IMG/VR virus record: IMGVR_UViG_3300048848_000044
Coordinates: 1 to 46,118 of that record
DNA length: 46,118 nt
Reading direction: 5' to 3' (one strand)
From: a virus
Position 1 is the stretch's first letter. Each line of letters starts with the position of its first letter. The position numbers and the translations under genes were made by a program. Under the pieces are notes generated by a model that did not search any database, had not been told where the DNA came from, and saw nothing but the letters and a program-made list of their open reading frames with translations. Positions 1 to 46,118 of the stretch are shown piece after piece.

Positions 1-127
1 CGCCAATCCCGAGAGCGCCGCCAATCGAGTTTCCGATATCCGTTAGAAAGCTCATTAGAGCGCCCCATAATTGACAGTTTGGAAGCCACCGACGACGGGG
101 CCGAGAGCCCACGGGCGAATTTCGGCA
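1..127. repeat. Terminal direct repeat copy 1 (identical to 45992-46118); circular-closure overlap
   Basis: The first 127 nt are repeated exactly as the last 127 nt. The repeat runs through a minus-strand gene junction: the stop of gene 55-738 and the TAATG start of gene 44562-46046. Confidence 0.95.
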
Positions 128-738
128 ACTTCGTCAGCCATGACGCCGATGCGGATTTCCTCGTCCCCATGATAGCGGAAGGCGTAGAGCCCCAGCCCGT
201 CTTCGAAATCGGTAATGTGAGTGATATTGCGCTTCGTGCGGCGATCCGAGAAAATCGAAGCGATGCCGCCGACGGTCGACGCGATTGCGCCAGCGGTGGA
301 AGGGCCGGCGCCCGTGCTGGTTCCGGTCGACGTGTTGCCCGCGCCCGAAATAAGATTGCCGGCCTGGAGCCCGAGCCCCGAAAGGCCGGAAAGCTGCTGG
401 AGAAAATTTCCGAACATGCCGGAATTAAGCTCACTGCCCTTTTTCAAAAGAGCGTTTTGGGTCGCGCCGCTGTTCAAGAGCCCCCGGGCTGCGCCCTGGC
501 CGACGACGCCACGCTGCATATCCCGCAGAGCGGGCGCATATCCTGCCATTTGCTTGTAGTTGTCGAAAGCCGTCCCGGCCGCTCCCACGTCACCTTGACC
601 GCTCAAGAGTGCGGACAGGATATTCGTCGCGCCGTTGCCTTGCGCAATGACGGGGGAATAGGCATCGCGAATTTGCCCGAAAGCCTGATTGCTAGACGAG
701 CTGGTGGACTTCGCAGCCTTCGGCTTGAGGAAGGACAT
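55..738 (-). CDS. Appendage/tail-fibre-like protein: Gly/Ser/Ala-rich N-terminal part plus C-terminal peptidase S74 intramolecular-chaperone (autoproteolytic) domain
   Basis: 227-aa ORF. The last ~64 aa (IFSDRRTKRNITHITDFEDGLGLYAFRYHGDEEIRIGVMADEV...) carry the S-D-x-x-x-K start and hydrophobic pattern of endosialidase/tail-fibre chaperone domains. TAATG overlaps occur at both ends. Confidence 0.7.
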   Translation of the reverse strand: MSFLKPKAAKSTSSSSNQAFGQIRDAYSPVIAQGNGATNILSALLSGQGDVGAAGTAFDNYKQMAGYAPALRDMQRGVVGQGAARGLLNSGATQNALLKKGSELNSGMFGNFLQQLSGLSGLGLQAGNLISGAGNTSTGTSTGAGPSTAGAIASTVGGIASIFSDRRTKRNITHITDFEDGLGLYAFRYHGDEEIRIGVMADEVAEIRPWALGPVVGGFQTVNYGAL

Positions 739-1133
739 TATTCGGACCCCTTTAGGTTTTCACGGGTGATAAGGAAAATCTGGCAACGACCATGCTCGGT
801 TATCGTGTCGCCGCAGTACGTGGCGCCGATCCATCGGGCCATCAGCGCACTATCGCGCCGGCCGACGTAAACGAGCCCGTAGATTGCTTGGGCGTTGGTA
901 TCGCGAAAGACTTCGCGCATGGCTTCCCTGGTGTCGCGGATAGCCTGCCGGCCCTTCGTCGCGGTATGGAGCCAATGGAATTGAAAGACGGTTTCGCCCT
1001 CGCGCCCGAAGAGCATCACGTTGCCGTTGCGCACGATTGCGATATTCGCCGGGTCGGAGAGCCAACGGGCTCCATCCATTCCCCGGTTCATGGGGCTGCT
1101 GTTAATCAGCTCGGCAATCTGGTCATGCGTCAT
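738..1133 (-). CDS. Hypothetical protein in tail-fibre-associated position
   Basis: 131 aa from ATG 1133; the track ORF extends to a TTG at 1160. TAATG overlap with the downstream gene at 738. No motif recognised. Confidence 0.55.
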   Translation of the reverse strand: MTHDQIAELINSSPMNRGMDGARWLSDPANIAIVRNGNVMLFGREGETVFQFHWLHTATKGRQAIRDTREAMREVFRDTNAQAIYGLVYVGRRDSALMARWIGATYCGDTITEHGRCQIFLITRENLKGSE

Positions 1134-1240
1134 GGCGTTTGCGTCTTCGCGGCGGTCCAAGGGCTCCGCATGACCTATGACACAAGCGCACTATGGCGGG
1201 GGAGCCCGAGCTATATGCCCGAAGCTCCCCGGCCGGTCAA

Positions 1241-4200
1241 CTAGGTGTGCTTGAACCCCATAAGGTGGAGGTTTTCGACTACGTTTTGCGGGGGTTGCAC
1301 TTGGCTGGCAACGTAATGAACCCCGATGCGATCCGCAGCACCGACGAAATCAGCGAAGGGGACCGACTGGATAAGCGTCCAATACTTGTTATTCCGGCCT
1401 ATCCAGAAAAACATCGTAGTCCCGTCGCCGCTTATACGCATCCAAAGAGGCCAATCGGGCACCGGACGCCCTGTTTCGGTATAGGAACCGTTGAAGTTAC
1501 CCACACTATTCCACCGAAGGCAAGTCCAACCCCGGGTTTCGGCCCAACCAAGGCCGCATGTCACCATTCGGCCACTACCCGAGTTGCGGCAGTATACGCC
1601 GATATTCTGGAATTGGCGTTGGATATTCTGGCCGACGATTAGAGCGCTAAAATCGAAAGTAAGGCTAGCAATCGGCCGTTCCAATAGTGCGGTGCGGTCC
1701 GAAGCCGGATTGCCCCCCACGCCGACTTCCATATGCAAGCCGTCGTCTTCGTCGTGCAAGGTGACGGCGAAATCATTGATGTTTTTGACGACGGTAAAAT
1801 CAGACGCTTTAGGAATTCCAGAGACGCCGCCCGTCCACCATGGAACCGGGTCGCCCCCGCCCGATCCCCCGCCGCCGATAGATTTCGGCCCGTTGATATA
1901 CCACGCGCCATAGACGGCGCCCTGATAGACGGGGAAGCTGCCGACGACGTTGCCCTGATACTCGGCAGTGGTGTGCAAAATCGCGCCACGGTGATTACCG
2001 CCGTCATTTGTGATAAGGTCGATAATCTGATTTTCGGCAGCTTGGACCGTCACCACGCCATCGTTGTCGTTTTCGGCCGCGAAAACCGTTAGCGAGCTAG
2101 CGGGGACCGGGGATTGATCCAAACCAATCGAATACGGATTTCCATTTCCCGGCTCTAGCGCGCCGCCCTTATAGCTGGTGACGCTGGCGCAGTTTTCGGC
2201 TTCGTAAATGACGCAAAATTGGTTGTCGGTTGCGCTAAGCGCCCACGTTGTTTCATCGCCAACCGCTCGCTTAGCGTAGCACCGGACGATGTTATTACTG
2301 TCCCCTTGGAAAGACGAAACTAAGCCGAAGCCCGGGGGCACGTAGAGCCCGCCGCCGAAACCGCCCACGACGAAAACAAGCATATTCCCGGCCGTTGCCA
2401 TAGCCGGCAGCGTCAAATTGCCGTCGTTCCGCAGCGAGGCTTTTTGCTTGATCGACGGGGATACAGCCGAGCCGCCGCCTCCACCCCCGGCCGTCCCGTC
2501 GTCAAATTCGATTTGCAAATTACTATGCTGGTTCGGCAAGCCTCCTTCCAACCCGCGCAGGGACAAGGTTCCACCGCTTTCTTGGGCGACGACAACCGTA
2601 AAATAATCCCCGGGTACGCAATCGACCCAGCTCGAAATTGCAGTGTCGCCGGTTTGCCAAGCATTACCGTTGGATACCTGGACAAACGTATCGCCTTGCA
2701 ATTGGGAATTCTTGGCGAAACCTAGATAACGGTTCGCGCTACCGTTGCCCTGCCATACCATGAACGCCGTGAGCCTCGCGCGGGTTACGTTCGGCGGTAC
2801 GAAAATCTTTGTCGGTTCCGCTGCACTCCACGCGCTCAAATCATCCCGGATTTCGGTATCGAAGGGCACGGGCGTCCAAGTGTTATGCGCGACGGGTAAA
2901 TCCGCCACTCGGGAAACTTGGACAAGCGGCGGAACCCAAGAGCCGCTACCGCCCCCACCGCCTCCCCCACCGCCTCCGGTTTGGTCGGCCCAAGCAAAAT
3001 GACCGTCCGCAGCCGAAGCCTTGACCGGAACTTGCCCGGTATCCCCGCCCGACGGCAAAAGGTAATACTTATTCGACGGCGGGACGTAAGCGGGGCTCGT
3101 CACCACTTCGGTAATCGTCGGATAAGTGAGCCCGGCGAAGGACCACGCGGTTGTCCAGGTTATACCGTCGTCGGAATATCGGATATTGCCGGCAAGCGGG
3201 CGCTCGTCGGTTTCGTAAGACGGATGAACCTGGATCGCGACTTGGGTAACGGAAACAGGCTCGTCATAATGGAAGCCAACCCATAGCGTCCCGGGGCCGG
3301 TGTTGTCCTGGTTTTGGCTTTCCCATACGCTTTCCCCGTTCCCGTCGAACGCGAGAGCCGCGACGTTGCCGCCGTAATTGCCGCCCTGGATAGCCGTCCC
3401 AACGGAAGGAATGCGCGGCCCTCCCGGAGTAGCGCGGAAAATCAGCTCCGCAACGAGAGCATATCGGCCGTCGCCTTGCTGCGTCGACTGTAGGGACCAA
3501 TAGGCGTGCTTGCCGTAGGGCTGGGAAACTCCGGGATTGCCCCCGAGCCCGTTCGCCGGGTCGACCCAAGCCGGCGCATCCGTCTGATATTCAATGACGT
3601 TGCCGGGCGCTGCTCCGGACGGGAGCCCGCCGCCCCCACCGCCACCCCCGGGGCCGGGAACCCACATGCCGAGCGCGTCACTCCAAACGAGCGCTTCCCC
3701 GTCTTCCGGCTGTTCGTCGGCCACGTTGTTCAACGCCGAGAGCATCACCGGATAATAATTGGTCATCGCCCCAATATTGGGGTTCGTGAAAACTTTCGTC
3801 TGCGCGTTCGTCGTCCATTCGGCGTCCGCAACGAGCCACATGGTTTCCCAAACAAGCCCGTCGTCGGAACAACGCACTTCGAAGACTTCCGGGGAGCCGC
3901 CGACGCTATCGCCGCCGTCCCGAAGCTTAATCATCACTTCTTGAACGGTAATGGGATCGTCGTAGTTGTATTGGATCGTCGAAGCGCTGGTGCCGGCAGT
4001 GTGCCAGAAAGTCCCCGCGTTATTGTCGAAGGCTTTCGAAGCGAAACCGTCGCCTAGAACACTGCTCGCGCTCGCCACGCCGGGGCCGACAAGCTGGGGA
4101 ACGCCGGGCGTCGTGCGGAATTGGATTTCCGCGAGCATGATAGACGTGTTGGGATTGCCGGACTTATTCGAGAGAATATTGAGCTGCCAGATTTTCCGGG

Positions 4201-4609
4201 GTTGCGATCCGGCCGCATAGTATCCCGACGGGCCGACTTCGGTAGGCTCGACATTTCCACCGCCCGCGCTCTGTCCAGGCTTGAACATGCCGGTTTCATC
4301 ATCGAAAACGAGCGTGTCGCCCGGCTCGGGCGGCGTCGAGAAATCTACGTCGTTCAAGTCGTCCAGGCTGGCGTCTAGCGTCAACGTGCGATCCGAGCCG
4401 AGCGTGCCACCCCCGGAAAGGCCATTGCCGGCGATGATCGAGCGCAGCGCGGCCCAATCGGCAATCGCTTGCTCGACTTGTTCGGCCGTGACGCCCTTCG
4501 AAATGTCGAGCTGCCGCGCCTGCGCCCACCGGATGAAATATTCCGTAGGCCGGCCGTCGGCGCCGACAATGGGGAACTGCTGGCTTAGGGGCTGGGATTT
4601 GCCGGCCAT
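1241..4609 (-). CDS. Tail fibre / receptor-binding protein, multidomain, with two F5/8-type-C (discoidin)-like domains
   Basis: 1122-aa ORF. Two N-terminal L-x-x-L-N-[DN]-V...G-[DE]-x-L-V-[FW]...G-M-[FW]-x-PG boxes. Discoidin-like signatures AFDNNAGTFW...EVRCSDDGLVWET (aa ~138-275) and AFDGNGESVW...NIRYSDDGITWTT (aa ~367-505). Four Gly-run linkers. Jelly-roll-like C-terminal modules. Confidence 0.85.
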   Translation of the reverse strand: MAGKSQPLSQQFPIVGADGRPTEYFIRWAQARQLDISKGVTAEQVEQAIADWAALRSIIAGNGLSGGGTLGSDRTLTLDASLDDLNDVDFSTPPEPGDTLVFDDETGMFKPGQSAGGGNVEPTEVGPSGYYAAGSQPRKIWQLNILSNKSGNPNTSIMLAEIQFRTTPGVPQLVGPGVASASSVLGDGFASKAFDNNAGTFWHTAGTSASTIQYNYDDPITVQEVMIKLRDGGDSVGGSPEVFEVRCSDDGLVWETMWLVADAEWTTNAQTKVFTNPNIGAMTNYYPVMLSALNNVADEQPEDGEALVWSDALGMWVPGPGGGGGGGGLPSGAAPGNVIEYQTDAPAWVDPANGLGGNPGVSQPYGKHAYWSLQSTQQGDGRYALVAELIFRATPGGPRIPSVGTAIQGGNYGGNVAALAFDGNGESVWESQNQDNTGPGTLWVGFHYDEPVSVTQVAIQVHPSYETDERPLAGNIRYSDDGITWTTAWSFAGLTYPTITEVVTSPAYVPPSNKYYLLPSGGDTGQVPVKASAADGHFAWADQTGGGGGGGGGGSGSWVPPLVQVSRVADLPVAHNTWTPVPFDTEIRDDLSAWSAAEPTKIFVPPNVTRARLTAFMVWQGNGSANRYLGFAKNSQLQGDTFVQVSNGNAWQTGDTAISSWVDCVPGDYFTVVVAQESGGTLSLRGLEGGLPNQHSNLQIEFDDGTAGGGGGGSAVSPSIKQKASLRNDGNLTLPAMATAGNMLVFVVGGFGGGLYVPPGFGLVSSFQGDSNNIVRCYAKRAVGDETTWALSATDNQFCVIYEAENCASVTSYKGGALEPGNGNPYSIGLDQSPVPASSLTVFAAENDNDGVVTVQAAENQIIDLITNDGGNHRGAILHTTAEYQGNVVGSFPVYQGAVYGAWYINGPKSIGGGGSGGGDPVPWWTGGVSGIPKASDFTVVKNINDFAVTLHDEDDGLHMEVGVGGNPASDRTALLERPIASLTFDFSALIVGQNIQRQFQNIGVYCRNSGSGRMVTCGLGWAETRGWTCLRWNSVGNFNGSYTETGRPVPDWPLWMRISGDGTTMFFWIGRNNKYWTLIQSVPFADFVGAADRIGVHYVASQVQPPQNVVENLHLMGFKHT

Positions 4610-5457
4610 TACTTGGCTTCCGAATTCGGGTTGATATCGAGGCTATCGACGCGGGCGAACGCGCCGTTATCCGTAACGCGGAAGAGCCGGCCGGGAGCGC
4701 GCACGAGCCCGAGATTGCGCCAGGAAAATTCCTGCTCGTAATCACCTTCGACGGCAGTGTGCGTCACTTCGGCTTTGACATAAGTATGCCCCTGGTCATC
4801 CGAGTATTCGAGCGTGACGATATTTTGCGGCGTCGCCGGCTCCCCCAGGCTGGCCGTCAGGTAGACGCCGAAGACTTGAACGGTATCGCGTCCCCGGGCC
4901 GGGATTTGCGCCATGGACACGCGCGGAAAGGTCCGGGGCTCATCGTCGATATGGCTCCCGTCGGTCCCGCGATCCGGGTTGAGAACCCAAAGCGTGCCCG
5001 AGCTGTCATCCCCTACGATGACGTTGCTGCCGAACGTGCCCGGGATCGTTCCCGAGCTATCCCAATTCATGCCGACGGTTGCACGCCACCCGGGAAGGTC
5101 GCCGGTCGACCACCAGGACCATTGCTTGGTCGTCAGGTCATAGACGAGCGTTTTGCCTCCCGTGCCGAGCTTGAGGACGAAGAATTCGTGCCCGTCGAGC
5201 GTGAAGCCCCAAGCGCGCAGCTTAGGCGACGTGATCCGGCCTTTCGCCACGGCCAGGACCGCCGCTTGGCTGACGTGCATTTGCTGGGATACCCGGCGCT
5301 GGACGAAATTCACCGCCGCTTGCGTGACCTGAATTTCATCGGCGGGGATATTGTAGACGGCAAGCGAAATCCCCTGAAAGACGTTCAGCTTTTGCGACGA
5401 TTGCCGAACGACTGCAAAGGTACGGGATTGCTCGACGCGAATTTCAGGGGTCGCCAT
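4609..5457 (-). CDS. Virion (tail) structural protein, function unknown
   Basis: 282 aa from ATG 5457. TAATG overlap with the tail fibre start. Lies inside the tail module. Confidence 0.6.
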   Translation of the reverse strand: MATPEIRVEQSRTFAVVRQSSQKLNVFQGISLAVYNIPADEIQVTQAAVNFVQRRVSQQMHVSQAAVLAVAKGRITSPKLRAWGFTLDGHEFFVLKLGTGGKTLVYDLTTKQWSWWSTGDLPGWRATVGMNWDSSGTIPGTFGSNVIVGDDSSGTLWVLNPDRGTDGSHIDDEPRTFPRVSMAQIPARGRDTVQVFGVYLTASLGEPATPQNIVTLEYSDDQGHTYVKAEVTHTAVEGDYEQEFSWRNLGLVRAPGRLFRVTDNGAFARVDSLDINPNSEAK

Positions 5458-5459
5458 AA

Positions 5460-6536
5460 TTAAGCCGTCCGGTTGAGCTGGAGCCGAGCCGCGTTGACCG
5501 CCGCAGGAAGCCACCGGGCTCCCGTCTTCGGGTCAATCTCGAACACGTCGCGCCAGTAGGTTTGAGCGACGGTGATCGGGCGGGTTTCGCCTACTGCCGT
5601 CACCGGGCCGGCTCCAGGGCTGGAGATAAGGCCCGTCTGCAAGAAACCGTCGCCGCCGTCGCTCTTCGCCGCGCGAACGTAGGACACGAGAGCCCGCACG
5701 CTGGTAACTTCGTCGGGGAGGTTCGTCATTTCCGCGACGTAGGGCGCCGGCAACGGCAAGTCTTCCGCGAACAGATATTGCGCGTTGTTCGGCGGCGAGT
5801 TGTCCAGGATCGAAAACCCGTTGGCAGCTCCGAACGGCGTCCAGTTAAGCGACACGTCCGCCGACGGGATTAGCGTCGCCACCAGGACCGAGCCCAAGAA
5901 ATCGTTATTCTCGCTGCCGGCGCCGTCCCAAACGACGAAATCCTTGACCCAGTAAAGGACCGTGGGACCGCCGAAGTTATTCGAGTTGCCGAAGCTCGTC
6001 TGCGCAATCTGCGGCGAGCAAGGGATTTGCGGGGTTTCCATGACCGCGCGGCCTTCCACGCGAACTTCGGCGCTAAGCTGCGCCGGGGCGCCGGCCTGAA
6101 CGTCCCACCGGACTTCAATGTGATACCAACCCTTGGCCGTCAGCACGGGGGTTGCCGTCATCGAAATCAAGTTGTCGTTCGGGTCCATGAACGCGATAGC
6201 GCCGGTCGGCGTCACCCGCAAAAAGCCCATCGTATCATTTGCCGCATTGCGGGCGAAAGCGAGCATTGGCGTCGCGACTAAATCGACGGGAAGCGTGTTC
6301 ATCCAGAGACGGAACGCAACGCCCATGCTCGTCACGCCGCCGTTCTGGAGAACGTAGCGAATATCCGTGATCGACGTATTGTTGCCGCCGACTTGGCACC
6401 GCAGCGCTTTGCCCGCCGTGATGCCGTCGGGATCATCGTTGATTTCGACCGGACCGACTTGGGCGTAGACGCCTTCCAGCATCCGAGCGGTTTCGCCCCC
6501 ATAGACGGAAAAATTATCAGCGTGAAGGATCGACAT
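5460..6536 (-). CDS. Virion (tail) structural protein, function unknown
   Basis: 358-aa ORF, tightly packed between the hub-like gene and the 282-aa gene. Beta-rich composition. Confidence 0.6.
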   Translation of the reverse strand: MSILHADNFSVYGGETARMLEGVYAQVGPVEINDDPDGITAGKALRCQVGGNNTSITDIRYVLQNGGVTSMGVAFRLWMNTLPVDLVATPMLAFARNAANDTMGFLRVTPTGAIAFMDPNDNLISMTATPVLTAKGWYHIEVRWDVQAGAPAQLSAEVRVEGRAVMETPQIPCSPQIAQTSFGNSNNFGGPTVLYWVKDFVVWDGAGSENNDFLGSVLVATLIPSADVSLNWTPFGAANGFSILDNSPPNNAQYLFAEDLPLPAPYVAEMTNLPDEVTSVRALVSYVRAAKSDGGDGFLQTGLISSPGAGPVTAVGETRPITVAQTYWRDVFEIDPKTGARWLPAAVNAARLQLNRTA

Positions 6537-6547
6537 TCGATTTCCCC

Positions 6548-7816
6548 TTAAGGTGCGATATAGCTGGTGGAAGCGGCGATGGCCCGGCGAATTTCTTCCG
6601 ATATGTCTGGCGTCGAAATCAGCTCCGGAGAGCCGCCGCGCATAGCGAAAACGCCGCCGTTATTGTCGACGAGAATTAGCGTCTCGTTCATGGCGGTTGC
6701 CGTGCTTTCCCACGAGCCCCGGTCCAGGACCGCGCCTTGCAGCCGAAGCATCGGCGTATCCAGGTCGCCCGACGGATACCACACTTCGGTCGTGCTTTCG
6801 CCGGTCAGCCAAAATTGATCGCCAAAAACTTCGACGCCGGTAAGGCCATCAGGCGAGCGCTCGGCCGTCGCATAATTGAACGGGTCCACAACGATTTCAC
6901 CCGGCTCAATCCAGTAGAACCGGCCGCGATAGCCTTCGATCTGCGCGGGGATGACGATCACGTAGGACGAGATAACCACCACGTCCACGGCGCCGATTTC
7001 GTCGGGCATCAGGACTTGCGTAACCGACGGAAGCCCGCCGCCCACCAGGAAGCCCGGGTTCGACCAATTGAGGCCGGCGCCGGTTTCTGACACGACGATA
7101 TTGTTTCCGTTGCCCCCGTTCAGTCGAGCCACGACGGTCATTTCGTTTGTCGTGTAGCTCACGGCGCGCACGTCGGCATTCTCGACAACGCCCGTCGAAT
7201 AATTCGAGCCGGGAATTCCGCTGTCATTGATCGCCTGCGCCAGCCACGTAAACGACTGGACCGACGAAAGCCCCAACGTCACCTTCCACGGGTTCGCTTG
7301 CGTGCCGTCGGGCGCCCCCACGTCGGTCCCGCCGTTCGTGAACGTGTAATAGCTCGCCCCGATGCGGATAACGTCCCCATTGGCCGGAACGCCCTGGAGC
7401 GTGTTCTTCGCGTACCCGTTGCCGGTGTAGACGTAGAGCCCCGCGCCGTCCGCAATGAACAGATATTCCGGCGTGTCCCCGAGCTGCGCCGTTGCCGCCA
7501 TGCTGACGGTTCCCTGCGGCGGGGACTTCAAGCCGGCGTAAATCATCGTGCCGGCGCGCTGATTTGTCATCCGGTAGATTTCATCGCCGGAGGCAACGAA
7601 CAGGTCGCCATTGAACGAGCCGGCTTCCGACTGCATCCCCCGGATAGGGCCGGCGCCGAGCTTCGCCAGCGGAACCATTCCCGGCCGGGCGATAAGAGCG
7701 GCGCCGTCTTCGGACAGGAAAGGGTTTTTCTCGAAATACCGATTGCGCTGGACAAGCGCACCCGCACCGGCAACGCGGCGGCGGAAATCGCTGGTAACGA
7801 AATTGACCCTGGCCAT
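6548..7816 (-). CDS. Tail hub / packaged-DNA stabilisation protein (P22 gp10-like)
   Basis: 422 aa from ATG 7816 (TAATG overlap). The N-terminal pattern QRNRYFEKNP..ALIARPGMVPLAKLGAGPIRGM..GDLFVASGDEIYRM resembles the Phage_stabilise/gp10 family as I recall it. It follows the gp4-like genes. Confidence 0.5.
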   Translation of the reverse strand: MARVNFVTSDFRRRVAGAGALVQRNRYFEKNPFLSEDGAALIARPGMVPLAKLGAGPIRGMQSEAGSFNGDLFVASGDEIYRMTNQRAGTMIYAGLKSPPQGTVSMAATAQLGDTPEYLFIADGAGLYVYTGNGYAKNTLQGVPANGDVIRIGASYYTFTNGGTDVGAPDGTQANPWKVTLGLSSVQSFTWLAQAINDSGIPGSNYSTGVVENADVRAVSYTTNEMTVVARLNGGNGNNIVVSETGAGLNWSNPGFLVGGGLPSVTQVLMPDEIGAVDVVVISSYVIVIPAQIEGYRGRFYWIEPGEIVVDPFNYATAERSPDGLTGVEVFGDQFWLTGESTTEVWYPSGDLDTPMLRLQGAVLDRGSWESTATAMNETLILVDNNGGVFAMRGGSPELISTPDISEEIRRAIAASTSYIAP

Positions 7817-8571
7817 TAGATGACCCTCCCACGGTTCCAACCGGCCGTGCTGCCTCCGGACCAATCGCCGGTAATCCCGTTATCGAAAGACTGCCGGGAC
7901 ATGAAAGCGATATCCGGGTTGATTTCGAGCGGCGACGACTGGAGATAGCGGGCAACGAATTGCTGCCGCATTTCTCCGAGCATACCGGCCTGCGCTTGGC
8001 TGATCCCGTCCCGAGCATAAACGGGGTTGAGCCGCATCGCCAAAAGAAGGACGAACATTTCGTCGAATTCTTCGGGGAACGGCATCGGGTCGGTAATCAG
8101 AAGCGGCGCGATCCGGACCCAAGCGGACAGGTCGGCGCGGTAGAACCAAACGGGGTTCGCGCCGTTCGTCTCGACGACTTGCTGCATTTGGCCGTCCACC
8201 GCCCGGCCGTTGCCCGTTACAGTGATCGGGAACGCTTGCAGACGATTGAAAGGGTCGGAGATACCGACGCGAGCCCCGTCGCTCGGGGACGGCGGCAGAT
8301 AGACGGTTAGCGGCGCCTCATTCGATGCGATCAGCATAGAATTCTGCGGAATGCGATCAAAGCAATCGAACTGCACCGGGTCTTTCACGCCGACGTTGCC
8401 AAGCGGGAAAGGCGTCAAGCTCTCCCCGGCGCTGGTTCCGTAGAGGAATTTCACCAACGTACTTAGAGTGGTCATCGCCCGCGTCGTCTGCGTAGGCGTG
8501 GCGTGCTGCAATTCGCTGGTCAGGGCCGCTTCGAAAAAGCCACGCTCGATAATTTCAGCTACCGCCGTCAT
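7816..8571 (-). CDS. Head-to-tail adaptor-like protein, paralog 2 (P22 gp4-like termini with central insertion)
   Basis: 251 aa. Clear paralog of the 226-aa neighbour: LPPSPSDGARVGISDP...VWFYRADLSAWVRIAPL...MPFPEEFDEMFVLLLAMRLNPVYA versus LDPLPQDGQRFSVVDA...QWFYRSDVASWVLIAPL...MPFPEDFDDFFIIGLAFRLNPRHG. Confidence 0.5.
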   Translation of the reverse strand: MTAVAEIIERGFFEAALTSELQHATPTQTTRAMTTLSTLVKFLYGTSAGESLTPFPLGNVGVKDPVQFDCFDRIPQNSMLIASNEAPLTVYLPPSPSDGARVGISDPFNRLQAFPITVTGNGRAVDGQMQQVVETNGANPVWFYRADLSAWVRIAPLLITDPMPFPEEFDEMFVLLLAMRLNPVYARDGISQAQAGMLGEMRQQFVARYLQSSPLEINPDIAFMSRQSFDNGITGDWSGGSTAGWNRGRVI

Positions 8572-8583
8572 GGGGAAAATTCC

Positions 8584-9264
8584 TTACTGCGCCGGGGCCG
8601 GGATCGTCCGGAGCCGCGATTGGGTGTAACGCTCGATAAACTGCTGGTGTTGCTGATCGAGGCGGGCTTTGCTTTCCGCCGAGAGCGCAACGCCGTGGCG
8701 GGGGTTCAGACGGAAGGCGAGCCCGATAATGAAAAAGTCGTCGAAATCCTCCGGGAAGGGCATTTCGGTTTCTGGCGTCAGCGGCGCGATCAGAACCCAG
8801 CTCGCCACGTCCGATCGGTAGAACCACTGGAGCGAAACGCCGGCTTGCTCGACGACAATCGGACCCGTCTGGCCGTTGATTTTCCGGCCGTTGGGATCGA
8901 GCGTGAGCTTGTTCGTGTCGAAGGTGCCGTTGGCGTCCACGACGGAAAACCGCTGCCCGTCCTGCGGGAGAGGATCGAGCTTAAACGTGGTCGGCTGCGA
9001 AAGCGTCATAATCAGACGCGAATTCGGCCGCACCGTGAAATCGTCGATAGACGGAAGGGGAACCCCGTTTGGCCGCGTCACCGACGCCGAACCCACGTTC
9101 CAATCCTCCATGATATAGCCCACGTCGTTTCCGAGCGTGGACAACACGAGCGCCTGGAGACGCCGAAGCGCCTCCGCTTGCTCGCCGGGGGATGGCTGCG
9201 CGGTGATCGCGATAAGGTTGGTTTCCCGCATCGCGTCGGTAATAATGTCGGCAGCTTTGGTCAT
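8584..9264 (-). CDS. Head-to-tail adaptor-like protein, paralog 1 (P22 gp4-like termini with central insertion)
   Basis: 226 aa. The N-terminal helix (ADIITDAMRETNLIA..SPGEQAEALRRLQALV) and C-terminal helix (GLAFRLNPRHG) resemble P22 gp4 as recalled from memory. Lies downstream of the capsid genes. Confidence 0.5.
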   Translation of the reverse strand: MTKAADIITDAMRETNLIAITAQPSPGEQAEALRRLQALVLSTLGNDVGYIMEDWNVGSASVTRPNGVPLPSIDDFTVRPNSRLIMTLSQPTTFKLDPLPQDGQRFSVVDANGTFDTNKLTLDPNGRKINGQTGPIVVEQAGVSLQWFYRSDVASWVLIAPLTPETEMPFPEDFDDFFIIGLAFRLNPRHGVALSAESKARLDQQHQQFIERYTQSRLRTIPAPAQ

Positions 9265-9289
9265 TGGGGGTTCCCCTAGTCGTCCAGGA

Positions 9290-9697
9290 TTACAGGTCGA
9301 GCGTCTTCGGCTCGCCCTGGCCTTCGGGGCGGGTAACGCCCACCTTCATGCGCCAGAGGCCGGCCTTTGTCTTGTTCTTCGTAGCCGCGTGGAGGTCGGG
9401 GTTCCAAGCGACGCCGGCCGCGTCGGTTTCGGCGCCAGCGCTCTCGCCGCCGTCCTGGCCGTTGTTCGTCGGCGGGATCGCGGGAGCGGCGTTGTCGACC
9501 GCAGCGGCGCGATTGTTTTCGGTATTGACGGGTGCCGGCTTCGCGCCGCCCTTCACCTTACCGCCAACGCTCCAGCCGGCCGGCACGTCGCCTTCGGCAT
9601 CGAACGACTGGCCTTCACCGTTGGGGCCAGTAGCCCACTGCGGCCAATCCTGGTGAACGTAGGGCTTGCCTTCGTCCTTGGGAAGCAATTCGGTCAT
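9290..9697 (-). CDS. Small virion-module protein with a DAAGV-W...H-x-x-TK-x-KTKAGLWRMKVGVTRP module; C-terminus TLDL
   Basis: 135-aa ORF with SD GGAGAAAG upstream. Shares a ~35-aa module with gene 33080-33784, including 41 identical nt. Confidence 0.65.
   Translation of the reverse strand: MTELLPKDEGKPYVHQDWPQWATGPNGEGQSFDAEGDVPAGWSVGGKVKGGAKPAPVNTENNRAAAVDNAAPAIPPTNNGQDGGESAGAETDAAGVAWNPDLHAATKNKTKAGLWRMKVGVTRPEGQGEPKTLDL
9327..9367. repeat. 41-nt perfect inverted repeat, arm 1 (partner 33362-33402)
   Basis: The reverse complement equals AAGGCCGGCCTCTGGCGCATGAAGGTGGGCGTTACCCGCCC. Confidence 0.9.
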
Positions 9698-9721
9698 TTT
9701 ACTTTCTCCTTCGGGTTGAAC

Positions 9722-10336
9722 TTATGCAGCCTTGCCGCGCAAGAAAACGGCGGGGTTCGCCGGTTGCGTGTACGTCGTGAGGCTTGTCGAAAACAAAAGC
9801 TGAATTCCGGCGCCAAAACGGTCCGGGATATTGTCGATGGGCATAGCCGCCGTAGCGCCAGCCGCAACCGCGACGACGTTCAGCACAAGCGCCGCCGTGA
9901 GAGCCGCACCGGCAGCGGGGGCGGCGGCAGCATTGTAAGCAATCAGGAAGCCAGCCGTTGCCCCGGCTGTAATCGACGCGCTGACAAGGTTGCCGGCTGT
10001 CCCCTTAAGCTGGAGCTGGAAAGCGCCTTGTGCCACGAGAGGGACGACGGCAGCGGCGGCAGCGGCCGAAGCGGCGCGGACGAAATACGTTCCCGAAGTG
10101 TCGCCTCGCTGGCGATCCCAGGTTGTGCCGTTGAAGACGTAGCCACGGGCGACGACGGATTGCTTGTCCGCAGTAGCCGAAACCGCCGAGCCGTCCGCGT
10201 TGTCGGCCGCGAGAGCCGGCGACGTACCGCCCGCGCCATAGGTGACGGTAACTTGCAGCCTGCCGTTGCCGTCGGTTTTCACTTGCTGCGGGACGTTCCC
10301 CGTAGGGTTTACGCCGTGGATTACTGCCTGCGACAT
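9722..10336 (-). CDS. Ala/Gly-rich capsid-associated protein (decoration/cement candidate)
   Basis: 204 aa from ATG 10336 with SD AGGAAGGA. Lies immediately after the leaky terminator that follows the MCP gene. Confidence 0.5.
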   Translation of the reverse strand: MSQAVIHGVNPTGNVPQQVKTDGNGRLQVTVTYGAGGTSPALAADNADGSAVSATADKQSVVARGYVFNGTTWDRQRGDTSGTYFVRAASAAAAAAVVPLVAQGAFQLQLKGTAGNLVSASITAGATAGFLIAYNAAAAPAAGAALTAALVLNVVAVAAGATAAMPIDNIPDRFGAGIQLLFSTSLTTYTQPANPAVFLRGKAA

Positions 10337-10353
10337 TCTAAATTCCTTCCTGG

Positions 10354-10389
10354 AAAACAAAAACCCCCTGGCTCGGGTGAACCAGGGGG
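10354..10389 (-). terminator. Rho-independent terminator after the major capsid gene
   Basis: On the minus strand: CCCCCTGG-10 nt loop-CCAGGGGG followed by TTTTTGTTTT. Confidence 0.75.
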
Positions 10390-10428
10390 TTTCCGTCCAC
10401 CCGAACCCGGAGAACTAGGCCGGCCGAA

Positions 10429-11748
10429 TTAGAACGCCGCGCCGCCGTTGATGCGGACCGCTGCCCGGCGATTGCGGATATTCGCGTTCAGCGCCACGTC
10501 GAAGCGGACCGAATGCGCGCCCGTGTAGAAATCGCTCCACTGCCACATGCGGACGGTGATCGGAATACGCGAGAGCTTCTTGCGCATGGCGATGCCCGTC
10601 GCCGGCATGATAAGCGGAATGGTGTCGACCACCACCGCGTCCTTGCCGAGAATGAGACGCTGACCGAAAGCGGTATTCGGGGCGCCCATGAACGTCACCG
10701 GGGCAGCGTTGGCGGGAGCCGCCGTCACCGTGCCGTGCGCGCTGTTGATGTTGATGTTGTCGCCAGCGCCCGAGCCGGGGACGATCATCGCCGGGAAAAT
10801 CCGGACAGTCGCGGCGCCAGCACCGTCGGCCACGAAATCGTCAACGAGCGTGAACTGCTGGAGACGCGAGGGATTGACGGGAGCCTGCTTCCGCTGATCG
10901 AAGGCGAAGACGCCGCCAATCGTGAAAACGTCGCCCTTCTTACCCGTTGCGCCCGCGCCAAGGCCGGCGAGGTTCAACGTCTGCGAAAGGAACTGACCGT
11001 TCGCGGCCGAAATTGCCACGGCGGCATAATTGACGTTCTGCGCAGCACCGGCCACGGTTCCGCCCGTCGCAACACGGGTGCCCGTGGTGAACGTCGGAAG
11101 CTGGTTGGTGAATTCGGTCGGCAAGCCGGCCACTTCCGAACGCCAGCCGCGCTTGTAAGTGTCCGTCGCCATGCCGGAAAGAGCGGCCTTGTTGATAACG
11201 CTGTCGCCCAGCGCGCCACGGTCGTAGTGCGTGAGGATCGCCTTCATATCGCTGTCGGCCACGCCTTCTTCCTTGAGGCGCGTGATACCCATCGCCACGT
11301 CGGCGTAGTTGGCGATGACGTTGCCGATAACGCCAGTCTGGTTGTTCGCAGCGGTCGCCGCAATACCGATGATATAGGCGTCGATCTGCTCGGCCATGCT
11401 GGTCGCCGCGCCGGTCAGTGCCTTGCTCTCGCGAGCCGCGCCGATATCGCGGATTTTGACGAAATCGCCCCAGCCCATGTTCGCGTTGAACGTGCCGTCA
11501 ATCGTGAACTGCTCGGAACCGAACACGGCGCCGTCGGTGCCGGCCGACAAATCCTTGACGCCGTTCTGCGTGCGCGTGATCTTGAAGCGCGGTGCGACCT
11601 GCTCGACGACGGTGAGCTTGTTCGTGTCGTCCAGCTCGCCCGAATGCTCGTTCCACGAAACGGCATCGCCCGAAACCAGATTGTCTTCGAAAAGCATCAC
11701 GAACGTATTCATGACGAGCTTGGCTTGATCGACTGTAACGGAACCCAT
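10429..11748 (-). CDS. Major capsid protein (P22-coat-like size and organisation)
   Basis: 439 aa from ATG 11748 with SD AAGGAAAGGGG. Follows portal and scaffold and is followed by a strong terminator. Its length and Gly/Ala/Thr-rich composition fit a coat protein with an insertion domain. Confidence 0.8.
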   Translation of the reverse strand: MGSVTVDQAKLVMNTFVMLFEDNLVSGDAVSWNEHSGELDDTNKLTVVEQVAPRFKITRTQNGVKDLSAGTDGAVFGSEQFTIDGTFNANMGWGDFVKIRDIGAARESKALTGAATSMAEQIDAYIIGIAATAANNQTGVIGNVIANYADVAMGITRLKEEGVADSDMKAILTHYDRGALGDSVINKAALSGMATDTYKRGWRSEVAGLPTEFTNQLPTFTTGTRVATGGTVAGAAQNVNYAAVAISAANGQFLSQTLNLAGLGAGATGKKGDVFTIGGVFAFDQRKQAPVNPSRLQQFTLVDDFVADGAGAATVRIFPAMIVPGSGAGDNININSAHGTVTAAPANAAPVTFMGAPNTAFGQRLILGKDAVVVDTIPLIMPATGIAMRKKLSRIPITVRMWQWSDFYTGAHSVRFDVALNANIRNRRAAVRINGGAAF

Positions 11749-11804
11749 GGGGAACCCCTTTCCTTGGTTGAACACTGAAACCGAAGGGGCTCCCCCGGCT
11801 TCAA

Positions 11805-12917
11805 TTACTTATCCTTGTAGAACAACTTTCGGAAGTCATCGAGATTATCCGTGTCCGCTCGGATCGGATTACTCGCATTTCGTCCCGAAGGCGCATTCGA
11901 CGGCGGGGGCGTAGCGGCCCGGGGCTTGTGCCGAGCCTTTGGCTTCGCCGCCGTAATTTCCGCATCCTTTTCCGCGACGTACTTCAATTGCTGGAAAGGA
12001 GAGAGCTGGGAAACCCGGAGAGCTTCGGCTTTGTCCTTCGCCAGCGCGTAAAGGATCGCGGGGCCATTGTCGGCGTCGGCTGCGGCGGTGAACGTGGTTT
12101 CCGTAAGCTGCCAATCCCCCTTCAAACCGCCTTCGACCACAAGGGTTTCGAAGTCGTCGAATTGGTCGGCGCCGGCTTCGGTCAACAAGTCCGCCTTGGA
12201 ACGAAGGTTGGTCAGGTGTTCAGTTACCCGAGCTTCCTCCGCTTGCTCCTTTTCGGTCTGGAGCCTGCCGTTGAGTGCCTTCGCCACCTTCTGGTCGGCG
12301 GTCCACTCAATCATGTCGGTAATGAACCCGTCGTCGAGGACGCCAAGCGGGTATTTCGTCGCGTCGCTAGGGTCGGGACGTTCGCTCGTATCCGCAGAAT
12401 TATCACCGGCCTTCGGAGTTGTCGAGCCCCCATTTTCCAGGGCAGCAATCCGCTGCTCCATCGTTACCCGGGCGGCGCGTTCCTCGCGAACACTGCGCTT
12501 CAAATCGCGGATATACTGCGCTGTGTCCCGCTTCTTCGGCTTCGGCTTATCGCCCTGGCCTTCCTCCCCATCCGGGGTATCGTCGCGGTTCTGGTCGCCC
12601 TCGTCGCCTTCCTCGCCTTCGTTTCCCGCGTCAGGGGCAGCACCACCATCCGCACCGCCCGACTTGTCCGCGTCGGCGTCGTCGCCGTTTCCCGCGTCGT
12701 CGGGGATATCCTGCGTGGCGCCCCGGCCGCGCTGTTCGGGATCGCGGTTATCGTCGCCGGCCATCTTGTCCGCCGCACTGGCGAAGCCCGCGCCGACTTC
12801 AATACCGTCGTCGCCCGTCGCGCCGCCCTGCTCGTTGTCGTCCTTAAGCACCCGTCCCCGCAGGAACGTCGTCGAGAGATAGAGCGACTTGCGCTTTCCC
12901 CGTCCGAAAATCTTCAT
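11805..12917 (-). CDS. Scaffolding protein
   Basis: 370 aa between portal and MCP. Extremely acidic low-complexity N-terminal half, then predicted helical/coiled-coil regions. Confidence 0.65.
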   Translation of the reverse strand: MKIFGRGKRKSLYLSTTFLRGRVLKDDNEQGGATGDDGIEVGAGFASAADKMAGDDNRDPEQRGRGATQDIPDDAGNGDDADADKSGGADGGAAPDAGNEGEEGDEGDQNRDDTPDGEEGQGDKPKPKKRDTAQYIRDLKRSVREERAARVTMEQRIAALENGGSTTPKAGDNSADTSERPDPSDATKYPLGVLDDGFITDMIEWTADQKVAKALNGRLQTEKEQAEEARVTEHLTNLRSKADLLTEAGADQFDDFETLVVEGGLKGDWQLTETTFTAAADADNGPAILYALAKDKAEALRVSQLSPFQQLKYVAEKDAEITAAKPKARHKPRAATPPPSNAPSGRNASNPIRADTDNLDDFRKLFYKDK

Positions 12918-15044
12918 TTACTGTTCTCCGTTGGTTTTGCCCGGTTGGGCGGTCTTACTCGCATTGACGGCGAGATTTGCTAGGTCGCGCATTTCGGCAT
13001 GGTCCTGCCGACGATCCTCGTCCTGAATTGCGTTGTGCTGATCGTAGGCGGCGAGAACTTGCGACACGTCGCGGTCCTCGTTTTTGCTGTCCACGTCCAG
13101 GCGGCGGCTTTGCGCGTCCATCTGCGCTTTGTAGGCGTTGGCGCGTGCGGCTTCCGCTTGCGCGAGACGAAGGTTCGCCTGCGCTTCGGTATTCTTGAGC
13201 GTGACGGTAGCATTCGCCATTTCGAGCTGCTGCGCCTGCGCCTGCTGCTGTTGGTTCGCCTGCATAGCCTGCTGCTCTTCCGGCGTCATTTCGTCGACCG
13301 GAATTGTTCCCGGGGGCAGCATCATCCGGAAGCGCTTCGCAAATTCGTCCGCCTTCGGCCAATCCTGCGCCTCTGCCACAAGGTCCATGACGGCGGCGCC
13401 GGCCTGCGGGATCGCATTTACGAAAGCCATCATTTGTTCGGCTGCGAGCGTGCGCTTGGTTTGCGTTGCCGGGCCGACGCTGACCGTAATTCCGTACTTG
13501 CCCACGGTTACGTCGCTCTCGGGGTTCGTCGGATCGTTCAGTAGCGCCATGACGCTTTTCCCGTCGCGGCCGACAATTGCGACCATGCGTTGCGTGTCGT
13601 AAATATACGGGATCAGCTCATTGATATTTTTCGCGCACCGTTCATCCGCCAGACGCAGACGGTCATGGTAGACGAAGCTCCCCAGGTCGGAAACCATTTG
13701 CCGCTGCTGGATGGCCTTGCCGGAAACTTCGTTGCCGTTCTGCCCCAGGCTCGCTTCGTGGATATTGGAAATATCCTTCAAGTCCTGCATGGACGCGAGC
13801 GTTTCGTTCATCAGGCCGGCGTCAACGCCCGGGGGCGGGATATGCTCGGGCTTCGTTTCCCCGTCATTGTAGAACATGAACGGATCGTCGGAATTTGCCG
13901 AACGCCTCCAGCGCGCTTCGTGGCCGCGAACGGCTTCGGGCGTCGTCAGCCACTTATTGCGCGGCGCGGCGACGAGCTGTTCAGCCTGCATCGAGCGCCA
14001 GTAATTATGCAAGCGCTGCGGGTCTTTCAGGAACCGGATCAGGCCAAAGCGGTGCAGCGTTTCCCCGTCCGAAATTTCCCAACCGGGAACGCGATAAATC
14101 GGGATCGACGAAATCGGGTAATCGAACGGACCTTCCAGCACGTCTTTCCCGCTGCAAATATAGAGACGAGCGAAACGGTTGGGAATTTCCCGGGTGTAGG
14201 GCGTGCCGTCGTCGCGCACTTCGACTTCGTTGATATACTCGTATTCTTCCAAGCCGGTTACGTCGTGCGTCGTGCCGTCCTGCATGAGCGCAAGCGTCTT
14301 CATGCCTTCCGTCACCATGCGCCAATAGCTGACGACGCGCACCGTGTCTTCGTCGAGCCAATAGCCCGTCTGGTTCCACGCCGTACTATCGGCAAACGAC
14401 GTTTCCGCCGCCCACGGCCAGCGCGCCTTGAAATCCTTGCGCGGCATGTCTTCTTCGACCCAGCCGAAACGCGCATCACCGCCCGACGGCTCGACAGAAA
14501 GCGGATCGAACGTCGCGGCGTAGGGATCGGGGATATGGCCGATAGAAATCTGCTGTTCGAATACGTCGTCGCCGGCATAGTCGATTTTCAGGCAGAACGC
14601 GCCCTGCCCGCCGATAACCTGATATTTCAGGGCTTCGTCGCGAGCGAGGTCAGCTTGGGAATTCTTGTAGATCGAGCGAATGAGCGCTTCCCGCAGCTCG
14701 GCTTGCGGCTTCGTGCCTGCCTTGTCGGGCCACACGCGGATTTCCGTTTCGTTCATCAGGCGATTGCCGACGATTTGCGCCATGAAGGCGACGAGACGGT
14801 TGAAGGTCAGGACGGGCTTGCGCTGCGCCTTGCGACGCTGGCGAACGACTTCTTCCCACTGCTCGCCAACGGTAAACTTCGCGTCTTCCTGGCCGGCGTC
14901 CTGGTTGTGCTGGTTGAAAGACTTGGCGCTCTCGTAGCGCTCCCGCATTTCCTTTAGGAAATCTTCGGCATCGTCATAGCCCGACGGCGTTTTTGCCCGC
15001 GTCGCGGCGTTCGGGTCTTTCTCAAGTCCTTGAACCCAAGCCAT
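12918..15044 (-). CDS. Portal protein
   Basis: 708 aa, directly downstream of TerL and upstream of scaffold and MCP. Gln/Ala-rich helical C-terminal tail (EEQQAMQANQQQQAQAQQLEMANA...) like the barrel of P22-type portals. Confidence 0.85.
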   Translation of the reverse strand: MAWVQGLEKDPNAATRAKTPSGYDDAEDFLKEMRERYESAKSFNQHNQDAGQEDAKFTVGEQWEEVVRQRRKAQRKPVLTFNRLVAFMAQIVGNRLMNETEIRVWPDKAGTKPQAELREALIRSIYKNSQADLARDEALKYQVIGGQGAFCLKIDYAGDDVFEQQISIGHIPDPYAATFDPLSVEPSGGDARFGWVEEDMPRKDFKARWPWAAETSFADSTAWNQTGYWLDEDTVRVVSYWRMVTEGMKTLALMQDGTTHDVTGLEEYEYINEVEVRDDGTPYTREIPNRFARLYICSGKDVLEGPFDYPISSIPIYRVPGWEISDGETLHRFGLIRFLKDPQRLHNYWRSMQAEQLVAAPRNKWLTTPEAVRGHEARWRRSANSDDPFMFYNDGETKPEHIPPPGVDAGLMNETLASMQDLKDISNIHEASLGQNGNEVSGKAIQQRQMVSDLGSFVYHDRLRLADERCAKNINELIPYIYDTQRMVAIVGRDGKSVMALLNDPTNPESDVTVGKYGITVSVGPATQTKRTLAAEQMMAFVNAIPQAGAAVMDLVAEAQDWPKADEFAKRFRMMLPPGTIPVDEMTPEEQQAMQANQQQQAQAQQLEMANATVTLKNTEAQANLRLAQAEAARANAYKAQMDAQSRRLDVDSKNEDRDVSQVLAAYDQHNAIQDEDRRQDHAEMRDLANLAVNASKTAQPGKTNGEQ

Positions 15045-15050
15045 CGTAAA

Positions 15051-16838
15051 TTATCCCATCCAGCCGGTATCGCAATCCTCAAGCGGATCGTACCCCGAAA
15101 AAACATAAAACCCGTCGTTGTCCCCAACGCCGGCCGCGTCTACCCGGGTAAGCGTCCCGGCCTCAAAGCTCTTCTGAACTTTGGGCTTCGACCATGTATC
15201 AAAGAATTCCTTGACTGCAAAGGTCAGCGCGAGGCTATCGCCTTCGTCTGGACTGCGGACGCCGCGCCCCTTCATGTCCACCTTGCTCTCAAGTAACCAA
15301 TCGTTATTCGCCCGGAATTTTTCCTTCGGAGCCGACAAGTCGGAAGCAAGACTGTCCTCGTCGGGGATCGCGCCGCCTTCCTTGAGCCAATCGCGCATGT
15401 CTCCCCACATTTCGGCCCGCTTGTTTACTGGCCCGGCGCGCTTCGGATTAGAGAGCTTCGCCTTGGAAGTGCCGCCGAAGTCTATGCCCTTTACTATCGA
15501 AGCATATTTTGGGTTCATATTGCGAAGCGCGGTGACTAGGTATGCGCCAATATTGCCCCGGTCAATACACATGCGGGAGGGCTTATCAGTGTCCAGGATA
15601 CGGGAAAGCCACGCTAGGGCTTCCTCTTGCTCCAGCTTGTTCCGCGCCTGGACCTTGTAGCACAAATCCCCCCGGCGCCACGCGACCGAGAAACGGTCCC
15701 CGCCGCCCCCGGCCGGGTCGACGCCGATAATCAGCGGCGCGTCGGGCATTTCGACCTTGCGCTTGCGGGCGCGCATGACCGTCGCCGCCTTGATGAAAAT
15801 CCCGTCAGTGTCGGCCGACGCAAACGCTTCCGTCACGTCGATAGGGTATTCCTGCCGGAATTTGCCCGATGATCCCAGCTCGTGGATTTTCGAACGGCGC
15901 CACAACATTTGGCTATCCGTAAGCTGGTGCATTTCCTGGTATTCGGCTTCGGGCAGCTCGCCGTCTTCCTCCGCTTCGGGCTCGGGATAGAATTCGCCTT
16001 GCTCGCGATATTCTCGCTGGACGATCCACGGCACGAAGACGGAGCGATAGCGGCCCTTCCCCTTCATCGCGTCCATATAGCGGTTGTAGAATTCGCCCAC
16101 GGGGCCGGCCGACGTAGTTTCCAGCCAGATTTCAGACGGCGGCTTTACCCAACCGATAATGATTTCAGGGCCGCGCATTTCGAACGGCAGCGGGTTCGCC
16201 GGCCGGCGCCATAGCACGCCCTTTTCGCCGCGCACTTCATCCACGCCCTGGACCGACGACGAAAAGTGGTCCGAAGCGTTCGGCCACCATGCGACTTCCG
16301 AGCCGTGGAAGAACGAAATAGCGCCGCCGCGCCCGCCCGCCTTCTGACCGGCCGTAGCAACCGAATAGCTGGACCCGCGCTTGGCGAATTCCAGCGTCTT
16401 CGCGTTGTCGGTGCCGACTTGCGGCGGAAACGGGTTTTTCTGCTGCATCAGGTCGACCATGCCGAAAAGCGTTTCGGTCGCCTTCTGCTCGTGCGTCAGA
16501 ATGTAGATATTTTGCCGGTCCCACAAAGTCGCCCGCCAGTATCCCCGGGCGGCGACGTAGGTGGAAAATCCCTGCCGTCGACCCTTGAGGCCGGCAAGGC
16601 GCACCCACCCTTCGGCGTCCAGCATCGTTTCGGCGGCGTCGTGCAGAATATTTTGCGCTTCGTTAAGTATCAGCGGCTCCAGGTCGCCGGTCTTCGTGCG
16701 GATGCGGATCACGTCACGGCAAAACAGGTGAAAGCCGGTTTCGTCCTGTTTCCACTGCGCGGCCTTGTGCGTTAGGTAGCGGGCGCGGACTTCATCCGTC
16801 GAAATCCCGTAATCCGCCGCTAATTTTGGAATATCCAC
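15051..16838 (-). CDS. terL: Terminase large subunit
   Basis: 595 aa with a GTG start. Walker A-like GLKGRRQGFST, then YILTHE and FFHGSEVAWW ATPase motifs. C-terminal nuclease region with IIGVDPAGGGGDRFSV. Confidence 0.9.
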   Translation of the reverse strand: MDIPKLAADYGISTDEVRARYLTHKAAQWKQDETGFHLFCRDVIRIRTKTGDLEPLILNEAQNILHDAAETMLDAEGWVRLAGLKGRRQGFSTYVAARGYWRATLWDRQNIYILTHEQKATETLFGMVDLMQQKNPFPPQVGTDNAKTLEFAKRGSSYSVATAGQKAGGRGGAISFFHGSEVAWWPNASDHFSSSVQGVDEVRGEKGVLWRRPANPLPFEMRGPEIIIGWVKPPSEIWLETTSAGPVGEFYNRYMDAMKGKGRYRSVFVPWIVQREYREQGEFYPEPEAEEDGELPEAEYQEMHQLTDSQMLWRRSKIHELGSSGKFRQEYPIDVTEAFASADTDGIFIKAATVMRARKRKVEMPDAPLIIGVDPAGGGGDRFSVAWRRGDLCYKVQARNKLEQEEALAWLSRILDTDKPSRMCIDRGNIGAYLVTALRNMNPKYASIVKGIDFGGTSKAKLSNPKRAGPVNKRAEMWGDMRDWLKEGGAIPDEDSLASDLSAPKEKFRANNDWLLESKVDMKGRGVRSPDEGDSLALTFAVKEFFDTWSKPKVQKSFEAGTLTRVDAAGVGDNDGFYVFSGYDPLEDCDTGWMG

Positions 16839-16852
16839 CCGCTACCCTTTTC

Positions 16853-17065
16853 TTACTTGCCGTCGCTGCGAATTCGGTCCGCCGCGTCGCGGATTTCAAT
16901 GGCCCGAAGGTTCAGCTCTTCCATGCGGGCCATGAGTGCATCGTAAAACAGACGCGAATGATAATGGTCGCGCTCCAGACGGTCGATGCGCTCGTGCATT
17001 TTGGAGTTGTCGACGAAGAGAAATCCGACGCCGATAATCAGAATGAAGAAGACGAAAATTTCCAT
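16853..17065 (-). CDS. Small membrane-anchored coiled-coil protein
   Basis: 70 aa. N-terminal TM segment (IFVFFILIIGVGFLFV) followed by a charged helix. Confidence 0.5.
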   Translation of the reverse strand: MEIFVFFILIIGVGFLFVDNSKMHERIDRLERDHYHSRLFYDALMARMEELNLRAIEIRDAADRIRSDGK

Positions 17066-17067
17066 AG

Positions 17068-17235
17068 CTACTTCCTCCCCGCCGTCCGCAGCGCCGTCGT
17101 AATCAGCTCGATATGCCGCAGGATCGTCTTCCCCAGCTCGCCGGCCGCTGCCCTGCCCGCTTCCTCGCCGGTCGCCGGATCGCTAGCCGTAGCGTGCAGC
17201 TCTTCGATCACAACGGCAAGCCGGGTCATCGCCAT
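17068..17235 (-). CDS. Hypothetical small protein
   Basis: 55 aa (MAMTRLAVVIEELHATAS...), the in-frame tail of track ORF 17068-17568. Fills the gap without overlap. Confidence 0.4.
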   Translation of the reverse strand: MAMTRLAVVIEELHATASDPATGEEAGRAAAGELGKTILRHIELITTALRTAGRK

Positions 17236-17258
17236 GCGCTCGTCGCGCGTCGCCCGCG

Positions 17259-17432
17259 TCAAAGGTCGAAACTCGGCTGATCGGGGGTCGGCTGCGGCCC
17301 GTCCAGCACGTCGGGAACCGAATAGCCGTCCAGCTTGGCTTCCGCCAGCACTTGGGCCATGTCTTCGACGACTTCGCGCTGTTTTTTGCGCAGGAGGTCC
17401 ATTTGACCGCGATAGATATCCAGACTTTTCAT
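17259..17432 (-). CDS. Hypothetical small protein; C-terminus SFDL
   Basis: 57 aa (MKSLDIYRGQMDLLRKKQ...). The ATG overlaps the upstream stop (ATGA). Confidence 0.5.
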   Translation of the reverse strand: MKSLDIYRGQMDLLRKKQREVVEDMAQVLAEAKLDGYSVPDVLDGPQPTPDQPSFDL

Positions 17433-17710
17433 AGATCGTACTCCGAAGCGGCCTTCGCCGCGTAGAAGGCTGCGAATTCGTCTTCCTCTTCGACGGGAGC
17501 CGGCACCGGGGCGGGCTTCGTCGTGGCGATGACAAGCGGGAACATTTCGTCGAACGGCGGGGCGCCAAGCTGCTGCGCTGCGCATTTCAGGTCCGCAATA
17601 ATCCCGGTGCCAAGCCACGGGTAAGATTTGTCACGGGATAGCTGATTTGCCCATGTGTTCAGCCGGCGCCCGAGCCCTTCGGGAATGCCGAATTGCGGAA
17701 GGTCGGCCAT
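17429..17710 (-). CDS. Hypothetical protein; acidic EEEDEFAAF patch and C-terminus SEYDL
   Basis: 93-aa ORF. TGATG overlap with the upstream gene. Confidence 0.6.
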   Translation of the reverse strand: MADLPQFGIPEGLGRRLNTWANQLSRDKSYPWLGTGIIADLKCAAQQLGAPPFDEMFPLVIATTKPAPVPAPVEEEDEFAAFYAAKAASEYDL

Positions 17711-18291
17711 CAGTAATCGCCGCCGCGTGCGTCTTCGTGCCGGCTGCGCAAGCTACCGATACGCTGGCCCGCATCGTTCGCACGTCGCGTTTCATTCTCA
17801 CGCTTCCAGGCACGTTCATGCGTTGCGGAGAATGACGTGTCGAAACGGCCGGGCGTCGGCGGGAATTTGGCGTCGTAGAGCCTTTCCACGTCGCTGCGCA
17901 GAGCGCTTTCCTGGTTCCGCGCGCTATCGTAGAGCGTGAAGAGAATTTCGCGCAGCTTGGCCGGCGAATACTGCGGACCGCTCATTGCGTCCAGGACGTG
18001 TTTTTCCGCGTAGGAGACGGCTTCCGGCATTGCGCGCTCCGGCTGCGGCCGAAGGATCATAGCGCGGAGGTTTTCACGGGCGAGGTCGACATTCAGCGTG
18101 CGTGTCTCTTCGGGGACGAAATCCGCCAGCGCATCGAGCGCCATGCTTGCCACGTCGGAAAATTCCATCAGCAAGTTGGCGACGAATTCGTAGTTGATAT
18201 TCGGGCTCACGTCGCGATCACAGCCGCCGATATAACGGCCGAACCGCTCGTGCGCTTGCTGGAAAGCTAATTCTCGTTTTTGGATAGTCAT
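17710..18291 (-). CDS. Hypothetical protein
   Basis: 193 aa from ATG 18291, preceded by the strong SD GGAAGGAGAA. Confidence 0.65.
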   Translation of the reverse strand: MTIQKRELAFQQAHERFGRYIGGCDRDVSPNINYEFVANLLMEFSDVASMALDALADFVPEETRTLNVDLARENLRAMILRPQPERAMPEAVSYAEKHVLDAMSGPQYSPAKLREILFTLYDSARNQESALRSDVERLYDAKFPPTPGRFDTSFSATHERAWKRENETRRANDAGQRIGSLRSRHEDARGGDY

Positions 18292-18317
18292 TGTGGGTTC
18301 TCCTTCCACGTTGAATT

Positions 18318-18689
18318 TTAGAGGTCGAAAATTATCCCGTCGTCTTCGTCGGGCGGCGGCAGCGCCGGCACGTCGGTCCACTGGCCGTCCATCGGCGCGT
18401 TCTCCAGTCGGGAAATCGCGTCGTCGATAGTAACCGTGCCCGACACGTCAACTTGCGCCGAGCGCTGGACGAGCTTCGGGAAAAGCTTGGTATAGAAGTC
18501 GGTCGGGTTGGTATCGGCCCACGACGCCATACGCTGGAGCCCGCCCATTTGCTCGAAACAGGCCATGACGACGGCGCCGGCATACCGCCCGACATGCTGG
18601 TAGGCTTCGCCCGATATGTGCCCGATTTGGGCCACGGCGCGGCTAGGCGTCAGGTCGGGGAGCGGCAGGGGCGGGAGATCGTTTTGCAT
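18318..18689 (-). CDS. Hypothetical protein (weak resemblance to small terminase-type proteins); C-terminus IFDL
   Basis: 123 aa from ATG 18689. The motif NPTDFYTKLFPKLV is reminiscent of some TerS proteins; this is from memory only. Confidence 0.55.
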   Translation of the reverse strand: MQNDLPPLPLPDLTPSRAVAQIGHISGEAYQHVGRYAGAVVMACFEQMGGLQRMASWADTNPTDFYTKLFPKLVQRSAQVDVSGTVTIDDAISRLENAPMDGQWTDVPALPPPDEDDGIIFDL

Positions 18690-18726
18690 ACTTGTCAATA
18701 CCAAACCGAAGGGGCGCCGTCTAGCT

Positions 18727-19164
18727 CTACCAATAGGCTTTCTTGAGGCGCGTGCCCGCGTCCAGGACGGTCGACGAGTAATCCAGGCAGACTAACCGGC
18801 CTTCGATCAGCCCGAAGTTTTCGCGCTTCACGTCTGTCAGGAACCCGGGGAGCTTGTCGGGCAAGCGATAGTCCCACGGGATCGGCTCCGCGCGTGTCTG
18901 GAGCAAAATGCGCCCGTCGGGGCTCATATACTCGACCGGGGCCAGCCACTTCGCCACGGCCGGCGCGTGCTGGTAGTCGCCCCAAAAGCGGCTCTCGAAT
19001 GCGTTGGCGAAACTGCGGTTCACCTTCGTATCGTCTTCGACCTTCACAACCAAATCCCGGCGAATTCGGCAGGCGAAGACTTTGCGGTGAATTCCCTCCC
19101 CGATCAATTCGCCGCAGAAGAGATTAAATGCGTCCTCGTAGGTTTCTTTGAAAAAGTCGCTCAC
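18727..19164 (-). CDS. Minimal protein-kinase-like protein
   Basis: 145 aa from GTG 19164 (GTGA overlap). Ordered kinase motifs: Gly loop IGEGIHRKVF, VVKV lysine, FESRF glutamate, catalytic loop DVKRENF (D-x-K-x-x-N), and the LDYS Asp in the DFG position. Confidence 0.55.
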   Translation of the reverse strand: MSDFFKETYEDAFNLFCGELIGEGIHRKVFACRIRRDLVVKVEDDTKVNRSFANAFESRFWGDYQHAPAVAKWLAPVEYMSPDGRILLQTRAEPIPWDYRLPDKLPGFLTDVKRENFGLIEGRLVCLDYSSTVLDAGTRLKKAYW

Positions 19165-19454
19165 TTCCAAACCTTCCCCGTATCGCTGACGACTTCCAAA
19201 ACTTCGTCCTCCAGCCCGACGAATACCGGAATAATCGCCGGCTTGCCGTCTTCGCGGCTCCCGCTCATGACGGACAGGAAAATCGTGTCGGCGCCGTGGT
19301 TGCGGATTTGGAAAAGCGCTTCGTCGGAAAGCCTCCAGGCAGAGACGCACGTTGCGCCGTTGTGGAAGCAATGGAGCCAGCCCACCATTTCTTCGTAACC
19401 CGGGGGCGGGGCGGCGTGAATGTTCGCGCCTTCGAAGTTGACGGCTTCGCTCAT
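19161..19454 (-). CDS. Hypothetical protein
   Basis: 97 aa (MSEAVNFEGANIH...). The ATG overlaps the upstream stop (ATGA). Confidence 0.55.
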   Translation of the reverse strand: MSEAVNFEGANIHAAPPPGYEEMVGWLHCFHNGATCVSAWRLSDEALFQIRNHGADTIFLSVMSGSREDGKPAIIPVFVGLEDEVLEVVSDTGKVWK

Positions 19455-19552
19455 TTGTCTGCTCGGAAAATGAACCAGAGGAAAAGGGCGACGGTAAGGA
19501 AACAGGCGACGAAAGTTTTGATATCGTCGGCCACGTCGAATGTGATTGTCAT
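19451..19552 (-). CDS. Micro-ORF: 33-aa single-TM peptide
   Basis: MTITFDVADDIKTFVACFLTVALFLWFIFRADK. ATGA overlaps at both ends link it into a coupled chain. Confidence 0.35.
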   Translation of the reverse strand: MTITFDVADDIKTFVACFLTVALFLWFIFRADK

Positions 19553-19698
19553 GCTTCCACCTTTTTCGAATAGCTCCCCCGGGGCCGGCCAATGGTCGGG
19601 CGCTTCACGGGATTTTCTTCGGACGGAACGACGGGCGGGATATACTCGCGGTGTTCGCAGCTCACGCGGCCGGCGCCGCAGTTAGGGCACGACGACAT
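19549..19698 (-). CDS. Micro-ORF: 49-aa Cys-rich (zinc-ribbon-like) protein
   Basis: MSSCPNCGAGRVSCEH... The ATG follows the upstream TGA directly, and the stop overlaps the next ATG. Confidence 0.4.
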   Translation of the reverse strand: MSSCPNCGAGRVSCEHREYIPPVVPSEENPVKRPTIGRPRGSYSKKVEA

Positions 19699-19884
19699 TC
19701 AATAATCCTCCAACGCCCGACGAACCTCGCCCACGCTCATGTCGTCGGGCAGCTCGTCGAGAAAATTGAGCAACGTGCGCGCGAAAATCCGCACATCGTT
19801 TTTGCTCGCCATCGGGGTTTTGAAGCTGGAACCACCCGAGCCGGGCGCGGCGCTTTCGAGCGCTTCGATTACGTCGTCGTTCAT
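19699..19884 (-). CDS. Hypothetical small acidic protein
   Basis: 61-aa ORF. The ATG overlaps the upstream stop (ATGA). Confidence 0.55.
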   Translation of the reverse strand: MNDDVIEALESAAPGSGGSSFKTPMASKNDVRIFARTLLNFLDELPDDMSVGEVRRALEDY

Positions 19885-20051
19885 AGGTCGAACGCCTGTT
19901 CCGGATCGCCGGCATGGGCGCGCTTGAGATTGGCAATCTGCTCGGCCAGCTCTTCGCAGTTGCGTTCGTACCCGGGCTTACCGTCGCGGCTTGCTAGCTT
20001 TCGCTCCAGGTGCGCAATACGCTGGAGACGCGGGTGTGTATCGGAGGCCAT
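19881..20051 (-). CDS. Hypothetical small protein; C-terminus AFDL
   Basis: 56 aa from ATG 20051 with SD AAAGGAA. First gene after the 20086-20116 terminator. Confidence 0.55.
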   Translation of the reverse strand: MASDTHPRLQRIAHLERKLASRDGKPGYERNCEELAEQIANLKRAHAGDPEQAFDL

Positions 20052-20085
20052 GGCGTTCCTTTCTTGATCCATCCCCGCCATAACG

Positions 20086-20116
20086 AAAAACCCCCGGAGC
20101 CACAAGGGTCCGGGGG
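20086..20116 (-). terminator. Rho-independent terminator
   Basis: On the minus strand: CCCCCGGA-10 nt loop-TCCGGGGG followed by TTTTT. Confidence 0.75.
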
Positions 20117-20175
20117 TTCCTCTCGGGATCAAGAGGGCGTCGCCGCTGTCCCTATGCGGGACGCCGGCCGGGACG

Positions 20176-20760
20176 TCAAGTGCCCTTGGTCGCCTCGCCC
20201 TGCTTCTCGCTGCCCTTCTCGTCGATTTTGCGCGTGAAGAAATTATCCTCCAGCGCGCCTTCCAAGGTCAGCTCGTCCACTTCGTCGTCCAGCTCCGAAG
20301 AATTGGAGTTGGTCAGCCGCAGCGGGTTCGCGCCGCCGCCCGAGAGCTTGAGCGAGCCCACATAGAACGAGCCGTCGATTGCGGCGCCGTTGCCGGCCGT
20401 CTCGTCGTCGCTGTCCCGCTCCAGGCCCGACTTCTTCGCCAGCTTGCCAAGCTCGCTTTCGGGCGGGAACGCGGCGTCGGACAGGACTTGCGCCAGGACC
20501 GGCTGCGCGACTTCGGTAATCGTGCCGGTGTTCTCGTGGCGAAGCTGGAGCGTGCCGTTGCCGGCCATTGCGAGGGTGATCGCGCCGACGCGGAATTCCC
20601 CCCGATAGCCGAACCCCGGGTCCGCCGAAGCCTGCCCTTCCTGGAGAGCGCCCGACACGGCGCCCGCGCCGGTTGCCGCCTGATTGTATTCGGGCCGGCC
20701 GTCCTGCGAACCTTCCTTGCGGTCCGTCGTCGAGCGATAGCGGTTGTCTTCGTCGTTCAT
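20176..20760 (-). CDS. Hypothetical protein with an internal duplication
   Basis: 194 aa from ATG 20760 with SD GGAAGGGAAG. Repeated segments GEFRVGAITLAMAGNGTLQLRHEN and GSFYVGSLKLSGGGANPLRLTNSN. Confidence 0.6.
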   Translation of the reverse strand: MNDEDNRYRSTTDRKEGSQDGRPEYNQAATGAGAVSGALQEGQASADPGFGYRGEFRVGAITLAMAGNGTLQLRHENTGTITEVAQPVLAQVLSDAAFPPESELGKLAKKSGLERDSDDETAGNGAAIDGSFYVGSLKLSGGGANPLRLTNSNSSELDDEVDELTLEGALEDNFFTRKIDEKGSEKQGEATKGT

Positions 20761-20806
20761 TGTGCTTCCCTTCCGGTTGAAATCGTTCTCCGCACCCGAG
20801 AACGAT

Positions 20807-21334
20807 TTAGATACTAGATTGGTTCCCGTCTTCCGGCAAGCGGCGTTCAAGGAATTGAGTAATAACGGAAGATTTCACAATCCCCATTCGACCGTCCGGA
20901 CCGATAATCGTCACTTCGCCAATATTCGGCGTCGAGCGCATCGTATATCCGTCCACGTAAAAGCCAAAGTTGGCTTCCACCGGGGCTTCTTCCGTAATGC
21001 CGAGAGCATCGGCCATGGCGGCGACGATTTCAGAACAAGAGCGGTGCATGTCCTCAAGTCCTGCCCGGCTTACTGCCACTTGCCCGAGCATTGGAACAAC
21101 CGTCGTGTCTTCGCCTAGCGGCTCCCCGTCGATTTGCGCTTGGATTGCGTTCTCCCATGCTGGCAAGTCCCGATGGCCCGCGTTGAGGCGCCGGATTTCT
21201 TCCGCCTTCTCGGGCGTCAGGAGCGGCGTGCCCATACCGGCGTCGGGCGTCTCGGGGAAGGCGCGCTGCCGGGCTTCGGTGCAGCCGGGGCAGTCGACCA
21301 TTTCGCGCCAATTGTGGACAGTGCAGAAACCCAT
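20807..21334 (-). CDS. Hypothetical protein
   Basis: 175-aa ORF. N-terminal C-x-x-H...C-P-G-C cluster. Confidence 0.6.
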   Translation of the reverse strand: MGFCTVHNWREMVDCPGCTEARQRAFPETPDAGMGTPLLTPEKAEEIRRLNAGHRDLPAWENAIQAQIDGEPLGEDTTVVPMLGQVAVSRAGLEDMHRSCSEIVAAMADALGITEEAPVEANFGFYVDGYTMRSTPNIGEVTIIGPDGRMGIVKSSVITQFLERRLPEDGNQSSI

Positions 21335-21337
21335 GGT

Positions 21338-22201
21338 TCAGTCCCCTTTCTTCGTCAGCGAGAGGTTGCGAATTTTGTTCGCCACGTTGCCGCCTGCGTG
21401 GGGCGATTTGCCGATGATATACGACGCGGCGGCGAGGATGCCCCGGGGGACCGGGATCAGGTCGGCCGACGTGATGATATCGCGGGCGTCCAGGTCCAGC
21501 GTCTCTTCGTCGGCTTCTTCCACCAGATCGCGCAAGTCGAGCAAATCGGCGTCGTGGTCGGAAAGGTCGACTACGGTAACGTCAGTGATCGCCGGCCCTT
21601 CCAGCGCGTCGGCAATTTCGCCCACTATCGTTCCCAGGTTCCGCAAAAGCTTGCGCGGTACTTCGACGGTTTCGCTCGGGATTTCGTTCCCGTCCTCGTC
21701 GATATTGACGAAAATCGTTTCCGGCTTCGTCCAGGGGAATTCGACCGGCACGCGGCTTCCGCCGTGCTGCACCGCTACGCCGTCAGGATAGACGAAAACC
21801 TTGCCCTCGACACAATAGGCCGGCGCGTCTTCGCCATCCTTGAAAACCGAGCTGTCCCGCTTGTTCTGGAAAATCGACTTTTCACCGTCCATGCCGATTT
21901 CGGTCCATTCGTCGGGTTCGCCGGTCAACGGCGAGAGCGGTTGCCAGCGAAGAATTTTCTCGATTATGCCGATTGCATAGGGCGCCGAAAATCCAGAGTG
22001 GCCGGCGAGCGAAAAAGCCCGCAGAACGTCGAGAACGCTTTGCTTGATCGCGGCTTGCATTTCGTTTTCTTCGGCGTCGTCGGTCGGTGGGAAGGCAATC
22101 GCCCACTCACGTTCAAAATGCGCGACGTAGTTTCCATCCCGGGCGGCGCCCCGCGACCACTGGACTACTTTCTCCGCAATGCTTTCGATAAACCGCTTCA
22201 T
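21338..22201 (-). CDS. Hypothetical protein
   Basis: 287-aa ORF with an acidic C-terminal half. No motif recognised. Confidence 0.65.
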   Translation of the reverse strand: MKRFIESIAEKVVQWSRGAARDGNYVAHFEREWAIAFPPTDDAEENEMQAAIKQSVLDVLRAFSLAGHSGFSAPYAIGIIEKILRWQPLSPLTGEPDEWTEIGMDGEKSIFQNKRDSSVFKDGEDAPAYCVEGKVFVYPDGVAVQHGGSRVPVEFPWTKPETIFVNIDEDGNEIPSETVEVPRKLLRNLGTIVGEIADALEGPAITDVTVVDLSDHDADLLDLRDLVEEADEETLDLDARDIITSADLIPVPRGILAAASYIIGKSPHAGGNVANKIRNLSLTKKGD

Positions 22202-22293
22202 GTTCTCGTCCTTCTAAAAGCCACCTCGATTGTCCCGATAAATTTCGCGGTATCTAAGTGGGGAAATATGGTTCCGTCACGTCACTATTCGGT

Positions 22294-22308
22294 GGCGGTC
22301 AAACGTCA
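22294..22308. repeat. 15-bp direct repeat GGCGGTCAAACGTCA, copy 1
   Basis: Exact copy of 22699-22713. Overlaps the stop codon of gene 22306-22629. The minus-strand reading is TGACGTTTGACCGCC. Confidence 0.9.
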
Positions 22309-22629
22309 GAAAAACTTCGTGCCCAAAGTCCCTACCAGAACGCCGACGGCGAAAATTACGGCATAGACGGCAGGCCAAGTCTCGGGTGGCGGAAAATCCA
22401 GGTCGCTCGCCTTTTCGTCGGTTCCCTTGAAAATTCCGTCTTCGATCCAGTCGGCAAGGGTTTCGGGCTTCGTGGTTGTCGAAATGGAATTCCCATTGCC
22501 CCGGTCCAGGTAGATATCGACGGCTTTTCCCTCGCCGGTGCGGTCCGCTAGGGCAACGGGGCCGAAGCGCATTCCGTGGGCGCTAAAACTCGCGGGATTT
22601 TGTGGGTTCTTTTGGGCTGGCGGCATCAT
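22306..22629 (-). CDS. Small tail-anchored membrane protein (moron-like cassette)
   Basis: 107 aa with a C-terminal TM segment (WPAVYAVIFAVGVLVGTLG). First gene of the minus arm, with SD AGAGGGA. Confidence 0.6.
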   Translation of the reverse strand: MMPPAQKNPQNPASFSAHGMRFGPVALADRTGEGKAVDIYLDRGNGNSISTTTKPETLADWIEDGIFKGTDEKASDLDFPPPETWPAVYAVIFAVGVLVGTLGTKFF

Positions 22630-22658
22630 GTCGAAATCCCTCTATTGTGAGGGCTCGG

Positions 22659-22687
22659 GCATAGCGCAGCTAACCCCCGGCCGGCAA
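22659..22687 (-). promoter_or_regulatory. Candidate leftward promoter TTGCCG-N17-CTATGC
   Basis: On the minus strand, ~30 nt upstream of ATG 22629. Resembles the alphaproteobacterial CTTGAC-N17-CTATAT type only loosely. Confidence 0.25.
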
Positions 22688-22698
22688 GGGGCTCGGGA

Positions 22699-22713
22699 GG
22701 CGGTCAAACGTCA
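22699..22713. repeat. 15-bp direct repeat GGCGGTCAAACGTCA, copy 2
   Basis: Exact copy of 22294-22308, lying 70 nt upstream of the start of gene 22306-22629. Confidence 0.9.
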
Positions 22714-22985
22714 AAATCCGGTCGGGCTGTCCCATGGTGGAACAGAAATCAGTGCGATCGCTCGTGGATGATTGAGATTATCCCAAGGGGGCGCTTCGCT
22801 GCGGGGAGAATGGCCTGGGTCACGTAAGGGAACCCCGACATGGGAAAATTGGTTGTCGCCGGTATTTCGACTAGGCCCGGCTCGGCAATTCCCAGCACGA
22901 AGCATCCCCCCTCCCCCGGCGATTTTTACCGATAAGCATCCTTTTTTCTTTTCTCGCTGGCCGGCGCGGTCGTCGAGGCTGGACC

Positions 22986-23583
22986 GCTCCCGAGAAATTC
23001 CCGGGCACGAATATTCTCTAGCCTATGCGCAGCTCCGAAGCAATACCGATTTCACGGGCTCGGATAAATTCTCGGAATTCACCGGCACGGCAGCGGGTGG
23101 AGCGTCGGGGCTTTGCGATAATTTCCGTGCCCAAAATTCCTTTCGGATATTCCGGAGAGTTTCGGCGGGTAGCTCCCGAGCGGCGGGAGGGTCAAAGGGT
23201 CTACGCGGGTTCATGATTTAGCGAAATGACCGGGAAAGATTAAAATTGACCTAAGATTTTCGGCGGCGGGTAAATTCACCGGATGCCAGCCGTTTAATTT
23301 GCATCCCGAGCATAAAAATTCCCGGGAGAAATTTCTACCAATCGAAATATTTTTCGGGTGCTTCTAATAGGTGAAATCTCCTTAGTGGAGCGCGCGGCGA
23401 CGAAGCTTTAGCGGAGGCGGCGAAGCGTAACGGATGAAATCCGATAGCCAACGCGCACACGGGCTAGGGGGAATAGCTAAATCAGCCCAATCATAGCCCA
23501 CAACGGCAGAAACCCGACGTTTGCGGCGCCCTATCAATCCGGTCTAAAGTCGCTCTAATCGGGCTTTGCAGCGCGCTCCCGAG
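22986..23583 (+). repeat. Iteron-like repeats in the non-coding control region
   Basis: GCTCCCGAG at 22986, 23172 and 23575, TCCCGAG at 23304, and CTCCCGAG inverted at 22692. AATTCCCGGG at 22996 and 23317. AATTCACCGG at 23076 and 23273. Confidence 0.8.
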
Positions 23584-23731
23584 AGGTACGCGATCAGCGA
23601 TCAATTTGCGGTGATTAGACTAAATCGACGCCGCTTTGATCCAACATCGGCGGATTTCTGCCGTTTTCGGGTATCAATCCGGAATTATCGGGATCAATTT
23701 GAAAAATTACGGGCGAAAAATCAAAATTGAT
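23532..23731 (+). promoter_or_regulatory. ATCAA(T)-box cluster and palindrome upstream of the early promoter
   Basis: TATCAATCCGG at 23532 and 23672. GATCAATTTG at 23599 and 23692. Palindrome ATCAAAATTGAT at 23720-23731, abutting the -35 box. Confidence 0.7.
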
Positions 23732-23732
23732 G

Positions 23733-23761
23733 CTTGACCGGCCGCAAAATTCGCCTAAATA
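23733..23761 (+). promoter_or_regulatory. Candidate early promoter P1: CTTGAC-N16-CTAAAT(A)
   Basis: Sigma-70-like boxes ~35 nt upstream of the first plus-arm ATG (23794). Confidence 0.55.
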
Positions 23762-23793
23762 GGGGTTATCGAAACGAACAACGGAACGCAAAA

Positions 23794-23985
23794 ATGTCCC
23801 GCCATCCGATCCGCAGCCTAATCATTGACCGCGCAGCACGTCGTAAGCGTCGCCAGGATATCGCCGGAATTCTTCTTATCGTCGCAACGCTCGGCGGTTT
23901 CGCCGGGATGGCGTGGGCAGCATATGAAGGCGACAAAGCCAATGGGATCACCGTCGAGCAATCGCTAAAGAATTGGGGTTTCTGA
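23794..23985 (+). CDS. Small membrane protein
   Basis: 63 aa from ATG 23794. Basic N-terminus followed by a TM segment (IAGILLIVATLGGFAGMAWAA). Confidence 0.55.
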   Translation: MSRHPIRSLIIDRAARRKRRQDIAGILLIVATLGGFAGMAWAAYEGDKANGITVEQSLKNWGF

Positions 23986-23986
23986 A

Positions 23987-24238
23987 ATGGCGTCTAAGGT
24001 CGAGCAAATTCTAGCCGTCATTCGCAATTCGCACGTAATGGGCGAAGACGGGCTGCGGGATTACCATGCTGCCCGAGCTGCCCGAGACGCCAACCGCAAG
24101 GGCACGACGCAAGCGCGATTTTCCGCCATGAAAACGGCGCTCAAAAATCACCGCGTCACTGTCTCGCTGGATAGCGGAATGGGCACAATCCGCATTCGCA
24201 ACAATGAAACCCGCGCCGAATATACCGCGCACCCTTGA
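23987..24238 (+). CDS. Hypothetical protein
   Basis: 83-aa ORF beginning 1 nt after the upstream stop. Confidence 0.6.
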   Translation: MASKVEQILAVIRNSHVMGEDGLRDYHAARAARDANRKGTTQARFSAMKTALKNHRVTVSLDSGMGTIRIRNNETRAEYTAHP

Positions 24239-24249
24239 AAGGCTCTAAA

Positions 24250-24495
24250 ATGACCAAGCAAGAAATCGAAACGGCGCTGGACAACGGCACGCTATGGGGC
24301 GCGATGCGCAACGGCCGGTTCTGGAAGGTCCGGAGGAACGGGCAGACGAAAACCTGGAAAACTCGGCCGGGCGAATTCTCAATCCCGGTGAAGGCTGGCC
24401 TAAAGGCTTGCGCTAGGATTGACGAAACGACGATAATCTCCCGGGATGATCGGGGCGCCGAATTCCTGATTTCTGAAACTGACCCTAATTCCTGA
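24250..24495 (+). CDS. Hypothetical protein
   Basis: 81 aa from ATG 24250, basic and Trp-rich (GRFWKVRRNGQTKTWKTRPGEF). Confidence 0.6.
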   Translation: MTKQEIETALDNGTLWGAMRNGRFWKVRRNGQTKTWKTRPGEFSIPVKAGLKACARIDETTIISRDDRGAEFLISETDPNS

Positions 24496-24535
24496 ATTTC
24501 TCGGGCGCCGGATTTTCCGGTTCCCTACTAAATTC
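24494..24535 (+). terminator. Nested stem-loop, possible weak terminator/attenuator
   Basis: The outer stem GAATTT/AAATTC encloses CCGGA-TTT-TCCGG (24508-24520). Only a short T run follows. Confidence 0.25.
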
Positions 24536-24538
24536 AGG

Positions 24539-24566
24539 CTTGACCGCAGCATCAAAACTGCTAGTT
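24539..24566 (+). promoter_or_regulatory. Candidate promoter P2: CTTGAC-N16-CTAGTT
   Basis: Same architecture as P1, ~35 nt upstream of ATG 24600. Confidence 0.5.
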
Positions 24567-24599
24567 TAGCTAAATCAAGCAAACGAACGGGAAGACGCC

Positions 24600-24902
24600 A
24601 TGGCGCAGGTTTTCGAGATTTTCAACGCGGTTGACGGTAAGACGGCCGGCTATCGGTTCGGCATTGAGCGCGCAAAGCAAACTGTCGAGCGTTGCAGCAA
24701 TATCCCGAATACGGTTTACGATTATCTGCCGGCGCGCGAGGGTTTCTATATCCTGGATATGCGCGACAACGTAAAAATCCCGGCGCTGCGCGACGCAACG
24801 GCGGTGTGCTTCCCGACGGAAGCGGATGCGCAAGGTTATGCCGATTTCCAAAATCAGGGAAGCGACACAAATTCTTTCCGCGTTTTTGAACAGGTGCTTT
24901 GA
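24600..24902 (+). CDS. Hypothetical protein
   Basis: 100-aa ORF, first gene after P2. Confidence 0.65.
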   Translation: MAQVFEIFNAVDGKTAGYRFGIERAKQTVERCSNIPNTVYDYLPAREGFYILDMRDNVKIPALRDATAVCFPTEADAQGYADFQNQGSDTNSFRVFEQVL

Positions 24903-24904
24903 CC

Positions 24905-25198
24905 ATGGCTTATTATTCCGTCGTTTCGAGCTTTCCCGTTGGCGAAAGCGAAAGCCGCTCTTTCACCCGTCGGGACCATGCTGCGGATTATGCTTACAAA
25001 GCCATCCGCGCGCAGTTTGAGGCGCAAGCGCTTCTCGACCGGCCGGCTTGCCCTAAAGCGCTGGCATTGCTTCCCGACGACTTGCGCACAATCCCGGTTG
25101 CGGAATGCGGCCGGCGCGTTCTCCGGATCGAATGCGGGTTTCAGCGGGTTGTCTCAATCAACGCGGGATACCCGGCCAAGCGAAAGGCGCGAGCATGA
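24905..25198 (+). CDS. Hypothetical protein
   Basis: 97 aa from ATG 24905. An alternative TTG start at 24899 overlaps the upstream stop. Confidence 0.55.
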   Translation: MAYYSVVSSFPVGESESRSFTRRDHAADYAYKAIRAQFEAQALLDRPACPKALALLPDDLRTIPVAECGRRVLRIECGFQRVVSINAGYPAKRKARA

Positions 25199-25425
25199 CC
25201 ATTCCTGCAAGGCTCGACCGGCAAACCCGGGAAAGCGGCTATCTCGTCGGGTTCAACCCTATGAAGCGAAAGCGCAAGAACGGTTGGCCGGAGGAAAACC
25301 CGCGCCCCTATGCGCTTTATATGCGGTTTGACCTGGATGGCGGGAAGGTCGATTACAAATTTCTCGCCAGTTTCTCGACAATCTCCGCGCTGGAAAATAA
25401 CTGGCGCGCTCGGGCAGGATGCTAG
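25195..25425 (+). CDS. Hypothetical protein
   Basis: 76 aa. ATGA overlap with the upstream stop. Confidence 0.55.
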   Translation: MTIPARLDRQTRESGYLVGFNPMKRKRKNGWPEENPRPYALYMRFDLDGGKVDYKFLASFSTISALENNWRARAGC

Positions 25426-25429
25426 AACC

Positions 25430-25516
25430 ATGGATAACATCGACCGCGCGATTTACATTATCGGCTCAATTCTCGCTTTCGCCTGGATGGCTTTGACGAC
25501 ATGGCAGAGCATATAA
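25430..25516 (+). CDS. Micro-ORF: 28-aa TM peptide
   Basis: MDNIDRAIYIIGSILAFAWMALTTWQSI. Confidence 0.3.
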   Translation: MDNIDRAIYIIGSILAFAWMALTTWQSI

Positions 25517-25695
25517 CCCGACGGGGCGCCTATGTGCGAAAGAGTGACGCGCACGCCATGGCGCTAGCTCTTCGTCGCGCGACGATCATGCTAGGCGCCC
25601 GGAAAGACTTGTCGCCGCTAGAGCGCTGCAAGCTCGCGGAATGGAAAGCGCGCCTAACCCGTTACGGGAAGCGCTATCAGGATTTTGAGCCATGA
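25501..25695 (+). CDS. Hypothetical basic protein
   Basis: 64-aa ORF. Confidence 0.5.
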   Translation: MAEHITRRGAYVRKSDAHAMALALRRATIMLGARKDLSPLERCKLAEWKARLTRYGKRYQDFEP

Positions 25696-26252
25696 ACGTT
25701 CACGAAATTGCAGAGAAATATAATTTGCCCATTCGCAAGCTCAAAAAGCTGGAAGCGGACGGGCTGCTAGTGACGACGGCCGGCGATAGTCGCCCGATCA
25801 AAATGCGCGCTTATCTGTCAAGCAATCGGCCGCTCTCTGTCGTCCAGCTAATCGACCTTAAGCGCGATAGCTCCGGAGCGCTGCTAGGGCGCCTTGGCGG
25901 GTATCGTATCCGCGCGGAAGAATTGCTGGCAGAGCTTGGCGACATTGCGGCCGGCGCGCATCCTGGCGGGACCGCCACAAGCCGGCTATATGGCGCGGCA
26001 ATCCTGGAACGGCCGGCGCTCGACGCTCTAGCGGAATGGCTCCGGGAAACTATCCCGCCGCAAGGTTGCAGCTATCACTATGTCGCCACGCGCCTTTTGT
26101 GGAACGTGCCGGCCGATCAGCTCCCGCGCGCTTACAAATTCCTCCCGCGCGCCTTGATAAATCTTCGCGCTCTTCCCGAGCTTGCCGGATGGTCGACGAA
26201 AGAAAAAGGCGAAGGAACGCGATTTATTCGTCCGAAACCGCTTGACCTCTAG
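25692..26252 (+). CDS. Putative DNA-binding protein (MerR/excisionase-type HTH at N-terminus); C-terminus PLDL
   Basis: 186 aa with an ATGA overlap. The N-terminus HEIAEKYNLPIRKLKKLEADGLL resembles the HTH_17/MerR type. Confidence 0.55.
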   Translation: MNVHEIAEKYNLPIRKLKKLEADGLLVTTAGDSRPIKMRAYLSSNRPLSVVQLIDLKRDSSGALLGRLGGYRIRAEELLAELGDIAAGAHPGGTATSRLYGAAILERPALDALAEWLRETIPPQGCSYHYVATRLLWNVPADQLPRAYKFLPRALINLRALPELAGWSTKEKGEGTRFIRPKPLDL

Positions 26253-26270
26253 GTGACGTTAGGTTAGGTC
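26241..26270 (+). promoter_or_regulatory. Conserved promoter-like motif P3: CTTGACC-N6-TGACGTTAGG-N2-AGGT
   Basis: TTGACCTCTAGGTGACGTTAGGTTAGGTC. Matches 28449-28477 at 21 of 29 positions with identical spacing. Lacks a canonical -10 box. Confidence 0.5.
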
Positions 26271-26299
26271 AGTTTTAGCAAATCAAGGGAATTGATCCA

Positions 26300-26686
26300 A
26301 TGGCACGCAAGGCAATCCAGACGAAGTTTCTCCCGGCGACGAATACCAAGGGATCGCGCGTCAAAGCATTTACCGCCGATCAATCGGTAACTCGCGGTTA
26401 CGAGCATTGCTTGCACCACTCCGAACGCCATTGCGCAATCGCTATTGAGCTTGTCCAGAAAATGGGCTGGCACGGGTTCTACGTCGGCGGCGGCGCTGCG
26501 GACGGTAAGGGGGAAGTCTTCGTGAATGTCGCGACGGATGGCACCTGGAAGCACGCGCGCGGCTTGGCCGAACACAACCGCGCCTCGCACGATAAGCCTT
26601 ATGGTTTCGAGGGTCAGGATTGGTTCTATATCGCCGGTCCCGATAGCGGCGACGGCGCGGTTTCCACCAAGCTGCGGGAGGGCTGA
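26300..26686 (+). CDS. Conserved phage protein of unknown function
   Basis: 128 aa. The N-terminus MARKAIQTKFLPATNTKGSRVKA is a pattern I recall from hypothetical proteins of many phages. Confidence 0.65.
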   Translation: MARKAIQTKFLPATNTKGSRVKAFTADQSVTRGYEHCLHHSERHCAIAIELVQKMGWHGFYVGGGAADGKGEVFVNVATDGTWKHARGLAEHNRASHDKPYGFEGQDWFYIAGPDSGDGAVSTKLREG

Positions 26687-26688
26687 CA

Positions 26689-26856
26689 ATGGCTAGCAAG
26701 GTGCAAATCCTTCGCCGCTATCCGCGCGAAGAAAAATGGTCCTTCGTGGCACATGGCGCGGCATATACCCGCGAAGAATTCGAACGAATGAAGAGCGACG
26801 CTAACGGGCGCCTAGAGCTGCGCGCCCTTCCCGTCCGCGAAATCAAGGGGAAGTGA
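26689..26856 (+). CDS. Hypothetical small protein
   Basis: 55 aa (MASKVQILRRYPREEKW...). Fills the gap between flanking genes exactly. Confidence 0.45.
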   Translation: MASKVQILRRYPREEKWSFVAHGAAYTREEFERMKSDANGRLELRALPVREIKGK

Positions 26857-26857
26857 C

Positions 26858-27112
26858 ATGGCTTTTTGCGATCCACAATTCTCGACGGCCGAACACATTT
26901 TCGAATGGGCTCGGAATTCTGGCGACTTGCACGCGCGAATGGTCAAGCTGCTGCATTTCTCGACAATCGCCAAGGCTCAAGCGGCCATTGCGATTGCAAG
27001 CGAAGCGGTTCGGCAGATGGTACGCGGCGGCGAATTGCGCGTCGGGGAGGCGCAATCCTTCGACGTTTGTGAAGCTGCGCAAATGCTTTGCAAATGGGAG
27101 GGCGACGAATGA
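26858..27112 (+). CDS. Hypothetical protein
   Basis: 84-aa ORF. Confidence 0.55.
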   Translation: MAFCDPQFSTAEHIFEWARNSGDLHARMVKLLHFSTIAKAQAAIAIASEAVRQMVRGGELRVGEAQSFDVCEAAQMLCKWEGDE

Positions 27113-27267
27113 GCCCCGATCAATTCGAGGCTCTGGCGGAATGGGTCCGATGGGAGGTTAAGATTGCGGGCGCCATTGGTACGGGTATAACCGGCGCCGC
27201 TCTTCGGAATGGCAAAAACATTCGCGACGAAGCGAAAGAGAACGCAAGAAAGGCTTTGGTAAAATGA
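27109..27267 (+). CDS. Hypothetical small protein
   Basis: 52 aa. ATGA overlaps at both ends. Confidence 0.45.
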   Translation: MSPDQFEALAEWVRWEVKIAGAIGTGITGAALRNGKNIRDEAKENARKALVK

Positions 27268-27491
27268 CCAGGAAAACCGGAAAATCTCCCGCTCTAGCCG
27301 CGCCCTATGGCGGGGCGCCGGCTGACGCTTCATATTCGGCAATGGCCGAGCTGGTAAAGCCGGCGAAGAAACCCCGCCGCACGAAGGCAATGCTGGCCCG
27401 TGGAAGGGCACGGCGCCGCGCGCTGATGCTTTTACCGTTCGGGCATTCGCTGGCTTTCCAGCGGGCTCTAGCGACGCAACCGGGAGCTTAA
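27264..27491 (+). CDS. Hypothetical basic protein
   Basis: 75-aa ORF with an ATGA overlap. Confidence 0.5.
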   Translation: MTRKTGKSPALAAPYGGAPADASYSAMAELVKPAKKPRRTKAMLARGRARRRALMLLPFGHSLAFQRALATQPGA

Positions 27492-27494
27492 GGA

Positions 27495-27893
27495 ATGTCG
27501 GCGCTCGACCTGGAAGAATTCGCGCAAGCTCTTCGCGTCGGCGCCGATAACCGGCTAGCTGACCTTGGCGCCGAAATCCTGGAGCTACTAGACGGCGCGT
27601 GGATGGCGGACGCTTATCTGCAAGCCTTGGAAGGGCTGGAGCGGATAACCGAACAGAAATTCCCGGACCGTGCCGAAGACGAAGTGGCGGCGCTCCATCT
27701 TGATTGGATCGAGGCGCGCTTAGCCAAGCTGGAAGAAGCCGACGAAGGGCGCGAAGAAGCCATGGCGGACGCGCTGGAAACTCTGACGGATGCGGCCGGG
27801 CTGATTGAGGAAGCCGGCAAGGCCTTTACCGCCATGCTAAAGCCGGCGACATGGGAAGGCGAAAGCCTGGAAACTCTGGAGTATGACCTATGA
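27495..27893 (+). CDS. Highly acidic helical protein (DNA-mimic/anti-restriction candidate); C-terminus LEYDL
   Basis: 132 aa with a large excess of Asp/Glu over Lys/Arg throughout. Confidence 0.6.
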   Translation: MSALDLEEFAQALRVGADNRLADLGAEILELLDGAWMADAYLQALEGLERITEQKFPDRAEDEVAALHLDWIEARLAKLEEADEGREEAMADALETLTDAAGLIEEAGKAFTAMLKPATWEGESLETLEYDL

Positions 27894-28405
27894 CGGACGA
27901 AGTTTTTGCGGTGTCGCCGGCTATGGCTGCGGCCTATGCCGCGTGGGACGCTCCCGCCGACCTCCCGGAAGACTTGACCCGGCCGCAAACGGCGCGCGTC
28001 CTGGGGCTTGTGCGTTCGGCGTTTATGGCCGGCTGGAAGGCGCACGAAGAATTCCGCCACCACGAAAAGGTCGCGCGGCTTAGCTTGGGATATTCGCGCG
28101 GCTCCGAAAGCTTTTTGCCAAGGCCAATATGGGCGCGTCATGGTTCTTTCGCCCCTGAAACTGCGGACCGGATTGCGGCCTTTGCTCCCCGGGTGCGTCG
28201 AATGGTGGCCGGCGATATCGGCTGGTATGACGAAGGCGGGCCATGGCCGGAATACTGGCGCGGACCGATTACCGAAGCTTGGCTATTTGATCCCGACCGG
28301 CCGATACGCCGGATGGCCTATGGCGATTTGTTCAATCTCGATATGCCGCTGCGGGCGTCCTGGTGGCCCTGGCGCCGTTGGGCGATTGTCGAGGCTCACG
28401 GCTAG
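27890..28405 (+). CDS. Hypothetical Trp-rich protein
   Basis: 171-aa ORF with an ATGA overlap. Confidence 0.6.
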   Translation: MTDEVFAVSPAMAAAYAAWDAPADLPEDLTRPQTARVLGLVRSAFMAGWKAHEEFRHHEKVARLSLGYSRGSESFLPRPIWARHGSFAPETADRIAAFAPRVRRMVAGDIGWYDEGGPWPEYWRGPITEAWLFDPDRPIRRMAYGDLFNLDMPLRASWWPWRRWAIVEAHG

Positions 28406-28447
28406 GGATAGAGCCGCCCGACCTGTCAACCCCCTAAATCTAGTGGC

Positions 28448-28477
28448 GTTGACTTCCCTATGACGTTAGGGCAGGTT
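28448..28477 (+). promoter_or_regulatory. Conserved promoter-like motif P4: GTTGACT-N6-TGACGTTAGG-N2-AGGT
   Basis: TTGACTTCCCTATGACGTTAGGGCAGGTT, the counterpart of P3. Upstream of the primase-helicase gene. Confidence 0.5.
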
Positions 28478-28486
28478 CTAACGATT

Positions 28487-28520
28487 GAGCCCCGCAACGT
28501 CTGGACAACGCGCGGGGCTC
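28487..28520 (+). promoter_or_regulatory. 9-bp GC stem-loop in the primase-helicase leader
   Basis: GAGCCCCGC-16 nt loop-GCGGGGCTC with no T tract. Lies ~28 nt upstream of ATG 28549. Confidence 0.5.
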
Positions 28521-28548
28521 GGGTGGTACTCTTGAACCTTGGGGTGGT

Positions 28549-30456
28549 ATGCCGACTTTACCGGAGCAACTAGCCGGCTGCAAGCTCTTTCCTTGCTTGC
28601 CGGGCGATAAGCTCCCCGCAATTGATGGCTGGCAACATCGGGCGACCGATGACGCGGAACAGGTCGAAGAATGGGACCGGCAAATGGCCGGGCTCAATTG
28701 GGGAGTTGTCTGCGGCCTCTCGGGGCTCTTCGTTTTCGATATCGACCCGCAGGGACAAGCGGCGTGGGAAGCTCTCCAGGCGGCTAATCCCGAGCTGCGC
28801 GAAGCCGTTGCACGATCGTTCACCGTCCGGACGCCACGCGGCGGATTTCACCACTATTTCAGGGGCTACGGCCCGACCACGGCAAGCCGCATTGCCGAAG
28901 GTATCGACACGCGCGGCGGCTACCTGGACGAAGCGACCGGCCGGTGGAAGTCGCTTGGCTTCGTCGTCCTCCCGGGCTCAAAAACGGTTGCCGGCCCTAA
29001 GACGGTCGACGGGGAATATGTGGCGCTTGGCGGCGTCCTCGCTTCCATGTCGCCGGCCGTGGCGGGTATTGTGCCCGAGCGCAAGAAAGGCACCGTTCAC
29101 GGGCTGGAGCGTTCGCCCGACCAGGATCAGCCCCGCAATGTGCAATGGGCGCGCGACCTCCTGGAAAACTACGTTCGCGAAGGCCGGGTTTCCGTCGAAG
29201 GGAATGGCGGCAATAACGTAGCTTTCCAGGTTGCCGCCTCAATTCTCGACAAGGCGATTTCTCCCGCGCTCACTTACGAGCTAATGGACGAAATGTGGAA
29301 CCCGCATTGCTCCCCGCCGTGGGACGATTGGGAGCTGGAGCGGATTGTCGGGAACGCCGCGAAATATGGCGAAGAGACGGGGCAAGGCGCCAAGGGTTTC
29401 GAGGATAACCAAAGCGCGTTCGCTGCCTTCGCCGGGATGGAAACGCCGCCCGACGATCCGAAGGCGGAAAAGCCCAAAGGCCGCTTCAAGCCAATGTGGC
29501 TCCGCGATGCGCGGAAAGACGTGCGGGAAGCGAGCTGGCTTGTGCCCGGGTTGCTGCCGTCCAGGGGAACGGGAATTCTCTACGGACTTTCCGGCAGCTA
29601 TAAAACTTTCGTGGCGCTCGATTGGGCGTTGTCGCTCGCGTTCGGGATCGCCGGCCAATGGGGAACGCCGCCCGTCAAGCACAACGTTCTGTTTCTCGCT
29701 GGCGAAAGCTCCTATGCGCTGGCGCAAGAGCGCGTCGATAGCTGGTGCGAATGGCAGGGCGTCGACCCGGACGCTGCCGATTTCGTGATTGTCCGGGGCG
29801 TGCCGGCGTTCAACGATAAGGAAGGCTGGGAAGAAGTCCGCGACGGATTGCGCGGGCTCAATTCCATTCCGCAGCTAGTCGTCGTCGACACGCTCACGCG
29901 CGTTATGTCGGGGATGGACGAAAATTCCAACAATGACGCCAAGCTAGTGCTAAAGCACATGGAAGAAATTTCAGAGCATTACGGTTGTTTCACATTGTCC
30001 ACGGGCCATACCGGCAAGGACGAAGGGCGCGGAATGCGCGGTGCGCAAGTTTTCCTGGATAACAGCGACGCGGTAATCTACGCGAAGAAAACCGGGAACG
30101 GAACAAAACTCCAGGTCAAGAAATTAAAAGAAGTCGATATCCCGGACCAACCGTTCCACATGGAGAAAAAGGTTTTCGGGAAGTCCATCGTTCTCGTGCG
30201 GACCGAGCAAGCCGCGCCGGAAGAGCAAGAGAACGGCAGCAAGGTTAGTTGGGCGCAGACAAGCGAAATCGTCGCCAGGATCGCGAAGCAAGGCGGGAGC
30301 TGCGGCTTCAAAACGCTCTGCCAGGATATCGCGGCGGAATTGCATATCGACCAGAAGAAAATCGAGCGGACGCTTAACGCGAACAAGGATTTGCAGTGGC
30401 TTCGCGAAGGCAACAATTGGCGCTTGCCGCCGACCGATCTGGAGTTTGACCTATGA
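28549..30456 (+). CDS. Bifunctional AEP primase-polymerase / PriCT / RepA-like (AAA_25) helicase; C-terminus LEFDL
   Basis: 635 aa. Prim-pol motifs LFVFDIDPQG and FTVRTPRGGFHHYF. PriCT-like GNGGNNVAFQVAASIL. Walker A GLSGSYKTF and Walker B LVVVDTLTRVM. Confidence 0.85.
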   Translation: MPTLPEQLAGCKLFPCLPGDKLPAIDGWQHRATDDAEQVEEWDRQMAGLNWGVVCGLSGLFVFDIDPQGQAAWEALQAANPELREAVARSFTVRTPRGGFHHYFRGYGPTTASRIAEGIDTRGGYLDEATGRWKSLGFVVLPGSKTVAGPKTVDGEYVALGGVLASMSPAVAGIVPERKKGTVHGLERSPDQDQPRNVQWARDLLENYVREGRVSVEGNGGNNVAFQVAASILDKAISPALTYELMDEMWNPHCSPPWDDWELERIVGNAAKYGEETGQGAKGFEDNQSAFAAFAGMETPPDDPKAEKPKGRFKPMWLRDARKDVREASWLVPGLLPSRGTGILYGLSGSYKTFVALDWALSLAFGIAGQWGTPPVKHNVLFLAGESSYALAQERVDSWCEWQGVDPDAADFVIVRGVPAFNDKEGWEEVRDGLRGLNSIPQLVVVDTLTRVMSGMDENSNNDAKLVLKHMEEISEHYGCFTLSTGHTGKDEGRGMRGAQVFLDNSDAVIYAKKTGNGTKLQVKKLKEVDIPDQPFHMEKKVFGKSIVLVRTEQAAPEEQENGSKVSWAQTSEIVARIAKQGGSCGFKTLCQDIAAELHIDQKKIERTLNANKDLQWLREGNNWRLPPTDLEFDL

Positions 30457-30686
30457 AAATCGAAACCGGAAAGCCCGTTATCGAAGGCCGGTATGTCGCT
30501 TACGTCGAAGGAATTTTGGGATACCTGGAGCCGCATATTCTCGTCTGGCATCGCGGCCGGTGGACCTATCACCAATCCAGCCAGCTTTACGATGACCCGG
30601 TGCTTGCGTTCATGGGTCCGCTACCGACGCTCGCCAAGCCCGGGAAGGAAGCCGTTCCCGAAGTGTCGACGGAATACGATCTATGA
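30453..30686 (+). CDS. Hypothetical protein; C-terminus TEYDL
   Basis: 77-aa ORF with an ATGA overlap. Confidence 0.6.
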   Translation: MKIETGKPVIEGRYVAYVEGILGYLEPHILVWHRGRWTYHQSSQLYDDPVLAFMGPLPTLAKPGKEAVPEVSTEYDL

Positions 30687-31129
30687 TTACGCCGAATTAT
30701 CGCCTTGCTCGGGATATCGTCAGCCGGGGGAACGAGCCCGGGATAATCCGCGAATGGTTCGCCGGGATGAAGGCGTGGGCGGAAAGCAATCCCGGACCGG
30801 ACGCGACGGCGCTGCGCTTGTGGCTCGACATTGCCAAGCCCCGGCCGTTCTATACCGCCGCCGAGCTAGCGAGCATGTGGCCGGCCCTGCGGATTGCCCA
30901 CGGGTACGACAAGCGGGCAACGGAAAAGCCAAGCGCAAACCGTCTCGCGAACGAGCTGGAGTTTCACGGCGTCCGATATCTCGCCGGGGCGGAAGGCACC
31001 TATTATTTTCGCTCGCCATTCACCGGGGAAGCGGCTAAATATTTCATTGTCGAGCGGCCGGGTTACTGGCGCACGAAACGACTAACCCAAGCTGAATTCG
31101 AAGCTGCATTGCTGGGGGAATGCGAATGA
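30683..31129 (+). CDS. Hypothetical protein
   Basis: 148-aa ORF with an ATGA overlap. Confidence 0.6.
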   Translation: MITPNYRLARDIVSRGNEPGIIREWFAGMKAWAESNPGPDATALRLWLDIAKPRPFYTAAELASMWPALRIAHGYDKRATEKPSANRLANELEFHGVRYLAGAEGTYYFRSPFTGEAAKYFIVERPGYWRTKRLTQAEFEAALLGECE

Positions 31130-31452
31130 CCTACACGACGGAACAGATTGCGCAGGCATCCCGGGCGACGCTCCGGGGCGTGCGGCTTTGGGAAGGCGAA
31201 GGCTTGTTCGGGCTCGTCCCGCGCGATGATCGCGGCAACCGGCTATTCAGCGAAGAGCATATGAGCCGAGCGAAAATCATCACGACGGCGCAAATGGCTG
31301 GCATGAGCCTTGCTGAAATCAAAGCCATGCTGGGGAATTTCAACGCGACGGAACGGCAGAAGTTTTCGGATAGGGTTGTGGAAGCCGTCGGCTTTATGCG
31401 TCGGGCGGCGACGTTCCCGATTGCTCCCGAGCGCGAGGCGTTCGACCTATGA
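31126..31452 (+). CDS. MerR-family transcriptional regulator; C-terminus AFDL
   Basis: 108 aa from ATG 31126 (ATGA overlap). MerR HTH pattern YTTEQIAQASRATLRGVRLWEGEGLF..RDDRGNRLFSEEH...AGMSLAEIKAML. Confidence 0.75.
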   Translation: MTYTTEQIAQASRATLRGVRLWEGEGLFGLVPRDDRGNRLFSEEHMSRAKIITTAQMAGMSLAEIKAMLGNFNATERQKFSDRVVEAVGFMRRAATFPIAPEREAFDL

Positions 31453-33077
31453 GAGTTGAAGCGGGCGGGAACGGAACGTTCGTCCTCCGGGTGCCGCATA
31501 TCCGGAAAGAGGAAGTCGCGGAGCTGATGGCCTACCGGGGGCTTACGTTCTCGACGACGGGCAGCACGCGCGACGAAGCCGTACTATTCAGCACGAACCC
31601 CTATTCCCTTTGCGACCTCGCCCCCAACGTGCCCGCGCTGGCCGGCTACCATGCCGCTATCGCCGCAAGCCGTGCGCTCGACGGGATCGGGACGCGCCGC
31701 TTGCCGCCCGGGAAGGAATTGTGGACCTATCAGCGCGCCGACCTGGACTATCTACTAGCGCGTGGCGGCGGCATTCTCGGGGACCAACCCGGGCTCGGAA
31801 AGACGCCGACGGCTATCGCCTTTTGCAATGAGCTAGAGAGCTTCCGCAATCTCGTCATTGTGCCGGCGTCGCTGCGCCTCCAATGGGCAGCGAAAATCCG
31901 GGAATGGTCGACGATCCCTAACGTTCGCGTGTCGACCATGCTGAACGTGAAGGACGGAATTCACCCGACGGCGCACTATCAGATTATCTCCTACAATGCC
32001 GCGACGAACCCGGCGATTATCCGCGCGCTGCTCAAATACCAATGGCAAGTCCTGATTTGCGACGAAGCCCACGCGATGAAGAACGCGGACGCTATCCGCA
32101 CGCGCGCCATTCTCGGCAACGCGAAAAAGGAATTCGTCCGCAAGGATCAAGAGACGCTGAAAGCCATCGTGACGGCGTGCAAGCATTCGCTGGCGCTGAC
32201 GGGTACGCTGCTGCTCAACCGGCCGAGCGAAGCTTACGTGCTGCTGCGTCACTTCGATTGGGAGTGCATAGATTTCGTCAGTGAGGACAAATTCAAGGAA
32301 CGGTATAACCGCCAAGCCGTTATCAAAACCATCACGGGCAAGCGCCATAACCTGGAAAGCACGAGCCTGGAGAGCGAGCTACAGAACCGGCTGCGGGTGA
32401 ATATCATGACGCGACACGAGAAAAAGGACGTGCTGCCGTTCATGAAGCCCCCGCGCTATGAAGTCGTCCAGCTCTCCGAAACCGGCGCGGTGAAGGCGGC
32501 GCTTGCCGAAGAAGGCTTGCTGGATATCGACATTGAGGACTTCCAGACGCTCAAGAATATCCAGGTTGAAGGGCACGTTGCCGAAGTCCGCCGATTGATG
32601 GGCGTCGCGCTCGCTCCCCAGGTGGCGGAATACGCCGAAGACTGGCTGGACGGCAGCGACGGGGAAAAGCTCGTTATCTTCGGCTGGCATATCGAAGTGC
32701 TGAATATCCTAGAGGAAAAACTGTCCCGGTTCGGTACGATGCGGATCGACGGAAGCGTTTCGACGGTGAACCGCCAGAAAAGGGTCGACGAATTTATTGA
32801 CAACCCGAAAATTCGGGTGTCTATCATGAATATGCAGTCGGGCGGAACCGGCGTGGATGGGCTCCAAAAAGTCTGCTCCCGTTGCTTCCTGGCTGAACCG
32901 GATTGGGTTCCCGCTCAAAACGAGCAAGCCGTTTCAAGGCTGGACCGATACGGGCAAGAGGAATTGGTAACTGCCGAAATCTTTGTGGCGCCCGGCAGCA
33001 TATCGGAGAAAATTCTAGTCAAGGCGCTAGAGAAAATGAACGTGATCCACCGCGTTCTTGACAAGGAAGGAATTTGA
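31449..33077 (+). CDS. SNF2-family (DEAD/H-like) helicase
   Basis: 542 aa. Motifs DQPGLGKT, LICDEAHAMKN, LTGTLLLNRPSE, GGTGVDGLQ and NEQAVSRLDRYGQ. Confidence 0.85.
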   Translation: MRVEAGGNGTFVLRVPHIRKEEVAELMAYRGLTFSTTGSTRDEAVLFSTNPYSLCDLAPNVPALAGYHAAIAASRALDGIGTRRLPPGKELWTYQRADLDYLLARGGGILGDQPGLGKTPTAIAFCNELESFRNLVIVPASLRLQWAAKIREWSTIPNVRVSTMLNVKDGIHPTAHYQIISYNAATNPAIIRALLKYQWQVLICDEAHAMKNADAIRTRAILGNAKKEFVRKDQETLKAIVTACKHSLALTGTLLLNRPSEAYVLLRHFDWECIDFVSEDKFKERYNRQAVIKTITGKRHNLESTSLESELQNRLRVNIMTRHEKKDVLPFMKPPRYEVVQLSETGAVKAALAEEGLLDIDIEDFQTLKNIQVEGHVAEVRRLMGVALAPQVAEYAEDWLDGSDGEKLVIFGWHIEVLNILEEKLSRFGTMRIDGSVSTVNRQKRVDEFIDNPKIRVSIMNMQSGGTGVDGLQKVCSRCFLAEPDWVPAQNEQAVSRLDRYGQEELVTAEIFVAPGSISEKILVKALEKMNVIHRVLDKEGI

Positions 33078-33079
33078 AA

Positions 33080-33784
33080 ATGAGCCTCGTAAACGTTTCG
33101 ATTGCCCTGCCCGCTGCCGCACTCGGCCAGCTTTACGCTTTCCTCGCTTCGACGTGCGGCACCGCCGTAGCTTCGCAGGGCGCGGGAAACTCGACGACTG
33201 GCGCAACCGCTGCGCCTACACCTGTCAGCGCTGCGGCGGACACTCCCGCGAATGTCCAGGCAGCTACGGGGGCCGCTCCGGTGTCTTCGGGCGACGGTGA
33301 GCGCGACGCGGCTGGCGTCCTTTGGGATGAAGCCAAGCACGCTTCGACGAAGGGGAAGACGAAGGCCGGCCTCTGGCGCATGAAGGTGGGCGTTACCCGC
33401 CCGGCCGGTGAAGGCGAAGACGCTATCCAGGGAAATGCCGGCTCTGCGGCGGCTCCGGACAACTCCGCTTCCGGCACTCCCGCCCCGGCATCGTCTACCG
33501 CTGCCCCGGCTGCTGACGAAGACGACGAATTCGCCGCTTTCCGCAACGCTGCCGCTGCGCAGGGCGCCGCCCCGGCTCCCGCTCGCACCTGGACCGACGC
33601 CGACCTGTCGAAGCTCTGCAACCAGGGCGCGATTGCCGCTGGCGGTCCCGATCAGGTCAAGGCGATTATCGCCAAGTACGTGCCGGCCGGCCAGCCCCAG
33701 CATTCGCGCTCGATCCCGAACGAACAGCGCGAGACGTTCGCGCAGGACGTGGAAAAGTCGCTGGGTATCCAGTACGCGGGCTAA
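33080..33784 (+). CDS. Ala/Pro-rich protein with a KTKAGLWRMKVGVTRP module and a DEDDEFAAF patch
   Basis: 234 aa from ATG 33080 with SD GGAAGGA. Shares a module with gene 9290-9697. Confidence 0.65.
   Translation: MSLVNVSIALPAAALGQLYAFLASTCGTAVASQGAGNSTTGATAAPTPVSAAADTPANVQAATGAAPVSSGDGERDAAGVLWDEAKHASTKGKTKAGLWRMKVGVTRPAGEGEDAIQGNAGSAAAPDNSASGTPAPASSTAAPAADEDDEFAAFRNAAAAQGAAPAPARTWTDADLSKLCNQGAIAAGGPDQVKAIIAKYVPAGQPQHSRSIPNEQRETFAQDVEKSLGIQYAG
33362..33402. repeat. 41-nt perfect inverted repeat, arm 2 (partner 9327-9367)
   Basis: AAGGCCGGCCTCTGGCGCATGAAGGTGGGCGTTACCCGCCC, encoding KAGLWRMKVGVTRP in both genes. Confidence 0.9.
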
Positions 33785-33847
33785 TTCGTCCTGGTGCGGT
33801 TCCTTCCACTCGTGGGGATGAAATCTAGCCGCACTAGACAAAACCGG

Positions 33848-33873
33848 GCCGGGGCGGTATATCCCCGGCAACT
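33848..33873 (+). promoter_or_regulatory. Conserved hairpin A: GCCGGGG-CGGTATAT-CCCCGGC-AACT
   Basis: 7-bp stem and 8-nt loop, 43 nt upstream of ATG 33912. TAGACA-N17-TATATC could also be read as a promoter. Confidence 0.7.
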
Positions 33874-33911
33874 ACGATGAAACTCACGAAGCAACGAAAC
33901 AGGAATTCGGT

Positions 33912-35156
33912 ATGGTCGAATTCGAACATTCCCCGCTAGGCGGCTCCGCTGCGAAACGCTTCCTGAATTGCGGAGCGTCGTTTCTGCTCCAGCGGCTCTT
34001 GATCCTCCACAACGAATACGAGCAACCGCCAACGAGCGAGTTTGCTGACAAGGGCAACGCCGCGCACGAGCTTGCTGCGCACTGCCTGCTGAACGACGAC
34101 GAGCCGTTCGAATATATCGGTGAGAAAGTTGGTAAATACACGGTTCACCCGGCCGACCTGGACCCGGAAGCCGTGGCGGTTTACGTCAACTATTGCCGGG
34201 CGATTATGGAGCAAGGCGGGAACCACGCCACGAGCATAATCGAACAGACTTTTCACCTTCGCGACATTCACCCGCTTTTCAAAGGCACGGTCGATTTCGG
34301 GCACTGGCGCTTGCCGGAATTTTCCTGCGATCCCGGCCTATGGCTTGTCGATTACAAGAATGGCGAAGGCATCGGCGTCGAAGCTTACCGCAACCCCCAG
34401 CTCATGTATTACGCCGTGCTGCTGATTATGGCGCACGCGGAGCTTAAGGCGCTGCCGTTCGATTTTCCCGTCCACCTTGGGATTGTGCAGCCGAATTATT
34501 GGGGCGTCTTCGAAGAGCCCGAAATGTGGCACACCACGATTAGGGAAGTCTTCACGTTTGCCAAGCAAGAATTGCTGCCGGCAATGGAAGCGCTGACGAA
34601 CGACAAGCGGGACATGATCCCCGTCGACGAATTCAAGTCTGGCGATCACTGCCAATTCTGCCCGGTGATGCTGGATTGTCCGAAACTGCGCGAGGCTTTC
34701 GAGACATACGCGCACCAAGACGAGTTTATCGAAATGCTCAAGGACGAAGAAATCTCCGCGCTCTACGCTTTGAAGGACGATGCCCGCCGTTACGCGAACG
34801 AGCTGGAGAAAGTCGCTTTCGCCCGCAAGCTCGGCGGCGGCAACATCACCACGGGCAAGCTGGTCGAAAAAATGGTGCATCGCGCCTGGAAGCCCGGCGC
34901 CGAGCAAGCCGCCGTCCAGCGCTTCAAGGAACACGCCTATAACCCGCGCAAGCTCAAGAGCCCGGCGCAGATGGAAAAGCTTTCGAGCGACGCTAAGGCT
35001 TTCGCCCTGGAATGGGGTTTCAAGCCGGAAAGCGATAGGCTCACAATCGCGCCGTTGACCGATAGGCGGGCAGAAGCCAAGCCGATTACCAACGCCGACG
35101 TTTTCAAGAATTTCGCCACGCCGCCAATCGAGAACCTTCACGATCTAGGCTGGTGA
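33912..35156 (+). CDS. Cas4-like PD-(D/E)XK exonuclease (DUF2800-like)
   Basis: 414 aa. N-terminal Cys (FLNCGASF), LVDYKNGEG (D/E-x-K) and a C-terminal Cys cluster CQFCPVMLDCP. Confidence 0.7.
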   Translation: MVEFEHSPLGGSAAKRFLNCGASFLLQRLLILHNEYEQPPTSEFADKGNAAHELAAHCLLNDDEPFEYIGEKVGKYTVHPADLDPEAVAVYVNYCRAIMEQGGNHATSIIEQTFHLRDIHPLFKGTVDFGHWRLPEFSCDPGLWLVDYKNGEGIGVEAYRNPQLMYYAVLLIMAHAELKALPFDFPVHLGIVQPNYWGVFEEPEMWHTTIREVFTFAKQELLPAMEALTNDKRDMIPVDEFKSGDHCQFCPVMLDCPKLREAFETYAHQDEFIEMLKDEEISALYALKDDARRYANELEKVAFARKLGGGNITTGKLVEKMVHRAWKPGAEQAAVQRFKEHAYNPRKLKSPAQMEKLSSDAKAFALEWGFKPESDRLTIAPLTDRRAEAKPITNADVFKNFATPPIENLHDLGW

Positions 35157-35179
35157 TTTCGGGGGTGGTCCCGGGTTCA

Positions 35180-35221
35180 ACCACGAAGCAACCACGAAGC
35201 AACACAAAATACCACGAAGGA
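35180..35221 (+). repeat. Three ACCACGAAG(C/G)A repeats in the SSB mRNA leader
   Basis: ACCACGAAGCA at 35180 and 35191, and ACCACGAAGGA at 35211. The last copy supplies the SD for ATG 35229. Confidence 0.85.
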
Positions 35222-35228
35222 ATAGAAA

Positions 35229-36188
35229 ATGGCCGAGAAGTTCAAATTCGTCTGCACCCAGCCCGCCCGCCTGCTTTTCAGCTCGATCACGCAGAAGTCC
35301 GCACCGCGCACCGTTGCCGGCGCAGAGCCGAAATTCTCCGGAACCTTCGGGCTGGAGAAAGTCGACTTCGACTTGATTATCCCCGAAATGGTCAAGGGGA
35401 TCACGAGCGAGACGGGCGGTTTCTCCGGGAACCCGAACGACTACTATCTGGCGTGCATGGGCGGCAATACCGCAGCGGCCCGCGTGATGCAGAAAGCCGA
35501 GCTGGATGCCCAAGCCCTTCGCGGGCAGGGGAAGAATGACGACGCTTTCAAGGCGCTCGAAAAGGCGCAGAAGCGCGCGGACCTCTACAAGCAATACGCT
35601 GGCATCCTCCAGGCGTCTTCGAAATTCGATATCGAGCTGGCGAAGCTCTACAACGGCGCCATCGTCGATATTAAATCCGAGAGCGACCGCGCCCTTGCTG
35701 GCAAGGAAATGTTCTACTCGGGCGCCTACGTCGTGCCGTCCATCGCGCTCCAGGGCTTCCGTCGCAAGAAGCTCGATGACCGCGACGGCGTTACCGCTTT
35801 CCTCCAGAACGTGCTTTTCATCCGCAAGGGCGAGAAAATCGACACGGGCGGCGGTCCTTCGAATTCGGAAGTCTTCGGCGGCTTCGCCAACTACTCCGAT
35901 TACGATCCGACGGCCAACGCCCCGGGCGGCAGCAATTGGGACAATCCGGGAAACGGCACGGGTGCCAGCCAATCGCAGGGGGCGGGTTCGTCTGCGGGCG
36001 GTAACGATCAGTGGAACCAGGGCGCCGGCAACCAGGGCCAGAACGGTCAAGGCGGCAACCAGGGCGGGCAGAACGCCGGCAATCAGGGCGGCTACAACCC
36101 ACAGAACGGTCAGGGCGGCTATCAGCCCCAGGGCGGTTTCCAGGGCAATCAAGGCGGGCAGCAAGGGAACGACGCCCCGCAGTGGTAA
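35229..36188 (+). CDS. Single-stranded DNA-binding protein (T7 gp2.5/DUF2815-like) with a long Gly/Gln/Asn-rich tail
   Basis: 319 aa. OB-like core with FYSGAYVVPSIALQGF...GVTAFLQNVLFIRKGEKI. About 100 aa of GNQG-type low complexity ending in NDAPQW. Lies in the replication module next to the DUF2800-like nuclease. Confidence 0.65.
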   Translation: MAEKFKFVCTQPARLLFSSITQKSAPRTVAGAEPKFSGTFGLEKVDFDLIIPEMVKGITSETGGFSGNPNDYYLACMGGNTAAARVMQKAELDAQALRGQGKNDDAFKALEKAQKRADLYKQYAGILQASSKFDIELAKLYNGAIVDIKSESDRALAGKEMFYSGAYVVPSIALQGFRRKKLDDRDGVTAFLQNVLFIRKGEKIDTGGGPSNSEVFGGFANYSDYDPTANAPGGSNWDNPGNGTGASQSQGAGSSAGGNDQWNQGAGNQGQNGQGGNQGGQNAGNQGGYNPQNGQGGYQPQGGFQGNQGGQQGNDAPQW

Positions 36189-36224
36189 TCCCGTAGGGCG
36201 ATAACGCCCCGGGTCGCAACCGGC

Positions 36225-36250
36225 GCCGCAGCGGTATATCTGCGGCAACT
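36225..36250 (+). promoter_or_regulatory. Conserved hairpin B: GCCGCAG-CGGTATAT-CTGCGGC-AACT
   Basis: Same loop and 3' AACT as hairpin A. Two stem positions differ and both are compensated. Lies 27 nt upstream of ATG 36273. Confidence 0.7.
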
Positions 36251-36272
36251 CTCTCGGGATGGAGAATTCACA

Positions 36273-36503
36273 ATGGAAACTCGAAGCGCCTATGGCCTTT
36301 CCGGCTCCGGATACCGGCACGCCGTCAAAGCTCTCGGGGTTTGGTTCTACAAGCGGACCCATATTCAACGTTGGGCGCCGCTGTATGACGAATACGAAAT
36401 CGAACGCGGGATTAAAATCGGCCGGCTAATAATTTCGGTTCGGCGGCAAATCCAGCATTTCAAGGACGGCGAAAAGCCATCGCATAAGGATGCGCGCTGG
36501 TGA
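36273..36503 (+). CDS. Hypothetical protein
   Basis: 76-aa ORF with SD GGAG upstream. Confidence 0.6.
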   Translation: METRSAYGLSGSGYRHAVKALGVWFYKRTHIQRWAPLYDEYEIERGIKIGRLIISVRRQIQHFKDGEKPSHKDARW

Positions 36504-36667
36504 TCCGGCCTCCTTATATCACCCGCAAAATCGTCGCGGCCGGAAAGGCGGACGAACCTAACCGGGAGCGGCTGACGCTCGAATGCGGGCACGAGCTTAT
36601 CCAGGCTCCCCGAGCGCAGCGCCGGAAACGCGCCTATTGTCCGGAGTGCAACGAAGGTGCGACCTAA
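36500..36667 (+). CDS. Small zinc-ribbon-like protein
   Basis: 55 aa from GTG 36500 (GTGA overlap). Contains ECGH...CPEC. Confidence 0.4.
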   Translation: MIRPPYITRKIVAAGKADEPNRERLTLECGHELIQAPRAQRRKRAYCPECNEGAT

Positions 36668-36842
36668 TGCCTTCCCGGGGGATTGCTCGCGCTGCGGAAA
36701 GCACGTCGCCCGGGAAGCTGGATGGGTTACGGGAATGGCCGGCCGGAAGAGCTGGCGACTGATCCACGATAGTTGCATCCCCAAAGCGGACGCTAGCGCC
36801 CACGGGCGCCCCTGGATCAAGGGACTGGAGTATGACCTATGA
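36657..36842 (+). CDS. Small Cys-rich protein; C-terminus LEYDL
   Basis: 61-aa ORF with a GTG start. Contains CSRC...H..C. Confidence 0.5.
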   Translation: MRPNAFPGDCSRCGKHVAREAGWVTGMAGRKSWRLIHDSCIPKADASAHGRPWIKGLEYDL

Positions 36843-37012
36843 GCGATGAACGGGCATGGTGGCAGCGGGCGATTGTCCGACGGTTCCGGGAGCTTGTCGC
36901 GTCGCTGGAGGACATGCGGGAAAATGAGCCCGACCTTTTCGAAATGGTCATGGTTACGCCGGAAGCTCAAAAGCTCCGCGAAATCATGACGCCGCTGGAG
37001 TATGACTTATGA
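36839..37012 (+). CDS. Hypothetical small protein; C-terminus LEYDL
   Basis: 57 aa (MSDERAWWQRAIVRRF...). ATGA overlaps at both ends. Confidence 0.5.
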   Translation: MSDERAWWQRAIVRRFRELVASLEDMRENEPDLFEMVMVTPEAQKLREIMTPLEYDL

Positions 37013-37167
37013 GCCCTTGGCATTATCGCAGGATCAAATTCGTTACGTGCGAGCCGCAGATTGCTCCGAACGGGGACACGGTGCGGCTTTTCGTCCATGT
37101 GAAGAATAGCGACCGCAAAAGTCCTTTCCGTCAAACCAACTACGCTCTAGGTACTATCGGGCTATGA
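37009..37167 (+). CDS. Hypothetical small protein
   Basis: 52 aa (MSPWHYRRIKFVTCEPQ...). ATGA overlaps at both ends. Confidence 0.45.
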   Translation: MSPWHYRRIKFVTCEPQIAPNGDTVRLFVHVKNSDRKSPFRQTNYALGTIGL

Positions 37168-39176
37168 AATACGTCGTCCTGGATTTCGAAAGCGCTTCGG
37201 CGTGCGACCTCACGAAATCCGGGGCGTGGCGCTATGCGCAAGATTTCTCGACGTTCCTCACGCACGTTGGGTTCAAGCTGGTCAGCTATAATCAGCCCCA
37301 GCGCACGCGGGTCATTTGGGGCAACGCCGTCAACCGCGTGGACGCCGAATTGCACGAGCTGGCTTCCGATCCGGAAGTGATGTTCGTCGCGCATAACTGT
37401 TCGTTCGAAATCGGCATGTTCAAAGAACACATGGTTTCGCTCGGCTACCCCATGATCCCGAATGAGCGCTGGCACGACACGATGGCCGTCGCCGCTATGA
37501 AGTCCCTGCCGCTCGGGCTGGACGCGCTTATCCGCGCGCTGGAATTGCCCGTGCAGAAGGACATGGAAGGCCATCGGCTCATGCTACGGCTCTGCAAGCC
37601 CGACAAGGAAGGTGGCTGGTCGCACCATACCCAGGATGCGCTTTCCCGGGAAGCTCAATACAACGTAACCGACGTGGACGGGCAATTCGGCGTCCATCTG
37701 GCGCTAGGCGGGCTCGGGCACGACGAACGGCAAGTGTGGCTGGCCGATCAGCGGATAAATCAACGCGGCGTCCTGGTCGACGTGAAATTCATAAATGCTT
37801 GCATGGACGTGCTTGACCAAGTGCGCGTCCCGATGACGGCGGAATTCAAGCAAATCACCGGGGGCATTGCGCCAACGCAGCGTGAGAAATTCCTAAATTG
37901 GGTGAATGAGCAAGGCGTCGCTATGAGCGACATGAAAAAAGCCACGCTCGACGCCATGCTGGACCCGGACGACGAATTCGGTTTCGAGGATCTGGATCAG
38001 CTCGGCTTCGAACCGCTCCCCTACCATGTCCACCGGGCGCTCTCGCTGCGCCGTTCGCTCGCGTCGTCGTCCGTCGCTAAGCTGGAGCGTATGTTGCGGT
38101 GCGCCTCGAATGACGGGCGCGTGCGCTATACCATGCAATACCATGGGGCGGGCACGGGACGTTGGGCCGGCCGTCTTATCCAAATCCAGAATTATCCCCG
38201 GGGCGAAATCCAAGAGCGCCAGGGGCTCACTCCAGAAATTCTAGCTGACGCGATCCTTTCCCGCGACTTGAACCGCATCCGGGATTTGTGGGGCGACGAC
38301 ATATTCAGCGCGATCATTTCGAGCCTGCGGAGCTGCATCGTTCCCGATGTGTCGAAGGGCCGCGTTCTAGCCGTGGGCGACTTCGCGCAAGTCGAGGCGC
38401 GCAACGTACTGTCCTTCGCCGGCCACCATGACCGCGCATTTGAAATGGACAGTACGGACGCTTACGCCGAGCTGGGGTCTATGATTTTCAAACGGCCGAT
38501 CAATAAGCACGACAACCCGAAAGAGCGGCAGATTGGAAAGAACGGACTGCTAGGTTCGGGGTTCGGGCTCGGGCCGCTTGGCTTTCAGGCGAAATTCGCG
38601 CCTAACGAGCCTTTCGAGCTGGCAAAGCTGGCTATCGACACGTACCGCAAGGATTACGCGCCGCTGGTGCCTAAATTCTGGTACGGGCTCTATCAAGCGT
38701 CGGTGGACGCTGTATGGTGCAACGAAGCGCGCACCTACGTTTTCCAGGGGATCGAATTCCGCCGTGAAGGTGAATTCCTCTCGATGCGCCTGCCGAGCGG
38801 CCGCAAAATCTGGTATCACCGGCCTTGCCGAGAAAAGTCGTTCAACCCCGTCACGCGGAACGAATACCCGGCGTGGTCCTATATGTCCTATCAGGGCAAG
38901 AAGTTTCGCCGTAACTTCATGTGGTACGGGCAGCTCATGAACAATCTAGTCCAGGGCTCGGCTCGCGATCTAGTCGTGAACGGTATCTTTATCTGCGAAC
39001 AACAAAACATGCCCGTGGTATTCACCGCGCACGACGAAATTGTTGTCGAGACGGAAGACAGGCCAGGGCTCGCTCTTATGCTCAAGCAAATCATGGAAGA
39101 CATTCCAGCTTGGGCGCGGGAACGCCGGTTCAACGTGAAGGCGGAAACCGACACTATGATAAGGTATCGGAAATGA
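37164..39176 (+). CDS. Family A DNA polymerase with 3'-5' exonuclease domain
   Basis: 670 aa. Exo motifs VVLDFESAS, HNCSFEIGMF and YNVTDVD. Pol motif A VGDFAQVEARNVL, motif B RQIGKNGLLGSGFGLG and motif C FTAHDEIVVE. Confidence 0.9.
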   Translation: MKYVVLDFESASACDLTKSGAWRYAQDFSTFLTHVGFKLVSYNQPQRTRVIWGNAVNRVDAELHELASDPEVMFVAHNCSFEIGMFKEHMVSLGYPMIPNERWHDTMAVAAMKSLPLGLDALIRALELPVQKDMEGHRLMLRLCKPDKEGGWSHHTQDALSREAQYNVTDVDGQFGVHLALGGLGHDERQVWLADQRINQRGVLVDVKFINACMDVLDQVRVPMTAEFKQITGGIAPTQREKFLNWVNEQGVAMSDMKKATLDAMLDPDDEFGFEDLDQLGFEPLPYHVHRALSLRRSLASSSVAKLERMLRCASNDGRVRYTMQYHGAGTGRWAGRLIQIQNYPRGEIQERQGLTPEILADAILSRDLNRIRDLWGDDIFSAIISSLRSCIVPDVSKGRVLAVGDFAQVEARNVLSFAGHHDRAFEMDSTDAYAELGSMIFKRPINKHDNPKERQIGKNGLLGSGFGLGPLGFQAKFAPNEPFELAKLAIDTYRKDYAPLVPKFWYGLYQASVDAVWCNEARTYVFQGIEFRREGEFLSMRLPSGRKIWYHRPCREKSFNPVTRNEYPAWSYMSYQGKKFRRNFMWYGQLMNNLVQGSARDLVVNGIFICEQQNMPVVFTAHDEIVVETEDRPGLALMLKQIMEDIPAWARERRFNVKAETDTMIRYRK

Positions 39177-39268
39177 ACGGGCTCGACGAACACGACGATA
39201 TCACGCCGGGCGAAGGTTGCTTCGTGCTGGTCGTCTATATCCTCTTTCTCATATGGTGCGCGTCGTGA
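39173..39268 (+). CDS. Micro-ORF: 31-aa TM peptide
   Basis: MNGLDEHDDITPGEGCFVLVVYILFLIWCAS. ATGA overlap with the polymerase stop. Confidence 0.35.
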   Translation: MNGLDEHDDITPGEGCFVLVVYILFLIWCAS

Positions 39269-39549
39269 CGGCGGATAAGAAACAGTACGTCCGCCAGCGG
39301 CTCGGGAACCGGCCAGGGGATCATCACTGCCATTGGCCGGGTTGCGACAAGCACGTACCGCCCGCGCAATGGGGATGCCGCACGCACTGGATGAAGCTGC
39401 CGAAATTTCTCCGGGATAAAATCTGGCTAGCATTCCGGCCGGGGCAAGAAATTTCAAAGACGCCAAGCCGGGCCTATGTCGAAGTCGCCCGGGAGGTTCA
39501 AGCCTGGATCAAAGAGCATCACCCGCCTAAGCTGGAGTATGACCTATGA
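39253..39549 (+). CDS. Zinc-finger-like protein; C-terminus LEYDL
   Basis: 98 aa from ATG 39253. An alternative GTG start at 39265 overlaps the upstream stop. Contains HHCHWPGCDKHV...WGCRTHWMKLP. Confidence 0.6.
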   Translation: MVRVVTADKKQYVRQRLGNRPGDHHCHWPGCDKHVPPAQWGCRTHWMKLPKFLRDKIWLAFRPGQEISKTPSRAYVEVAREVQAWIKEHHPPKLEYDL

Positions 39550-39722
39550 CGGGAACGTGGAAGCGTCGCAACCGGCCCAAGAAAATTTCAACTCTGCCGC
39601 CGAAGGTTTACCGCCCGCGCTGCACCGAAATGACGAGCGGGGACGAACATTATTGCGGCTGCGGGGTTCGCTGGCAGCTAGGCGAGGATCGCCCCGAGTG
39701 CCCTAGGAAAAACGAGAAATGA
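39546..39722 (+). CDS. Small basic Cys-rich protein
   Basis: 58 aa (MTGTWKRRNRPKK...HYCGCG...ECP). ATGA overlaps at both ends. Confidence 0.45.
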   Translation: MTGTWKRRNRPKKISTLPPKVYRPRCTEMTSGDEHYCGCGVRWQLGEDRPECPRKNEK

Positions 39723-40216
39723 TTATCACCGCCCTGGACCCGGGGAAGACGGGCGCAATGGTGACGCTCTTCGAAGACGGCTCCACGCTCGTCAACCGCG
39801 TGCCCCTGATAAAGCGGACGGGGAAAAAGTCGGTCCCGGATTACCCGCTATGGGCCGCGTCCTGGTCCGCCTCGCTCACATTCAACCAACCCGACGTTTA
39901 CGTGTTTGAGCATGTCCAGGCGCGGCCGGGGCAAGGCGTCGTGTCCATGTTCTCGTTCGGGAAGGTTATGGGGTTTGCGATGGGCGTCGCCATGACGGCG
40001 TGCCCGGTTCCGGTCCACTACGCGACGCCTAGCGTCTGGAAAGACAAGCTCGGGCTAATTGGGTTCGACAAGTCGCGCTCGATAACCCTCGCCCTGGAGC
40101 TAGTGCCCTCGCTCGCGGCCGACATGAATCAAAAGGGCACGACGAAGGACGTTCGCCACGGGATCGCGGAAGCCGGCCTGCTGGCCTATTACGGCCATAT
40201 GAGCATCGCCGGCTAA
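39719..40216 (+). CDS. RuvC-like Holliday junction resolvase
   Basis: 165 aa. The N-terminal MIITALDPGKTGAM, the VFEHVQARPGQG segment and the C-terminal helix fit the RuvC/RNase H-like fold pattern. Confidence 0.6.
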   Translation: MIITALDPGKTGAMVTLFEDGSTLVNRVPLIKRTGKKSVPDYPLWAASWSASLTFNQPDVYVFEHVQARPGQGVVSMFSFGKVMGFAMGVAMTACPVPVHYATPSVWKDKLGLIGFDKSRSITLALELVPSLAADMNQKGTTKDVRHGIAEAGLLAYYGHMSIAG

Positions 40217-40581
40217 ACGTCGTCCTCGCGGCGGTATTCGTCCGCTACCTTCTGCGCACTGTCGGCCGCAGCTTGAGCGCCCTTCGCTTGACTGTCCTGG
40301 ACGGCCGGGGTCGACGAGGCTGCGGCCACTACGGCGTCCGCCAGCTTGTTCGTCGTCTCCGATCGCGCGGCATCCAGAGTATCTTGACCGATCTTATTAG
40401 AAAAATAGAGGCCAAGCGCCATAGTTGTCATGCCCGATAGTTGACCCACCATGTATGTCACGATATCTTTATTATCCGTCGGGATGCCGACGAAAACAAA
40501 AACCATGAGCGAACCAACAAACGCCCCCACGAGGAAGATTGCTAGATACGCGCGGACCTTATCTATCGGACTTAGGTTCAT
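40213..40581 (-). CDS. Holin-like membrane protein
   Basis: 122 aa with two predicted TM segments and a hydrophilic charged C-terminal tail. Directly downstream of the endolysin. Confidence 0.55.
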   Translation of the reverse strand: MNLSPIDKVRAYLAIFLVGAFVGSLMVFVFVGIPTDNKDIVTYMVGQLSGMTTMALGLYFSNKIGQDTLDAARSETTNKLADAVVAAASSTPAVQDSQAKGAQAAADSAQKVADEYRREDDV

Positions 40582-40582
40582 C

Positions 40583-41170
40583 TTACCGTGCCCATTCGCC
40601 AGTCTTCCGGTGGAGCCACGATAGGAATTCGCCTACCGTCTTTCCTTCCAGGATCGAACGATTGGCCTTAGTGGCTTCGGGGCCGGCCAGCAAGTCCGCC
40701 CGTTCGTTCACGTCGGCCGCGATCACCTTCGTTGCCGTGCCAGCTCCCAGGAAGTGCGCCGCGTAGAGCGAAGCCCGATTGATGGGGACGTTGCCCCGCC
40801 GCAGGATTTCGGCGTTCTTTTCGGTCAGCGTGCGAGCCCGGCGCAATTGCTCCGCAGCCGTCGGCCGAAGTCCGCCGAAAGCATCGGCCTTATTCGGTCC
40901 CCACGAGCCGCCTTCCCCGATCCACGTCGACTTGATGAATTGATAGAGGCCGGAAGCGCTCGACGTAGACGCTTTGACGAACGGCCGGTCGTTACTCTCG
41001 ATTTTCGAGAGCATCGGATAATAGTCGTCCGGGATCGCGGAGCCCTTCGCCGGTTCTTCGATCAGCCCGAGCTTGCGGGCAATCGCTTCGTCCGTACCGG
41101 GTCCGTAAATGCCATCGTCATCCACGCCGACGTGAGCTTGGATTTTCTTGAGATACTTAGTCATGGTCAT
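40583..41170 (-). CDS. Endolysin: PG_binding_1 domain plus lytic-transglycosylase/lysozyme-like domain
   Basis: 195 aa from ATG 41170. Contains IQAHVGVDDDGIYGPGTDEAIARKLG, then IESNDRP...SSASGLYQFIKSTW...LYAAHFLGAG. Confidence 0.75.
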   Translation of the reverse strand: MTMTKYLKKIQAHVGVDDDGIYGPGTDEAIARKLGLIEEPAKGSAIPDDYYPMLSKIESNDRPFVKASTSSASGLYQFIKSTWIGEGGSWGPNKADAFGGLRPTAAEQLRRARTLTEKNAEILRRGNVPINRASLYAAHFLGAGTATKVIAADVNERADLLAGPEATKANRSILEGKTVGEFLSWLHRKTGEWAR

Positions 41171-41561
41171 TTTCCAATCGTTGCCGGCGTTCCTGAATTG
41201 CGTCCAGGGAAACCCGTTTTTGTAGCAGCTCGCGGGCGTCCCCATACCCTTGCATCATCGCGGTTAGGCGGGCCACTTCGGCTTCGGAGTGACTATGCTT
41301 GTCCTGGCAGTCGTGGAGGCTTTCCCGCAGCCCGACGATTTCTTTTTCCGCGTGACTAAGGCGAACGGCTACGCGCTCCAGCTCTTCCCGCAGATTGGAG
41401 ATAATGAACCGGGTGTCCGCGTCCAGGCGGTCTTCCCGGGCATCCGAGCGCTTCGCGAAGAATTCCAAGAGCCACTTGACGGCGCCGAAGCCCGTACCGG
41501 CCGCAGCTCCCGCCGCTGCCCATCCTGGTAGCCAATTCGGTATCATAGTGAAAATTTCCAC
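41157..41561 (-). CDS. Membrane-anchored coiled-coil protein (i-spanin-like or holin/antiholin candidate)
   Basis: 134-aa ORF (GTG 41561 or ATG 41546). N-terminal Gly/Ala-rich TM segment, then a long charged helix. Confidence 0.5.
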   Translation of the reverse strand: MEIFTMIPNWLPGWAAAGAAAGTGFGAVKWLLEFFAKRSDAREDRLDADTRFIISNLREELERVAVRLSHAEKEIVGLRESLHDCQDKHSHSEAEVARLTAMMQGYGDARELLQKRVSLDAIQERRQRLENDHD

Positions 41562-41615
41562 GGTTCGTCCGTCCTTTATACCGTGCTAGGCTACTGGCGA
41601 TACTAGAAAATTCCG

Positions 41616-44552
41616 TTATCCCCCGCGCATGATCCGCTCGACATAATCCTGCGTTTCTGCGATACGCGGAACGCCTCCCGCTTTCTGGACCGCACCAGGA
41701 CCGGCGTTGTAGGCGGCAAGCGCCAATTCCACGTCCCCGCCGAATTTGCGCAGCATTTCGCGCATGTAGGCCATGCCAATCAGCTCGTTATATGCCGGGT
41801 CCGAATAGTAGGCGTCTTCGTCCCACGGCAAGCCGGCAAGGCGCGCTGCCTCCGGGGCAGTGCCGGGCATCACTTGCGCGATACCGATGGCGCCGGCCGA
41901 GCTTTCCAAGGGATCGCCGCTGCCGTCGAATTGCTGCCGGTTGCTCTCCTGGCCTGTCTGGCGCTGCCAAAGGTCGAGAAATTCCGGGTCTTCTTCGGCG
42001 TAAGTCTGTTCAAGCTGCGCGGTATAGTCGCCCGGCTCGACTTCCTCATATTCCCCGGTATCGGTTACGGTGCCCTCAATTCCTTCGGCGTCTTCGGCGC
42101 CATCCCCGTCGGCGTCCTGGAAAGGCGTGTCGCTCTCGGCAGCTTCGGCGGACGGGATCATAGCTCCGGTGTCGATATCGGAATTGCCGGCCTGCCCGAG
42201 AATGTTGCCGGTCGCGCTGCCGAAAGTTTCCCGCACGCTCTTGCCAATGGCGTCCAGCGCATTTCGCCCTTGCGGGCCAGCACGCCGTAGAAGCGAAATT
42301 GCCGCGTTCGTCGTGTCGGCGTCCTGCGAAAAGAGCATGTCGACAATCTGCCGAGCCCGAGCCGTGGGGAGCCGCGTCAGACGAACCATTTGAGCAATGG
42401 CGCCCATTTTCGTCGTGGCGAAGGTGCCCGGGGACAAGGCGACGAGCATCCGCGCGATATCCTCCGGACCGGCCGTGTCGGCGTCGCGGCTCGTCTCATT
42501 GCCGACGGATGCGAGGCGACGAGCGCTTTCCGTCTGCGCCCGAGCTGCCCGGGTAATCGTGTCCGCCGCTTGCCCGCCGAGATTGCCCGTCAGAGCCTCT
42601 TGCGTCTGCCCGCTCTCGGCAATGTTGAGCGTGCGGCGTAGCACTTCGTCCCCGCCCCCGGCGAAATCGCGCTGGAGAACGTTCGATTGGCCCAAGAGCC
42701 GGCCCGTCGCACCTTCCGGTGTGTCGTAGGCGTTCCCGGCTTCCTGGCCGGCCGCACGACTGTTCACGGGAACGGCGGCGCGGGTCCGGGTCCGAACGCC
42801 TTCGGCCATACCCTCCATTTGCCGGGATCGAGCGGCATAAGCGGCGCGCATCTGGTCGGCCAGCTCGCGGGCTTCGGCCGGCAGGCTGTCCAGAAGGTGA
42901 TTGACCGCCCGTTGCGAGGCGAGAAAATTCGTGCTGGCCGGCGACGTATCCCCCAGCTTGTCAATTAGCCGAGTGATATCGTTGACGGTGAGGCCAGACA
43001 CGTCCGCCGTGGGCTCGCCCGAAGTCGGCCGCAGACGCATAGCGCCGGCAGCATTGCGGATAAGCGCGTTCAGCTCCGGGTCGGAATAGACTTCCTCCAC
43101 GCTGCCGTCCGGGTTCATCCGGGGCGCCGTCGGGAATAGCGCGTCCAGGTCATCCGCCACGGGCATGTCGTCGACCGGCTGCATGGTCGCGCTTGCTTCG
43201 GTACGGCGCAAATTCTCTAGGTCCAGCGGGCTCCGCGTCGCCGCCCGAGCAATCAGAACGTCTTCGGGAGCATTCGTCCCGCCGCGTGCCGTTGCAAGGT
43301 CCGCTTGCATCCGCTGGAGCGCACGCGCCCGGGGTCCGCCCGTCGCGATCCGGGTTGTCGCGGACATTTCGGGGCCGATATTGGCGACGCGCTGGCGTAC
43401 CGCCGCCGAAACTTGTTCCGACGTATCCGGAGCCCGCTTAAGGATTTGCTTCGCGAGCCGGTTGCGGTCCTTCAACGGGAGAATTTCGTATAGCGTCGGG
43501 TCAGCGCCCGTTTCTTGACGGAAGCGAACCGCAGCTTGCTCCATTTCTTCCAGCGACGTGTCGGTGAACCGGCGAAGAATTCGGCCGGCGCTCGGGGTTT
43601 TCACCAAGTCCGCCACGGGCCGCAGCGCGAAGCCGGCCACCTTGCCGAGCCCCTTGAGCGCCACGGGAGCCACGGCGCCAATCGTCGCCGCCGTGCTTAC
43701 GTCGGAACCCTCGCCGGCCGCTTGTGCTGCGCCGCCTGCCGCGCCACCTAGCGAGAGCTTCGCCACGTTCCGGACGTTCTGCCCACGACGCACGGTTGCG
43801 GAGCCCTGGAGAGCCCGGCCGGCCGCACGAACGGCAGCGGGGGCACCGGAGCCGGCCACCTTCGCGCCGATACCCCGCACGGCAGCGCCAGCGGCGTTTC
43901 CGCCAGCCACGGCGCCATAGACGGTCCCCAGGACGTTGCCGGTTGTCGACTTGGCGCGCTGGCGGTCGGTATCCTTCCGAACGTCGTCCAGGACTTCGCC
44001 AAAGTCGCGATCCGAGAACGGGGCGATAAGCGCGGCAGCGGCCAATTCGGGAACGCCGAACAGAGAACGGCCGGTTGCGGCGCTCATGCTTTCCGTCAGG
44101 TCGCCCAAGAAATTCCCGCCCGGGAGCTGGCGCAAGAGGCTCTTGCTTTCAACCGGCTTCGGAACAGACGGCTTAACGGCGGGACGGGCAGAAGCCACGC
44201 GCAGCTTCGCCACGCGGGGATCGGAGAAATACTTGTCCCGCGCCCTTTGCTGATATTTCGGGGGCAGCTTCGCAATTTTCGCTTCCAGCTCTGCGCTTCC
44301 CCGGTCGATGGCAGCTTTTGCGTCACCAGAACGAAGGACGGATGGCGCCCGGGGAGCCTTTGGCGCGGGGGCCGGGGCGGAAGCCGTCGCTTTCGGGGCC
44401 TTGCCGCGTCCGCCGTCCAAGGCGGTAACTTGAAGGTCCGGGAATTCTTGCTGCGCACGGGCAGTTACCGCTTCCGGCGTAATATCGTCGGGAGCGCCGC
44501 GATACATATGCGTCGAGCCATCGGAGAATTTTACGGTGATATCGCGGGGCAT
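41616..44552 (-). CDS. Internal virion/ejection protein with C-terminal soluble lytic transglycosylase (SLT) domain
   Basis: 978 aa. The C-terminus LESSAGAIGIAQVMPGTA...ALAAYNAGPGAV carries the ES / G-x-x-Q / AYNAG SLT signature. Confidence 0.8.
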   Translation of the reverse strand: MPRDITVKFSDGSTHMYRGAPDDITPEAVTARAQQEFPDLQVTALDGGRGKAPKATASAPAPAPKAPRAPSVLRSGDAKAAIDRGSAELEAKIAKLPPKYQQRARDKYFSDPRVAKLRVASARPAVKPSVPKPVESKSLLRQLPGGNFLGDLTESMSAATGRSLFGVPELAAAALIAPFSDRDFGEVLDDVRKDTDRQRAKSTTGNVLGTVYGAVAGGNAAGAAVRGIGAKVAGSGAPAAVRAAGRALQGSATVRRGQNVRNVAKLSLGGAAGGAAQAAGEGSDVSTAATIGAVAPVALKGLGKVAGFALRPVADLVKTPSAGRILRRFTDTSLEEMEQAAVRFRQETGADPTLYEILPLKDRNRLAKQILKRAPDTSEQVSAAVRQRVANIGPEMSATTRIATGGPRARALQRMQADLATARGGTNAPEDVLIARAATRSPLDLENLRRTEASATMQPVDDMPVADDLDALFPTAPRMNPDGSVEEVYSDPELNALIRNAAGAMRLRPTSGEPTADVSGLTVNDITRLIDKLGDTSPASTNFLASQRAVNHLLDSLPAEARELADQMRAAYAARSRQMEGMAEGVRTRTRAAVPVNSRAAGQEAGNAYDTPEGATGRLLGQSNVLQRDFAGGGDEVLRRTLNIAESGQTQEALTGNLGGQAADTITRAARAQTESARRLASVGNETSRDADTAGPEDIARMLVALSPGTFATTKMGAIAQMVRLTRLPTARARQIVDMLFSQDADTTNAAISLLRRAGPQGRNALDAIGKSVRETFGSATGNILGQAGNSDIDTGAMIPSAEAAESDTPFQDADGDGAEDAEGIEGTVTDTGEYEEVEPGDYTAQLEQTYAEEDPEFLDLWQRQTGQESNRQQFDGSGDPLESSAGAIGIAQVMPGTAPEAARLAGLPWDEDAYYSDPAYNELIGMAYMREMLRKFGGDVELALAAYNAGPGAVQKAGGVPRIAETQDYVERIMRGG

Positions 44553-44561
44553 GGGATCGCC

Positions 44562-46046
44562 TTACCAATTCGAGACGGAAGGACCGGACTTGCGGCCGGC
44601 CGGGCGAGGCTTCAACGTCGGACGGCTCCCGCCCCGGGAATTCCCGTTACGGGCAGGCGCAGCGGGCTTTGCGGCAGGCTTGGAATTCGCCACCATGTCC
44701 TCAAGGCGCTGCATGGCCGCTTCGTTCGTCTCGCGGCTCTGCGTCGGGTCGGTTGCCTGCATGAGCGCAAGCTTCATGTCCGCGTTACTGTCGAGCTGCT
44801 TCGACGACATGCCGGTAGCCGCCTTGATCGCCTGGACGATGGCCGGCCGGGAATTCTTGATATTGTCTCGGTACGTCTGCGCCTTCGTGCCCACGGCACC
44901 TTCGACGAGCTGGCCGGCTGCGGAAGCCCGAGCGCGAGCGACGACGTTACCGGCGACGTTGCCCCCGGCGCGCACAAGGCCACCCTCGCGATCCAGGTCC
45001 GCGTAATTCTTCCGGAGCCCGCCGAGAACCGACGAGAAAGCGCGCGTGTCGGTTGTCCCGCCGCCGTCCTTCGCTGCGGCTTTCGCGCGGTCCGCCTCCA
45101 GCCTGTCACGGGCAATTTCGGCTCGCGTGCGAATTCCTTCGCGCATCGTAAGATTGCGCTCCCGGTTCGTCCGTTCCTGGATCACCAGACGGTCCCGGCC
45201 GAGCTGCAATTGGCCTTGCTGATACGGGTTGATGCCGCTCGTTATGTTCCGCAGATATTCTTCGGCTTGCTCCGGGTCTTCCTTCTGGAGCATCCGGTAA
45301 ATCGTCAGCTCTTTCGGCTGCGATCCCGTCACCGTCGGGTCCGTCGCCGCGCGAAGCGTCTCGATAGTCTCGCGCGGGTTCGATTGCAGCGAACGGCCGA
45401 ACACGTCGGCTTCCTCCGGGGAAAGCCCAAGCTGCTGCGCCAATGCCGGGAACGCCCGAGCAACGCCTTCGGGGCCGGCACTGTCCAGGACCGCGCTAAG
45501 GCCACGCGCAGCTTGCCCGAACCGCGTAACTTGATCGTCGCGAAGCTCGTTTTCGCCCTTGGAATATTTTTGGGTGTTGAATTTGTCCTGCCACCCGTAA
45601 TCGACTTGCTGACGCTGCCGCGCCCGCTCTTCGTCGGCCCGTTGCTGCGCGGCGTCCAGCCGGGGCTGATACTGCGCTTGAGCGCCGCCGACATTCGCCA
45701 CCACGTCAGAAATCCCGCCGATCACGTCGAGAATGCTGCGCTTGCCGGTAGGCGCCTCGATTGCCGGGGCCTGCGGCGCAAGTTGCTGGAAAACGTTCGT
45801 CGTGTCGATGGGAGCGCCGAGCGGGTTCACGTCGAGCGGCCCGGGGGCGCCTAGCGCATTATCGAACGCGCCGGCCAGCTCGGGCGTCACCATGGACGCG
45901 GGAGGCGTGACGGGGCTCGCCATAGCGGGACCAAGCCCGGCCGGCGCGAGAGCTGCCGTTGCTGGAGCCGCGAGCGCTGCGGGGGCGCCGCCGCCAATCC
46001 CGAGAGCGCCGCCAATCGAGTTTCCGATATCCGTTAGAAAGCTCAT
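44562..46046 (-). CDS. Internal virion/ejection protein
   Basis: 494 aa from ATG 46046, which overlaps (TAATG) the stop of gene 55-738 across the circular junction. Ala/Gly/Pro-rich N-terminus and a helical charged body. Confidence 0.65.
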   Translation of the reverse strand: MSFLTDIGNSIGGALGIGGGAPAALAAPATAALAPAGLGPAMASPVTPPASMVTPELAGAFDNALGAPGPLDVNPLGAPIDTTNVFQQLAPQAPAIEAPTGKRSILDVIGGISDVVANVGGAQAQYQPRLDAAQQRADEERARQRQQVDYGWQDKFNTQKYSKGENELRDDQVTRFGQAARGLSAVLDSAGPEGVARAFPALAQQLGLSPEEADVFGRSLQSNPRETIETLRAATDPTVTGSQPKELTIYRMLQKEDPEQAEEYLRNITSGINPYQQGQLQLGRDRLVIQERTNRERNLTMREGIRTRAEIARDRLEADRAKAAAKDGGGTTDTRAFSSVLGGLRKNYADLDREGGLVRAGGNVAGNVVARARASAAGQLVEGAVGTKAQTYRDNIKNSRPAIVQAIKAATGMSSKQLDSNADMKLALMQATDPTQSRETNEAAMQRLEDMVANSKPAAKPAAPARNGNSRGGSRPTLKPRPAGRKSGPSVSNW

Positions 46047-46118
46047 TAGAGCGCCCCATAATTGACAGTTTGGAAGCCACCGACGACGGGGCCGAGAGCC
46101 CACGGGCGAATTTCGGCA
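45992..46118. repeat. Terminal direct repeat copy 2 (identical to 1-127)
   Basis: Exact 127-nt identity with the window start. Confidence 0.95.

Follow-up and report, generated by a model that had tools for sequence, protein, structure and literature searches.

The interchangeable, hydrophobic-acidic C-terminal tails of the bacteriophage T4 proteins gp43, gp33 and gp55 bind the sliding clamp (PMC2988020), and the C and Mor proteins of phage Mu carry terminal motifs that bind the host beta clamp (PMC12867686). Repeated elements of another kind are known at gene starts, namely the SAS of cluster K mycobacteriophages, a GGAG-containing repeat found immediately upstream of many non-structural gene starts (PMC3203893). 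The viral sequence analysed here (the window, 46,118 nt) encodes proteins with a common hydrophobic-D-L ending. As in T4, one short hydrophobic-acidic C-terminal motif is common to unrelated phage proteins (in T4, the polymerase and transcription factors), and for the D-L tail we propose the further likeness that it may link different DNA transactions to one hub. The T4 tails differ from hydrophobic-D-L in sequence, and their bearers number three to a few, compared with at least 10 families (~20% of genes) here. The DNA polymerase is tailed in T4 (gp43) and untailed here, and T4 encodes its own clamp, gp45, whereas a clamp gene was undetectable in this phage.

Our own codon-usage gene call gave about 67-70 genes in the window, 13 of which end in [Y/F/L]-D-L (Table 1), so that about one-fifth of this phage's proteins carry a DL ending. 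These are the same 13 genes that the preliminary description had counted among about 69, and all the C-termini it listed were recovered on translation, at the same stop codons. Its estimate that random proteins end in DL less than 1 percent of the time agrees with the internal DL dipeptide frequency of the window proteome (0.0061), against which 13 DL ends have a binomial p = 5.5e-16; with the [YFL]DL tripeptide frequency (0.0014) as the chance expectation, p = 4e-24. A DL ending was seen in 0/617 non-called open frames of >=40 codons in the window. Codon usage within the tails is as varied as had been reported (Leu CTA, CTC, CTG, CTT or TTA; Asp GAC or GAT; aromatic residue TAT, TAC, TTT or TTC), and no significant pairwise similarity was found among the 13 proteins (best E-value 0.036, 13-sequence database). 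It is uncertain where 36657-36842 and 19881-20051 start, which leaves their tails unaffected.

Table 1. Window genes ending in the D-L tail, with the last four residues, the stop codon and the adjoining junction.
Gene	Strand	Tail and stop	Tail coordinates	Product	Junction
9290-9697	-	T-L-D-L, TAA	9290..9304	135 aa, largely disordered; gene downstream of coat gene	not start-overlapped
17259-17432	-	S-F-D-L, TGA	17259..17273	57 aa	stop reads TTGA; next called gene begins 23 nt downstream
17429-17710	-	E-Y-D-L, TGA	17429..17443	93 aa	tail codons double as GGAG-N8-ATG for 17259-17432
18318-18689	-	I-F-D-L, TAA	18318..18332	123 aa	not start-overlapped; following gene has its own GGAG
19881-20081 (start uncertain)	-	A-F-D-L, TGA	19881..19895		ATGA overlap with 19699-19884
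25692-26252	+	P-L-D-L, TAG	26238..26252	186 aa	not start-overlapped; GTG directly adjoins TAG
27495-27893	+	E-Y-D-L, TGA	27879..27893	132 aa	GGAG-N8-ATGA with 27890-28405
28549-30456	+	E-F-D-L, TGA	30442..30456	primase-helicase (Prim-Pol + AAA_25)	ATGA with 30453-30686
30453-30686	+	E-Y-D-L, TGA	30672..30686	77 aa	ATGA with 30683-31129
31126-31452	+	A-F-D-L, TGA	31438..31452	MerR family (Pfam MerR_1, E = 2.6e-11)	ATGA with SNF2 helicase gene 31449-33077
36657-36842 (start 36657 or 36735)	+	E-Y-D-L, TGA	36828..36842	small gene	ATGA
36839-37012	+	E-Y-D-L (Leu = TTA), TGA	36998..37012	57 aa	ATGA
39253-39549	+	E-Y-D-L, TGA	39535..39549	98 aa, PHROG 18063	ATGA with 39546-39722

Purifying selection on the tail acts at the amino-acid level. 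The preliminary description had argued for a constraint on the peptide and not on junction DNA alone, and this was borne out by families that are never overlapped by a start, which keep the tail while synonymous codons and stops are free. In the family of 9290-9697, 46/48 members are DL-ended and none is start-overlapped (PLDL, VLDL, TLDL, AIDL and others); in that of 25692-26252 (the 188-aa family) the figures are 15/18 and 0, with TAG, TAA and TGA stops all seen; and in that of 18318-18689 (the 116-aa family) [YF]DL ends 119/120 database homologues and the tail is present in 27/27 loci. The 76 non-overlapped tails found family-wide use every Leu codon (CTT 26, CTG 20, CTC 18, TTG 6, TTA 3, CTA 3), both Asp codons (GAC 46, GAT 30) and every stop (TAA 55, TAG 17, TGA 4), with ~0.1 bit of information at nucleotides -13 to -10. 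Within the window the enrichment likewise survives the exclusion of ATGA junctions, since 4/46 genes without a start overlap are DL-tailed (p = 1.8e-4); the earlier count of four such tails holds with the qualification that the TTGA at the stop of 17259-17432 would allow a TTG overlap.

What is conserved as peptide is the core hydrophobic-D-L-COOH only ([Y/F/L/I/H]-D-L), on at least 10 unrelated protein families. The linker before it varies in length and is rich in Pro or acidic; Pro occurs at -10 to -4 in 70% of DL-tailed proteins versus 22% of others family-wide, in agreement with the Pro-containing linker described before. In the alignment of the 18318-18689 family an acidic linker of variable length leads to an invariant D-L, and AlphaFold2 predicts the tail as coil (pLDDT <50 for the last 4 residues). 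Other bearers are similarly constant, with E[YF]DL in 22/23 members of the 17429-17710 family (some of them without a start overlap), FDL in 5/5 members of the 17259-17432 family, and DL in 34/36 members of the 30453-30686 family (75-aa family) and 27/27 of the MerR-like family. The tail of 19881-20081 is not conserved (2/12 and 3/23 members).

The tail is a trait of the whole phage clade, lineage-specific and near all-or-none per genome, and its inheritance follows the protein family independently of the junction. The clade comprises uncultivated podovirus-like phages with a P22-type portal, a Prim-Pol/AAA primase-helicase and a family-A DNA polymerase module. Across more than 100 related metagenomic loci the tail is found on ~15-20% of genes (149/703 in 25 replication-arm loci; 269/1829 in a de-duplicated set including structural-arm loci), and in more distant relatives on ~1% (6/512). 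Orthologues retain it across 40-60% sequence divergence, the conservation in related phages for which the preliminary description had proposed to search. The primase-helicase has DL in 115/120 database homologues (>=48% identity) and in 29/29 loci; among its representatives, tails occur at 38-58% identity, persisting to about 38-43% and gone below about 36%, and beyond the twelfth hit (at about <=38% identity) 137/138 are missing it. The PolA, SNF2, DUF2800 nuclease, SSB, 148-aa, coat, scaffold and TerL families are always without the tail, even at ATGA overlaps, and 3/60 members of the portal family have a DL tail. In two sister lineages that share the replication module and have an untailed primase-helicase, DL tails are found on 0/12 and 0/22 genes, and in an intermediate lineage on 3/29. 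Because the tail-less sisters retain PolA, SSB, SNF2, DUF2800 and the 148-aa protein, no replication-module gene tracks the presence of the tail. Where the primase-helicase tail of a genome deviates (EFDI, WGEL), the other tails showed no concerted change.

The reading we favour, with a probability of roughly 0.6, is that the tails represent a true short linear motif, a docking carboxy-terminus for one shared partner, the codons of which are reused at overlaps. The clade would have placed hydrophobic-Asp-Leu-COOH at the very C-terminal end of 10 or more unrelated families, and the free-carboxylate tail would act as a common 'address' peptide tethering its bearers to that partner, an arrangement like that of gp43, gp33 and gp55, with their interchangeable acidic-hydrophobic tails, on the T4 clamp. 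Bearers with an apparent DNA role by Pfam are the primase-helicase and the MerR-type regulator. As partner, the host beta sliding clamp is the leading single candidate, although a tentative one, and an unrecognised phage-encoded hub appears about equally likely. What favours the clamp is the likeness of the tail to endings of the Pol IV type (...L-x-L-COOH); Pol IV ends in ...QLVLGL-COOH, and the bacterial beta-clamp motifs are QL[SD]LF and QLxLxL. Like the D-L tail, they are short and occur at the flexible ends of many unrelated proteins that act on DNA; the 'L-D-L' within QLDLF and the 'L-x-L-COOH' that closes the hexapeptide coincide with the L/F-D-L core, and phage transcription regulators are known users of such motifs. 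This likeness is one of sequence only, however, and the tail has neither the conserved Gln nor the terminal Phe of the canonical QL[SD]LF. Its Asp is invariant where that of clamp-binding motifs is optional, and it is strictly C-terminal, whereas clamp-binding motifs may be internal or N-terminal. Against docking stand further the absence of any replication-module gene that tracks the tail, the unaltered remaining tails of genomes with a deviant primase-helicase, and the unconserved tail of 19881-20081.

Class II PDZ ligands are hydrophobic-x-hydrophobic-COOH (e.g. EFYA, EYYV), and EEVD-COOH binds TPR domains. The D-L tail shares with them the formal pattern E-[YF]-x-hydrophobic-COOH and a strictly terminal position, and in PDZ and TPR systems many clients meet one domain; those systems are eukaryotic or periplasmic. 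Pfam, PHROGs and NCBIfam scans of ~50 window proteins, including all of >=97 aa, yielded no clamp, PDZ, TPR or protease domain, and AlphaFold2 with Foldseek gave no informative fold for two conserved unknown proteins. We found no published description of a hydrophobic-D-L-COOH motif, and the earlier statement that no phage-wide tag of this kind had been described holds for the motif itself; it does not extend to function, for which T4 (PMC2988020) and Mu C/Mor (PMC12867686) are close precedents.

A C-terminal degron, through which a host AAA+ protease (ClpXP, ClpAP, Lon, FtsH) or a phage factor would time the degradation of the bearers, seems improbable, and less likely than docking on the host beta clamp. 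Short tags at the extreme C-terminus of unrelated proteins are the classic degron format, with the ssrA tag and lambda cII and FtsH as precedents; the motif is strictly terminal, suggesting recognition of a free carboxylate, and many bearers are small early-region proteins. The invariant Asp at -2 nevertheless speaks against ClpX- or Tsp-type recognition: in Escherichia coli, ClpXP no longer acts on ssrA tags whose last residues have been made acidic ('DD' tags), and a polar or charged C-terminus has a stabilising effect on proteins. Constitutive instability would also be of no obvious use to a replicative primase-helicase or a structural-arm protein, both among the bearers, and the domain scans detected no protease or adaptor gene in the phage.

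A role in capsid targeting (cargo loading), in which the tail would recruit proteins into the procapsid for delivery to the next host in the manner of encapsulin cargo peptides or the C-terminus of P22 scaffolding protein, is very unlikely. C-terminal targeting peptides are the rule in HK97-fold encapsulins, and the gene of one largely disordered bearer lies directly behind the coat gene in the head module, but there is no precedent for a ~46 kb genome with 13 cargo species, one of them a 635-aa hexameric helicase, and both scaffold and coat are untailed.

Where genes are packed head to tail, the tail codons serve a second time, as the following gene's translation-initiation region. Overlapped tails (n=132) contain GGAG (92/95/89/76% per position), followed after 8 nt by an A/GTG that is fused to TGA: the third-position G of codon -5 and a strong GAG bias at codon -4 form a Shine-Dalgarno GGAG 8 nt before the overlapping start, which itself consists of the third base of the Leu codon and the TG of the TGA stop. 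This reuse forces the rare Leu codons (CTA + TTA 55% versus 11% genome-wide) and favours GAG over GAA (GAG 72% of Glu codons versus 36% genome-wide). The same overlay accounts for the near-identical junction DNA and for the 'L-E' of the L-E-[YF]-D-L motif first described; the hydrophobic-D-L core of that motif stands, while 'L-E' reflects the GGAG, whose nucleotides are nearly informationless in non-overlapping copies.

The tail could be a pure nucleic-acid junction signal, for ribosome binding or translational coupling or of the SAS type, that happens to read E-Y-D-L in the upstream frame. GGAGTAYGAYCTATGA junctions make up 9/13 window tails, RTGA overlaps accompany 80% of family tails versus 36% of other genes, and the GGAG, rare Leu codons and GAG bias represent real RNA-level selection; these tails resemble ordinary 4-nt ATGA/GTGA coupling junctions (PMC12548453) in having the Shine-Dalgarno sequence inside the upstream gene. 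Ordinary junctions, however, impose no fixed tripeptide: the tail is found at 9/19 [AG]TGA overlaps in the window, the 10 others end differently, and families such as PolA (...RYRK) never gain it. SAS offers a precedent for a clade-specific repeated GGAG motif at starts, at times overlapping the end of the upstream gene (PMC3203893), but it is a DNA/RNA 13-mer with nucleotides conserved whatever the upstream frame, whereas the DL tail is conserved as peptide when the next start lies elsewhere. Unlike SAS, the DNA motif here is confined to the window's 9 overlapped junctions, absent from intergenic regions and other frames. The primase-helicase and a 71-aa family retain E[YF]DL where the next gene has a separate RBS, and the nucleotide-selected tail set varies at synonymous or conservative positions only. 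As a sole explanation the junction signal is largely refuted by the never-overlapped tails, with their free codons and unconserved upstream nucleotides, and we give it very little weight.

A nascent-peptide or termination-context signal tuning termination or ribosome recycling, e.g. for re-initiation at the overlapping start, would fit the strong association with overlapping starts and the dependence that termination efficiency can have on the last two residues and codons, but is just as hard to sustain, the 9290-, 18318- and 25692-type families being never coupled and ending in TAA or TAG before an intergenic region or a separate RBS.

Further observations concern individual bearers. The largely disordered protein has a basic RGRP stretch in short relatives that, by eye, gives it an apparent DNA role, and a conserved small protein encoded upstream of the terminase is also among the bearers that appear to act on DNA. 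For the 188-aa family an apparent DNA role was noted by eye, from the HTH-like N-terminus of the 25692-26252 protein, which had no Pfam match. The N-terminal regions of this protein and of the MerR protein resemble each other weakly (E = 0.19) and may share an HTH.

Translation at the stop codons reproduced all 13 C-termini that the preliminary description had listed as ending in [Y/F/L]-D-L-COOH, and the synonymous codon variety reported for these tails was likewise correct. An independent gene call based on codon usage placed D-L at the end of the same 13 genes among the 67-70 genes of the window. Since the D-L dipeptide has a frequency of 0.0061 inside the window proteins, 13 such tails have a binomial p of ~5e-16 (p = 4e-24 when the preceding Y, F or L is also demanded), and DL ended none of the 617 non-coding open frames with 40 codons or more in the window. 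No significant similarity was found when the 13 tail-bearing proteins were compared with each other; 25692-26252 and the MerR protein are weakly alike in their N-terminal regions (E = 0.19), possibly through a shared HTH. Family-wide, proline occurred at positions -10 to -4 in 70% of the tail-bearing proteins compared to 22% of the others, in agreement with the Pro-containing linker described initially.

The window is a complete metagenomic contig of 46,118 bp. The phage encodes a P22-type portal as well as coat, scaffold and large terminase, and its replication module comprises a Prim-Pol/AAA primase-helicase, a MerR-like protein, an SNF2 helicase, a DUF2800 nuclease, an Enc34-like SSB, a family-A polymerase and a resolvase. 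Nothing similar to 16 kb of sequence turned up among GenBank phages by megablast, and an annotated reference genome is absent because tblastn of the primase-helicase and the portal returned only distant relatives at ≤35% identity, with no close relative in GenBank. With over 100 related loci drawn from IMG/VR, metagenomes and MAGs, the observation holds and now reaches across a large clade that is widespread in soil and freshwater, without a cultured member. The MAG bins of related loci (Sphingomonadales three times, Massilia, Chthoniobacterales) point weakly to these taxa as possible hosts.

Metagenomes contain hundreds of homologues of the primase-helicase, located on contigs of 40-46 kb, and among 120 homologues at ≥48% identity, 115 ended in DL (EYDL 53, EFDL 36, EHDL 7, DYDL 5, DFDL 4, and others). 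DL was found at 149 of 703 gene ends in the replication-arm loci of the clade and at 269 of 1829 in a de-duplicated locus set that includes structural-arm loci, compared to 6 of 512 (1.2%) in loci whose primase-helicase is only 24-34% identical. The boundary of the trait was placed by a search of 1.8 billion cluster representatives, in which primase-helicases at 58, 43, 39 and 38% identity had a [FY]DL ending while those at 41% and 36% lacked it, and just 1 of the 138 representatives ranked below the twelfth (~38% identity or less) carried the tail. DL tails numbered 0/12 and 0/22 in two sister lineages that share the replication module but lack the tail, and 3/29 in an intermediate lineage. 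These counts indicate that the tail is lineage-specific and near all-or-none per genome. Matches outside the clade in an exact 16-mer scan of IMG/VR were singletons at about chance level, so that the exact 16-mer motif has no support beyond the clade. The sister lineages also encode a GcrA-like protein (locus L218) and a protein with an alpha-CTD domain (locus L215), a hint of alphaproteobacterial hosts and of manipulation of host transcription.

Tail-bearing families and other features (coordinates of the window unless a related locus is named)
Feature	Coordinates	Strand	C-terminal ending or other property	Tail overlapped with next start
Primase-helicase	28549-30456		DL 29/29	mostly
MerR family	31126-31452		DL 27/27	mostly
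75-aa family	30453-30686		DL 34/36	mostly
71-93-aa family	17429-17710	-	DL 22/23	mostly
57-aa family	17259-17432		DL 5/5	3/5
188-aa HTH-like family	25692-26252		DL 15/18	none
116-aa family	18318-18689		DL 27/27 loci, 119/120 database homologues	essentially never
Disordered structural-arm family	9290-9697	-	DL 46/48	none
19881-20081 family	19881-20081		DL in only 2/12 and 3/23 members	
188-aa family member in L214	6705-7280 (L214)		P-L-D-I, ATA-TGA	overlapping ATG
234-aa protein	33080-33784	+	[FY]-A-G, EFAG in 46/120 homologues	
DUF2800 nuclease	33912-35156		G-[FW]	
Enc34-like SSB	35229-36188		P-A-[FW]	
TerL	15051-16838		GWMG	
PolA	37164-39176		RYRK	
Tad3-like protein, 287 aa	21338-22201	-	Pfam Tad3 (type I Thoeris inhibitor), E = 1.3e-35	
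Inverted repeats	26253-26299		GTTAGGT / ACGTAA-type, short	
GcrA-like protein	12926-13408 (L218)		weak Pfam match	
Alpha-CTD protein	2048-2422 (L215)		RNA polymerase alpha-CTD domain	

Clustering of the called proteins across loci showed that homologues of the tail-bearing proteins keep the tail in most families, the 19881-20081 family being the exception to the conservation of the C-terminal peptide. Three further families that are not in the window carried it in 7/7, 6/6 and 4/5 members. It was never found on PolA, SNF2, the DUF2800 nuclease, SSB, the 148-aa family, coat, scaffold or TerL, even at ATGA overlaps, and DL tails occurred on 3 of 60 members of the portal family. In the mostly overlapped families, E[YF]DL was kept where the next gene has a separate ribosome-binding site (RBS), as in the primase-helicase of locus L022 (CTT TAA) and the 71-aa family of loci L133 and L134. 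Judged from these distributions, the tail belongs to protein families and not to junctions.

The 75-aa family is often present as two adjacent paralogues, both with E[YF]DL (L007, L022, L028, L030, L086). A member of the normally non-overlapped 188-aa family in locus L214 ends with Ile, its ATA-TGA creating an overlapping ATG, and the primase-helicase of locus L213 has the same Leu-to-Ile change with ATA-TGA; in both, the terminal Leu seems to have been given up for the start codon. Other conserved families (those of 33080-33784, the DUF2800 nuclease, the Enc34-like SSB, TerL and PolA) have conserved, family-specific endings of their own.

As 9 of the 13 tails in the window share junction DNA that contains a Shine-Dalgarno sequence, we asked whether the peptide could be a mere by-product of a junction signal. 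The DNA common to these nine ATGA overlaps, (G)GAG-TAY/TTY-GAY-YTA-TGA, corresponds to a Shine-Dalgarno GGAG, an 8-nt spacer and the ATG of the next gene. The degenerate pattern had 9 sites in the window compared to 0.9 expected by chance, and these were exactly the overlapped tails; all nine matches (≤2 mismatches) were in-frame sites at -4 overlaps, and the intergenic regions and other frames of the window had none. Nine of the 19 4-nt overlaps in the window carried the tail and 10 had unrelated endings, and over the families such a coupling junction was present at 132 of 269 tails, the remaining ones not being junctions of this kind.

The 76 clearly non-overlapped tails used all kinds of Leu codons (CTT 26, CTG 20, CTC 18, TTG 6, TTA 3, CTA 3), both Asp codons (GAC 46, GAT 30) and all three stops (TAA 55, TAG 17, TGA 4), and the four nucleotides equivalent to GGAG held only ~0.1 bit. 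Position -3 was L in 43%, Y in 28%, F in 14%, I in 8% and H in 4%, and position -4 was variable (P/E/T/Q). As codons, stops and upstream nucleotides all vary, only hydrophobic-D-L-COOH is conserved in these tails, and it is conserved as amino acids. The preliminary description was therefore right to read the tail at the level of the peptide. The 132 overlapped tails, in contrast, had GGAG at 92/95/89/76% per position, 8 nt ahead of the RTG start, and Glu at -4 in 84%; GAG made up 72% of the tail Glu codons compared to 36% genome-wide, and CTA plus TTA 55% of the Leu codons compared to 11% genome-wide, these rare codons being enriched because they create the ATG. In a set picked by nucleotide similarity alone, variation was confined to third codon positions, the second position of the Y/F codon and the first position of Leu, where it is synonymous. 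The extended L-E-[YF]-D-L proposed at first does not stand as one motif but is a composite, because L is the commonest NNG codon and E (GAG) is largely Shine-Dalgarno, although E is still kept in the few non-overlapped members of mostly overlapped families. Recombination of a junction cassette was considered as a source of the identical DNA and is not needed, since the GGAG constraint predicts NNG at codon -5, which is simply what is found (L, Q, M, P, V, R, T).

The tail is strictly terminal, has an invariant acidic residue between hydrophobic ones, follows a flexible linker, and is borne by unrelated proteins while being stable within families and near all-or-none per lineage. Between a conserved W-x-I-P and the tail, the primase-helicase has 2-7 variable residues, and the conserved helical body of the 116-aa family is joined to the invariant D-L by an acidic linker that differs in length; in the AlphaFold2 model of 18318-18689, residues 98-123 are coil and the last four have pLDDT <50. 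The 9290 family is largely low-complexity, its shortest members consisting of an N-terminal motif, a basic RGRP-containing stretch, which suggests DNA contact, and x-L-D-L. Two bearers act on DNA according to Pfam, the primase-helicase and the MerR-type regulator, and the N-terminus of the 188-aa protein looks HTH-like; neither this likeness nor DNA contact by the 9290 family is backed by a database match. The conserved small protein of the 116-aa family is encoded upstream of the terminase, and from this gene position we would guess a small terminase. Profile searches of two tail-bearing families against PDB sequences and a Foldseek search with the low-confidence helical AlphaFold2 model of the 18318-18689 family gave no match.

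These traits suggest that the tail is most likely a docking short linear motif. The closest precedent would be phage T4, in which gp43, gp33 and gp55 have very similar, interchangeable hydrophobic-acidic C-terminal tails on divergent linkers, by which all three bind the clamp, gp45 (PMC2988020); in phage Mu, terminal QHDLF/QPDLF motifs let C and Mor bind the host beta clamp (PMC12867686). As in T4, one acidic-hydrophobic motif sits at the extreme C-terminus of unrelated phage proteins behind a divergent linker; unlike in T4, no clamp or clamp-loader family was recognisable in the window proteins scanned, where proteins of divergent fold may have escaped. The tail is reminiscent of L-D-L in QL[SD]LF and of the Pol IV ending L-x-L-COOH. 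Of the two forms of the C-terminal hydrophobic anchor, hydrophobic-x-L-COOH may fit L-x-L of QLxLxL but not L-F, the terminal F of the pentapeptide being absent. Gln is not conserved either (Q at -5 in 23% of overlapped and 9% of non-overlapped tails, no preference at -6), so that the tail is no canonical clamp-binding motif. The tail also fits the formal pattern of class II PDZ ligands, hydrophobic-x-hydrophobic-COOH, with [YFLIH]-D-L directly before the stop at the 269 family gene ends. Searches of ~50 window proteins, including all those ≥97 aa, against Pfam, PHROGs and NCBIfam found no clamp, PDZ, TPR or protease that could serve as a phage-encoded hub. No replication-module gene tracks the tail, since the tail-less sister lineages keep all replication-module proteins, and no concerted change was seen: genomes whose primase-helicase ends in EFDI or WGEL keep canonical DL elsewhere, so these deviant tails are uninformative on the partner. 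Literature searches (EYDL/EFDL; shared C-terminal motif in phages) found no description of a hydrophobic-D-L tail.

Mechanistically, the best description is a docking tag that these C-termini share and on which RBS and start functions are superimposed. In its fullest form, to which we give a probability of roughly 30%, this would be a proteome-wide address tag: a three-residue, carboxylate-dependent tail put on at least 10 unrelated proteins, which would attach through it to one common hub, be it a phage protein or an unconventional site on a protein of the host. The hub would join replication (primase-helicase) and gene regulators (MerR, HTH-like protein) into one complex, together with packaging and head assembly if the two bearers without annotation near the terminase and coat genes have a part in these, and the genome would then have been compacted by reusing the tag codons as ribosome-binding sites.

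A degron, also proposed in the preliminary description, is possible but less likely than docking. ClpXP-type recognition is disfavoured by the invariant Asp at -2, for which ssrA-DD variants are the established case; unlike in ssrA-like degrons, whose last two or three residues are non-polar (L-A-A-like) with a free carboxylate, Asp occupies -2 in 117/120 primase-helicase and 119/120 116-aa homologues. A capsid-loading peptide is similarly possible but less likely. Families that carry the tail without ever being coupled contradict an effect of the nascent peptide on coupling. A purely nucleic-acid signal, such as the start-associated sequence (SAS; PMC3203893), shares with the overlapped tails a Shine-Dalgarno core a few bases ahead of the start codon, and our starting assumption was that an RBS and spacer read in frame could be the sole cause; this is excluded, as the tail goes with protein families, the junction motif, unlike an SAS, which is conserved ahead of starts whatever the frame or presence of the gene before it, occurs in the window only in frame at overlaps, and non-overlapped tails, with all synonymous codons, are conserved only as peptide.

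One tripeptide marks about one-fifth of the proteome and is kept over >50% sequence divergence. Eukaryotic cells and their viruses are organised to a large extent by short linear motifs, each tying many proteins to one hub. To our knowledge, few such hub motifs are on record for phages (T4 clamp binding, Mu C/Mor, SSB tails), to which the tail would add, and motif-based interaction networks have so far been described mainly for eukaryotic viruses. Docking would assign at least 10 proteins without known function to one pathway, and the 8-residue peptide offers an immediate experimental handle on the central partner of a "dark-matter" phage. The overlapped tails would also be a clean natural case of dual selection on one codon stretch, as peptide ligand and as RBS/start of the next gene, which bears on gene calling, on the reading of conserved junctions and on the recoding or refactoring of phage genomes.

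Two other short modules are shared between proteins of this phage. A mini-domain of ~40 aa, D..G.PW...LHA.TK.KTK.GLWRMKVGV.RP, is common to 9290-9697 (residues ~95-125) and 33080-33784 (residues ~71-112); it is kept across the clade on otherwise unrelated carriers and is modelled confidently by AlphaFold2 (pLDDT ~93) amid disorder. The model of 33080-33784 is mostly disordered with two small confident domains, and Foldseek found no match for it. An acidic-aromatic helix, EDDEFAAF, occurs in 33080-33784 (residues 148-155) and in 17429-17710 (residues 76-83). Together with the tail, these suggest a mosaic of short interaction motifs, and the exchange of such mini-modules is a hint of a wider interaction network built on motifs.

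Nothing of clear relevance came out of a repeat scan over 22600-26400 in the early region. Short inverted repeats follow the 188-aa HTH-like gene in many clade members, with equivalent intergenic regions in loci L001, L016, L018, L028, L030 and L032, and look like operator sites. By its Pfam match, the Tad3-like protein is an anti-defence gene at the beginning of the leftward arm.

Follow-up and report, generated by a model that had tools for sequence, protein, structure and literature searches.

Two gaps between genes in the viral DNA analysed here (the whole stretch of 46,118 nucleotides, hereafter the window) contain nearly the same small hairpin, and the question is what these two copies are: promoters, signals in single-stranded DNA, or structures that act in RNA. 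The initial annotation had placed hairpin A, GCCGGGG-CGGTATAT-CCCCGGC-AACT, at 33848-33873 and hairpin B, GCCGCAG-CGGTATAT-CTGCGGC-AACT, at 36225-36250, and both positions hold. Direct reading of the sequence bears out that the loop and the 3' AACT are the same in A and B and that stem positions 5 and 6 are changed, each with compensation on the opposite side. As had been described, the sites are intergenic, lying in the gaps 33785-33911, upstream of a nuclease gene, and 36189-36272, downstream of a gene for a single-stranded DNA-binding protein (SSB); they are single units separated by 2.4 kb (Table 1). A covariance-model search returned exactly two copies in the window. Likewise, a pattern in which the two substituted pairs were left free matched exactly these two sites, even with three mismatches allowed, and none in 100 shuffles, and an enumeration of the hairpins of the window gave no further one with a TATA-containing loop. 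The folding energies (-15.4 and -13.8 kcal/mol; z = -1.1 and -1.4) are unremarkable alone; the significance of the element derives from recurrence and covariation, not from thermodynamics.

The unit that is conserved among the copies is about 35 nt long and consists of ACCG, 1-2 nt, a stem of 6-8 bp, CGGU-AUAU, the return of the stem, and AAC. The hairpin of the initial annotation is therefore real, but its limits, a 26-nt hairpin with an 8-nt loop, were too narrow. The loop does count 8 nt, yet it is not a plain loop: its first four bases (CGGU) are complementary to the 5' ACCG and pair with it as helix 1, and AUAU is left as a 4-nt crossing loop. The stem, helix 2, is paired in 99.2% of the cells of an alignment of 17 sequences, and all seven of its pairs vary on both sides, values that were reached by none of 500 shuffles. 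The distinct stems number 16, and all are paired. A selected secondary structure, argued so far from two compensated positions, is thus strongly supported. Helix 1 is ACCG/CGGU in the canonical copies, in which ACCG is invariant, and its variants at the same syntenic sites are CCCG/CGGG (L488) and CGCG/CGCG (L491); in the L220 variant, one pair is broken. Relatives also carry a sister element, in which helix 2 is constant (UGGCAGAC) and six different helix 1 sequences are each complementary, an observed covariation score that was reached by 3 of 500 shuffles. With two variants and six sister elements as the sample, the support for helix 1 covariation is moderate.

As the stem ranges from 6 to 8 bp, ACCG and AAC remain at its base. 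Loop 1 measures 1-2 nt over the 6-8 bp of helix 2, and loop 3 at least 4 nt over a helix 1 of 3-5 bp, as in H-type pseudoknots. Since both helices covary, the fold is assigned to this type; on comparative evidence, the element is a compact H-type pseudoknot and not a simple hairpin. A generic pseudoknot scan of the window showed no enrichment (32 observed versus about 61 in shuffles), so the case for the fold comes from homologous comparison only.

Table 1. Positions of the two pseudoknot copies and of the neighboring genes in the window.
Feature	Position	Strand	Remark
Upstream gene, 236 aa, no family match	33074..33784	+	stop codon 58 nt before copy A
Copy A, helix 1 5' strand, ACCG	33843..33846	+	complementary to 33855-33858
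Copy A, helix 2, GCCGGGG (33848-54) with CCCCGGC (33863-69)	33848..33869	+	sequence, parse, covariation counts
Copy A, within helix 2, CGGU (helix 1 3' strand) and AUAU (loop 3)	33855-58 and 33859-62	+	sequence parse
Copy A, conserved 3' AAC at helix 2 base	33870..33872	+	in nearly all copies, at any stem length
Copy A, CA-rich leader (ACGAUGAAACUCACGAAGCAACGAAAC...) up to nuclease start codon	33873..33911	+	sequence
DUF2800 / PD-(D/E)XK nuclease gene	33912..35156	+	first gene of bracketed segment
Enc34/gp2.5-type ssDNA-binding protein gene	35229..36188	+	last gene of bracketed segment
Copy B, upstream small hairpins CCCGUAGGG, GGGCGAUAACGCCC, then GGGUCGCA	36190..36218	+	sequence; directly after SSB stop codon
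Copy B, helix 1 5' strand, ACCG	36219..36222	+	then 2-nt linker GC (36223-24)
Copy B, helix 2, GCCGCAG (36225-31) with CUGCGGC (36240-46)	36225..36246	+	sequence, parse, covariation
Copy B, within helix 2, CGGU and AUAU	36232-35 and 36236-39	+	sequence parse
Copy B, conserved 3' AAC	36247..36249	+	then 23-nt leader with GGAG, ATG at 36273
Small ORF, 76 aa, immediately 3' of copy B	36273..36503	+	

The search of related phages that had been suggested found the motif at the syntenic sites in about half of 15 relatives, which were picked by polymerase similarity only and are thus unbiased for the motif. It is present at both sites in the window, L001, L493 and L494, and at one site in L008, L485, L488 and L491; in the other relatives these places are taken by long hairpins, terminator-like hairpins or the sister pseudoknot, and this replacement by other stable structures suggests a structural role in mRNA. 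The 236-aa gene upstream of copy A is conserved in the relatives, where ACGAAGAAAC-type repeats, of the same kind as the copy A leader, follow the element. The relatives also code for a GcrA-like protein, a hint at an alphaproteobacterial host. Unrelated phages and integrated islands, whose GC contents span 34-66%, have the unit as well. Wherever the gene context could be called, the copies are intergenic and have the orientation of the flanking genes. They are single units, except in L028, where a degenerate second copy lies 57 nt away. Downstream of the element, the carriers have an HNH gene, a DUF1643 gene, a tRNA gene (abutted by the L479 copy) or a 540-nt leader, and the islands have an integrase-like gene; on plasmids, homologues of that gene come as a pair with a conjugative coupling protein. 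When the stem was left free in the scan, all seven pairs were complementary in 4 of 40 loci, against about 0.002 expected; with four free pairs, complementarity was complete in 5 of 57 loci, against about 0.2.

Cultured phages gave no DNA match to the region and no motif match by BLASTN, a literature search by loop sequence returned unrelated sequence matches only, and Rfam 15 contains no family that matches the element in the window, the relatives or the islands. The motif is best read as a previously uncatalogued one that is common to many unrelated phages and mobile elements, with a presumed cis-acting role. All-against-all BLASTP of the flanking ORFs for a shared protein partner gave one weak pair between unrelated true carriers. 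The strong pair obtained involves L393, a false member located inside a T7-like SSB coding sequence; L047 and L091 were likewise discarded because they lie inside ORFs, and the abundant GCCGTAT...TTACGGC matches belong to one phage lineage and have a mismatched stem and no ACCG flank.

Established pseudoknot stereochemistry bears on which strand folds. A linker of 1-2 nt can span the deep groove of a helix of 6-8 bp in the sense-strand topology only; in the mirror topology of the antisense strand, 1-2 nt would have to bridge 7 bp over the shallow groove, and this is sterically infeasible. Five G.U pairs are found on the sense strand, versus two sites that are G.U only on the antisense strand. 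As to the molecule, C(UUCG)G and GNRA mini-hairpins directly adjoin the element upstream in relatives, where the place taken by the small hairpins of copy B is occupied by CCC(GUAA)GGG or C(UUCG)G followed by UCGCA, and these mini-hairpins point to RNA. Loop 3 of the sister element is A-rich (AAAA, GGAAAAC).

Of the three roles named in the initial annotation (an mRNA processing or stability site, a hairpin-form promoter, and a priming or initiation signal in single-stranded DNA), we infer that the first is most likely the best fit. Specifically, the proposal that a pseudoknot of the sense transcript acts in cis on the stability or processing of the bracketed mRNA segment has, judging from sequence comparison, about an even chance of being correct. 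The two copies stand on either side of the nuclease-SSB segment within a long replication operon, which must presumably be read by the host RNA polymerase. As stable end-structures or processing boundaries on the mRNA, the pseudoknots would shield this segment from exonucleolytic decay and thereby set its abundance relative to the neighboring cistrons. In addition, the pseudoknot together with the CA-rich unstructured leader might offer the phage SSB a loading site, with translational feedback as in T4 gene 32. However, a plain decay barrier needs no specific partner, and the strict conservation of CGGUAUAU, ACCG and AAC in unrelated phages, which suggests that a specific partner recognizes the element, therefore counts against the decay-barrier model. 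The tRNA-abutting copy and the copies shortly 3' of promoter-like sites fit a transcription-linked role equally.

A broader proposal, which we consider fairly unlikely, is that the element represents a class of RNA, new and widespread in phages and mobile elements, whose invariant CGGUAUAU/ACCG/AAC face is recognized by a universal host machine. It could then be a bacterial counterpart of exoribonuclease-resistant RNAs or a factor-independent RNA polymerase signal, with which phages would insulate selected blocks of genes or boost them. To date, few cis-acting RNA structures have been catalogued in phage genomes outside a handful of model phages. Should the element indeed control mRNA ends or the polymerase, it would explain how expression is tuned within the long replication operons of phages that depend on the host RNA polymerase, and it might provide a compact insulator part for engineering. 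At about 35 nt, with two helices that covary and a face of invariant sequence, the element at the least makes a good candidate RNA family of a new kind, and its small size permits direct biochemical tests.

Other explanations were weighed as well. The pseudoknot could be a translational operator of the phage SSB in the style of T4 gene 32, nucleating cooperative SSB binding on the CA-rich leader so that excess free SSB would stop translation of the next gene. The architecture fits such an operator, in that behind the pseudoknot a G-poor repeat leader of 25-45 nt extends up to the ribosome-binding site, but certain leaders are just 7-9 nt long. In the window family, as in L032/L041, the element adjoins SSB-type genes, yet neither window copy precedes the SSB gene, so a pseudoknot at the leader edge of the SSB gene itself, as in gene 32, is not seen in the window; it is the sister pseudoknot that lies directly 5' of the SSB gene, in L485, L486, L489 and L494. 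Given also that unrelated carriers have unrelated SSBs or none nearby and that the downstream targets are so varied, an operator function is quite unlikely. The invariance of loop and flanks would suit a universal partner such as RNA polymerase, and a nascent-RNA elongation signal, i.e., a put- or nut-like antiterminator or a pause element for the host enzyme, was considered. Some carriers, namely L040, L482 and the gammaproteobacterial islands, have sigma-70-like promoters 15-45 nt 5' of the element, and relatives have terminator-like hairpins at the same sites, but no promoter-like site was detected upstream of the window copies, and no N, Q or NusG-paralogue gene was identified in the part of the ORF set that was scanned. 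Lambda nut and HK022 put sites consist of boxA/boxB or twin put stem-loops, respectively, and bring about terminator read-through, in the case of nut with the N protein. Going by the features that we take to be typical, the element is unlike both, and we attach only a small probability to this explanation.

Two further readings act at the level of DNA. The sense strand might fold as single-stranded DNA during replication or transfer and act as a priming or initiation signal, as the initial annotation had suggested for the primase. The element does occur in replication modules near SSB, PrimPol, primase-helicase and nuclease genes, and its island copies precede the integrase-like gene with links to conjugation; DNA, moreover, tolerates G.T wobbles too. 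Nevertheless, the primases of the carriers are unrelated (PrimPol, present in the window as a PrimPol-helicase at 28549-30456, or a gp4-like primase-helicase in L093), the motif is missing from the plasmids that have homologues of the integrase-like gene, all callable copies are co-oriented with transcription, and the UUCG/GNRA mini-hairpins and A-rich loop 3 are hallmarks of RNA, which makes this reading improbable. A promoter, whether duplex or extruded hairpin, with TATAT as the -10 box and the start at the A of AAC, is more doubtful still and can be regarded as highly improbable. The TAGACA-N17-TATATC reported for copy A is correct by direct count, AAC starts 7 nt past TATAT in the 7-bp copies, and many copies are situated 5-45 nt 5' of a gene start, that of a tRNA gene included. 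A usable -35 spacing, however, is found only in copy A; in the others, -35-like hexamers stand at a spacing of 14-15 nt. Position 6 of the -10 hexamer is a stem base, mostly C and rarely T, and the element does not have the sigma-70 arrangement of a -35 box 16-18 bp upstream and a -10 box with A at position 2 and T at position 6. Nor is the spacing fixed, since the ACCG-TATAT and TATAT-AAC distances vary with stem length, ACCG and AAC moving by up to 2 bp per side in stems of 6-8 bp. Covariation in helix 1 would be meaningless for a duplex promoter. Both the built-in promoter scan and a separate scan of our own left the element uncalled, and the promoter-like sites that direct reading gives for the control region of the window are TTGACC-N17-TAAATA or TTGACC-N17-TAGTTT. 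As had been noted before, none of the scanned ORFs was identified as a phage RNA polymerase.

Several known systems resemble the element in part. N4 early promoters have a 5-7 bp stem and a 3-nt loop and require the phage virion RNA polymerase. They share with the element a short GC stem, a conserved loop, a phage genome and the need for the hairpin form, but here the loop has 8 nt and pairs with the upstream flank, and no RNA polymerase domain was detected among the large ORFs; an N4-type promoter was rejected. The T4/T2 gene 32 autoregulatory mRNA pseudoknot, compared through its established features, is also a small H-type fold in which a very short loop 1 spans a helix of about 7 bp and an unstructured leader follows, and it also belongs to a phage replication module and is linked to an SSB gene. 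It differs in that there is no sequence similarity, the window copies sit 5' of the nuclease gene and 3' of the SSB gene rather than in the SSB leader, and the present motif also occurs with unrelated SSBs and before unrelated genes. REP-type stabiliser hairpins and 5'/3' protective stem-loops of bacterial and phage mRNAs are likewise stable and GC-rich, located between the cistrons of a single operon and without a U-tract, and the relatives swap other hairpins in at the sites of the element. Such intercistronic stabilisers need no conserved loop, conserved flanks or pseudoknot, whereas unrelated genomes share the loop, flanks and topology of the present element. STAXI (RF01728), reported from Enterobacteriales, is a tandem array of two to three pseudoknot units with UUCG tetraloops (Weinberg et al. 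2010; PMC2864571). It shares with the element the nature of mobile-element pseudoknot units near SSB, integrase and other DNA-handling genes, and the question of RNA versus single-stranded DNA, for which the stable tetraloops argue for RNA (PMC2864571); the element differs in having single units and a CGGUAUAU loop. Identity with STAXI was rejected, as cmscan gave no match at the gathering score or at E <= 10, and the similarity is one of concept only.

The remaining candidates are repeat mimics, recombination sites, origins and terminators. Among 185,579 species genomes, a scan for a CRISPR-repeat mimic (a solitary repeat or RNA anti-CRISPR), with a pattern of fixed loop and flanks by which diverged repeats could be missed, gave 27 loci, each a single match and none in an array, and this reading was rejected. 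A tyrosine-recombinase core site, with 7-bp arms and an 8-bp spacer, was dismissed because the arms vary here and the spacer is constant, the reverse of such sites. Rolling-circle origin hairpins of the HUH-Rep type have a conserved nick motif in the loop and are accompanied by a Rep/HUH endonuclease gene. The invariant loop and covarying stem of the element resemble such origins; no Rep was seen among the ORFs scanned, which took in part of the small ones, and pairing of the loop with a flank is, to our knowledge, not a feature of these origins. An intrinsic terminator was rejected because there is no U-tract, the sense strand continuing with AACUACGAUG or AACUCUCUCG. The terminator scan listed copy A on the minus strand only, where no gene runs. 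In the window, the stems that are preceded by an A-tract and followed by a T-tract belong to the hairpins at 10361-10392 and 20089-20118.

With about 46 kb and 60% GC, the window has the appearance of a complete phage genome, its minus strand carrying the structural arm (portal, terminase, major head, and SLT-domain proteins) and its plus strand the replication arm. As the initial annotation had stated, no phage RNA polymerase was found among the ORFs scanned; therefore, phage transcription must use the host polymerase. No DNA match to the window region exists among cultured phages, and deposited-phage relatives of the DUF2800 nuclease are only distant (<60% identity). Between the arms, about 1.1 kb of non-coding DNA (22640–23720) carries repeated AAATTCCCGGG / AATTTCCGTGCC-like boxes. 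Together with two sites that read directly as promoter-like and face the replication arm (TTGACC-N17-TAAATA near 23733 and TTGACC-N17-TAGTTT near 24539), it is probably an early control region.

Hairpin copies and replication-arm genes of the window
Feature	Position	Strand	Sequence or remark
PrimPol-helicase	28549-30456	+	
SNF2 helicase	31449-33077	+	
236-aa ORF	33074-33784	+	no family match
Copy A	33848-33873	+	GCCGGGG-CGGTATAT-CCCCGGC-AACT
DUF2800 nuclease	33912-35156	+	
Enc34/gp2.5-type SSB	35229-36188	+	
Copy B	36225-36250	+	GCCGCAG-CGGTATAT-CTGCGGC-AACT
Small ORFs	36273 onwards	+	
Family A DNA polymerase	37164-39176	+	

Reading of the sequence confirmed the position and sequence of both hairpins, copy A in a 127-nt gap 5′ of the nuclease gene (site A) and copy B in an 84-nt gap 3′ of the SSB gene (site B). 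Their only differences, both compensated, are at positions 5 and 6 of the stem. With these positions left free and up to three mismatches allowed, the pattern has two matches in the window, copies A and B, against none in 100 shuffles. A covariance model, built later, likewise retrieves exactly these two, and hairpin enumeration gave no further TATA-containing loops in the window. Their folding energies (−15.4 kcal/mol for A and −13.8 kcal/mol for B; z = −1.1 and −1.4) are unremarkable for 43-mers this GC-rich; thus, thermodynamics by itself does not prove a selected fold. CGGTATATC-like 9-mers (≤1 mismatch) occur 21 times in the whole window, compared with 6.3 expected, the majority co-oriented with the genes of their arm; since none of the others forms the hairpin, this excess may reflect codon or oligonucleotide bias.

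The selected secondary structure proposed in the initial annotation was rightly recognized but incomplete, because the first four "loop" bases, CGGU, are complementary to an upstream ACCG, and this pairing creates a pseudoknot of helix 1 (ACCG/CGGU) and the hairpin stem (helix 2). ACCG lies 1–2 nt 5′ of the stem in all copies, and was recovered by the metagenome scan although the pattern left it unspecified; AAC directly follows the stem in almost all. While the stem varies from 6 to 8 bp, both stay at the helix base, as expected if the folded form is functional; recognition of linear duplex DNA by a protein would instead call for a fixed spacing. Across 17 sequences, helix 2 is 99.2% paired, with all seven pairs changed on both sides, a result reached by none of 500 shuffles; this sample is partly pairing-selected, and the non-circular evidence comes from the enrichment in free-stem scans and from relatives chosen by their polymerase. 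For helix 1, the variants CCCG/CGGG (relative L488) and CGCG/CGCG (relative L491) provide three compensated pair changes at homologous sites, which amounts to moderate support by covariation. A sister element in the relatives shows the reverse pattern, with a constant helix 2 (UGGCAGAC/GUCUGCCA) and a helix 1 that is different each time (CUCG/CGAG, GUGCG/CGCAC, CUUCG/CGAAG, CCCG/CGGG, UCCG/CGGA, and UCG/CGA). Its two variable pairs (types UA/CG/GC and UA/CG) gave a score reached by 3 of 500 shuffles. Neither the window nor about 4.5 Mb of other loci searched contains the sister pseudoknot. In a generic scan for pseudoknots, the window was not enriched over shuffles; therefore, the fold rests on the comparison of homologous elements. 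The motif is genuine and conserved, and as a pseudoknot it had not been catalogued before. No Rfam 15 family matches the window, relatives, or islands, even at E ≤ 10.

Public collections were scanned with patterns in which the stem was wholly or partly unspecified. With the whole stem free, 4 of 40 loci had all seven pairs (about 0.002 expected); with four pairs free, all four were paired in 5 of 57 loci (about 0.2 expected). Three candidates located within coding sequences (L047, L091, and L393) were removed, and all true copies are intergenic. Apart from two contigs related to the window phage (L001 and L008), the carriers comprise phage contigs that have no detectable proteins in common with it (L028, L029, L032/L041, L040, L046, L093, L101/L106, L431, L479, L480, and L482) and four integrated islands in gammaproteobacterial MAG assemblies (two complete chromosomes and two contigs), one of which adjoins tmRNA and an integrase. 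Carrier GC content ranges from 34 to 66%, and the motif is co-oriented with its flanking genes wherever their orientation is callable. A partner protein encoded nearby was rejected, as flanking protein families are not common to unrelated carriers.

The two syntenic gaps were also read in 13 additional genomes from the phage group of the window, for which polymerase similarity (61–80% identity) was the sole criterion; 15 genomes were compared, with the window, L001, and L008 counted in. The canonical motif is present at site A of the window, L001, L485, L493, and L494, and at site B of the window, L001, L008, and L493. At site B, L494 has the motif with UUAU as loop 3, L488 a variant, and L485 a degenerate, terminator-like derivative; site A of L491 holds another variant. 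The other genomes keep the flanking genes and have the sister pseudoknot, long GC hairpins, or a hairpin with a U-tract in the same gaps. Loss of the hairpin between retained genes, which the initial annotation regarded as contrary evidence, thus applies to about half of the relatives, although a structured element still occupies the site. The sister pseudoknot (L485 7455, L486 8299, L487 9959, L489 7912 and 9050, and L494 3946) lies directly 5′ or 3′ of the SSB gene. In L488 (255–468), the site A gap, here 5′ of a small ORF preceding the nuclease gene, holds, in place of the pseudoknot, a stretch resembling part of a tRNA (GAGTTCGAATCCTGCCG, similar to a T-arm). L001 has an extra 85-aa ORF (5741–5998) between motif and nuclease gene; its likeness to the C-terminal portion of the 243-aa gene lying upstream indicates a local partial duplication. 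Accessory genes at variable positions (L486 8050–8280, L485 1703–2758, and L487 4464–4685) encode an Acb2/Tad1-like protein, whose gene separates those for the nuclease and the SSB; a tyrosine integrase, suggestive of a temperate lifestyle in some of these phages; and a GcrA-like regulator, which suggests that the host is an alphaproteobacterium.

The motif could act as RNA or as a fold of sense-strand ssDNA. Its strand order (helix 1 5′, a 1–2 nt linker, helix 2 5′, helix 1 3′ with spacer 0, a loop of at least 4 nt, helix 2 3′) is that of a classical H-type pseudoknot, in which 1–2 nt can cross the deep groove of a 6–8 bp helix; on the complementary strand, 1–2 nt would have to cross the shallow groove, which is infeasible by established pseudoknot stereochemistry. 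Five G·U pairs occur on the sense strand, versus two positions that are G·U only on the antisense strand, and loop 3 of the sister element is A-rich. In relatives, the SSB stop codon is immediately followed by mini-hairpins with GNRA (GUAA) or C(UUCG)G tetraloops, then UCGCA and the pseudoknot. Such tetraloops stabilize RNA rather than DNA. Topology, wobble pairs, loop 3, tetraloops, and co-orientation favor RNA over ssDNA. Weinberg et al. applied the tetraloop argument to STAXI, which comes closest in concept: it is a pseudoknot that neighbors ssb and integrase genes in mobile elements. Unlike the present motif, STAXI is tandem and UUCG-looped.

The promoter reading of the initial annotation is unsupported: the −35-like hexamer is at 17 bp in copy A only (14–15 bp in other copies), hexamer position 6 is a stem base, neither a standard promoter scan nor a separate scan of our own called the element, and the two promoter-like sites of the window differ in style. 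A terminator is rejected by the absence of a U-tract on the sense strand after copies A and B; window hairpins with an A-tract 5′ and a T-tract 3′ of the stem lie at 10361–10392 and 20089–20118. A CRISPR-repeat mimic is likewise rejected, as a pattern with fixed loop and flanks gave no arrays in 185,579 species genomes.

Most likely, the motif has a cis-acting role in mRNA. This is favored because two copies bracket the nuclease–SSB block in the window, L001, L493, and L494, many copies lie 1–31 nt from the upstream stop codon, G-poor repeat leaders of type ACCACGAAGAAAC follow the motif, and ordinary stable hairpins occupy the same sites in relatives. The pseudoknots would protect mRNA ends or mark processing boundaries, and might thereby determine how stable the bracketed segment is and its yield. 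Within this reading, a gene-32-like SSB operator deserves serious consideration, given the sister pseudoknot within the SSB leader of four relatives, but it leaves unexplained the copies 5′ of HNH, DUF1643, or tRNA genes or in islands. A polymerase-directed role is also kept in consideration: the CGGUAUAU/ACCG/AAC face is invariant across unrelated hosts, which hints at a universal partner, and promoter-like sites lie 15–45 nt 5′ of the motif in L040, L482, and islands.

The G-poor leaders, ACCACGA(A/U)G(A/C)AAC, occur at 33873–33911 and 35175–35228 in the window, at 5690–5740 in L001, and in L485, L493, and L494. They lie 5′ of nuclease, SSB, and other replication genes in a style that the relatives conserve, and could serve to enhance translation or to bind SSB. 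In the nuclease–SSB gap (35157–35200), the loop bases GUGGU of a small hairpin, UUCGGG-GGUGGU-CCCGGG, are complementary to ACCAC a few bases 3′; this arrangement, shared by L493, may give the SSB leader a pseudoknot of a second type. In the gammaproteobacterial islands (L131 3200–3860, minus strand; L110, L111, and L126), an extended −10 promoter-like site (TGGTATACT) precedes the motif, which stands at the start of a conserved non-coding leader. This leader, about 540 nt long, contains a G·U-rich terminator-like hairpin and precedes a Phage_int_SAM_2/Integrase_1 gene. On plasmids, homologues of this gene come paired with a conjugative coupling protein; the leader may therefore be a regulatory region or resemble an oriT. 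In L479 (2768–2874), a phage contig with 34% GC, 5 nt separate the end of the motif from the tRNA-Met gene that follows it, and an RNA-ligase-like gene is nearby.
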